Shown here piece after piece: positions 1 through 39,706 of a stretch of DNA of 39,706 nucleotides. A program made the position numbers and the translations under genes. The notes under the pieces were generated by a model that was given only the letters and a program-made list of their open reading frames with translations, did no database searches and was not told the origin of the DNA. This stretch comes from Pyrinomonadaceae bacterium (GTDB lineage: Bacteria > Acidobacteriota > Blastocatellia > Pyrinomonadales > Pyrinomonadaceae). Within the stretch, counting starts at the first letter, position 1. The number at the start of each line of letters is the position of its first letter. The stretch covers positions 1-39,706 of the forward strand of contig JANLZV010000361.1 of assembly GCA_031366425.1 (NCBI GenBank), given 5' to 3'.

Positions 1-1012
1 TAACGCCGTTGCGCGCATCCAGGTCAGGGACCACCGTGCGAACGGTCCTCCCTAGATTTTCCCGCAACGACTCGTAACCAAAAAAGAAAAATAATCTATT
101 AGGCCGGATGGGGCCGCCAAAAGATCCGCCAAACTGGTTTCGCTTAAACTCGGGTTTCTTCGCCGCATCAAAAAAATTGCGGGCGTCAAAATTGTCGTTG
201 CGATGGAATTCGTAAGCCGAGCCATGCCAGGTGTTAGTGCCAGACTTCGAAACCGCGTTAATTTGTCCGCCTGAGTTTCTGCCAAACTCGGCGCCGTAGG
301 AATTCGCTTCCACGCGAAACTCACGAATGGTTTCCACGCCCAGCACGGTGCCCGCGGCGCTGCCCGCTGGTCCATTCGTGAAATCATTTTGCGGCGTGCC
401 ATCGAGCAGGTAGACATTCGATCGCGGGTCCTGCCCGTTGATGCTCATGCCGAGGCCATGGGCCACGACCGAGCCGCCATCTCGATGCGCGTAGCCGATT
501 ACGCCCGGTTGCAACAGGGCGAGGTCGGTATAGTTTCGCCCGTTCAAAGGCAGGCCACGAATCGTTTGTTCACTGACGAGGTAACTAAGCTCAGCTGTCT
601 GGGTGTTGACTAAGGCCTCGCCGCTGTTGACCGTCACGTCCGCCGTCAGGCTCGAAACTTTCATAACGAGGGAGACGGAGGTGGTGTCATTGACCGTCAG
701 ATTGACATTCGGAAACGAGAGCGGCTCAAAGCCGGTTAGCTCGGCGTGCAATTCGTAGAGACCTACGGGCATCGCGGGAAAAACGAACCTTCCTTCGCCT
801 TCACTCGTAGTAGTCCGCGTGAGACCAGTGTCCAGATGATTAGCGGTCACCCTGACCCCGGCGAGTGCAGCGCCATTCGTATCTTTGATCTCGCCGGTGA
901 TCGTGCTGCTGGTTTGCGCGACAGCACTAATTGCGAAAACAAAAAACAGGATCACTGTCCAGAAACATCGTCGGGCGAGCACTGGAAACGAAAGTCGCGA
1001 AACATCCATCAT
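1..1012 (-). CDS. TonB-dependent receptor with carboxypeptidase-regulatory-like N-terminal domain (5' part only, runs off the left edge)
   Basis: Absent from the ORF track because it has no stop in the window. The reverse frame from ATG at 1012 stays open to base 1 (checked codon by codon at several points). Translation begins MMDVSRLSFPVLARRCFWTVILFFVFAISAVAQTSSTITGEIKDTNGAALAGVRVTANHLDTGLTRTTTSEGEGRFVFPAMPVGLYELHAELTGFEP, i.e. signal peptide plus CarboxypepD_reg. Plug-region motifs follow (LPLNGRNYTDLALLQPGV, FGRNSGGQINAVSKSGTN, FDARNFF, NQFGGSFGGPI), colinear with the 1263..4520 paralogue. Confidence 0.85.
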   Translation of the reverse strand, partial: MMDVSRLSFPVLARRCFWTVILFFVFAISAVAQTSSTITGEIKDTNGAALAGVRVTANHLDTGLTRTTTSEGEGRFVFPAMPVGLYELHAELTGFEPLSFPNVNLTVNDTTSVSLVMKVSSLTADVTVNSGEALVNTQTAELSYLVSEQTIRGLPLNGRNYTDLALLQPGVIGYAHRDGGSVVAHGLGMSINGQDPRSNVYLLDGTPQNDFTNGPAGSAAGTVLGVETIREFRVEANSYGAEFGRNSGGQINAVSKSGTNTWHGSAYEFHRNDNFDARNFFDAAKKPEFKRNQFGGSFGGPIRPNRLFFFFGYESLRENLGRTVRTVVPDLDARNGV

Positions 1013-1162
1013 AGGTTTTGCTCCGAACAGCACATTGAGATTGTCGGTAGTGAATACGGCGTGTTACGGCAATCAGTTTCACACATTGCCGACTAAGACG
1101 CATCCCTTAGACGACTCGGTTGCCGCCTTTCTTCGATAATCACAAAAGCGGTCAAACTTTTC

Positions 1163-1191
1163 TTACATTGCTCGACTGATTCTGGTAATAA
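1163..1191 (+). promoter_or_regulatory. Candidate sigma-70-type promoter for the 1263..4520 receptor
   Basis: ttacat (1163..1168), a 17-nt spacer ending in tgg (extended -10-like TGn), then taataa (1186..1191). It lies about 70 nt upstream of ATG 1263. Only partial matches to consensus. Confidence 0.3.
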
Positions 1192-1262
1192 TGAACGCAG
1201 CCAAGTTTCAACCCCCGATTGTTTGCAACTACTTCCGAAATTTCGTAAGAGGACCACATTCG

Positions 1263-4200
1263 ATGTCTACGTTTGCTAAAGCTTTCTTACTCGCTTTCCT
1301 GATTTGCGTTTCGTCATCTGCCGGCGCACAAACGCATCGAGCTTCAATGCGCGGAACAATCACCGATCCTAATCACGCAGTAATCCCCGGCGCCACCATC
1401 AAGGCAATTAACGAGGCGACGAACGAAACTAGAAACACCGTCAGCGACGAGAATGGCTCGTATACCATCTCCTCGCTCGCGGCCGGGTCTTACCGGCTTG
1501 AGATTAATGCGCCGGGATTCGCGCGACGCGTGATTACCAACATTTCGGTTGCCGTTAATCAAGAACTCCGATTGGACGGGAAGTTAGAGGTCGGCGCAAT
1601 TAGCGATTCTCCAGGCGATCTTTACCTCCCAGAGCCCCTGCTAAAACAAGACTCCGCTTCCATTTCAACTTTGATCGATGAGCGGCAGGTGGCCGGCCTT
1701 CCGCTTGATGGGCGAAATTTTTATGAGTTGACGTTGCTGGTTCCAGGTGCCGTCTCCGCCGCGCCAGGCTCCGCCGGTTCGGTCCGCGGTGATTTTGCTT
1801 TCAGCGTCAACGGCGCGCGCGAAGACGGCAACAACTTTTTGCTCGACGGCGTTTACAACGTCGATCCAAAGCTGAACACCTTTGGCGTGCGCCCGTCCAT
1901 CGACGCGATCAAGGAATTTGAAATCGCCACCAGCACCTACGACGCAGCGTTTGGCCGCAACCCCGGCGCGCAAGTCAACGTCATTCTCAAGTCGGGCAGT
2001 AATTATTTTCATGGTTCTCTCTTCGAGTTTCATCGCAACGGAGCGCTCGACGCCCGCAACTTTTTTGCCCCAGCAGGAGAAGCCAAGCCAAAGTATATTC
2101 GCAACCAGTTTGGCGGGTCGATTGGTGGTCCGATCAAACGTGACCGCACTTTTTTCTTCGGCGACTATGAAGGCACGCGTTCGCGTGAAGGGATCACGCG
2201 CATCACGAATGTGCCGACACTGCTGGAACGTAGCGGAGATTTTTCGCAGTCAAGAGATATTTTTGGCAACCAGGTCTTCGTGAGTAACCCGTTTCTGCCG
2301 CGCGATCCAGTGACATTTCAACTGCCGCCATGCAATGCCATCAACCAAACGGGATGCTTCCCCGGCAACCGCGTTCCGCTCGCCTTTCAGAATTCTATCG
2401 GCCGCGCGCTTGCCACTCTGTACCCGGCGCCCAATCGAAACGTGCCTTTTCAAAACTTTGTTTCGTCACCGACGCAAGTGGATCGCAACGACAGTTTTGA
2501 CGCGCGCCTCGATCATCGTTTTACTGACCGCACGGAGCTTGCGGTTCGTTATAGTTTTGGCAGCCGGAAGCTCTTCGAGCCGTTCACCGGTTCCTCGTTT
2601 GCGCTCGTGCCCGGCTTTGGCGACACCGTTAATCGAAAAAGCCAGAACGTGATGGCTGCGTTAACGTCAGTGCTGACGCCTAATTTCGTGAATGAAGCAC
2701 GGGTAGCGCTCAGCCGCGTCGCCGGCGCGGTCACACAGCAAGCCAGCCAACGCAATCAGGATCTGGGACTCCCGGTAATTTCCAACAATGCGCGTGACGT
2801 AGGTTTGAGCTTCATCACCGTGACCGGATTCTCGCCGTTGGGAGATGAAGGCAACAATCCGCAGAACAGTGTCACGAACGTCTATCAGTTGCTCGACACG
2901 GCCAGCTACGTGCGCGGCAATCATCTGGCGAAGTTTGGCCTCGATTTTAGGTTGGCCCAGCAGAATGCGTTTCGCGATGTCGAATCGCGCGGCCGTCTGC
3001 AGTTTTCCCCATTCGCGCAAATTTCCGGCAACGCGCTTGCTGATCTCCTGCTGGGATTTCCTTTGCTGACGAGCGTCGCTCGCGTTGATAACCCGCAGCA
3101 CCTTAGAACCAGAAGCTACAACTTTTTCGCCAACGATAGTTTCCGCGCCACGCCGCGACTTACTCTGACCGCCGGCTTGCGTTACGAATACAACTCGCCC
3201 CCAGTCGATACGGCTGACCGCGCAAATGTTTACGACGTGAACACCGGAACCCTTGTGCGGGTTGGTACCAACGGCGTTCCGCGAGGAGGTTTTCATCCGG
3301 ATCGGAACAACTTTGCGCCCCGGGTTGGGTTTGCCTGGACGGTCGGCGAGGATGCGCACACGGTGCTGCGGGCGGGCTATGGCGTCTATTACGATCAGTC
3401 GGCCCTCGCTCCCGGCGAGGCGCTCTATTTCAACTCGCCTTATTTCGACAACAACATTTTCTTTTCGCTCCCGGGTTTGCCGCTGACGCTGAATGCTCCC
3501 TTCCCGTCGCCCTTCCCGTTCCCGTTGCCGGATTCCGCTCTCGCGATCCAACGCGATCTGCGCACCGCTTACATGCAACACTGGAACTTCAATCTGCAGC
3601 GCGAGTTTTTCCGCAGCAGTGTGCTGGAGATTGGCTACGTCGGCTCCAAAGGGACGAAGCTCTTGACGGCCCGCGACATCAATCAACCCCAGCCGTCAGT
3701 GCTGCCGCCCGGCCTCCCAGTTGTGCCGCGTCCAAATCCACGATTCGATGATATCGACTTGCTTGAGTCGCGCGCCAATTCGAATTACCACAGCCTGCAG
3801 GCGCGTTTCCAACAACGACTCGCGAAAGGCCTGGCCACGCTCGTCTCCTACACCTGGTCCAAGTCCATCGACGACGCTTCGAATTTTTTTAGCAGTGCGG
3901 GCGATCCAAACTTCCCGCAGAATAGTCGTAACGTTCGCGCCGAACGCGGTCGTTCAAACTTCGACGTCAGACATCGCCTATCGGCAAGTTACTCTTATGA
4001 TCTCCCGTTTGGCCGGGGAAAGAATTACCTGGCGGACTCCGGATGGGTGACGAAGATGCTGAGTGGGTGGCAATCGTTTGGAATCGTAACGCTGCAAAGC
4101 GGCCGGCCATTTACAGTCGCGCTGCTTTCCGAGATCGACAATAGCGGCACGGGTCGTTCAATTTTAGGTTTCGGCGCCAACGACCGCCCCAATGTCGTTG

Positions 4201-4520
4201 GTGATCCGCGCCTCGCCCAGAGGTCAGCGGGCCAATGGTTCAATCAAAGCGCGTTTGCCTTTCCGGCGCCCGGCACGTTTGGCAATGCCGGACGAAATAT
4301 TCTCGATGGACCCGGATATGCAAACGTAAACGCCTCACTTGTGAAGAACACAGCTTTGTCAGAGCAATTTAATTTGCAGTTTCGCGCGGAAGTATTCAAT
4401 CTTCTTAACCATCCAAACTTCAACCTGCCTGATAACTTCCTGGGCTCGCCGACGTTTGGCCGGATCACTTCTGCGCGCGACCCGCGTCACCTTCAATTCG
4501 GTGTCAAACTTTTGTTTTAG
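1263..4520 (+). CDS. TonB-dependent receptor (CarboxypepD_reg domain + plug + beta-barrel)
   Basis: ORF 1191..4520. ATG 1263 gives the signal peptide [23 protein letters not shown]. CarboxypepD_reg-like segment [56 protein letters not shown]. Plug motifs [52 protein letters not shown]. The long barrel ends ...LQFGVKLLF with the terminal Phe typical of outer-membrane barrels. Confidence 0.9.
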
Positions 4521-4559
4521 CTATTGGGCAAACCCGGTCTCAACCAAAGGACTACTCCC

Positions 4560-5795
4560 ATGATCTCGCAACGCTGGTTCACCATCCTGCTATCCCTGAC
4601 ATTACTTTCGACCACCGCCGCGGCGCAGGATTGGCCGCAATGGCGCGGGCCGAATCGCGACGCCCTGGTTACCGATGCGGTCATACCCGCAACCTGGCCC
4701 AAGACTCTGAAGGAGGAGTGGAAAGTAACGGTGGGACTGGGCCACGCTTCACCCGTAGTGGCGAATGGAAAGATCTACGTTTTCGCGCGCCAGGGCGAAG
4801 ACGAGGTGTTGATGAGTCTTGATGCGGCGACCGGCAAGGAGCTCTGGCGATCGAGTCAACCCATCGCTTACGAAATGCATGAGGCCGCTACTGGTCACGG
4901 CAAGGGTCCGAAGTCCACTCCAATAGTCTATAAAGGCAGTGTCTACACCCTGGGGATTTCCGGCGTCCTTTCCGCTCACGATGCTCGCACCGGAAAGCTC
5001 AAATGGCGACAGGAGTTTTCCAAACAGTTTCCCAAAACGTCTCCGCTCTTCGGCGCCGCAATGTCGCCAATCATCGATAGCGGACTGCTGATCGCGCATG
5101 TCGGAGGTCACGACAAAGGCGCCCTGACCGCGTTTGATCCGACGACGGGCGCGGTGAAGTGGTCTAACGCTCTCGATGGACCAGGTTACTCCTCACCAAT
5201 TGTGGTAACCCTCGCGGGCATCCGGCAAATTGTCACCTCGACCCAGGTAAATGTGATCGGGGTTGAAGTAGCAACTGGAAAGCTGCTCTGGAAGATGCCG
5301 GCGAAAAGCCAATACGACGAAAACTCCGTCACCGCTATTGCCTTTCATGACATGGTGATCTTCGCTCGCGAGGGCCAGGGAGTGACAGCGGTTCGGCTGG
5401 AGAAGCAGGAGTCTGGCTTCGTGCCAAAGGAGGTTTGGAACAACAAAGAAACGCCCATGTACCTTAACTCGCCGGTGCTGATCGGGAATTCATTAGTCGG
5501 ACTTTCGCCGACGAAAAAGGGACAGTTCTTTGCGCTAAACGCCGCTACCGGCAAAACGCTTTGGCAAGGACCCGGGCGGATGGGTGAGTATGCGGGAATT
5601 CTCAATCTCGGCGGAAAGTATCTTTTGCTGTTGCTTAACGACGCGAATCTGGTCGTGCTCCCGGCAAATGCCACCGAGTATTTACCCGCGGCCCAATATA
5701 CGGTGGCGACCAGTCCTACCTGGGCTCATCCGGTCGTAATGGGACGACGAATTTTGGTGAAGGACCAAACGTCACTGAGCTCGCTGGCTTTTTAG
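4560..5795 (+). CDS. Exported PQQ_2/BamB-like beta-propeller repeat protein (paralogue 1)
   Basis: The track ORF starts at TTG 4524. ATG 4560 gives the signal peptide MISQRWFTILLSLTLLSTTAAAQ, followed directly by DWPQWRGPNRD. Repeated blade motifs: LMSLDAATGKELW, LSAHDARTGKLKW, LTAFDPTTGAVKW, IGVEVATGKLLW, FFALNAATGKTLW. No cysteine anywhere in the protein. It starts 3 to 39 nt after the receptor stop. Confidence 0.85.
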   Translation: MISQRWFTILLSLTLLSTTAAAQDWPQWRGPNRDALVTDAVIPATWPKTLKEEWKVTVGLGHASPVVANGKIYVFARQGEDEVLMSLDAATGKELWRSSQPIAYEMHEAATGHGKGPKSTPIVYKGSVYTLGISGVLSAHDARTGKLKWRQEFSKQFPKTSPLFGAAMSPIIDSGLLIAHVGGHDKGALTAFDPTTGAVKWSNALDGPGYSSPIVVTLAGIRQIVTSTQVNVIGVEVATGKLLWKMPAKSQYDENSVTAIAFHDMVIFAREGQGVTAVRLEKQESGFVPKEVWNNKETPMYLNSPVLIGNSLVGLSPTKKGQFFALNAATGKTLWQGPGRMGEYAGILNLGGKYLLLLLNDANLVVLPANATEYLPAAQYTVATSPTWAHPVVMGRRILVKDQTSLSSLAF

Positions 5796-5813
5796 GCGTC
5801 GGGTAGCACGCCT
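5794..5813. terminator. Short GC hairpin between convergent genes (weak terminator candidate)
   Basis: aggcgt (5794..5799) pairs with acgcct (5808..5813) around an 8-nt loop. It sits in the 25-nt gap between the stops at 5795 (+) and 5821 (-). There is no clear U-tract. Confidence 0.25.
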
Positions 5814-5820
5814 CGTTCTT

Positions 5821-6465
5821 CTAGCCCACCGCTCGGATCGCGTGCTCGTAAGCTGTTGAAAGTTCGGACTGATTGGTAATACAAATATCCAGATCGCGAA
5901 GCAGGCCGTCGCCGATTCCGTAGATCCAACCATGCACGGCCAACTCCTGCCCGCGGGCCCAGGCATTCTGCACGATCGTGGTGCGGCTCACATTTAGTAC
6001 CTGCTCAATCACATTCAACTCACCCAGTCGATTGACTCGCTTCGTTTCATCATCGATTCCCGACAGGATCGCTTCGTGGTCGTGCATTACGTCCTGCACG
6101 TGTCGCAGCCAATTGTCAGTCAGTCCGAGCTTCATGTTCTGCATCGCCGCGAGCACGCCGCCGCAGCCATCGTGACCACACACGATCACATGGCTCACCT
6201 TCAGCAGGTCAACCGCAAACTGCAAAACCGTCAGGCAATTGAAATCCGTGTGGACCACTACATTGGCCACGTTGCGATGAACAAACAACTCGCCTGGAGC
6301 CAAACCCACAAGTTGCGTTGCCGGCACCCGGCTATCTGAGCAACCGATCCACAAATAGTTGGGGGTTTGTTGCTGCGCGAGTGTTTGAAAAAATTCCGGA
6401 TCATTCTGCTTGATCTCTTCCGACCATCTTCGGTTGTTCTGCAGCAGTTGTTTTACGTCTTTCAT
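5821..6465 (-). CDS. can: Beta-class carbonic anhydrase
   Basis: Colinear with E. coli Can from the N-terminus (MKDVKQLLQNNRRWSEEIKQNDPEFFQTLAQQQTPNYLWIGCSDSRVP...ELFVHRNVANVV). Zinc-ligand motifs CSDSR and VCGHDGCGG are present. Confidence 0.92.
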   Translation of the reverse strand: MKDVKQLLQNNRRWSEEIKQNDPEFFQTLAQQQTPNYLWIGCSDSRVPATQLVGLAPGELFVHRNVANVVVHTDFNCLTVLQFAVDLLKVSHVIVCGHDGCGGVLAAMQNMKLGLTDNWLRHVQDVMHDHEAILSGIDDETKRVNRLGELNVIEQVLNVSRTTIVQNAWARGQELAVHGWIYGIGDGLLRDLDICITNQSELSTAYEHAIRAVG

Positions 6466-6575
6466 AACCTCGCCGGCTCCCGGGAATCATTTTTCGACCG
6501 AACCTTATACGCGCCCATTGTAGTCAATCTGCGGAATTAAGGTGTGTTTCTAATGGGAACATCTCGCGTGGAACA

Positions 6576-8123
6576 TCACTGCGCGGCGATATTGTAGGCG
6601 GCCATCTGGGTGGCGTTTCGCACCAGCAGTTTGCCTCCGGAAATCGCCGGGTAGTTCCAGGTCTTGCCATCGAGCGCGGCAAAGCGCGCCAGCTCAGAAT
6701 ACTGGTCGGGCGATGCTTTCACGAGCGCCAATTCACCGGAGTCGCTGGTCACTATCAAGTGACCGCTCGCGAGAATCACCTGGCCGTATCCGTAACGCCC
6801 GCCCTTCCATTTGCGGGTTCCGGTGTTCACGTCCAGGCATGTCAGAATTCCTTCGTCCAGCCCGTACACGTGCCCTTGATAAAGCACCGAGCTGTTGAAC
6901 TTATTCTTCATATTGATATTTTCCCAAACGGCCTTTGCCGAAAAATTCTTGCCGCTCCCCGAGACCTCCACCAGCGCCGCGCCCTTACCGTAACCCGCGG
7001 AGATGAAGAAACGGTTGTTATCCACCTGGATCGGTTGGGAAACATTGATACCCATGTCGGTGTCCCACGTGTGACTCCAAAGCAACGAGCCATCCTCGGG
7101 GACGAGGCCCATTACGCGAGACGCGCTCACAATAATCACTTGCCGGCGGCCAGCCAGCGTTACCAGCATCGGCGAAACATACGCCGCGGTGTCGTTTTGG
7201 GATTTCCAGATTGGGGCGCCGGTCATTTTGTTGTAGGCAACTACCGAGCGATTTGCCGAACCGCCTGGCAGCACGATCACTTTATCGTCAACAATCAACG
7301 GCGAAGCAGCCATGGCCCACGAAAGATTCGTGGCGCCGTTGTCGCTCAGGATATTTTTTCCCCAAACCACGCCGCCCGTCTTCGCGTCGAGACAACGAAG
7401 TTCGCCGGTGGCGCCGAGCGCGTAAAGCCGACCGTCATCCCAAGTCGGCGTAGCGCGTGGGCCATCGCCGGTGGAGTCGGCGAATTCGGCGTTCCAACCC
7501 TGTTTCCAAAGTTCGCGCCCGTTGGTCACATCGTAAGCAACAACCAGTTCCTGGCTGCGTCTTTGTTCAATCGTGTAGGCGCGGCCGTCCGCGACTACGA
7601 AGGAAGCCCAACCGAGCCCCACGGGTTGTTTCCAAACTGGGGTTAAGCCTCCGGCGGGCCAGGCGGTCAGCACCGGCATTTCGTCATAACGGCCGTCGCG
7701 ATTGGGTCCGCGGAAGTTGGTCCAGTAGTTGCGCGTGGCGTGCGCCGATGCAGTCTCAGTCGAAACGCCGGGAGCGTTCGCAGCCCCGGCGACGGGTGAT
7801 GACTGCGCGGCCGCCGGGTTATTGGCTTGCGTCGGTTCGACTGGCGCAGCGGGAGCGCCGGTTAGGGCTTGCTGTCGCGCCCGGTCCTGTTCGAGAGCTG
7901 CGTAATGCGCTTCGTTGGTGCGCGACTTGATCAAGCCACGCGCAAACAATACGTAGCCGGCAACCAACACGGCGATCCCCACCGTTGCCAGAATCTTCGT
8001 TTTCTTCGCGGTATCGCGTTTCAGCCAAAGCAGGACCAGGCCGACCGGCGGCAACAGGATCGAAGCGGCGATCAGACCAGGCAACGTGCGATACCAGGGT
8101 GTCGATTCTTGCGATGCGAACAT
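6576..8123 (-). CDS. Membrane-anchored PQQ_2/BamB-like beta-propeller protein (paralogue 2)
   Basis: The track ORF starts at GTG 8150. ATG 8123 is preceded by gaaggagat at 8-nt spacing (a strong SD). Two predicted TM helices (LPGLIAASILLPPVGLVLLWL, ILATVGIAVLVAGYVLFA). An Ala/Pro-rich linker follows, then NYWTNFRGPNRDG and blade motifs (VVAYDVTNGRELW, LRCLDAKTGGVVW, VVAYNKMTGAPIW, LTCLDVNTGTRKW). Confidence 0.85.
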   Translation of the reverse strand: MFASQESTPWYRTLPGLIAASILLPPVGLVLLWLKRDTAKKTKILATVGIAVLVAGYVLFARGLIKSRTNEAHYAALEQDRARQQALTGAPAAPVEPTQANNPAAAQSSPVAGAANAPGVSTETASAHATRNYWTNFRGPNRDGRYDEMPVLTAWPAGGLTPVWKQPVGLGWASFVVADGRAYTIEQRRSQELVVAYDVTNGRELWKQGWNAEFADSTGDGPRATPTWDDGRLYALGATGELRCLDAKTGGVVWGKNILSDNGATNLSWAMAASPLIVDDKVIVLPGGSANRSVVAYNKMTGAPIWKSQNDTAAYVSPMLVTLAGRRQVIIVSASRVMGLVPEDGSLLWSHTWDTDMGINVSQPIQVDNNRFFISAGYGKGAALVEVSGSGKNFSAKAVWENINMKNKFNSSVLYQGHVYGLDEGILTCLDVNTGTRKWKGGRYGYGQVILASGHLIVTSDSGELALVKASPDQYSELARFAALDGKTWNYPAISGGKLLVRNATQMAAYNIAAQ

Positions 8124-8326
8124 TTTGAAATCTCCTTCACACTCTACCACGCGGGCGGTTCATGCAATTCGAGGCAGCACCCGAACGCCGGCAAGGGCCA
8201 GTATGCGCCCTTCCTAACAGTCGGGCCACTGCCCCGTTAGCATTCACTGGTTTACGAAACGGTTGGCGTTATCGATATGCAACCGTTAGACGCGCCGAGC
8301 CTTCAGAACGTTCCATCCGCCATCGA

Positions 8327-9670
8327 CTAATTCCCAATCGAGTAAAGGTTGTTGTCACCCCGAATGAATATGCGGCCGTCAGCAATCGCCGGAGAAGCGG
8401 AAACGCCTTCGCCTAATGAATTGGTCCGCAGCACCTCATGTTTCGGCCCCGCTTTTATTACGTAAGTATCGCCGTCCTCGCTGGTAAGGAGGATCTTGTC
8501 TTCGAAAGCTACGGGCGAAGCCTGGAACAGTACCGGCTTCGGCACCCTCGCTCCTTCGTACACCACCTTGCCGGTTTCGACATCGAGACAAGTCAACAGC
8601 CCGCGGTCAGTCATCAGGTAAACATAGTTGCCGTAGAGAATCGGCGACGGCACGTAGGCCGTGCCCTTGTTATACGACCAGACAAGTTGGGAAGTGCCGG
8701 TGATATCGCCATGTCCGCCGGCCCTGATCGCGAGAGCAATCTTGGCAGGAGAACCTGAGGTGAGCACTACCAAATCGTTTCGCACCACTGGAGTAGGTAC
8801 GGCATTACTTTCTAAACCCTTGTGCCGCCAGAGTTCCTTTCCATTCAACGGATCGTAAGCAATGATCACTTCCGCCGCGCTGGCTACGAGTTCGGTGCCC
8901 TTCGAAGTCCGCACGAGCGCAGGCGTGCTCCAGGTGATGTCGACCTTGCGCCCTACGCGCCACTGCTCGCGGCCAGTGCGTTTATCAAACGCGGCGATAA
9001 AGGAATTTCCCCCGCTATCGTCACACTGCATGATCACCAGATTCTGGTAAAGAATCGGTGAGACGCCGTAGCCGACACTCGCGGTGCCGAGCTTTCCCAG
9101 GTTCTGCTTCCAAAGCAATTTGCCCTTGTAGTCGTAAGCGTAGAGCCCTTCCGAACCGAAAAAGGCGAACACGTATTTGCCGTCAGTTGCCGGTGTTGAC
9201 GAAGCGAAGCTTGCCTTCTTATGACGGCTATCGTAGACCGGTCCTTCATACGCCGTTCGCTCCCAAAGAATCTTGCCGGTATCACGATCCAGGCAGATGA
9301 CTTTGAACGTGTGCATCAAGTTTGCGCCCACCGCATCCGGATGCACGAAGTCGCTGCCGTCTGCCATTTTGTGCGTTACGCCGGCAGTTCGTCCGGCGAT
9401 CACTGCGCCGTCGAGTGCGGTGGTCAGAAAAATCTTCTTGCCCCAAATGATCGGCGACGAATGTCCGCGACCTTCAATTGGCGTTTTCCATCTCACATTT
9501 TTGGTGCCGCTCCACTCGTCCGGTAGACCCTTCTCGACAGAGACACCTTGCCCATCCGGACCACGCCACTGCGGCCAGTTGCTACTCTTAGAAGCACTAG
9601 CAGTCAGGGTTGATAGAGTCACGATAAAACTGATGACTAGAGTGATGCTGAGCCGGCTAGAAAATTTCAT
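8327..9670 (-). CDS. Exported PQQ_2/BamB-like beta-propeller protein (paralogue 3)
   Basis: The track ORF starts at TTG 9691. ATG 9670 gives the signal peptide MKFSSRLSITLVISFIVTLSTLTASA, then SNWPQWRGPDGQG. Blade motifs VICLDRDTGKILW, IAAFDKRTGREQW, IIAYDPLNGKELW, LTCLDVETGKVVY. Clearly alignable along its whole length with the 9877..11271 product. Confidence 0.88.
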   Translation of the reverse strand: MKFSSRLSITLVISFIVTLSTLTASASKSSNWPQWRGPDGQGVSVEKGLPDEWSGTKNVRWKTPIEGRGHSSPIIWGKKIFLTTALDGAVIAGRTAGVTHKMADGSDFVHPDAVGANLMHTFKVICLDRDTGKILWERTAYEGPVYDSRHKKASFASSTPATDGKYVFAFFGSEGLYAYDYKGKLLWKQNLGKLGTASVGYGVSPILYQNLVIMQCDDSGGNSFIAAFDKRTGREQWRVGRKVDITWSTPALVRTSKGTELVASAAEVIIAYDPLNGKELWRHKGLESNAVPTPVVRNDLVVLTSGSPAKIALAIRAGGHGDITGTSQLVWSYNKGTAYVPSPILYGNYVYLMTDRGLLTCLDVETGKVVYEGARVPKPVLFQASPVAFEDKILLTSEDGDTYVIKAGPKHEVLRTNSLGEGVSASPAIADGRIFIRGDNNLYSIGN

Positions 9671-9718
9671 GTTCGAGTTTCCCTTTTTCAAGAATTCAAA
9701 TTAACAGTCAGCGTTAAA

Positions 9719-9760
9719 CTCTACCGGGACCACTCTACCGGAACCGCTCTACCGGACCGC
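9719..9760. repeat. Three tandem 14-nt direct repeats (ctctaccgg core)
   Basis: ctctaccgggacca (9719..9732), ctctaccggaaccg (9733..9746), ctctaccggaccgc (9747..9760). They lie 49 to 90 nt upstream of ATG 9670 and abut the long inverted repeat. Confidence 0.8.
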
Positions 9761-9859
9761 GGGCGCCCTCGCCCGCACTGTTCGAACCCCACAATGATCG
9801 AGCCGCCAGACTCAACCGTAGTCTAAACCGCTGCTCGAGCGGGCGAGGGCGCCCGCGGT
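9756..9859. repeat. REP-like element: perfect 21-bp GC-rich inverted repeat with a 62-nt structured spacer
   Basis: accgcgggcgccctcgcccgc (9756..9776) is the exact reverse complement of gcgggcgagggcgcccgcggt (9839..9859). The spacer contains nested small stems (tcgagc/gctcga, agact/agtct). It begins 18 nt beyond the stop of the 9877..11271 gene. Confidence 0.8.
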
Positions 9860-9876
9860 TCTGGTTACGCGAGGTT

Positions 9877-11271
9877 CTACTTCGTGGCCTTCCCAGGCTT
9901 CGCGGCCTTTGCCGGTGATTCGCCGAAAGCAAAAAGGTGGTTAATCCCCCGGACGACAAACATCCCACTGGTCATCGCGGGCGTCGCCATCATTACTTCC
10001 CCGACTGGATTCGTGGCCAACAGTTCATACTTCTGCCCGGCCTTGACCACAAACACGTCGCCATCTTCGCTCGATAAGTAAATCTTGCCGTCCGAAGCAA
10101 TCGGGGAAGCCGTAAACGCGCCGCCCTTTCCTCCCAACCGTTCCTGATAAACGCGCTCGCCCGTCTTTGCGTTGTACGCGGTGAAGACGCCCTGATTGGA
10201 ACAGGTGTAGAGATAATCGCCGTAGACGATGGGTGTCGGCATGTACGGCCCACCGCGCTGTTTGCTCCAGGCGATGAACTCGTTTGAATCCTTACCGTCT
10301 TTCAGCGAGATGTCGCCGTGCGCCCCGGGCCTGATCGCATAGATTGGCTGGATGGGAGCATAGCCGCTGGTAACGAAAATCAGATCATGGGCCACGAACG
10401 GAGTGGGCGTGGTGATTTCAGAGTTTGGCGAAAGTCGCCACAATTCTTTTCCGGTAAGCGGTTCGTAACCGCGAATCGCCTTCGAACCATTGACGATGAG
10501 TTCGGCCCGCGTCTTTCCTTCGTAGACCGTCGGAGTTCCCCACGACGAAACTTCATCACGATCGGTTTTCCAAACCTGTTTGCCACTCTTGATGTCGTAG
10601 GCGGCGATGTACGAATTTTTCTGCACGTCAGCCTGGATGATCACGAGATTCTTGTAGATGATTGGCGAGCTGCCGTGTTCCCACTGGTAGTCAGGATCGT
10701 AAAACCAACCTGAGTCGAGCAAACCGAGATCTTGTTTCCAGAGCAGCTTGCCGTTGAGGGTGTAGCAGTAGAGACCTTCGGAACCAAAGAGCGCTACGAG
10801 ATACTTGCCGTCGGTTACGGGGGTCGAGTCGGCGTGCGTCGATTTCGGATGACGCTTGACCTTGGGGATTCCTTCGGCTGCGATCCGCTCCCACAGGATT
10901 TTTCCAGTTTGACTGTCTAACGCATAGACCTTCCACGTGTGTTTTGGATCGTCTTTGACCGGGGCCACGTCGCCATAGAGTCCGTAACGCGTTTCATCTT
11001 TTGCGCCGCTGGTTACGGCGGTGGTGACGAAAATTTTGTTGCCCCAGGTTACCGGGCTTGAGTGGCCGAGGCCCGGAATCGCCGTCTTCCATTTGAGATT
11101 CGTGGCCTTCTCCGCGTTCCAACTGGCGGGCGCCGGGCCCGTTTCCGAAACTCCAGCCGCGCCGGGCCCGCGAAACTGCGGCCAGTTCGTTTGCGAATAA
11201 CCAGAACCGGCTGCCGCTGTCACGACAATGAGGAAAAACAAAGTGCGGGTCAAAAATGAATTCCAACTCAT
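9877..11271 (-). CDS. Exported PQQ_2/BamB-like beta-propeller protein (paralogue 4)
   Basis: The track ORF starts at TTG 11298. ATG 11271 is preceded by ggagaaaacagc (SD). Signal peptide MSWNSFLTRTLFFLIVVTAAAGSGYSQ, then TNWPQFRGPGAAG. Blade motifs VYALDSQTGKILW, IAAYDIKSGKQVW, IRGYEPLTGKELW, FTAYNAKTGERVY. Confidence 0.88.
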   Translation of the reverse strand: MSWNSFLTRTLFFLIVVTAAAGSGYSQTNWPQFRGPGAAGVSETGPAPASWNAEKATNLKWKTAIPGLGHSSPVTWGNKIFVTTAVTSGAKDETRYGLYGDVAPVKDDPKHTWKVYALDSQTGKILWERIAAEGIPKVKRHPKSTHADSTPVTDGKYLVALFGSEGLYCYTLNGKLLWKQDLGLLDSGWFYDPDYQWEHGSSPIIYKNLVIIQADVQKNSYIAAYDIKSGKQVWKTDRDEVSSWGTPTVYEGKTRAELIVNGSKAIRGYEPLTGKELWRLSPNSEITTPTPFVAHDLIFVTSGYAPIQPIYAIRPGAHGDISLKDGKDSNEFIAWSKQRGGPYMPTPIVYGDYLYTCSNQGVFTAYNAKTGERVYQERLGGKGGAFTASPIASDGKIYLSSEDGDVFVVKAGQKYELLATNPVGEVMMATPAMTSGMFVVRGINHLFAFGESPAKAAKPGKATK

Positions 11272-11334
11272 GCTGTTTTCTCCAAGTCCGTTAGCCAAAC
11301 TGCCCGAAGGTCTAGTAGCAATTCAAAATGGCGT

Positions 11335-13422
11335 TCAGTTGCCGCCTTCCTTCTTCTCGTCTTTCTTCGCGTCCTTTTCATCCTTCTTTGGCAGCGGCTG
11401 GTTTGCCAGGTCTGGCAGCGCATCGCCCCACAGATAATGATTAAACCAAACCAGGTTGTGGCTCATCACGGCCCGCATCGCTCGCGGCTTATTAATCCCG
11501 TGACCAAAACCCTTGTAGACGATCATCTCGGTCTTCACCCCACGATCCTCGAGCCCCTGCCGCAATTCATACGCGTTTGCAATCGGCACGCGCCGATCGA
11601 GTTCGCCGTGCTGAATCAGTGTCGGCGTACGCGCTTTCATGATGTAAGACATCGGCGACGTCTTCTGATAGATCTCCGGATCTGCTGCCGGATCTTTGCC
11701 GAGGTAATTAATCGTGAATGGAGTGATGTCGGTGTTGTAGTAATACGTGGCCCAGTTGGAAATTCCCGCGCCCACCGAGATGGCTTTGAACCGATCCGAG
11801 CCCGCGGTCAGGAATGCCGAGATATATCCGCCCTGGCTCCAGCCCATGCAGGCCACCCGCTCCGGATCGACCATTCCCTTAGTCACCAAATATTCTACGC
11901 CGCTCAAAACGTCCCACGCGTCGCCAATCCCGAGGTTGCGCAGGTTAAGTTGGCGAAACTTTTCACCATAGCCGGCACTGCCGCGGTAGTTCACTTTTAG
12001 GATCAGGGCCCCGCGCGCTGCCCAAATGTCTGCCGGGTAATAACGCGTGTCGGGAGACAGCAACGCAGGACGATCGACGCCGGTCGGCCCACCATGAATA
12101 ATGCACAGCAGCGGATACTTTTTCGTTGAGTCAAAATCCGCCGGCTTGATCAAGACGCCTTCGATCGTCGTCCCGTCCTGGCTCTTCCATGAAATTGTTT
12201 CGCGCGTGCCGAGGACAAATTGTTTCGCTTGTGCCGTCATATTCGTGAGCGCGCGTGGCATAAAGTTGCTGACGTCCGCGAACGCGATTTCGGGAAGAGT
12301 GGTTGGTGAACTAAGACTGAACGCGAGCCGACGTCCATCGCGGGTGATCGTAAATCCGCCCGCCATCAAATCGGTGGGCCCAGAAATCCGAGTGATTTTC
12401 AGTGTCGCCGGATCGACGCGGAAAAGGTGGGAACTGGTCTTCTGCAAGCCGGTGAAGTAGACGCCGTCGGCATTCCAGTCTACAAACCCAGGCTGTTCGT
12501 CGAAACTGTCAGTGATTGAACGCGGCACGCCGCCGTCTACTGAGACGATGGCCAAACGCGAGTTGGTGTGGAAGAAAAGCGTCGCGCCCATGGCCGAGGA
12601 GAAAATGAGTTGTTTGCCGTCGGGCGACCAGCGCGGATCGTTATCGGGTCCGGGTTGGGCCACAACTTTGCGCACGGAATCGTCGCTGAGGTTCAGAACA
12701 TAAATGTCCGAAGTGCCGCCCTGGATCAAATCCGGATTTACAGTCGCGCTGAACGCGATGCGCGAACCATCGGGCGACCAAGCGGCCGAGCCCAGACTGA
12801 AGTCCTTACTCTTCGTTCGCTGCTTCCCGATGACCGGCGCGCTCAAAGCCTCAGCCACATTCATCGTCCAAAGATGCTGGTAGGTGTATTCATGCCGGAC
12901 CACTTCAAAATCGCCGAGTTGTTCTTTGCGATCTTTCATCGACTGCGGCACCGGCTCCGACGCAAGATAAGCGATCTGCTTACCGTCTTCCGACCAGGTG
13001 AAGCCGCCAATCGCAGTTTCTGATTTCGTTAACTGAATTGCCTCACCGCCATCAGGCTGAATCGCAAAAATCTGACTCTTGTCTCCAATCCGATCGCTGG
13101 TAAACGCTAGCCAGCCGCTGTCCGGCGACCAGCGTGCGTTGCCGGCAGATTTCTCGCCGCGCGTCAGTTGAAAGGTGCGGCCGGTGGCTATTTCGGCGAC
13201 CCAGATCTGGGCAACGTAGGCGTCGGCTTTGAAGTTTGTCTCGCTGACTGTGTAAGCCACCCACTTGCCGTCCGGCGAAATTCGAGGTCCACCCGCTGAC
13301 TTGATCATCAACAAGTCGTCTACAGTTGGGACGCGCGGAGAGGTTTGCGCGCTAATCGTGGTCGCAGCGAAAAAAACGATCACAATGACAAGGCTGATCC
13401 GATTGATGACTAACCGATACAT
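11335..13422 (-). CDS. S9 family serine peptidase (prolyl oligopeptidase / acylaminoacyl-peptidase type) with N-terminal TolB-like propeller
   Basis: SD ggaggag lies 9 nt before ATG 13422. Signal peptide MYRLVINRISLVIVIVFFAATTISAQ. PD40-like repeats (ISPDGKWVAYT, WSPDSGWLAFTSDR, WSPDGSRIAFS, WSPDGKQLIFSS). Catalytic triad motifs MGWSQGGYIS (Ser), IQHGELDRRVP (Asp), YKGFGHGI (His). Lys/Glu-rich C-terminal tail. Confidence 0.9.
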   Translation of the reverse strand: MYRLVINRISLVIVIVFFAATTISAQTSPRVPTVDDLLMIKSAGGPRISPDGKWVAYTVSETNFKADAYVAQIWVAEIATGRTFQLTRGEKSAGNARWSPDSGWLAFTSDRIGDKSQIFAIQPDGGEAIQLTKSETAIGGFTWSEDGKQIAYLASEPVPQSMKDRKEQLGDFEVVRHEYTYQHLWTMNVAEALSAPVIGKQRTKSKDFSLGSAAWSPDGSRIAFSATVNPDLIQGGTSDIYVLNLSDDSVRKVVAQPGPDNDPRWSPDGKQLIFSSAMGATLFFHTNSRLAIVSVDGGVPRSITDSFDEQPGFVDWNADGVYFTGLQKTSSHLFRVDPATLKITRISGPTDLMAGGFTITRDGRRLAFSLSSPTTLPEIAFADVSNFMPRALTNMTAQAKQFVLGTRETISWKSQDGTTIEGVLIKPADFDSTKKYPLLCIIHGGPTGVDRPALLSPDTRYYPADIWAARGALILKVNYRGSAGYGEKFRQLNLRNLGIGDAWDVLSGVEYLVTKGMVDPERVACMGWSQGGYISAFLTAGSDRFKAISVGAGISNWATYYYNTDITPFTINYLGKDPAADPEIYQKTSPMSYIMKARTPTLIQHGELDRRVPIANAYELRQGLEDRGVKTEMIVYKGFGHGINKPRAMRAVMSHNLVWFNHYLWGDALPDLANQPLPKKDEKDAKKDEKKEGGN

Positions 13423-13467
13423 TGGTGGAAACTCCTCCAGACAAATGTAATTGCTTTTTCGGGTGGA

Positions 13468-14316
13468 TTACTCGACCTTCTTAAACACTTGGACATTCGC
13501 TCCCTGCTTGAGCGTGAACCCGATAACCTTTCCGGCGTCAAGGTTCATTGTGATCACGAGCCCGTCGAAGGCAGTGGGCCGAAAAGTGATCTTGTCGACT
13601 GGGATCAAAGCGAGCGCCTGTTGGCCGGTAGGAGTGGCAGACAGTTTGCCGTCTTTGAGACTGATGGCGATTTCGAAACCCTGTTCGTTTTTGTATTTGG
13701 CGACGTACGATTGCAGCGTGGCCGCGTCAACCTCCAGCAGCGGCACGGCCCCGGCCTTCTTCAACATTTCTATGATCGCTGCTTTTTTCTGAACGCCGTT
13801 TTCTGCAATCTGAGCCGCTGACAAAGTTTCGCCGCTGACCGCGGCCAGCGCGGCTGATAACGTTTCCGGCTTTGCGCCACCGCGCGCCAGCGCCACTTCG
13901 ATCAGGGCCACGTTTCCTTCCCTGACTCCAGTCATCAAAACATCGTCAACGCCTTTCGAATCTTTTTCGAGCAGCGCGCGTACCACCTCGACATGTTTCT
14001 TGTCGAGTGCCCAGGTCATCGCGGTCGCGTGATAAAAAGTGTCTTCGACACTCGGGTCCGCACCGCGCGCCAGCAGCACCTTGACGACCTCGATGTGTCC
14101 GCGTTCCGCCGCTTTGAAAAGCGCAGTCGCGCCGTAACGAAACTTCGCGTTAACCTCCGCGCCTTTATCAAGCAAAGCGGTTACAGCGGAGGCGTTGCCG
14201 TTGCGGGCCGCTTCCCAAAGTTGATCGTTTAGTTCCTGCTTCGTGTTTTGTGCGCTTGCCGCGGTCGGAATGATCACTAGCAAGAGCAGAAAAAATGTCA
14301 TCGTCCTGCACTTCAT
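13468..14316 (-). CDS. Secreted ankyrin-repeat protein with an extra C-terminal beta-rich domain
   Basis: SD ggagggg precedes ATG 14316. Signal peptide MKCRTMTFFLLLLVIIPTAASAQ. ANK repeats (GNASAVTALLDKGAEVNA, GATALFKAAERGHIEVVKVLLARGADPS, ATAMTWALDKKHVEVVRALLEK, VREGNVALIEVALARGG). The C-terminal ~90 aa (LQSYVAKYKNEQGFEIAISLKDGKLSATPTG...ITFRPTAFDGLVITMNLDAGKVIGFTL) resemble the DUF3471-type domain found after beta-lactamase-like hydrolases (tentative). Confidence 0.85.
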   Translation of the reverse strand: MKCRTMTFFLLLLVIIPTAASAQNTKQELNDQLWEAARNGNASAVTALLDKGAEVNAKFRYGATALFKAAERGHIEVVKVLLARGADPSVEDTFYHATAMTWALDKKHVEVVRALLEKDSKGVDDVLMTGVREGNVALIEVALARGGAKPETLSAALAAVSGETLSAAQIAENGVQKKAAIIEMLKKAGAVPLLEVDAATLQSYVAKYKNEQGFEIAISLKDGKLSATPTGQQALALIPVDKITFRPTAFDGLVITMNLDAGKVIGFTLKQGANVQVFKKVE

Positions 14317-14411
14317 TGAAACCCCTCCAAGCTTTTGGGAGTACCACAGTCGATGTTAAATTCGTCTGGTAAAGATTTCGACGTTTTTGAAACCGGGATT
14401 ACTGCAACGCG

Positions 14412-14425
14412 AGAATACGTATTCT
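14412..14425. promoter_or_regulatory. Perfect 14-bp palindrome in a divergent promoter region (candidate operator)
   Basis: agaatacgtattct is its own reverse complement. It lies between the divergent starts at 14316 (-) and 14549 (+). Confidence 0.3.
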
Positions 14426-14548
14426 ACATCTTTAGGGTTGCGCGTGGGCAGTCTTTTATTAAGGCAAACTGTGCGGTTGCGCGCCTGGCAACCTGAAAGA
14501 TTGCTTTACAGCAGCGCTTCACCCAGCCGGGTGTATTGGAAATCCAAA

Positions 14549-16750
14549 ATGACTAAACCTCTTTCCACTTTTTTGAATTCAGTCCTGTTGCTCGCGCTAC
14601 TCGCGACGACAATTTCGGTGGCCGTTGCGAGCGATTGGGCCGAGTGGCGCGGGCCGGCGCGCGATGGCGTCTCTCATGAAAAAGGACTCCCGGCGAAGTG
14701 GTCTCCTACCGGCGACAACCTCGCCTGGAAAGTTCCTTACGGTGGCCGCTCGGCGCCTATCGTAATGGGCGATCGCGTCTATCTGCAGAACACCGCGGGC
14801 AAGGGCGAGCTAGAACAGGAACGCGTGATGTGTTTCAACGCCGCCAACGGAAAACTTTTATGGGAACATCGTTTCAACGTTTACCTTAGCGACGTGCCGC
14901 CGCATCGGGTCGGCTGGGCTTCGCCGGTCGGTGATCCGTCGAGCGGTAATATTTATGTTTTCGGCGTAGGCGGAAACTTGATTGGCCTCGCGCGCGACGG
15001 GAAAGTTTTATGGGAACGTTCGCTCGGTGAAGATTTTGGGCTGTTGACTACGCATGGAGGCCGCACGGTTTCGCCGATCATCGATGGCGATCTGGTAATC
15101 GTCAGTGGCGTAACTTTTCAATGGGGCCAACACGCTCGCGGCGCGCACCGGTTCATGGCCTTTGACAAGCGAACTGGCGAAACAGTTTGGATTAGCGCGC
15201 CGGGCGGACGACCCTACGACACCACTTACGCCGCGCCGATCATCGCCAACGTTAACGGCATGCGCCTGCTGATTCAGGGCGCCAGCGATGGCGTGGTCCA
15301 TGCGATCAAACCGCAAACCGGAGAGCCGGTTTGGAAGTATGAAATCAGCAAGCGCGGGTTGAACACCGCCGTGGTGGTCCATGGCACTACCGCAATCCTG
15401 ACGCACAGCGAAGAGAACCTCGATTCAAACGAGATGGGCATGATGGTAGCGGTAGACGCCGGGTCGAAGGGCGAGATCAAGAAAGACCAGACGAAATGGA
15501 GCGTCTATGGCTGGCAGGGTGGATTCTCTTCTCCCGTGCTTGATGGCGACCGTCTCTATCAGGTAGACAACGGCGCCAACATCGCCGCCTTCGACGTAGC
15601 TAACGGAAAGCAGCTTTGGTTGCAAAACCTCGGCACGATTCAGAAAGCTTCGCCCGTCTTCGCCGATGGCAAACTTTATGTAGGAACAGAGAACGGCAAA
15701 TTTTTTATCCTCGAACCGTCAGCGACTGGCGTAAAAATTCTTGACGAAGATCAACTCGGCACTGCCCAACTGCCGGAACCGATTATTGCATCAGTCGCGG
15801 TTTCCAACGGTCGCGTTTTCGTTGCTAGTGATTCCAATCTTTACGCAATCGGGAAGAAAAGCACTGCCGTCGCGCACCAACCAACTCCCGCCTCGCCGCT
15901 AATGGATCCGACTGCGACCGTCGCGCATGTACATGTAGTCCCGACTGAGCTGATTCTCAAACCGGGCGATAAGGTGAACTTCCGGGTGCGCCTGTTCGAC
16001 GACAAAGGAAACTTTATTCGCGAAGAGAAAGCCGCCACGTGGATACTCGACAGTCTCAAAGGCACGTTGGCCGATGGACAATTCGTCGCCTCGACCGAGG
16101 CAATCGTTCAGGCTGGTCTGGTGAAAGCAACTATTGGAGGTGTCACTGGTTCCGCGAGCGTGCGTGTTTTCCCGCCGCTGCCCTGGAGTGAAAACTTTGA
16201 TGCTTTTGCCGCCAGCGCGATTCCGCCTTCCTGGGTTAACACGACGCCAAAGTTTGTCGTGAGAGAATTGGCCGGGAACAAAGTGCTGGTCAAGACTACT
16301 GAAGGCTCTTCCTTAGCGAGCCGCGCCCGGGCTTACTTTGGGCCGTCGAATTTTTCGAACTACACAGTGGAAGGCGATGTCTTTGCGACGATGAAACGCC
16401 GGCAACAAGGCGATGCCGGGGTGATTGCGCAACGTTATGTGCTGGCGCTTTACGGCAACAGTCAAAAGCTGCATCTTGAGCCGTGGCAACCGGAAACTGC
16501 GCGCACGGTTACAATTCCCTTTGCCTGGAAGCCCGACACCTGGTATCGGCTGAAACTGCAAGTTGAAAATTTGCCTGATGGAAAAGTGCGCGCGCGCGGC
16601 AAGGTCTGGCCGGCCGGCGAGAGTGAACCTGCTGAGTGGATGGTGGAGCGCATCGATCCCATTCCAAATCGCCAGGGAGCGCCGGGAATTTTCGGCAACG
16701 CGTTGGCGGAAATCTATTTTGATAATTTGAAGGTATATTCAAACAAATGA
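14549..16750 (+). CDS. Exported PQQ_2/BamB-like beta-propeller fused to an Ig-like domain and a lectin/glucanase-like jelly-roll domain (paralogue 5)
   Basis: The track ORF starts at TTG 14387. ATG 14549 gives the signal peptide MTKPLSTFLNSVLLLALLATTISVAVA, then SDWAEWRGPARDG. Blade motifs VMCFNAANGKLLW, FMAFDKRTGETVW, VHAIKPQTGEPVW, IAAFDVANGKQLW. A Big_2-like segment follows (VHVVPTELILKPGDKVNFRVRLFDDKGNFI...GLVKATIGGVTGSASVRV). Then a ~190-aa domain ending EIYFDNLKVYSNK that looks LamG/DUF1080-like (tentative). Confidence 0.8.
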   Translation: MTKPLSTFLNSVLLLALLATTISVAVASDWAEWRGPARDGVSHEKGLPAKWSPTGDNLAWKVPYGGRSAPIVMGDRVYLQNTAGKGELEQERVMCFNAANGKLLWEHRFNVYLSDVPPHRVGWASPVGDPSSGNIYVFGVGGNLIGLARDGKVLWERSLGEDFGLLTTHGGRTVSPIIDGDLVIVSGVTFQWGQHARGAHRFMAFDKRTGETVWISAPGGRPYDTTYAAPIIANVNGMRLLIQGASDGVVHAIKPQTGEPVWKYEISKRGLNTAVVVHGTTAILTHSEENLDSNEMGMMVAVDAGSKGEIKKDQTKWSVYGWQGGFSSPVLDGDRLYQVDNGANIAAFDVANGKQLWLQNLGTIQKASPVFADGKLYVGTENGKFFILEPSATGVKILDEDQLGTAQLPEPIIASVAVSNGRVFVASDSNLYAIGKKSTAVAHQPTPASPLMDPTATVAHVHVVPTELILKPGDKVNFRVRLFDDKGNFIREEKAATWILDSLKGTLADGQFVASTEAIVQAGLVKATIGGVTGSASVRVFPPLPWSENFDAFAASAIPPSWVNTTPKFVVRELAGNKVLVKTTEGSSLASRARAYFGPSNFSNYTVEGDVFATMKRRQQGDAGVIAQRYVLALYGNSQKLHLEPWQPETARTVTIPFAWKPDTWYRLKLQVENLPDGKVRARGKVWPAGESEPAEWMVERIDPIPNRQGAPGIFGNALAEIYFDNLKVYSNK

Positions 16751-18255
16751 AAAATACAGTTGTTAGACAGAAGTCAGAATTCAGAAGTCGCCGGGCAGTT
16801 GTTATGGTGCGGAAAACATTTGGCAAGACCGTGTTCCTTGGTCTGCTTCTGTCTTCTGTCTTCTGGCTTCTGACTTCTCCCACGGCTGCTTCCGATCCCG
16901 GCACCGCTGACTGGCCCATGTGGGGCGGCACCGCAGATCGGAACATGATTTCAAACATGAAGGGCCTACCAATCAACTGGGATGTTAAAACCAAAAAGAA
17001 CGTGAAGTGGGTGGCCCAACTCGGCTCGCAGAGTTACGGCAACGCCGTCGTCTCAGGCGGGATGGTGTTTGTCGGGACCAACAATGAAGGACTGCGCGAT
17101 CCCAAAGTCACCGGCGACAAGGGTGTGGTAATGGCCTTCCGTGAATCCGATGGCGAGTTTATGTGGCAGATGGTCCATGACAAGCTGGTCGCTGGTCGAG
17201 TTAACGATTGGCCGTATCAGGGAGTGGCCTCGTCGCCATACGTTGACGGCGATCGGCTTTATTACGTTTCCAACCGCGCTGAACTCGTCTGTCTGGACAC
17301 CCAGGGTTTTCGCGACAAGGAGAACGATGGACCAGTAACAGATGAAAAGTTGACTGGGGATTTTAACGGAGACGTGGTCTGGCGCTTCGACATGATCGAG
17401 GAAGTTGGGTCCCTGCCGCACAACCTCGCGAATTCATCGCCCGTTTCGTACGGCGATTTGATTTTCATCAGCACCTCAAACGGACAGGATGAAAGCCACG
17501 TTAACGTGCCTTCGCCGAAAGCTCCTTCGATCATTGCGATCAATAAGAAGACCGGGAAACTCGCGTGGGAAGACAACTCCGTTCAGGAACGCATCCTGCA
17601 CGGGCAATGGTCTTCGCCCACGGTGGGGACGATTGGCGGCGTGGTGCAGGTTATTCACGGGCAGGGCGACGGGTGGATTCGCGGCTACGAGGCCCTCACC
17701 GGAAAGAAGCTTTGGGAGTTTGATCTGAATCCAAAAGATTCGGTTTGGCCCAAGACCCGCAACGAAGTGATCAGCACGCCGGTTGTTTACGAAGAGAAGG
17801 TGTATATCGCCAACGGCCAGGATCCGGAGCACGGCGAAGGCGTGGGCCACATGTATTGTATCGATCCCACGAAGCGCGGCGACATCACCAAGACCGGACT
17901 GGTGTGGCACTACGACAAAATACGCCGTTCCATTTCCACGCCCGCGATTAAGGACGGAGTTGTTTACGAGTCCGACTTCAGCGGCTTTCTGCACGCACTC
18001 GATGCCAAAACCGGGCAGGTACTTTGGGTTCACGATCTCTTCGCGGCAGTTTGGGGTTCACCGCTGCTGGTTGATGGCAAAATATATCTCGGCGACGAAG
18101 ACGGCGACGTGGTGATTATGCAGGAAGGCAAAACCAAAAAAGTGATCGCTGAAATCAACATGGGCAGTTCGGTGTATTCGACCGCCGTTCCGGCTAACGG
18201 CACGCTCTATATCACCAACCGCAATCAACTTTACGCGCTCGCGGAAAAGAAATAG
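16747..18255 (+). CDS. Exported PQQ_2/BamB-like beta-propeller protein (paralogue 6)
   Basis: ATG 16747 overlaps the upstream stop (ATGA, 16747..16750). An alternative ATG at 16804 gives MVRKTFGKTVFLGLLLSSVFWLLTSPTAAS. Then ADWPMWGGTADRN and blade motifs VMAFRESDGEFMW, IIAINKKTGKLAW, IRGYEALTGKKLW, LHALDAKTGQVLW. Confidence 0.85.
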   Translation: MKNTVVRQKSEFRSRRAVVMVRKTFGKTVFLGLLLSSVFWLLTSPTAASDPGTADWPMWGGTADRNMISNMKGLPINWDVKTKKNVKWVAQLGSQSYGNAVVSGGMVFVGTNNEGLRDPKVTGDKGVVMAFRESDGEFMWQMVHDKLVAGRVNDWPYQGVASSPYVDGDRLYYVSNRAELVCLDTQGFRDKENDGPVTDEKLTGDFNGDVVWRFDMIEEVGSLPHNLANSSPVSYGDLIFISTSNGQDESHVNVPSPKAPSIIAINKKTGKLAWEDNSVQERILHGQWSSPTVGTIGGVVQVIHGQGDGWIRGYEALTGKKLWEFDLNPKDSVWPKTRNEVISTPVVYEEKVYIANGQDPEHGEGVGHMYCIDPTKRGDITKTGLVWHYDKIRRSISTPAIKDGVVYESDFSGFLHALDAKTGQVLWVHDLFAAVWGSPLLVDGKIYLGDEDGDVVIMQEGKTKKVIAEINMGSSVYSTAVPANGTLYITNRNQLYALAEKK

Positions 18256-18346
18256 ACGCTCGATCTATAGCCCAAGTCGGCAGCGCCTGATCGTAGAGGC
18301 CGAACCGCGAATCCGACCGTCAGGAAAGGCCCAGTTTTCTCCTTTC

Positions 18347-19492
18347 ATGAACGCTTTCGAATTTCAAACACCAACTCGACTCGTTTTTGGAAACAGCAGT
18401 ATTAAACGGCTGGGCGAGTTGGCACGCGAACTCGGCTTCCGGCGCACGTTGCTCGTCGCCGATTGGGGACTCGTGGAGCTCGGCTACGTCGCAGCAGCTG
18501 AGCAGTTGTTGACCGCAGGCGGCGGCGAGGTTGTTACTTTTCACGGCTTCGAGGTGAACCCTGACACTCAAATGATCGAAGCCGGCCGCGCTTTCGCCGC
18601 AAACTTCAATATCGATTCAATCATCGGACTTGGCGGCGGCAGTTCACTCGACTGCGCCAAAGGCATTAACTTTCTATTGACCAACGGCGGCCGCATGCAG
18701 GATTACCATGGCCATGGAAAAGCGACGCGACCGCTCCTGCCGATGATTGGCATTCCGACCACTGCCGGCACCGGCAGCGAAGCACAATCCTATGCGTTGA
18801 TTTCCGATGCCGAGTCGCACGTAAAATTGGCCTGCGGCAATCCGGATGCGGTGTTTCGAATTGCGTTGTTGGATCCGGAGCTGACCATTTCGCAGCCATT
18901 CAACATCACCGCCACCTCCGGCTTCGATGCCATCGCCCATGCCGTAGAGACTTATGTCAGCCGCAATCGAACCCCTTTGTCCGAACTCTACTCGCGCGCG
19001 TCGTGGTCATTGCTTGAAACTAACTACGAACTCGTGCTGGCTGAACCGCAGAATCTCGAGGCCCGCGGCGCCATGCAACTAGGCGCTTACTTCGCGGGAG
19101 TGGCCATCGAAAATTCTATGCTCGGCGCCACGCATGCTTGCGCAAATCCGCTGACGGCGCGTTACGGAACGTCGCACGGCGCAGCGATCGCTATGTTGTT
19201 ACCGTCGGTAGTCCGCTGGAATGGCCCAGCCGCTGACGACCTCTACCACGATCTAGTTAACTTGGCTTCCCGTCGTGATTCTGTGAGCGACAGTCCGGCT
19301 GAAGCTCTGGCGCGTCGACTGGAACAACTAGCGGCTGCTGGTGGCTTGCGGGGAAGCTTGAGTTCGAGCGGCGTGGCTTCTACAGATCTGGTGACGCTCG
19401 CGTCGGAAGCGGCCGAGCAATGGACGGGAAACTACAATCCCCGGCCATTTGATAAGTCAGGGGCGTTGGAGGTTTACGAGTGGGCTTACTGA
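18347..19492 (+). CDS. Iron-containing (group III) alcohol dehydrogenase family protein
   Basis: Family motifs IGLGGGSSLDCAKGI, GFDAIAHAVETYVS, GATHACANPL, SHGAAIAMLLPSV. No signal peptide, so predicted cytoplasmic. Substrate not assignable from the sequence. Confidence 0.88.
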   Translation: MNAFEFQTPTRLVFGNSSIKRLGELARELGFRRTLLVADWGLVELGYVAAAEQLLTAGGGEVVTFHGFEVNPDTQMIEAGRAFAANFNIDSIIGLGGGSSLDCAKGINFLLTNGGRMQDYHGHGKATRPLLPMIGIPTTAGTGSEAQSYALISDAESHVKLACGNPDAVFRIALLDPELTISQPFNITATSGFDAIAHAVETYVSRNRTPLSELYSRASWSLLETNYELVLAEPQNLEARGAMQLGAYFAGVAIENSMLGATHACANPLTARYGTSHGAAIAMLLPSVVRWNGPAADDLYHDLVNLASRRDSVSDSPAEALARRLEQLAAAGGLRGSLSSSGVASTDLVTLASEAAEQWTGNYNPRPFDKSGALEVYEWAY

Positions 19493-20673
19493 TCAAGAGT
19501 AAAAAGGTAAACGAAAAACCGGATGGATCCGCAGAGACAACCGCCGCGATTGAAATATTTCTGCGCATCGTTTTTCTGTTGAGTGTTTCTTTTTCCCTTT
19601 ACGCTTTTCCGACGGGGCTGCGCGCCCAGGAAGCCCCAGCCGATAACTGGTCTCAGTTTCGTGGCAGCCCGAGTCTGACCGGCGTCTCTCAATCGAGCGT
19701 GCCGCAAAATCTCCATCATCTTTGGACCTACGACGCCGGGGATTCGATCGAATCATCCGCGGCAATTGTTGGAGGAACAGTTTTTGTCGGGTCGCAAAAG
19801 GGTGAACTCACCGCGCTTAACCTCGAGAACGGCGCGATTTACTGGAAATACAAGATTGATGCGCCGATTGGTGAATCTTCTCCCGCGTATAGCCGAGGCG
19901 TGGTCTACATCGGCGATCTGGGCGGCTGGCTTCATGCAGTCAACGCTACCGACGGAAAAAAGATTTGGGCATTCAAGGCCGGCAATGAGATCAAGTCGTC
20001 CCCAGTCGTCGTCGGAGATCGGGTGCTGATAGGTTCTTACGACCAGCACTTGTATTGCGTCTCCACTCGCAACGGATCGCTAATTTGGAAACTGAAAACG
20101 AACGGACCAGTCCATTCGACCCCGGGTATCTCAGGTGGCCTCGCATTTATCGCCGGCTGCGACGAACTTTTTCGCGCCATCAATATCGCCGACGGCAAAC
20201 AAGTCTTCAGCGTTTCATCGGATGCCTACACCGGCGCGTCGCCGGCGATCGTTGGGTCATCGGCTTTTTACGGCACCTTCGATAATGAGGTGTTGATGGT
20301 CGACCTCAGCGCTCGCAAGGTCGCCTGGCGTTATCAGCATCCGGAGCGAAAGTTTCCGTTTTACTCCTCTGCGGCCGTCTCGTCTGATCGCGTAGTGATC
20401 GGGGGACGCGACAAGCTGATCCACGGACTGAGTCCCGCGGGACAAGAGGTCTGGTCGTTTGCTACTCGTGCTCGGGTGGAATCGTCGCCGGCCATTGCCG
20501 GCTCCCGAGTCTTTGTCGGTTCTAACGACGGACGTTTTTACGTGCTGAACCTGAGCACCGGCGCGAAGCTCTGGGAGTATGACGCGGGAGCTCCGCTTTC
20601 GGCATCGCCGGCCATCGCGCGCGGGCGGATCGTGATCGGCGGACAAGACGGCAAGCTCCACTGCTTTGGCTGA
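19480..20673 (+). CDS. Exported PQQ_2/BamB-like beta-propeller protein (paralogue 7)
   Basis: GTG 19480 overlaps the ADH 3' end by 13 nt, and there is no in-frame ATG before the hydrophobic segment IFLRIVFLLSVSFSLYAF. Then DNWSQFRGSPSLTG and very regular blades (GTVFVGSQKGELTALNLENGAIYW, GVVYIGDLGGWLHAVNATDGKKIW, DRVLIGSYDQHLYCVSTRNGSLIW, SRVFVGSNDGRFYVLNLSTGAKLW, GRIVIGGQDGKLHCF). No lipobox, so it is not a canonical BamB lipoprotein. Confidence 0.8.
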   Translation: MGLLIKSKKVNEKPDGSAETTAAIEIFLRIVFLLSVSFSLYAFPTGLRAQEAPADNWSQFRGSPSLTGVSQSSVPQNLHHLWTYDAGDSIESSAAIVGGTVFVGSQKGELTALNLENGAIYWKYKIDAPIGESSPAYSRGVVYIGDLGGWLHAVNATDGKKIWAFKAGNEIKSSPVVVGDRVLIGSYDQHLYCVSTRNGSLIWKLKTNGPVHSTPGISGGLAFIAGCDELFRAINIADGKQVFSVSSDAYTGASPAIVGSSAFYGTFDNEVLMVDLSARKVAWRYQHPERKFPFYSSAAVSSDRVVIGGRDKLIHGLSPAGQEVWSFATRARVESSPAIAGSRVFVGSNDGRFYVLNLSTGAKLWEYDAGAPLSASPAIARGRIVIGGQDGKLHCFG

Positions 20674-20698
20674 AGATGCACCAGCTGTCTTAACTCGA

Positions 20699-20727
20699 TT
20701 GACTTGCCGGAGATTTCGGCTTAGAAA
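20699..20727 (+). promoter_or_regulatory. Candidate sigma-70-type promoter for the M28 peptidase gene
   Basis: ttgact (20699..20704), a 17-nt spacer, then tagaaa (20722..20727), about 40 nt upstream of ATG 20767. Pattern match only. Confidence 0.3.
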
Positions 20728-20766
20728 TTCATCGTTTAATCCACTCAACCAGGACGAGGCCCAACT

Positions 20767-22503
20767 ATGAAGACGCGTACTATTTCACTCGTGCTCTCTG
20801 CCGCGATTCTTGCGCTCGCGATCTCCTGCACCCAGGCGCCGCCGACAAATCAAACTGCCAGGCGCGATGAACCCGTGAGCGGCGCTGGCGTTCCACCCGA
20901 ACTCAAGCCTGCGCTTGATTCGATCAGCGCTGCTGACATCTTGCAGCACACAAAGGCGCTTTCGGCTGATGAGTTTGAAGGGCGTGGGCCAGGCACGAAA
21001 GGTGAAGAGCTGGCGGTCAAATACCTGACCGACCAATACCAGCGGATGGGCCTTAAGCCCGGCAATCCCGACGGTACCTACGTGCAGAAGGTGCCGCTCG
21101 CCGGCATGACTACGACTACGAAAGCTTCGTTCAAGGTGGGTGAAAAAACAATTGAGCTCAAGCCGGCACAGGACTACGTCAGCGTTTCGCGGCGGTACAC
21201 GCCGGAATCCAAGGTTGATAATTCAGATTTGGTGTTTGTGGGTTACGGAGTGGTAGCGCCGGAATTCGGATGGGACGATTACAAGGGCGTGGACGTTAAG
21301 GGTAAGACAATCGTCATGCTGATCAACGACCCGGCGGTGCCGGACGCCAGCGATCCGGCCAAGCTCGACGAGAAAATGTTCAAAGGCAAAGCCATGACCT
21401 ACTACGGTCGTTGGACCTACAAGTATGAAATTGCGTCGGCCAAAGGCGCGGCCGCGGCAATCATCATTCATGAGACTGGGCCGGCGGGTTATCCGTTTGA
21501 AGTTGTTTCGGGAAGTTGGGGGAGGGAAAATTTTGACATTCAAAAGCCCGATAAGAACATGAGCCGGGTCGCGGTCGAGTCGTGGATTACCACGGATTGC
21601 GCCAAAAACTTGTTTTCGGCCAGCGGCCAGGACTTCGACGCGTTGAAGAAGGCTGCGCTCAGCAAAGACTTCAAGCCAGTTTCGCTTAACGCAAAAGTGA
21701 ACATGGAAGTGAAAAACGAGCTGCGCGAGATCAACTCTGCAAACGTGGTGGCCAAACTCGAAGGCTCGGACCCGGTTTTGAAAAATGAGTATGTGATCTA
21801 TACCGCGCATTGGGACCATCTGGGTCGCGATCCCAAGCTTCAGGGTGATCAAATCTTCAATGGCGCGCTCGACAACGCGTCAGGCAGCGCGGCGCTTTTG
21901 GAAATCGCCGAAGCGTTTAGCAAGCTCGCCACTCCGCCTAAGCGCTCCATCTTGTTTCTCTCGGTCACTGCCGAGGAGAAAGGATTGCTGGGAGCGAAGT
22001 ATTACGCAGAGAACCCGCTTTATCCGTTGAATAAGACCTTGGCAAACATCAACATGGACGGCGTCAATCAATGGGGCCGCACCAAAGACATCACCATGGT
22101 CGGCGATGACAACAGTTCGTTAGTGGATCTGTTGCGCGAAACGGCCAAGGCCCAGGACCGGATCGTTAATCCAGATCCCGAACCGGAGAAAGGCCGCTAC
22201 TATCGCTCCGATCACTTCGAGTTTGCCAAGCAGGGCGTACCTGCGCTTTACACTGGCTCGGGCACGGACTACGTCGGCAAAGACGCTAACTACAGCAAAC
22301 AGAAGCGCGATGAGTATACGAACAACGACTATCACAAAGTCTCGGATGAGGTTAAACCTGACTGGGATCTTTCGGGTGCGGTTGACGACGCGCAGTTGCT
22401 GACGACCATTGGTTATCGGGTGGCGCAAGCAGAGAAATATCCCGAATGGAAAGCGGGCACGGAGTTCAAAGGCAAGCGCGATGAATCAATGAAGACCCAG
22501 TAA
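20767..22503 (+). CDS. M28 family metallo-aminopeptidase with PA (protease-associated) insert
   Basis: Signal peptide or lipoprotein-like N-terminus [24 protein letters not shown]28 zinc-ligand context: [60 protein letters not shown]. Confidence 0.88.
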
Positions 22504-22510
22504 GACCATC

Positions 22511-22590
22511 CGCAGATTTCGCCGATTACGCAGATTAGACTTCGAACCGCTGCGTTGAAGATCTACTTTTTTGAATCGGCGGAATCTGCG
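22511..22590. repeat. REP-like nested hairpin between convergent genes
   Basis: cgcagatttcgccgatt (22511..22527) pairs with aatcggcggaatctgcg (22574..22590), 16 of 17 complementary. An inner stem acgcag/ctgcgt (22528..22533 / 22550..22555) and a T6 run at 22567..22572 are also present. The cgcagat/atctgcg word recurs several times. Confidence 0.6.
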
Positions 22591-22610
22591 TAACCGGCGG
22601 ATAGCTCGTT

Positions 22611-24239
22611 TTAGCCAGCCTCGACAAAATACCTGGCAATCGTCGCATCCTTCGGCTTCTTCGTTAGCATCGACACGACAATCATCAGCAACGCCGAGAC
22701 GATTACCATCGGCACCACCGGCATGAAACCAAATACTGCCGTGCCTCCCGGTGTCCTGGTCAAAACCTCCACGCCTCCCATGGACCACACGAGCGTCGCC
22801 GGCCCCGGAGCGGGCGCGGGCACGCTGTGCTGGAAGATGGCCACCGTGATTACTGCCAGCGCTGTCCAGACTGTGGCGGCAAGCGCCCCCCACTTCGTAC
22901 TTCCCTTCCAGAAAAGCGCAGCCACCAGTAAGGGGGACAAGGCCGCGTATCCTGAAAACGCATACTGGATTGCCAGCTCGAAGATTGTCTCCGGCGCGCG
23001 CAAAGCCACTGCGTAGGCAAACATCGTAATCAGCACGATAAAGATTCGTCCGGTCTGCACCTGCACACCTTCGCCAAATCGCCGCTTGCCTCCATAGAAG
23101 GCAAACACGTCTTCGGTAAACATCGTGGAGAGCGCGAGAATTTGCGAATCGCTGGCCATCACCGCGGCCATGATGCCGGCGCCTAAAAGTCCTGCCAGCC
23201 AGAAGGGCGCGTAACGCTGGAGCAGTAACATGATCACGTCGTCGCCGGCGGCCTTCTCACGCAGCTCATCGCGCGCTTCCGGCGTCATCGTCTTACCCTG
23301 CGTCGCCAGCACACGTCGCGCTTCCTGCTTAGCGCGAATTTCCGGGACGTCTGTCACGCGGTTAGCCATCACTCCCAGAAACACGCAGGGCAACCAGATT
23401 GCGAGAATACAAATGGGATAGAAGATTACAGTCTTTTTAAATTGGGCCATCTTCCGCGCCGTCAGACAGAAGATCAAAATATGCGGAAACGCGATTGCTG
23501 ATAGCGGGATAAAGGTGTAGCTGAAGAAATAAAGCGGCGAGATGCGTTCACGCGTAAGCAAGGGGGCGAGAGCCGGCGCAGCCAGCATCGATTGCGCGGC
23601 GGTGCGAAATCCACCCATGCCTACGCCAATCACAATTAAGGCCACCGCTCCAAAAAGCAGAAACAAAACCGTCTGAAAAGTGTTAACCCAGGCAGTGCCG
23701 CGCATGCCGCCAAAGAAAACGTAACTCATTACCACCATGGCCACGATCGCGCCGCCAAACCAGTAAGGCACTAGTCCGCCACTGATCGTGTGTAGCGTGG
23801 TGCCGCCGCCCATGATGCCAATGATGATGTAAGGCACGAGCAACACTGCCTGCACCACGAAGATCACGGTCCCGATGTGGCCACATTCCCATCGATCACG
23901 AAACATCTGCACCGGCGTCATGAAACCGTGCTTCTTTCCCAGGGCCCAGACGCGAGTGCCGATGAAGAAGATCGAGAGCGGAATGATCAGCCCAGACGAC
24001 GAAGCCATTAAGCCAAACGTTACGATGCCATTCGAGAACGCATGACCTGAAGATCCGAGGATCGCGAAGGCCGTCATGTTTGTTCCGAAGAGCGAAAAGA
24101 GGAAGACGAAGGGTCCCAGCGAGCGGCTGGCAAGAAAATAGTCTTCGGCTTGTTCTTTTCCCTTGGCGCGTCGAAAGGCAAAGATTCCGATGTAGAGAAC
24201 GATAGCGAGGTAAATGAAAACTACGATGGCGGGAATCAC
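22611..24239 (-). CDS. Sodium:solute symporter (SSS) family transporter
   Basis: 542-aa polytopic membrane protein with about 13 hydrophobic helices. SSS-type segment [20 protein letters not shown]. The GTG start overlaps the stop of the small upstream membrane protein (GTGA). Confidence 0.85.
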
Positions 24240-24475
24240 TTGGGGCCGTCCTCCTCGTTGCCGCTCTCACGGATTTCATCTTCCAGATGAGACGGCCAGG
24301 CAAACTTAACCAACATCCACATCAGCAATGCGGCCGCGACCGAAAAACAGCCGTGGTAAAAAAGACCGATGGGCACGAAGCCAAACACGAGCGGGTGTGC
24401 GGTGCGCCAGTACCAGAAGTCCTGATGCGACGCGTAGAGCGCGATGACCGCAAAGAAAAGCAGGAGTCGTTTCAT
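24236..24475 (-). CDS. Small two-TM membrane protein, DUF3311-like partner of the symporter
   Basis: The track ORF starts at GTG 24502. ATG 24475 gives [23 protein letters not shown]... Two hydrophobic helices. It overlaps the symporter start by 4 nt, which is the usual DUF3311 + SSS arrangement. Confidence 0.7.
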
Positions 24476-24770
24476 ATTCGTCCTGAGTCCGGGATGCCGC
24501 ACCCCGCCGAAGTATTTTTTCTAATCTTTCTGATCCGCTGACAACTGTGGAAGACAGAAGCTGACCGTCTACGTTTGGAGTCTGGGAATACTATCTCAGC
24601 TAGGGAAAAAGGTTAAGCATTATTACCGGATCCCATTTCTACGTAACTCGATCCGAAGATTTCCCTGACAGCGAGTCAGCCTCGTCCAGCGCAGTGCGTG
24701 AGTGGGCTTTGAGTCCGCGGGTTAGTTTCGAGAGCAAATGGGCCCGCGGGACAACCACCGGTGCGGCAAG

Positions 24771-25199
24771 TTAAGAGTCGAGGAACTTCGCGCGATGCTC
24801 GGGTGACGGCAGCATGCAGGATTCGTATTTGCCGAAAACTCGATAACGGTTTCGCGCGACGAGTTTGTACATCAAGTCTCGTAATGCTTTGGGGATCAGA
24901 CCACCGGCCTCCGCCAGTTTCCAAATCCCGCCCAGAGTTCCACCCAGGTGAATAATTGCGTCGGAGCGCATTAGCAGCTGCTCGTTGGGTAAGTCGTGGT
25001 CGATAACGACATAAAACGTGTCGAGGTCGCGCGCGTCCGCGCCGTGTCTCTTGAGCAATTTTTCCGCGAATTCACTCTGCAACGACGCGAAACGAAAACG
25101 ATCATGATGGTCGCGCTTTAGCACAAACTGAACCAGACCATTGCAGAGGCCGCAAACTCCATCGTAGAGCACTAACGTAGTAGGTTCGGATTTCGTCAT
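24771..25199 (-). CDS. DCC-family thiol-disulfide oxidoreductase (DUF393)
   Basis: N-terminal LVLYDGVCGLCNGLVQFVLKRD carries the Cys-x-x-Cys signature of the DCC1-like family. Its size (142 aa) is typical. Confidence 0.85.
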   Translation of the reverse strand: MTKSEPTTLVLYDGVCGLCNGLVQFVLKRDHHDRFRFASLQSEFAEKLLKRHGADARDLDTFYVVIDHDLPNEQLLMRSDAIIHLGGTLGGIWKLAEAGGLIPKALRDLMYKLVARNRYRVFGKYESCMLPSPEHRAKFLDS

Positions 25200-25220
25200 G
25201 TTTTGCGAGCTATCGAAGGT

Positions 25221-26069
25221 TCAGTATCGATGCGAAGGTCGTCCGATGTGAATGTGTGGACCCGTCGCAGTGCCGGGGATAGCCTGGCGAAACGCAAGGA
25301 AAGGAATGCCGTTGCTGCGCAGGAACCCGAGCAGTGCCTGTCCTTCCGAGCCGTCCGGATGAAGTGACACGTCCATCGAATTGTGATGGTCAAGCCGCCA
25401 ACGATCATGGATTGAACCTTGTCCAAAAACAGCAATCGGCAACGGATGCTTGAAGGCCTCAAGAAAAAAACGTTGCACCTTCCAGGCGTCAGTCAAGACC
25501 CAGGCGCCGCCGCCGTTGTAACGGATCATCGCCGCAGTGCTGACTAAGCCGCCCTTGGGAATCGGTTTACTCTTTGAGATTTTCACATCGGCCTCGGCTT
25601 CAAGGAGCGTATCGGCAATTTGGGTGTCGGCATTTGCGTTACGACGATCGACCTCGGCCACGCGGTCCTTTGCCTCAGCCACCACGCGTTCATTCGCATC
25701 GAGATCGTTTTTTGCGATCAGGCCCGCGGCGAAAAGTTCTTTCGCTTGCGTCAACTTTGCTTCTGCCCTGGCGATATCCTTTTCGTAGCTTGCCCTTAGA
25801 CGGTCAAGGCTCTCCTTGTAATCTTTCGTCGCCTTCACAAATTCGGCTTGCAGTTTCGCTACTTCCTTAGCCGACTTCGCGAGTTCACTTTGGACCTCTG
25901 CAGACTTAGGCTTGCTCGGAGTACGCTTCTTTTGTGCGTCGACGGTACCGGCAAAGATCAGAATGGCCATCAATAGCAACATGAGCATCGCGGCGACGTG
26001 AGCGAGACTGACAACCCGTCCGAAGTAGCTGCCTTCTCCCCATCCGCCGATATGCGATTCGCGCTTCAT
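25221..26069 (-). CDS. Membrane-anchored coiled-coil protein with a C-terminal M23/LAS-like metallopeptidase motif pair
   Basis: TM helix VVSLAHVAAMLMLLLMAILIFAG. About 110 aa of heptad-like charged sequence (AKLQAEFVKATKDYKESLDRLRASYEKDIARAEAKLTQAKE...). The C-terminal domain contains HHNSMD (HxxxD) and GTATGPHIHIG, which resembles the STGPHLHFE HxH motif of M23 peptidases. The spacing between the two motifs is shorter than in canonical M23. Confidence 0.55.
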   Translation of the reverse strand: MKRESHIGGWGEGSYFGRVVSLAHVAAMLMLLLMAILIFAGTVDAQKKRTPSKPKSAEVQSELAKSAKEVAKLQAEFVKATKDYKESLDRLRASYEKDIARAEAKLTQAKELFAAGLIAKNDLDANERVVAEAKDRVAEVDRRNANADTQIADTLLEAEADVKISKSKPIPKGGLVSTAAMIRYNGGGAWVLTDAWKVQRFFLEAFKHPLPIAVFGQGSIHDRWRLDHHNSMDVSLHPDGSEGQALLGFLRSNGIPFLAFRQAIPGTATGPHIHIGRPSHRY

Positions 26070-26070
26070 C

Positions 26071-26898
26071 CTACTTAGAGACTTGTTCCAACTCAGAATT
26101 GATTTCCCCGCCGATCAGAATTGCGAGGCCGGTAAAGTAAAACCACAGCATCAGCACGATCAATGCTCCCAGTGAGCCGTAGGTGACGCTGTAAGAATTG
26201 AAGAAGTGGAGATAAAGCCGGAAGCCCATTGAAACCAAAAGCCAGAGAGCGATTGCGGTAACCGTACCCAGCGTCCACCATCTTCGCTTTTCCTTGCCGC
26301 CGTCTGGTGCGTAATAGTAGATGAGATTAAACGTCATCATCAAAAAGATGAGCGCGATGGGCCATTGGAGAATCTTCCAGACGAGGGTGAAGGCCACGCT
26401 GAATCCAAAATGGGTCGCGACTCGATCTCCAATGTGCCCTCCATACATAACCAGTGCCAACGCCGCGATGATCATAATCGACACCGCGATCGTCAAGCAG
26501 ATAGAAACAAGTCTGACTTTCCACCACGGACGCGTCTCCCTTACGCCGTAAGCGGCGTTCAACGTCTCGCTAATTGCGCCCATTCCATTTGAAGCGGCCC
26601 AGACCGCAGCTAGAATTCCAAGCGACAGCTTGCCACCGCCCTTCGAGTCGCTGATCTCATCGAGCGTGGTGTGCACCAGGGTTATGGCCGAATCCGGCAT
26701 GACCGTGGCCAGATAATTCAGCAACTTGAAACGCAGCTCTGAACCAGCATCGGCAAGATAGCCAAGCAGTGTCATCAGAAATAGCAGGAGGGGAAAAACG
26801 GCGAGTAAGAAATAGTAAGAGAGTTGGGCGGCGCCGCCAAAAATGTCGTGATCGTTTATGCGAGTCCAAAGCCGGCCCGCAAGGCCTTTCCAATTCAA
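26071..26898 (-). CDS. YihY/BrkB family inner-membrane protein
   Basis: N-terminal signature INDHDIFGGAAQLSYYFLLAVFPLLLFL and six hydrophobic helices. The TTG start is preceded by aaggggg. Its stop lies 1 nt before the next gene start. Confidence 0.85.
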   Translation of the reverse strand: MNWKGLAGRLWTRINDHDIFGGAAQLSYYFLLAVFPLLLFLMTLLGYLADAGSELRFKLLNYLATVMPDSAITLVHTTLDEISDSKGGGKLSLGILAAVWAASNGMGAISETLNAAYGVRETRPWWKVRLVSICLTIAVSIMIIAALALVMYGGHIGDRVATHFGFSVAFTLVWKILQWPIALIFLMMTFNLIYYYAPDGGKEKRRWWTLGTVTAIALWLLVSMGFRLYLHFFNSYSVTYGSLGALIVLMLWFYFTGLAILIGGEINSELEQVSK

Positions 26899-26968
26899 AG
26901 CGCGCCCCCTTGGACAATTAATTGATAAGCGCCGGAGTGCTCAACAACGCCCAGATTTTTAACCGGCT

Positions 26969-27865
26969 CTATTTCACCATCGTCCCGGTCCGGCTCCACC
27001 GAGTATTCGTGAAGAAATCGATCAGGAAATTGTTTTGCGGCGCACTCTCGTCGTATGACCAATAAACAAACATCGCCCGGCCAATCACCAGTTCGCGCGG
27101 CACGAAGCCCCAGTAGCGACTGTCTTCGCTGTTGTTGCGATTGTCACCCATGACAAAGTAATGGTTTGCGGGAATGGTAATTTCCTTGCCATCACCCTCC
27201 GCCTTGAAGATGGGATACACATCTTCATCGTGATCCGGCTCCCAGTAGACGTCATAAGGCTCGTTGGCCTTGCGGGGAGCGGAATTAATTATTCTCAGAG
27301 GGGCTTTGTCGTTACCGTCGTGCGCATCAATCTGATGTTCCGGCAGGGCCTGGCCGTTGATCACAACGTTTCGCCCTTCCATTCGCAGGCGATCGCCGGG
27401 CAATCCGATAACCCGCTTCACGTAGTTAGTGGTGATGGGCTTGTTATCCGGCCGATCATCGCGGCTGGGGTCATACTTATTTCCGGGATACTTAAACACG
27501 ATGATGTCGCCGCGTCTGATTTCGCGCTGGGGCAGAAACGGCAACGAGGCGCCGGGCGCAAAGATGAACTTGTTGACCAGCAGATGATCGCCGATTGTGA
27601 TCGTGTTCTGCATTGATCCCGTGGGCACCTTCACTGCCTGGACCACAAAAGTCATACCAAACAGCGCCATGATCACCGTGACGACGGCCGACTCGAAGTA
27701 TTCACGCCAAACTGATTTCGGCGGGCCCGGGGATTTTACTTCGGGCTCGGGTGTGGCTTTGTGACCATTGCGATTGAACATACTTGAAAAGGAAAACGGC
27801 TTCCGTTCCGATTTTGTTTCCGAAGTGGTGCTGGAAATTGGGCCGCTGGAAGGATTGTTCGTCAT
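26969..27865 (-). CDS. lepB: Signal peptidase I
   Basis: TM anchor SAVVTVIMALFGMTFVV. Catalytic Ser box GSMQNTITIGDHLLVNKF, RGDIIVFKYP, Lys box NYVKRVIGLPGD, and box E YFVMGDNRNNSEDSRYWGFVP. Confidence 0.93.
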   Translation of the reverse strand: MTNNPSSGPISSTTSETKSERKPFSFSSMFNRNGHKATPEPEVKSPGPPKSVWREYFESAVVTVIMALFGMTFVVQAVKVPTGSMQNTITIGDHLLVNKFIFAPGASLPFLPQREIRRGDIIVFKYPGNKYDPSRDDRPDNKPITTNYVKRVIGLPGDRLRMEGRNVVINGQALPEHQIDAHDGNDKAPLRIINSAPRKANEPYDVYWEPDHDEDVYPIFKAEGDGKEITIPANHYFVMGDNRNNSEDSRYWGFVPRELVIGRAMFVYWSYDESAPQNNFLIDFFTNTRWSRTGTMVK

Positions 27866-27956
27866 CTCAAAACATCCTAGATACCTTCATTGGTCGCGGT
27901 CAAGTGGCCGACCCAAAAAGTACCAACCGGCGCGTTCGATCATGGCCTTCAACAAA

Positions 27957-28700
27957 TTAAGCCGCCGGGTCGTCCAACTTCATCACGGCAAGCGCCTCTT
28001 TAGCAGCCGCAGCTTCGGCGCTCTTAATTGAACGACCCTGGGCTCGCACGCTTCCGCTGTCCCAATTGACCTCGACGTGGAAAGTTCGACGGTGCGGTGG
28101 GCCCTCGGCTTCAACCACCGAGTAGCGGGGCGCCGCGCGTCTTTCTGCCTGCAGTCTCTCCTGGAGCATTGTCTTGTAATCCGATTCGGCCGCAGCCATC
28201 GGCGTTACGATCCGCAACTCATCTTCGAGCACGTGCTTAACAAAATCGGTTGCTGCTGGTAAGCCGCCATCGACGAAGATCGCACCGGTCAATGCCTCCA
28301 GAACGTCGGCAAGTAGAGCCCCTTTGCGACGACCGCCGCTCATCTCTTCACCGCGGCCAAAGCGAAGGAAATCACCGAGCCGTAATCTTAACGATGCCGC
28401 CGCGAGCGTGTGCTCGCTAACCAAACTATGTTTCATCCGCGAGAGTTCGCCTTCGGTAACGGTCGGGTAAGCCTGGTAGAGGTAGTCGGCAACGATTAGA
28501 CCCAAAACGGAGTCGCCGAGAAATTCAAGTGTTTCGTTGTGGAGACGGCGCACTTGTTCATCTGTTCCAGGGCTGACTTGCTCGTGGGCCCACGAACGAT
28601 GAGTCAGAGCTCGCTCAAGCAAGGCGCGGTTTTGAAAATTGTAGACGAGGATCGACTCCAGGAGGTCGAGGTCCGGTGGTGTGATCTCCTGTTTCTTCAA
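27957..28700 (-). CDS. rnc: Ribonuclease III
   Basis: ALTHRSW, the signature NETLEFLGDSVLGLIVADYLY, and a C-terminal dsRNA-binding domain (DYKTMLQERLQ...PRYSVVEAEGPPHRRTFHVEV...AEAAAAKEAL). TTG start at 28700; there is no in-frame ATG upstream of the catalytic motif. Confidence 0.92.
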   Translation of the reverse strand: MKKQEITPPDLDLLESILVYNFQNRALLERALTHRSWAHEQVSPGTDEQVRRLHNETLEFLGDSVLGLIVADYLYQAYPTVTEGELSRMKHSLVSEHTLAAASLRLRLGDFLRFGRGEEMSGGRRKGALLADVLEALTGAIFVDGGLPAATDFVKHVLEDELRIVTPMAAAESDYKTMLQERLQAERRAAPRYSVVEAEGPPHRRTFHVEVNWDSGSVRAQGRSIKSAEAAAAKEALAVMKLDDPAA

Positions 28701-28710
28701 GATAGGTAAA

Positions 28711-28757
28711 TAAAAGCAAAAACCGGAAGCGATGGCAGTGAATAGCCACGCTTCCGG
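28711..28757 (-). terminator. Rho-independent terminator downstream of the 28791..30074 gene
   Basis: The minus strand reads ccggaagcg-tggctattcactgccat-cgcttccgg followed by tttttgctttta. This is a 9-bp GC-rich stem (28723..28731 / 28749..28757, extendable by tggc/gcca) plus a U-tract. Confidence 0.7.
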
Positions 28758-28790
28758 CTTCGGTTGAAAAAAAGGAACCTCGGCTGAAGG

Positions 28791-30074
28791 TCAGTGACCT
28801 CGTCGCGTGTTCGTTTTCGGATGATTGTTCTTCGGCTTCGTCGGCTTCACCACCGCCGCCGGCGATGCCGGAATGGTTGGCTTCGGCTTCGCACCAGCCG
28901 GCGTCGCCGGAATGGTTGGCTTCGGGGCCGCGACGGTTGAACCCGCTGCGGGTGTCGTCAAAGGTTTGCTGGCGGCTGGTGCTGCTCCAGTGCCAACGCC
29001 TGTACCGGTTCCTGAAGAGGCCGGGGTCACTGACGTTGACGGCGTGGTTGACGGCAAGGTCGTGATCGGAGTTGGCTCTGGCGGCAAAGGCTTCGCCGTG
29101 GCACTGGCGATCATCTCCGGCAGTCCCGCATCAGAGTCCTTGTGACGATACTTATACCAGATGGTAAGTGCGTCCACCCACGCAGCCTTGTTCGTTTGAT
29201 ACTTAGCATTATTGCCGGCGAGCGCCACCGCGCGAGCATAGGCATCTACCATTCGGTCAACGACCTGATTGATGTTCTCTAGCGCAAGCTTGCTCTCAGG
29301 GGTTTCATCCTTGCCTTCAAACTTGAGCTTGTATTCGGCCGACAACTTGTTGTAAGGCCCCGTCTCATAAGCGACTGCAATGAAGACATAGATCCATGGA
29401 TCTTTTTTCAGTTCGCTTTCAAACTGGGCCGCTTTGATTAACTTAGTAAGCGACTCAGACGGATTACTTTTAAGGGTAAGCTGACCAATCGCATTGTAGA
29501 GATAGGTTAACGTATCGTCCTTAGATAAATACGGGACCCAATTCTCGGGAGCTTTTCCCGACTCTATTGCAGCAATCGCTTTGCGGGCATACCCGAGAGA
29601 CTCGGCACTGTAGGTCTCATTCTTCGCTAATAGCAGAGGATAACCAGCGTAGCCCAAATCAATGAGCACTCGGAGGTTTTCCGGATCGTCAGCCAGAACC
29701 TGTCTTCCCAGTTCAAACGCTTTGACGTAATCCTTCTTTTCGTAGACCAGCACCTTAACCTGGTCGGGGCGGCGCGCCTTGTCGATCGGAGCAACGAATT
29801 TGTCACGGAGGTAGGCAACGTACGTCTCTTCACCGGGATTGGTCGGACAAGCCAAATATTTCTTAGCCAATCCATAGGCTTTGTCCTGTTCCGAGTTGCG
29901 GATTTTGACGAATTCGTTGTACCAGGCTAGTTTACTTTCTGCGCTGCATTCGCCCTGCGCCGCGGCGGGAGTTGAAGCCGGCGTCTGCGCCTTCACTTCA
30001 TTGACCGTCGCGAAGCTGACCGCTAACACCGCAGCGCTCGCATAAGTTGCTAACACGCCAATAGTTTTTTTCAT
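28791..30074 (-). CDS. Secreted hypothetical protein, helical/TPR-like body with a Pro/Thr/Ala-rich repetitive tail
   Basis: Signal peptide MKKTIGVLATYASAAVLAVSFATVNEVKAQ. The alpha-helical body is rich in Tyr, Lys and Ala. The C-terminal ~110 aa are low complexity with a 13-aa (39-nt) tandem unit: gccggaatggttggcttcgg occurs at 28867..28886 and 28906..28925. No family recognised. Confidence 0.6.
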   Translation of the reverse strand: MKKTIGVLATYASAAVLAVSFATVNEVKAQTPASTPAAAQGECSAESKLAWYNEFVKIRNSEQDKAYGLAKKYLACPTNPGEETYVAYLRDKFVAPIDKARRPDQVKVLVYEKKDYVKAFELGRQVLADDPENLRVLIDLGYAGYPLLLAKNETYSAESLGYARKAIAAIESGKAPENWVPYLSKDDTLTYLYNAIGQLTLKSNPSESLTKLIKAAQFESELKKDPWIYVFIAVAYETGPYNKLSAEYKLKFEGKDETPESKLALENINQVVDRMVDAYARAVALAGNNAKYQTNKAAWVDALTIWYKYRHKDSDAGLPEMIASATAKPLPPEPTPITTLPSTTPSTSVTPASSGTGTGVGTGAAPAASKPLTTPAAGSTVAAPKPTIPATPAGAKPKPTIPASPAAVVKPTKPKNNHPKTNTRRGH

Positions 30075-30325
30075 TAGTACTAAAAACCTCCCGGTTCTCT
30101 CTTCCGTTTCTCGGCAATCTCGCAGGATTCGTCAGCTTCTGACAGCGTGGCCGATTCGCGCCCCACTACGATGCTCACTTACAAATCTCGGTTGCCGATT
30201 TTGGTCACGCCGGAGGAGAGACCACCCTTTACGCTAAATTAAGATGAAGTCCAAATAGAACGCCCGCAATATTCCTGCAACTACTTGACACCTGTCAAGG
30301 CGTTAGCCGTCTAATCGCGACAACC

Positions 30326-30374
30326 AAAAAAGAACTGCGCCGGACCTCGTCAAGTGTACGAGCGTCCGGCGCAG
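30326..30374 (-). terminator. Rho-independent terminator downstream of the transpeptidase gene
   Basis: The minus strand reads ctgcgccggac-gctcgtacacttgacgag-gtccggcgcag followed by ttctttttt. This is an 11-bp stem (30335..30345 / 30364..30374) with an inner ctcgt/acgag extension, 33 nt after the stop at 30408. Confidence 0.7.
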
Positions 30375-30407
30375 ATTGGTTTTCCGCGGGTTGCAACTCC
30401 CTTGCAA

Positions 30408-32105
30408 TTAAGGCTTCGGGGGCTGGATCTTCCGCTGTCTGTCATCAGGCTGTGTCGCGGGTTTGGCAGAAGTCTTCGCAGCAGCAGGAGCGGCTGTTTT
30501 TTGCGGCGGATACTGCATCAGGACCCGCTTCACCGTATTGTGCGGAGTGGCCGCCGATGGATTCACCGCAGCTTCGGGCAAGGCTGCAGCAGGATCATCG
30601 GACGCCAGGTCACTCGCCTGGCTAGCTTCAATTTCCGCAGCTTCGGCTTCAGCGTCTTTCTCTTCTTCGTTGAGCGCAGCGGCCTTCGAGTCATTCGTAG
30701 TTTCGCCGGTGGCTACCTGCAGATGGATTGGAGTGCCAAAGCGCTGATTGAGATCGCGATAAATTCGTCCGGCCACAGCAGCCGGGAAATGGCTCCGAGC
30801 GTCAGGTCCACGACCGATTACGACGACTGCGAGCCGCGGATTAGCCAACGGAGCATAAGAGGTAAACAAACCAACCCAAGCTCCCTGCTGAATACAAGTA
30901 CCGGTTTTACCGGCCACGGTCTGGAGTGGATCGTAGGCTTTCTTGCCTGAACCGTAGTTCACTGCGCCAACCATTCCCGGAACCATGCGACGCAAGTTTT
31001 CGGGACTAACGTCTAGTTGCCGGCGGACCTTGGCCTTGGTTTGTTCCTGTTCTTTCAGGGTACGCGGTAGGTAAGGCACTAACAGTCTTCCGCCGTTGGC
31101 CATGGCCGAGACCAGGGTTCCCAGCTGAAGTGGAGTAACTTCAAAATCGTCTCCGTGCGACGACATGCGATTGAGAGCGAAGCCAGTTTTTTCCGCGGGC
31201 AGTTTGCCGGCATACTCATTCGGAGCATTCACACCAGTCTTTTCCCCTAATCCCATCTCGCGCGCGTAGCTCATCATTTTATTGAAGCCAACCTGACCGC
31301 CCACGTGTTGAAAGTAGGTATTGTTTGAGTAAGCCAACGCATCAGTCAGATCCAGACGAGGGCGATCTGAAATGTTCGTCGTCTCATATGGGCTGATCAC
31401 TTTTTCGCCCAAGCCGGCGATGCCCGTCACCAGTTTGATCGTCGAACACGGCTTAAACCCGCGACGCAATGCCCACTCCTGATTAACTATCGAGTACACC
31501 TTGCCATTCATCGGATCCATCACGACGACCGTGCCGGCATGATAACCAAGAGCGTTCACGGCGGCCCGCCGAACTTCCATGTCCTCGCCGCGCGTATCAT
31601 CGCGGCTAATGAAAGTTTGGGCCTCATCGCGCATCGCTTTCTCAATTGCACGCTGCCGCGCGATCGCTGCCCTGCGCGCTGCTTCCGCCCGACGGCGAGC
31701 AGCCAGCAGCTCACGACGACGCTGCGCTCCGTTGCGACGTGATTCCGCGCGAAGTTCTCGTTTGGTCAATGGACGCCCAAGCCGGCGCGCCAACGACTTT
31801 AATGTCGACGCCTGTTCGCGGGCGCTCAGATTTCTTTGCCGCCGGAGTTCGCGACGCGATAGTTGCGGCGCTACGCGAGATTTCGCACCTCGGCGCGAGT
31901 CTCTGGCTGAAAGTCGTTCGTTGCGACGGTTACTGCGGCGATCCTTGGCTGAGGCCTTGGTCGATTTTTCCGCGTGCGCCGCTTTGCGGGGCTTGCTTTC
32001 CTGCCGCTTTTTTCCGAATCCGTTTATTTGAAGGGTTAAAACTAAAAGAATTGATAGTATGAAGGCGAAATGGAGATTGCGCGGGTGGCGGTTCGTCAAA
32101 GTCAT
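30408..32105 (-). CDS. Penicillin-binding transpeptidase-domain protein with an Arg-rich N-terminal region and an acidic/Ala-rich C-terminal tail
   Basis: TM anchor LHFAFILSILLVLTLQI. About 150 aa are very Arg-rich (RRELRRQRNLSAREQ...RRRELLAARRRAEAARRAAIARQRAIEKA). The transpeptidase domain carries all three active-site motifs: KPCSTIKLV (SxxK), YSNNTYF (SxN), AGKTGTC (KTG). I could not recognise the usual PBP dimerisation domain. Confidence 0.8.
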   Translation of the reverse strand: MTLTNRHPRNLHFAFILSILLVLTLQINGFGKKRQESKPRKAAHAEKSTKASAKDRRSNRRNERLSARDSRRGAKSRVAPQLSRRELRRQRNLSAREQASTLKSLARRLGRPLTKRELRAESRRNGAQRRRELLAARRRAEAARRAAIARQRAIEKAMRDEAQTFISRDDTRGEDMEVRRAAVNALGYHAGTVVVMDPMNGKVYSIVNQEWALRRGFKPCSTIKLVTGIAGLGEKVISPYETTNISDRPRLDLTDALAYSNNTYFQHVGGQVGFNKMMSYAREMGLGEKTGVNAPNEYAGKLPAEKTGFALNRMSSHGDDFEVTPLQLGTLVSAMANGGRLLVPYLPRTLKEQEQTKAKVRRQLDVSPENLRRMVPGMVGAVNYGSGKKAYDPLQTVAGKTGTCIQQGAWVGLFTSYAPLANPRLAVVVIGRGPDARSHFPAAVAGRIYRDLNQRFGTPIHLQVATGETTNDSKAAALNEEEKDAEAEAAEIEASQASDLASDDPAAALPEAAVNPSAATPHNTVKRVLMQYPPQKTAAPAAAKTSAKPATQPDDRQRKIQPPKP

Positions 32106-32497
32106 CAGGGTCTTATTACCTTTCCTGGGATGTTACGCCCACTTGCGTGAGCTGCGCCGAAACTTTAAGCCGCTAAGCTGGGTAGACGATGAAAGTGCGA
32201 CTTTTCGAAGTCAAAAGCTACGCTTTCAAGCGTTTGAGAGCGATTAACTGCTCTCATATTCCTGCTCGTCTTTTAACCTACGCCCTGTATTGTTGGGGCG
32301 AGAAGCGCACCTTCTCACACTGGCGGCCCGAAAGGAGACAATGGGGACATTGATTCGCGACCGAGGGGAATATACCATCCGAGCCTGGCACCGGCAACAC
32401 AAAAGTAAACTTTCGTACACAACTCGTGACGAAGGAATCTAGATTTCTGTGCTCCGGTTTCTCTAAGTAGCAAATTGTAGCCCGTCAGATCTAAACA

Positions 32498-34024
32498 ATG
32501 CCCAGACTCTTGAACAGCTTCCGCGTCCGCCTCGTCGCCCTACTGGCCGTGCTCCTGGGGTTGACCCTGGGCGTGCAGTACTACCTCAACGTGCGTTCGG
32601 TGCGAAGTAATGCCCACTTAATCGTCGAACAGGAGCAGGCGATCATGGCAGGCTTCGCGCTCGGCGTTAACGGCATCAATAGCCCCAAATACCTGGACCA
32701 GTTGCGCAACGACTTGCGCGAGCCGCTGCTGGATGAACGACACGGACGCGTTCGCAACGTGCTGGTGGTAGATAGCGACTTGAATGTCGCTGACAGTTTG
32801 GTCAAGGACTACCAGCCGGCCCGGCAGAACCCTGATAAGAGCACGAGCTACACCAAACTGTCCGATGTCCCCTTGCCTCCATTGACCAGCGCCCTGGAGT
32901 TGGCCCACGAAAATCAACAACTCCCCGTCGGGCTCACATCATCCGGTCCGGCTCTGGCCGGTGAACCCGGCGCTTTCTACTTTCCCGTGGAGACCAACAA
33001 GGGTCGTTGGTACGTGATTGTAGTGTTGGGTTCAGCCAGCACGCTGACTGACATTCTGGAACAGCAGGCTTCGCGTTCGGCTTTCTATACGTTGCTGCTA
33101 TTGCTGGCGACCACCCTGGTTACCGGTCTCTTCGTCTGGCGGTTTACGCGACCGATCAAAGATTTATCAGTCGCGGCACGACGCGTAGCCACCGGCAACT
33201 TCGACGTGAGAGTTCCGGTGGATCGTCATGATGAGATTGGTGCGCTGGCGGCTGCATTCAACGACATGACGGCGAGACTGGGTCGCGCGCGCGAACTTGA
33301 GTCGCAGCTTCATCAGGTCGAAAAGGCGGCGGTAGTCGGGAGACTGGCCGCGGCCATCGCTCACGAAATTCGTAACCCGCTCAATTACATCAATCTCACG
33401 TTGGATCATCTTCGATCGTCGTTCGCGCCTGTAGACGCATCAAAACGCGAGACGTTTGAGCGTCTGGCTGATCAACTGAAGGCTGAGGTCGGGCGAATCA
33501 ATCGTCACATCACAGATTTTCTGAAATATTCCAGACCTTCGGCACTCGAGCTTAGACCCCTTAATTTACGTCTCGAGCTCGAGGACGCGATGCGCGTGAT
33601 CGAGGGCCAGGCTGCCGAAAATGGCACGACGACGAGTTTGCAGGAAGCGAACAACGTCCCGCGGGTCTTCGCCGATCAGGATTCATTGCGCTCGGCGTTT
33701 ACGAATCTTTTGATAAATAGCCTGGAAGCAATGGCGGGAGAGGGCGGCAGCATCGGAATTACGATCGCCTCCGAGTCGGCGGAAAGAGTTCGCATCGAAG
33801 TGGCCGATACTGGCACGGGAATTCCGCTTGAAGATATTGCCAAAGTTTTCGAGCCTTATTATTCAACGAAAGAAACCGGAACAGGCCTGGGACTTGCCAT
33901 TGTCAAAAAAGCAATCGATGATCATGGCGGCTCGATCAATGTGAGTTCCAAAGAGGGTAGTGGCACAACGTTTACGATTCTCCTACCCGTAGAACCCGAA
34001 GGAAGGGAAAGGACAACGGATTAG
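32498..34024 (+). CDS. Sensor histidine kinase (2 TM, periplasmic sensor, HAMP, HisKA, HATPase_c)
   Basis: TM1 VRLVALLAVLLGLTLGVQYYL. About 150 aa of extracytoplasmic segment. TM2 FYTLLLLLATTLVTGLFVW. HAMP (RPIKDLSVAARRVATGNFDVRVP...AFNDMTARL). H box IAHEIRNPLNYI, N box NLLINSLEAM, G1 VADTGTGIP, G2 GTGLGLAIVKK. Confidence 0.9.
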   Translation: MPRLLNSFRVRLVALLAVLLGLTLGVQYYLNVRSVRSNAHLIVEQEQAIMAGFALGVNGINSPKYLDQLRNDLREPLLDERHGRVRNVLVVDSDLNVADSLVKDYQPARQNPDKSTSYTKLSDVPLPPLTSALELAHENQQLPVGLTSSGPALAGEPGAFYFPVETNKGRWYVIVVLGSASTLTDILEQQASRSAFYTLLLLLATTLVTGLFVWRFTRPIKDLSVAARRVATGNFDVRVPVDRHDEIGALAAAFNDMTARLGRARELESQLHQVEKAAVVGRLAAAIAHEIRNPLNYINLTLDHLRSSFAPVDASKRETFERLADQLKAEVGRINRHITDFLKYSRPSALELRPLNLRLELEDAMRVIEGQAAENGTTTSLQEANNVPRVFADQDSLRSAFTNLLINSLEAMAGEGGSIGITIASESAERVRIEVADTGTGIPLEDIAKVFEPYYSTKETGTGLGLAIVKKAIDDHGGSINVSSKEGSGTTFTILLPVEPEGRERTTD

Positions 34025-34077
34025 CCTGAGCGTCGACGCGTTTTGCAGGCTTCCTGGCTAATCTTCACTCAAAACTC

Positions 34078-35427
34078 ATGGCTCGAAAAAGCATACTGGT
34101 AGTAGACGACGAAAAGTCGCAGCGTGAAATTCTGGAGATGATTCTCTCGGGAGAAGGCTACGACGTGACCACGGCCTCGTCTGGTGAAGCCGCGATTAAG
34201 TTTGCGAAAGATCGGCGTTTCGATCTGGCGCTGACCGATCTCAAAATGACGGGCATGGACGGTATCGAGTTATTGCAGCATCTGTTAAGTCTCGATTCGT
34301 CGATCATCGTGATCCTGCTGACTGCACACGGCTCGATCGACTCAGCCAAAGAAGCCCTGCGCCGCGGCGCCTTCGAATATTTGGAAAAGCCTTACGACAA
34401 GACCGCATTGCTGGAGACTATCGACCGCGCGCTGCAACGCCTGGACGCGCTGGATACCGAAATCGTTTCCGCGTCACCCAAGATGGAAGCAGTCAAGCGG
34501 ATGATTTTGAAAGTGGCGCGCTCAAATTCTACGGTCTTGATTCGCGGCGAGTCGGGAACGGGAAAAGAACTGATCGCGCGGGCCACGCATAACCAGTCGC
34601 CGCGCGCCCAGGAGATGTTTCAAGCGGTGAACTGCGCCGCCATCAACGAAAACCTGCTCGAGTCTGAATTGTTCGGCCACGAAAAGGGTTCGTTTACCGG
34701 CGCTCATGCCGAGAAAAAAGGTCTTTTTGAAATTGCCGATCGCGGGACTTTGTTCCTCGACGAAATTGCCGAGCTCGACGTGGCGATGCAGGCGAAGCTT
34801 CTGCGGGCTTTGCAGGAACGCAAAGTCCGTCGCGTCGGCGGCACCCACGAGATTAGCGTAGACGTGCGCGTGATTGCCGCGACTAATCGCGACTTGCGGG
34901 CGATGGTTTCCGACGGACGCTTTCGCGACGATCTTTATTATCGCATCAACGTGCTTTCCGTCGACGTTCCGCCATTGCGCGAACGCCGTGAAGACATCCC
35001 CGTTTTGATCGACTACTTTTTGAAGAAACATACGCGCAACACCTCGCGCCTCGTTAGTGGACTGACGCCGGAAACACGAAAATTAATGCTCGACTACAGT
35101 TGGCCTGGGAACGTGCGGCAACTCGAGTCGGCGATTGAGCGCGCAATTTTGCTTTGCGAAGGCGATCTGATCGCTCTCGATGATCTGCCGATGGAAGTTC
35201 GTCAGGAATCGCGCCCGGTAGCGGAAGGTGCTTTTAAGCTTCCGCCTGAAGGGATCAGTTTCGAAGATGTCGAACGCGATTTGATCATGCAGGCAATGGA
35301 GCAGACTGACTACAACATCACCAAGTCTGCAAAGCTGCTGGGCTTGACCTTCCGCACGCTTCAGTACCGCCTGGAAAAGTTTGGCATTAAAAAACCGGAC
35401 GGCAGCGCCGGTGAAGAGGGTGCGTGA
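34078..35427 (+). CDS. Sigma-54-dependent response regulator (NtrC family: REC + AAA+ + Fis-type HTH)
   Basis: REC domain (ILVVDDE..., phospho-acceptor context DLALTDLKMTGMDG). Walker A GESGTGKE, ESELFGHEKGSFTGA (GAFTGA-loop variant), Walker B LFLDEI, RVIAATNRDL. C-terminal HTH ITKSAKLLGLTFRTLQYRLEKFGI. Confidence 0.92.
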   Translation: MARKSILVVDDEKSQREILEMILSGEGYDVTTASSGEAAIKFAKDRRFDLALTDLKMTGMDGIELLQHLLSLDSSIIVILLTAHGSIDSAKEALRRGAFEYLEKPYDKTALLETIDRALQRLDALDTEIVSASPKMEAVKRMILKVARSNSTVLIRGESGTGKELIARATHNQSPRAQEMFQAVNCAAINENLLESELFGHEKGSFTGAHAEKKGLFEIADRGTLFLDEIAELDVAMQAKLLRALQERKVRRVGGTHEISVDVRVIAATNRDLRAMVSDGRFRDDLYYRINVLSVDVPPLRERREDIPVLIDYFLKKHTRNTSRLVSGLTPETRKLMLDYSWPGNVRQLESAIERAILLCEGDLIALDDLPMEVRQESRPVAEGAFKLPPEGISFEDVERDLIMQAMEQTDYNITKSAKLLGLTFRTLQYRLEKFGIKKPDGSAGEEGA

Positions 35428-35452
35428 AGACGTCCGTTTTCAAAGTAATTCA

Positions 35453-35992
35453 ATGACGAAACATATAATTCTTTTCGCGGGCGTGCTCTGCTGCCTAATC
35501 GCGCTGGGTTGTTCAAAATCGCCCGACAAATCAACCAATGGCCCAACCGCTGTCGAGCAGCCCGTCGCGCAGGAAAAACGAATTGCGTCGGTCGACGTGG
35601 TCAAGGCTGTCGCTGAACCCGTGGAAATTTCTGTCGGCGGGTCAGCCGAACTGGTGCTCGCGCTGACGATTCAGGACGGGTATCACATTAACGCCAACCC
35701 ACCTTCGTATTCTTACTTGATAGCGACCGAGTTGCAGATGGCTCCGGCCGGCGGCGTCTCAATGGGACGCGTCGCTTACCCGCCGCCGATCAATGTGAAG
35801 CTCGCGTTTGCGGAGAAGCCGATTGGCGTCTACGAAGGCCAGACCCAAATTCGCGCGACCCTCAAGACTGACAAGACGGCCCAACCTGGTGAAAAATCTC
35901 TTTCGGCAAAATTGCGCATCCAGGCATGCGACAATCAAGTGTGCTTCCCGCCGGGCACGCTTGATTTGCAAATTCCGGTGCGCATCAAGTAG
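35453..35992 (+). CDS. Probable lipoprotein with a DsbD N-terminal (DsbD-alpha/PF11412-like) domain
   Basis: The track ORF starts earlier (35381), inside the regulator gene. ATG 35453 gives MTKHIILFAGVLCCLIALGCSKS (lipobox-like ALGC). The C-terminal LSAKLRIQACDNQVCFPPGTLDLQIPV matches the characteristic QxC-x4-C-xPP end of the DsbD-N family. Confidence 0.7.
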   Translation: MTKHIILFAGVLCCLIALGCSKSPDKSTNGPTAVEQPVAQEKRIASVDVVKAVAEPVEISVGGSAELVLALTIQDGYHINANPPSYSYLIATELQMAPAGGVSMGRVAYPPPINVKLAFAEKPIGVYEGQTQIRATLKTDKTAQPGEKSLSAKLRIQACDNQVCFPPGTLDLQIPVRIK

Positions 35993-36007
35993 TGGCGAGA
36001 GGCAAAC

Positions 36008-36247
36008 TTGAAGCTTTTCTGGATGATTGCGTCGGGGGTTTGTATTGTCGCAGCCGCAGTTTTTCTGCTGCTCGGCAATCTCAACGCGGCATTTGTGACG
36101 GCAGTGCTTGGCCTCGTGGCGTGGTTCCTTAATTACCGGGCTCAGGTGCAGGATAGTTTGGCTGCCGAAGCGGAAGATGAACTTGACGATCAAGATGGGC
36201 AGAATGGGATGGACAATTCAGATGATTACCAGGATTCGGAAGATTAA
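36008..36247 (+). CDS. Small two-TM membrane protein with an acidic C-terminal tail
   Basis: TTG 36008 (or ATG 36023). Hydrophobic helices MIASGVCIVAAAVFLLLGNL and AAFVTAVLGLVAWFL, then EAEDELDDQDGQNGMDNSDDYQDSED. No family recognised. Coding status rests on position in the operon and the TM pattern. Confidence 0.5.
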   Translation: MKLFWMIASGVCIVAAAVFLLLGNLNAAFVTAVLGLVAWFLNYRAQVQDSLAAEAEDELDDQDGQNGMDNSDDYQDSED

Positions 36248-36761
36248 AACTCTATTGATACTTCTGCCGGCGTTTGCTTTGTTCGGCTTACTCACCACGA
36301 CAGCGCGCGCGTCTGACGAATCGGATGTACGCAACACGGTGCAGAACGTTTTTCAGCAACTCAAATCAAGAGATTACGGCACCGTCTATGATTCCCTGCC
36401 GGCGTCGAGCCGTAAGCGAATGACGCGGGAACGATTTGCGAGCGCGTTGCAGCGCGCACAGGACCGTTATTCCCTCGATCGGATCAGCATTGGGAGCGTG
36501 CGAGTTTCCGGAAACATTGCCGTCGCTGACACGGAACTCTTCGGCCGCGTCACCAAGCCGCTTACGCTTGATGGAAAAATTGTCGTGCAGCAATACCTGG
36601 TGCGTGAGGACGGTAAGTGGCGCGTGGCCACCGGCGACACGGCGACGATTCAACGGTTCCTCAAAGCCAACCCCGCGTTTGGACGCAAGTTTCCGATCCG
36701 GCAGCCCCGCGTCTACATCAAGCAGAATGATAAGTGGGTGGAATTTAATCTGAAGCGCTAA
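36222..36761 (+). CDS. Secreted hypothetical protein (possibly NTF2-like fold)
   Basis: The track ORF starts at 36108. ATG 36222 gives the signal peptide MITRIRKIKTLLILLPAFALFGLLTTTARA. The mature part (DVRNTVQNVFQQLKSRDYGTVYDSL...VREDGKWRVATGD) looks like small NTF2/DUF4878-type proteins (tentative). It overlaps the preceding ORF by 26 nt. Confidence 0.6.
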   Translation: MITRIRKIKTLLILLPAFALFGLLTTTARASDESDVRNTVQNVFQQLKSRDYGTVYDSLPASSRKRMTRERFASALQRAQDRYSLDRISIGSVRVSGNIAVADTELFGRVTKPLTLDGKIVVQQYLVREDGKWRVATGDTATIQRFLKANPAFGRKFPIRQPRVYIKQNDKWVEFNLKR

Positions 36762-36763
36762 GT

Positions 36764-37015
36764 CTAGCTGAGCATCAGGTCCGCAAACGAAAGTTGCGCG
36801 TCGTCGACCGGTTCGGTGTATTCGCCGTGACGAATTCGCGCCCGTGGCACCTCGAGCGCTTCGCGAACAGCGTCGAGATGAAAACGAATTATGTGCGGGG
36901 TGACGCGGACGGACGGAATGCGACGGTGGCGCGCGAGCCGCCGCACCGTTGATTCGCTCACTTGCAAGACCTTGGCAAGTTGGCGAGCAGTAAGAAATTC
37001 TTCACGCTCTTCCAT
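36764..37015 (-). CDS. HTH_17 / excisionase-family helix-turn-helix DNA-binding protein
   Basis: The track ORF starts at TTG 37057. ATG 37015 gives MEEREEFLTARQLAKVLQVSESTVRRLARHRRIPSVRVTPHIIRFHLDAVREAL, the typical MerR-superfamily HTH_17 pattern. Its stop lies 2 nt from the convergent stop at 36761. Confidence 0.7.
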   Translation of the reverse strand: MEEREEFLTARQLAKVLQVSESTVRRLARHRRIPSVRVTPHIIRFHLDAVREALEVPRARIRHGEYTEPVDDAQLSFADLMLS

Positions 37016-37127
37016 GGCTTTGAGGTGCGCAATCCTATAGCAATTGCGCGCCGGCAACCAAATATAAAACAGTTTAGGAAGGTCTGCCTGTTCGGAGTTA
37101 GCAGCTTCGACTGAGGCCGATCTGAAC

Positions 37128-37751
37128 CTACTTGCTCGCGGGCTTAACCGTAAGGGCGACTCGATAAACGGCGGCGCCGTCTACTTCGACATCTTTTGTT
37201 ACGCCGTCACCGCCGCTTGGTTTGGCAGTAATCCGATACTTGGCCGTTTCAGGGGCGAGTCGAAATACGAATGAGCCAATCTCATTTGTGATGCGGCCAT
37301 CAAGTTTTTTCACCGTACCGTCGGCTTCAATTCGAGCGAGTTCTATTTTGACGTTTGGCACGCTCCGGCCGGCTTCGTTAAAAATGCTGCCGCGAATGAA
37401 CGCAATCGAACCTTCATCAATCGTCAAAATCAGGTGATCGCCGAGCGACCGCGGCTTGCCGGCCTTGATTTCAACATTCTCGATCGTTCCGACGCTCAAC
37501 CCGGCCTTCTTTAAAGTCACTCCGTAACGACCAGGTTTCAAACCAGTTAACTGAAACTCTCCATTGCGCGCAGTGAGTCCGCGCGCAACTTCCACCTCTC
37601 CCTGCCGAACGACTACCGCGACACCTGCGGGAGTGCCGGTCTCGACCCGCACCTTTCCCTTTACGCCGCCAGTCATCTTGTCCTGCGAGTAAACGTTTAC
37701 GGCCAAAACGATCGCAACCAGCAGGGCGAGCGTTAATCTCTTGAATTTCAT
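37128..37751 (-). CDS. Secreted protein with two carboxypeptidase-regulatory-like (CarboxypepD_reg) beta-sandwich domains
   Basis: SD aggagaag lies 8 nt before ATG 37751. Signal peptide MKFKRLTLALLVAIVLAVNVYSQ. Domain 1 GVKGKVRVETGTPAGVAVVVRQGEVEVARGLTARNGEFQLTGLKPGRYGVTLKKAGL. Domain 2 IRGSIFNEAGRSVPNVKIELARIE...GSFVFRLAPETAKYRITAKP. Confidence 0.8.
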   Translation of the reverse strand: MKFKRLTLALLVAIVLAVNVYSQDKMTGGVKGKVRVETGTPAGVAVVVRQGEVEVARGLTARNGEFQLTGLKPGRYGVTLKKAGLSVGTIENVEIKAGKPRSLGDHLILTIDEGSIAFIRGSIFNEAGRSVPNVKIELARIEADGTVKKLDGRITNEIGSFVFRLAPETAKYRITAKPSGGDGVTKDVEVDGAAVYRVALTVKPASK

Positions 37752-37985
37752 GTTCTCTTCTCCTGGCTGTTTCAGAGTAACTGCGGACCGCGTTTCTCGG
37801 GGAGCAGGATGATACCACCATACGAGCAACTCTCAGCGCAACAAGTTGATGCCGGAGAGCCGTCCGCCTGTTGCCACGTTAGATTGCTCTAAAACTTGGC
37901 GAAGGGAAATTCGCTTCGTATACTGCAAATCTCCCGATCGCTTGAGCTCCCCAGCCTGGGTCGCAAATGCCGGAAAACGCTGTCC

Positions 37986-39050
37986 ATGTTTAATTCATCC
38001 GTCTTGCGTCGAACTCTTGCGCTCTTGGCCGTCGCCTTCGTGTGTGGCGGAATATATCAGCCCATGTGGCAGCCCGTCTGTCGGGCGCAGGAGCCCGACG
38101 GCCGCGGCCAGCGCCCGCGCAAAGTTTTCCCTCAGCAGCAGGAATCCCCAGAAGAAGTCCTGAAGATCGATACTGAACTCGTCTCACTCGACGTGGTCGC
38201 CAGCGACCTGGAAGGGCGACCAGTGCGGAATCTTAAGGAGGAGGATTTCAAACTCTATCTCGACGGAGTAGAGCAACCGCTTTCGTTCTTTCAGATGGAA
38301 CGACGAACCGGCGATCCTCGCCCGCTCGCGATCGTCTTCGCGCTCGACATTTCCGGCAGCATGACGGCTTTGGAAATGGAGCGCCTGCGCAGTGCGCTAA
38401 ACGCGTTCTCCGCAAGGCTGTCCGGACATTCTGCGGTTTATTCCGTCATGGCTTTTGGCATGAACGTAAAGACACTCCAGAAGTTTACTTCCGAACCTGA
38501 AAAGCTCGACCGCGCCTTTGAACGCATTGCGCGCGAACCAAGCGGACTTTCAACCCACACCTACGATGCCGTTGACGATGCGATTCGCTCCCTCGTTCGC
38601 AACGCGCCCCGCACTCGAGATCGCAGATTTTTGAAACGCGCCGTGCTGGTGGTGACGGATGGGTTTCCTGTCGGCGACACAGTGTCGGCCAGCACTGTCA
38701 TCGAACGTGCGAATGCTGCGGACGCGAGCGTTTACATAGTCACACTTCCTTCTTATTCGCGGGCGATGGCGTCAACAACCAAAACTCCTTTGCCAACGCC
38801 GCTGGACATTAGCGGGCTTGCTGAATTGACGGGGGGACGAAGTGTGTATGCCGAGGAGAACAACTACGATGCGCTGTTTCGCGCGCTGGCGGAAGAAGTG
38901 ACAGCCGCTTATGTGCTGGCTTTCTATCCACCGGAGCTAAAGCGCCGGGACGGGCAATTTCACGAAATCAAGATTGTTGGCCCGAGAGGACTCACGTTGA
39001 GGCAAAGTCGCCCGGGATATCAAGCAGGGGGAACGAGAAAGATAAACTAG
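37986..39050 (+). CDS. VWA domain protein of the acidobacterial VWFA-related type (TIGR03436-like)
   Basis: The track ORF starts at TTG 37896. ATG 37986 gives the signal peptide MFNSSVLRRTLALLAVAFVCGG. N-terminal module IDTELVSLDVVASDLEGRPVRNLKEEDFKLYLDGVEQPLSFF. MIDAS motif FALDISGSMT, later LVVTDG and VYIVTLP. Confidence 0.85.
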   Translation: MFNSSVLRRTLALLAVAFVCGGIYQPMWQPVCRAQEPDGRGQRPRKVFPQQQESPEEVLKIDTELVSLDVVASDLEGRPVRNLKEEDFKLYLDGVEQPLSFFQMERRTGDPRPLAIVFALDISGSMTALEMERLRSALNAFSARLSGHSAVYSVMAFGMNVKTLQKFTSEPEKLDRAFERIAREPSGLSTHTYDAVDDAIRSLVRNAPRTRDRRFLKRAVLVVTDGFPVGDTVSASTVIERANAADASVYIVTLPSYSRAMASTTKTPLPTPLDISGLAELTGGRSVYAEENNYDALFRALAEEVTAAYVLAFYPPELKRRDGQFHEIKIVGPRGLTLRQSRPGYQAGGTRKIN

Positions 39051-39098
39051 ACTGAAACAACGAGGCGCGCGAGGTCTTTCTACATCTCGGGAGCTGTC

Positions 39099-39281
39099 TC
39101 AAAATTCATCTTCATCGTCGTCGTCTAAATCGTCCTCTTCGGCGAGGTCGAGTTCCACCGGGTCGAGCCCAACCACTTCCAGCTCCACACCGCATTCCTC
39201 ACAGGACACGCTTTCACCTTTATCCACGTCGGTATCCACATGGACATCGGCATCACACTCGGGACATGTTCCAGTCGGCAC
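39099..39281 (-). CDS. lysW: LysW/ArgW-family zinc-ribbon protein (amino-group carrier-like) with an atypical C-terminus
   Basis: The core TGTCPECDADVHVDTDVDKGESVSCEECGVELEVVGLDPVELDLAEE is colinear with LysW (CPEC...GE.V.C..CG.ELEVV...P..L.LA.EE). The start is assigned to GTG 39281 because ggagg lies 8 nt upstream (the track uses TTG 39299). The tail is DDLDDDDEDEF rather than the canonical EDWGE. Confidence 0.6.
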   Translation of the reverse strand: MPTGTCPECDADVHVDTDVDKGESVSCEECGVELEVVGLDPVELDLAEEDDLDDDDEDEF

Positions 39282-39498
39282 TTGCACTACCTCCAGCAAA
39301 GTTGAGTTCGGCGACGATCATCCAATTCGCCATAAGCGCGCAGGTATGATTGACCGCCACAATCTAACCGCCGCTGTGAGTTTTTGCAATACTCCTGTCG
39401 CCCACAAATTCCACCTTGACGAAAGCCCGCGCGCGTACGAGAAGACAGCGAAGCGCGGGATTGGATTTTAGTTTCGTAAGCCGGTCGGCTGACGCGTT

Positions 39499-39518
39499 GA
39501 CTGTGGGTTCCCACAGTC
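39499..39518. promoter_or_regulatory. 9-2-9 palindrome in a divergent intergenic region (operator or RNA hairpin candidate)
   Basis: gactgtggg tt cccacagtc. A third related copy, ccgactgtc, lies at 39565..39573. The palindromes acacgtgt and gttaac overlap at 39546..39557. Confidence 0.35.
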
Positions 39519-39618
39519 GGGTAATCCGTACCCAGCGGAGCAGGTACACGTGTTAACATGCCCACCGACTGTCTAACGCCGCCTCGTCGGGTTGAACGAG
39601 CAGACCGATAATCCCCCT

Positions 39619-39706
39619 ATGTTCGCGTCCCTAAAACGGCCACCGGTACGACTCGCGCTTTTGGTTTCAGTCGGGCTGGTTCTGCTTGGCTCTTCGTTCT
39701 ACCTCG
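39619..39706 (+). CDS. Start of an unidentified membrane or exported protein (runs off the right edge)
   Basis: ATG 39619 opens a frame with no stop to the window end: MFASLKRPPVRLALLVSVGLVLLGSSFYL. This is a positively charged n-region followed by a hydrophobic helix. Only 29 codons are visible, so coding status is tentative. Confidence 0.4.
   Translation, partial: MFASLKRPPVRLALLVSVGLVLLGSSFYL

Follow-up and report, generated by a model that had tools for sequence, protein, structure and literature searches.

Seven BamB-like PQQ_2 propellers form a conserved gene array beside a solute symporter and an alcohol dehydrogenase in Pyrinomonadaceae

A contig of a Pyrinomonadaceae bacterium (39,706 nucleotides, the whole stretch analysed, hereafter the window) carries seven exported propeller proteins of the PQQ-like type within 16 kb. 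This raises the question of whether the copies constitute a dedicated locus or merely reflect local duplication of an expanded family, and what such a set of proteins might do outside the cytoplasm. The seven propellers (p1 to p7) and the other features considered here are located as follows.

1191..4520, + strand: TonB-dependent-type outer-membrane barrel (CarboxypepD_reg and OMP_b-brl_4, Pfam E 9e-255)
4560..5795, + strand: p1, signal-peptide PQQ_2 propeller (PF13360 E 1.4e-32)
6576..8123, - strand: p2, two-TM-anchored propeller (PF13360 E 7.5e-29)
8327..9670, - strand: p3, signal-peptide propeller, sister of p4 (PF13360 E 9e-31)
9877..11271, - strand: p4, signal-peptide propeller, partner of the ankyrin gene (PF13360 E 2.4e-32)
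13468..14316, - strand: exported ankyrin-repeat protein (Ank_2 E 8.5e-32; DUF3471-like C-terminus E 6.7e-5)
14385..14445, + strand: promoter/operator-like element upstream of p5 (TTGAAA-18-GAGAAT and the perfect palindrome GAATACGTATTC at 14413-14424)
14549..16750, + strand: p5, signal peptide, propeller, Ig-like sandwich and ConA-like lectin-type domain (PF13360 E 2.9e-44)
16747..18255, + strand: p6, signal-peptide propeller, the most conserved member (PF13360 E 1.8e-25)
18347..19492, + strand: iron-type alcohol dehydrogenase (Fe-ADH and ADH_Fe_C), cytoplasmic, between p6 and p7
19480..20673, + strand: p7, regular eight-repeat propeller of ACSF4-like subtype (PQQ_2 E 1.9e-47)
22611..24239, - strand: SSF sodium:solute symporter, monocarboxylate/PutP-like (PF00474), convergent with the p5 operon
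24236..24475, - strand: DUF3311-like small membrane protein, an ORF translationally coupled to the SSF gene

All seven ORFs are BamB-like PQQ_2 propellers, matching PF13360 (Pfam PQQ_2) with E values of 1e-25 to 1e-47, well over the 27.6-bit cut-off. The preliminary description had placed them correctly, with starts at internal methionines; the ORFs are slightly longer for five of them (from 4524, 8150, 9691, 11298 and 14387). The N-terminal motifs it quoted were found verbatim in the translations, and the opening W-x-x-[WF]-[RG]-G is common to p1–p7. However, this motif is a family-wide N-terminal signature, recognisable in quinoprotein ADHs too, rather than a mark of this locus. Pairwise identities are 20–31%, with the exception of p3/p4 (42%), which agrees with the earlier remark that the copies are not recent and only these two align easily. 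The view of one family, anciently diverged, held up. No eighth copy was detected by tblastn in the remaining 23.6 kb of the window.

The three architectures described before are real: signal-peptide forms, the p2 form with two hydrophobic segments by hydropathy (about aa 22–44 and 50–75 in the Met-10 form) ahead of an Ala/Pro-rich linker, and the p5 fusion. The structural model of p6 is a compact eight-bladed propeller, with BamB, Cake8 and YxaL as its nearest folds. p7 scores 195.8 bits on Beta-prop_ACSF4 (cut-off 133). The C-terminus of p5 has no Pfam match; its model (pLDDT 85) contains an Ig-like sandwich and a ConA-like jelly roll. Glycosidases dominate the fold matches of this model, and the tail folds like their lectin/CBM domains.

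In 80 Pyrinomonadaceae species genomes, each paralogue falls into an orthogroup of its own, and the genes keep nearly the same order throughout. p5 adjoins p6 in 56/56 loci, p4 adjoins p3 in 65/65, p3 adjoins p2 in 56/56 (p2 orthologues occur in 57 loci), and Fe-ADH adjoins p7 in 45/45. Thirty-five loci carry all of p2 to p7. Orthologues of p4 were found in 80/80 loci (73–87% identity), and those of p6 are 77–89% identical. p1 is the least conserved member, with 62–75% identical orthologues in only 13/80 loci, where p2 always adjoins it; p1 and p2 are 31% identical. The ankyrin gene, which encodes an N-terminal signal sequence and opens the leftward operon, occurs in 72 loci. It lies directly upstream of p4 in 68 of them and is divergent from p5 in 61/61, and the ankyrin-p4 pair is kept in three loci (L037, L057, L067) despite the absence of the remaining array. 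Because orthologues of each copy follow the same arrangement in up to 80 species genomes, the clustering is not due to chance. Synteny inside a single bacterial family could partly mirror limited divergence, so the weight of the argument for a dedicated locus rests on the cross-phylum data and the gene fusions.

The core of p5, p6, p7, p2, Fe-ADH and DUF3311+SSF is found again as a single operon in Planctomycetota and Verrucomicrobiota. The order MarR | p5-p6-DUF3311-SSF-ANL-ALDH-FeADH-(p7)-rSAM-x-FAD, with overlapping stops and starts, was seen in these two phyla and in 80 metagenome loci. The operon proteins are 33–58% identical to their window counterparts, far over the 20–31% among the window paralogues. 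p5-type proteins (about 775 aa, 33–36% identity) precede p6 in operons of both phyla and of metagenomes. In the Planctomycetota and Verrucomicrobiota operons the identities are 46–48% for p6, 50–52% for Fe-ADH, 52–58% for SSF and 47–59% for the small gene before SSF, which matches DUF3311. A p7-type gene (36–40% identity) follows Fe-ADH in Planctomycetota loci, and MarR adjoins p2-type genes (33–36% identity) in operons of both phyla.

Fusions of p6-type propellers to those of p7, p5, p4/p3 and p2 type occur in other lineages. Examples are p6-p7 (P0243, P0246), M56-p6-p7 (P0253, P0255, P0338), p5-p6 (P0279, P0394) and p4-p6 (P0248) fusions, and p2-type propellers are fused to p6-type ones in 8 representatives. 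Together with the near-perfect adjacency of seven clean orthogroups, the cross-phylum core and these paralogue-joining fusions bear out the suggestion of a dedicated locus. Since the order is kept in dozens of soil Acidobacteria and the core in two other phyla, the array appears to be an undescribed working unit rather than a product of random duplication.

The exported hydrolases S9 and M28, the ankyrin protein, the beta-carbonic anhydrase and the Fe-ADH named earlier as interleaved genes were all identified. Only the ankyrin protein and Fe-ADH proved to be conserved partners; S9, M28 and the carbonic anhydrase are lineage-specific insertions. The DUF3311+SSF pair is a further conserved partner outside the propeller family. 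The ankyrin gene was not found in the Planctomycetota/Verrucomicrobiota loci. The best NCBIfam match of Fe-ADH is ErcA (266 bits, cut-off 550), followed by GbsB and FucO. SSF adjoins p7 in 21/21 loci and otherwise sits after M28; in Pyrinomonadaceae it is convergent with the p5 operon and not co-transcribed, and its NCBIfam matches are at superfamily level only. An association of DUF3311 with MctP has been described (PMC9100948). The preliminary description had drawn no link between the DUF3311+SSF pair and the array. The TonB-type barrel is a flanking gene whose link to the array is weak and only possible. It adjoins p2 or p1 in 26 related loci, other genes take its place elsewhere, and a TonB receptor also borders a Methylacidiphilales cluster (L086).

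The expression of the array is probably regulated. The element upstream of p5 is conserved to at least 80% per column in 68 loci and contains a promoter-like match and the palindrome GAATACGTATTC, which occurs once in the window. Related AATACG..CGTATT inverted repeats are present in the MarR-p5 spacers of Planctomycetota/Verrucomicrobiota. The retention of promoter and palindrome, and their resemblance to these repeats, argue for regulation. The p6 start overlaps the p5 stop (ATGA), which indicates p5-p6 coupling.

Several features suggest a binding function. The lectin/CBM-like tail of p5 is strongly conserved across phyla, with many of the 110 cross-phylum invariant p5 residues within the lectin-like domain. 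Orthogroup-invariant p6 residues cluster in the D-to-A and B-to-C (top-face) loops, an enrichment that is modest in the wide p6 subfamily. The relatives of p6 point to sensor use, because BlaR1/M56 transducers that retain the HExxH motif intact make up 37 of the 150 nearest p6 cluster representatives, and further ones are ECF sigma/anti-sigma, kinase or HEAT fusions.

We therefore tentatively favour, with confidence somewhat short of even, a regulated extracytoplasmic multi-propeller module for the binding or processing of a small organic ligand, coupled to uptake and to reduction in the cytoplasm. Non-identical eight-bladed PQQ_2 propellers, secreted or membrane-tethered and without PQQ, would act jointly outside the cytoplasm to recognise, and possibly process, a small organic ligand or glycoconjugate. 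p5 with its Ig-like and lectin-like tail, p6, p7 and the membrane-anchored p2 would make up the ancient core, to which Acidobacteria would have added p1, p3/p4 and the exported ankyrin protein. The module would be functionally coupled to the DUF3311/SSF carboxylate-type symporter and the cytoplasmic Fe-alcohol dehydrogenase, and would thus form the periplasmic entry stage of a pathway for capture, uptake and reduction (or tailoring). The propellers would bind rather than catalyse, and the symporter would carry their ligand or its product. We infer the regulator to be a repressor that acts on the conserved palindrome over the p5 promoter and switches the module. The convergent orientation of the SSF gene in Pyrinomonadaceae and the absence of EhpF/EhpG-like genes within 10 kb there speak against this reading.

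It is possible, though rather unlikely, that the propellers work without a cofactor as periplasmic or surface enzymes of hydrolase or lyase type, which act on a polymer or conjugate to which p5 is targeted by its lectin-like domain, the small product being imported by SSF and reduced by Fe-ADH. The propeller/Ig-like/ConA-like order of p5 mirrors the catalytic-domain/linker/CBM layout of glycosidases, invariant Asp, Arg, His and Asn residues are numerous in the p5 and p6 loops, and the propellers are encoded in one operon together with a transporter and enzymes of catabolic type. Cofactor-free catalysis is possible in this fold, as exemplified by tetrathionate hydrolase (TetH), a sequence and fold neighbour. 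However, TM-scores to TetH are only about 0.4, no catalytic motif of a known enzyme family is matched in the propellers, and seven different paralogues would imply seven activities. That M56, ECF and kinase proteins use p6-type domains as sensors also fits binding better than catalysis.

An improbable alternative is that the propellers are redox or ligand-cycling proteins with a non-PQQ aromatic small molecule, quinoprotein-like with their own cofactor or shuttle, which would be made or re-reduced by cytoplasmic enzymes from the same cluster, namely an EhpF/EhpG-like carboxylate reductase, Fe-ADH, a halogenase of PltA type and a HemN-like radical-SAM enzyme. In the Planctomycetota/Verrucomicrobiota operons, the propellers are translationally coupled to genes for an EhpF homologue (PDB 3l2k, E 1e-44), its ALDH-family partner, Fe-ADH, a halogenase-like flavoprotein with a WxWxIP motif and a HemN/NocN-like rSAM. 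The ehpF-ehpG pairing is known (PMC11278526), and a planctomycete chorismate-lyase/halogenase pair has been proposed to make brominated benzoate (bioRxiv 10.1101/723874). An rSAM and halogenase pair also stands beside the array in 17–18 Pyrinomonadaceae loci. Nevertheless, of these enzymes the window has only Fe-ADH. Moreover, SSF is an importer rather than an exporter, the compact BamB-like propeller is without the long loops that hold PQQ, and the x157 protein of the operons has no family match.

Plain local duplication without joint function, raised earlier as a caveat, is now very hard to sustain. With 35,383 clusters at E<=1e-3 for p6 alone, the family is very large, p3 and p4 diverged relatively recently, and copy number varies among relatives, which have additional p3b, p4' and p2' copies; p3b, a second p3 type (57–66% identity), is found in many of them. 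In contrast, each paralogue has its own orthogroup in a fixed order in up to 80 species, p5, p6, p7 and p2 are 33–48% identical to their counterparts in other phyla versus 20–28% to each other, and the fusions join different paralogue types.

Little credence is likewise given to BamB-like scaffolds of envelope biogenesis, for outer-membrane protein assembly or another machine. JGI names the propellers BamB, which is among the nearest solved folds (TM 0.75–0.82 normalised to target). However, the BamB equivalog scores are 57–145 bits against a cut-off of 285, none of the seven has a lipobox, seven copies fit a scaffold poorly, and the gene context is a transporter and metabolic enzymes without bam genes. 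Ordinary PQQ- or lanthanide-dependent dehydrogenases with scavenged PQQ, for which weak local matches to PF01011 and TIGR03075 and the adjoining TonB-type barrel gene could speak, are scarcely credible, given TIGR03075 scores of 31–79 bits against a cut-off of 480, propellers of about 380 aa versus the 550–600 aa of PQQ dehydrogenases, alignments to quinoprotein ADHs that span single blades only, and XoxF and TetH ranked under BamB in the fold search. Consistent with the earlier observations, no propeller has a Cys-Cys pair, p1 has no Cys at all, and no pqq-like gene was found among the window ORFs scanned. TIGR04528 (acido-empty-quinoprotein group A) was also rejected (31–62 bits, cut-off 650). 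Because the curated cut-offs were missed and both lipobox and Cys-Cys are absent, the propellers are neither BamB nor quinoprotein dehydrogenases.

Among known systems, BamB (YfgL, the BAM-complex lipoprotein) is likewise a compact eight-bladed PQQ_2 propeller with about 45–50 aa per blade. Structurally the p6 model matches it best, and sequence similarity is seen at repeat level. Unlike BamB, the window propellers are seven diverged non-lipoproteins outside the equivalog, partnered with a symporter and Fe-ADH instead of envelope-biogenesis genes, and p5 has additional Ig- and lectin-like domains. With PQQ-ADH and MxaF/XoxF (TIGR03075) they share the superfamily, the Trp-docking repeat type, a homologous N-terminal W-x-x-x-G and a periplasmic location, but they are about 200 residues shorter and lack the vicinal disulfide. 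TIGR04528 offers the same idea of acidobacterial quinoprotein homologues presumed to be without PQQ, whereas the window propellers fall into a separate BamB-like clade of shorter proteins. Tetrathionate hydrolase (PDB 6l8a, 7cqy; E 2e-7 to 5e-10) is a PQQ_2-type propeller working without PQQ, but the window has no nearby sulfur-oxidation genes, and no catalytic signature common to both emerged. The BlaR1/MecR1-type M56 transducers among the p6 relatives carry a C-terminal extracytoplasmic propeller of p6 type, and in some of them a p7-type propeller comes next. BlaR1 itself senses through a penicillin-binding domain instead of a propeller. The window propellers are free-standing, without an M56 domain. 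The Planctomycetota/Verrucomicrobiota p5-p6 operons recall EhpF/EhpG of phenazine tailoring in their EhpF homologue and ALDH-family gene, and planctomycete baaA/baaB in their halogenase-like flavoprotein preceded by a small gene. Propellers are not reported in the published clusters of either pair, and counterparts of both pairs are absent from the window.

The propeller array of the window is a dedicated, ancient and regulated cluster. Seven propeller ORFs (p1 to p7) had been claimed, and all seven are present, as are all of the neighbours named for them, including the beta-carbonic anhydrase. The array is also flanked by a TonB-type barrel gene, a sodium:solute symporter (SSF) gene and a DUF3311-like ORF, the last of which the preliminary description did not list.

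Propeller array of the window and its neighbours
4560-5795, + strand: propeller p1
5821-6465, - strand: beta-carbonic anhydrase
6576-8123, - strand: propeller p2
8327-9670, - strand: propeller p3
9877-11271, - strand: propeller p4
11335-13422, - strand: S9 peptidase
13468-14316, - strand: exported ankyrin protein, divergent from p5
14549-16750, + strand: propeller p5
16747-18255, + strand: propeller p6
18347-19492, + strand: Fe-ADH
19480-20673, + strand: propeller p7
20767-22503, + strand: M28 peptidase
22611-24239, - strand: SSF symporter
24236-24475, - strand: DUF3311-like small membrane protein, stop overlapping the SSF start by 4 nt

The remainder of the window contains housekeeping and regulatory genes. 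A 427-aa exported protein (28791-30074, - strand) has a long Pro/Thr/Ala-rich C-terminal tail and zero Pfam matches. A HAMP histidine kinase and a sigma-54-dependent NtrC-type response regulator are encoded at 32498-35427 (+ strand), and this pair is not syntenic with the array in the fetched related loci, barring one or two stray matches.

All seven propellers match PF13360 (PQQ_2) with 90-162 bits (E 1e-25 to 1e-47; gathering cut-off 27.6 bits), which confirms that they belong to the same family. Matches of p1-p7 to PF01011 and ACSF4-type propeller models are weaker; p7 scores 195.8 bits against the ACSF4-type model, above its 133-bit cut-off. The N-terminal motifs quoted for the seven copies were found verbatim. 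Pairwise identity is 20-31%, and 42% for p3/p4, in agreement with the view that the copies are not recent and that only these two align easily. No eighth copy was detected in the other 23.6 kb of the window by tblastn with all seven queries. As described before, p1-p7 contain no CC dipeptide and p1 has no Cys at all. Read from the sequence, six copies carry signal-peptidase-I-type signals without Cys, and a lipobox is absent from all seven. In p2, an Ala/Pro-rich linker comes after two hydrophobic segments, an arrangement that matches the two-TM anchor architecture reported earlier. A planctomycete p5 orthologue (locus L085, 3504-5900) starts with a lipobox-like LSGC motif, unlike p5 of the window, which has an ordinary signal peptide. 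Judging from this motif, some lineages may have a lipid-anchored p5.

The neighbourhood was compared in one genome per species, giving 80 loci, all from Pyrinomonadaceae/Blastocatellia (Acidobacteriota), with p4 orthologues of 73-87% identity. The propeller ORFs of these loci fall into seven clean orthogroups, with p3b, p4' and p2' as additional types in some genomes, and the gene order is nearly invariant. In loci with both genes, p5 and p6 are adjacent in 56/56, Fe-ADH and p7 in 45/45, p4 and p3 in 65/65, p3 and p2 in 56/56, the divergent ankyrin gene and p5 in 61/61, and the ankyrin gene and p4 in 68/72. The whole set p2-p7 is held in 35 loci. p6 shows the highest orthologue identity (77-89%), and because this exceeds the values for Fe-ADH and the ankyrin protein, sequence conservation indicates that p6 is under strong purifying selection. 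The first p6 homologue search returned close relatives only (77-90% identity). Propeller types missing from the window occur in L009, L011, L013, L017, L025, L035 and other related loci. One of them, p4-like (53-59%), lies between p6 and Fe-ADH; the others are a further p3 type (57-66%) and a copy resembling p2 (38-39%). In L037, L057 and L067 the ankyrin-p4 pair alone is left at the site, and the neighbourhood is otherwise different.

Three of the interleaved genes do not follow this pattern. The S9 peptidase is restricted to the 4 closest genomes, the 80 related loci all lack the beta-carbonic anhydrase, and the M28 peptidase occurs in 11. They are lineage-specific insertions into the array, not components of it.

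In Verrucomicrobiota and Planctomycetota, p5-type proteins are common, with a length of about 775 aa, and the contigs carrying them share one operon with mostly overlapping stops and starts. It begins with a divergent MarR gene (often with a p2-type gene), followed by p5, p6, DUF3311 and SSF, continues with a short ANL enzyme, an ALDH-family protein, Fe-ADH and sometimes a p7-type gene, and ends with a HemN-like radical-SAM enzyme, a small protein (x157), a flavoprotein and a 4HBT thioesterase. In 80 further metagenome loci the order was identical, with no exception wherever sequence was available. A p5-type gene, encoding a propeller with Ig-like and lectin-like domains, directly followed by a p6-type gene is present in the window (ATGA junction), in all 56 Pyrinomonadaceae loci with both, in the other two phyla and in the metagenome loci. 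Fe-ADH, p7 and DUF3311/SSF also lie in one cluster in the window (18347-24475), with 36-58% identity to their counterparts. The identities between the window and the other phyla are 52-58% for SSF, 50-52% for Fe-ADH, 46-48% for p6, 36-40% for p7, and 33-36% for both p5 and p2. These values are well above those between the paralogues of the window; therefore, the paralogues are older than the distribution of the cluster over several phyla.

The EhpF-like ANL, ALDH, HemN-like radical-SAM, halogenase-like FAD enzyme and MarR genes were not found in the window. In 17-18 of the 80 Pyrinomonadaceae loci, a radical-SAM gene (51-53% identical) and a flavoprotein gene (43-45%) are located just past the p1/p2 end, and they are orthologous to those of the operons in the other phyla. 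In L011 this pair occupies 18475-19794 and 19894-21243, with a WFWYIP motif in the halogenase-like gene. A variant cluster is seen in L087 (Planctomycetota-type contig JAJDCQ010000099.1). There, a p5-p6 fusion is accompanied by DUF3311 and SSF; a further four propellers, several Ser/Thr kinases, a glycosyltransferase and a Laminin_G_3 protein lie around them, and Fe-ADH was not found within 10 kb.

Between the ankyrin gene and p5, about 60 nt of the spacer (14385-14445) are at least 80% conserved in 68 loci. This block includes a sigma-70-like TTGAAA-18-GAGAAT element, and a perfect 12-bp palindrome, GAATACGTATTC (14413-14424), overlaps the p5 -10 element. A second good copy of the palindrome was not found in the window, so a regulon is not definable. 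Related inverted repeats, AATACG..CGTATT, are present in the MarR-p5 spacers of the other phyla. Going by these repeats, the regulator of p5 is likely a MarR-type, ligand-released repressor; the window itself has no MarR-type gene. Neither the window nor five related loci gave an Rfam riboswitch or other RNA, and the terminator/promoter scan of the window stayed at or below shuffled expectation, except for the conserved p5 promoter.

The propellers resemble several known families without belonging to them. Against the BamB models, p1-p7 score 57-145 bits (TIGR03300, cut-off 285) and 41-110 bits (NF008351, cut-off 423); the lipobox Cys is missing from all seven, p2 having its two TM segments instead, and no bam genes were found in the window. 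Against PQQ-dependent alcohol dehydrogenase (TIGR03075, cut-off 480) they score 31-79 bits, the vicinal Cys-Cys disulfide over PQQ is missing in all copies, and alignments to quinoprotein ADH chains span single blades only, too little to place the Ca/Ln and PQQ ligand residues (Glu, Asn, Asp base, Arg). No pqq biosynthesis genes were found among the window ORFs scanned, as had been stated. The doubt raised earlier about true quinoprotein dehydrogenases was upheld by the HMM scores and by the Cys-Cys and pqq-gene checks. Scores for Acido-empty-quinoprotein group A (TIGR04528) are 31-62 bits with a cut-off of 650, and similarity to tetrathionate hydrolase (Af-Tth) is not close, with E-values of 2e-7 to 5e-10 for matches of about 50-115 residues and TM-scores of 0.38-0.47. 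Six-bladed PQQ/lanthanide enzymes (2026 preprint) were judged to be without relevance to the propeller cluster.

The PDB sequence search gave blade-level similarity only, to BamB, designed Cake proteins, quinoprotein ADHs and tetrathionate hydrolase. In the AlphaFold model of p6, the only propeller modelled (pLDDT 80, pTM 0.80), 32 strands form eight four-stranded blades closed by the N-terminal strand. The nearest solved folds are Cake8 (TM 0.90), BamB (0.75-0.82, on target) and YxaL (0.80), with tetrathionate hydrolase and XoxF ranking below these three. From the HMM shortfalls, the blade-level PDB matches and the p6 fold ranking, the proteins are therefore compact BamB-like propellers, yet not BamB. 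They belong to a known fold family whose function is mostly unknown.

The 300-residue C-terminus of p5 has zero Pfam matches even at E 10, and a profile search against PDB sequences gave noise only. In its model (pLDDT 85), an Ig-like sandwich precedes a ConA-like jelly roll. Foldseek neighbours are lectin/CBM domains of galactocerebrosidase, sialidases and GH43 enzymes, as well as Big_2-CBM56, CBM66 and legume lectins. The predicted structure and its neighbours support the "Ig-like and lectin-like" domains assigned previously. Across phyla, p5 has 110 invariant positions, and invariant Arg, Trp, Tyr, Lys, Glu, Asp and Asn are densely packed in the lectin-like domain. In p6, the polar stretches that are invariant within orthogroups lie almost all in D-to-A and B-to-C loops, and these loops make up the top face, the side on which propellers bind ligands. 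Over the wide p6 subfamily (36-50% identity), conservation of at least 90% extends to 44 positions, among them R65, N66, N112, N113, D124, D154, R177, N328 and R394; the enrichment is clearest in the B-to-C loops and overall modest.

An exhaustive p6 search against 1.84 billion cluster representatives (50% identity) yielded 35,383 clusters at E<=1e-3 and 1,266 at E<=1e-30. Among the best 150 relatives, 37 are BlaR1/Peptidase_M56 transducers with intact HExxH and a C-terminal p6-type propeller. Other domains among these 150 are HEAT repeats, caspase-like domains, ECF sigma/anti-sigma, and kinases with WD40 repeats. Eighteen p6-related representatives contain at least two propellers, and each fused propeller was typed against the window paralogues. 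This gave p6-p7 (P0243, P0246), M56-p6-p7 (P0253, P0255, P0338), p4-p6 (P0248), p6-p3 (P0251), p5 with its tail followed by p6 (P0279), and eight cases of p6-p2 type. Thus, distinct members of the window's set are joined in single polypeptides elsewhere.

The enzymes of the other-phyla operons point to the kind of compound handled in the cytoplasm. The short ANL enzyme is a full-length EhpF homologue (PDB 3l2k/3hgu, E 1e-44), and the radical-SAM enzyme is HemN/NocN-like. The best matches of the flavoprotein are flavin-dependent halogenases (PltA, Mpy16, CndH and CmlS; E 9e-65 to 2e-46), and it carries a WxWxIP motif; its NCBIfam similarity to QhpG, LodB and geranylgeranyl reductases is weaker. 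A QhpG/LodB-type maturation of a protein-derived quinone was down-weighted, since the flavoprotein is much closer to PltA-type halogenases, with their motif, and since the propellers have Sec-type signals. Tailoring of a quinone in the manner of MenK/MenJ may be an alternative. By analogy with these enzymes, encoded at loci outside the window, we infer that the small molecule would be an aromatic acid, aldehyde or alcohol.

In the most economical mechanism, several propellers would form an extracytoplasmic module for capturing, and perhaps processing, a small organic ligand or glycoconjugate, with coupling to a carboxylate-type symporter and to a cytoplasmic alcohol/aldehyde reductase. Ligand binding rather than catalysis is favoured for the propellers, because p6(-p7) is repeatedly the outer domain of signal transducers, because the p5 tail is lectin-type, and because known catalytic signatures are absent. 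The propellers may instead catalyse without a cofactor, for which tetrathionate hydrolase is a precedent, or may be part of a quinoprotein-like system whose cofactor or shuttle would be an aromatic compound other than PQQ. The tests made here contradict plain duplication, a role as BamB and an identity as ordinary PQQ dehydrogenases; between a dedicated locus and random clustering, the near-invariant order, the cross-phylum operon and the fusions speak for the former.

A further proposal, to which we give a rather small chance, is that the propellers are the extracytoplasmic half of a new small-molecule cycle of binding or oxidation, uptake, cytoplasmic re-reduction or tailoring, and sensing elsewhere. 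The compound bound or oxidised by the propellers would be a planar aromatic carboxylate or an aryl alcohol, with a halogenated hydroxybenzoate/anisyl-type metabolite or a phenazine-/PQQ-like heteroaromatic polycarboxylate as candidates. The DUF3311/SSF symporter would take up the compound, and the EhpF/EhpG-like reductase, Fe-ADH, halogenase and radical-SAM enzyme would re-reduce or tailor it in the cytoplasm. In other bacteria, the p6-p7 receptor unit with BlaR1-type, ECF or kinase signalling would sense it. If true, this would be the first function and ligand class for a very large 'dark' PQQ_2 branch.

Few unexplained exported families in Acidobacteriota, Planctomycetota and Verrucomicrobiota are as expanded as the PQQ_2/'BamB-like' propellers, and the cluster is a concrete experimental handle on this very large uncharacterised family. 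A fixed set of distinct paralogues travelling together, their fusions to each other and to signal transducers, and a co-operonic symporter and defined cytoplasmic redox/tailoring enzymes in three phyla make a testable system out of what was a dead end of annotation. It supplies candidate partners (p5-p6-p7, ankyrin-p4), a candidate operator, and candidate ligand classes for binding screens. No description of the multi-paralogue set, the fusions or the cross-phylum operon was found in the searchable literature.

Parts of the system have known counterparts. In rhizobia, DUF3311 genes go with the MctP monocarboxylate symporter (PMC9100948). For the brominated anisic acid of a planctomycete, a chorismate-lyase/halogenase pair was proposed, without genetic proof (bioRxiv 10.1101/723874). 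A chorismate-lyase-like role for x157, which has zero family matches, would be only an analogy, to baaA. The EhpF/EhpG pair is regarded as a reductase that turns an aromatic carboxylate into an aldehyde. The order of the ANL and ALDH-family genes in the operons parallels that of ehpF and ehpG in phenazine clusters, where ehpG comes after ehpF (table, PMC11278526).
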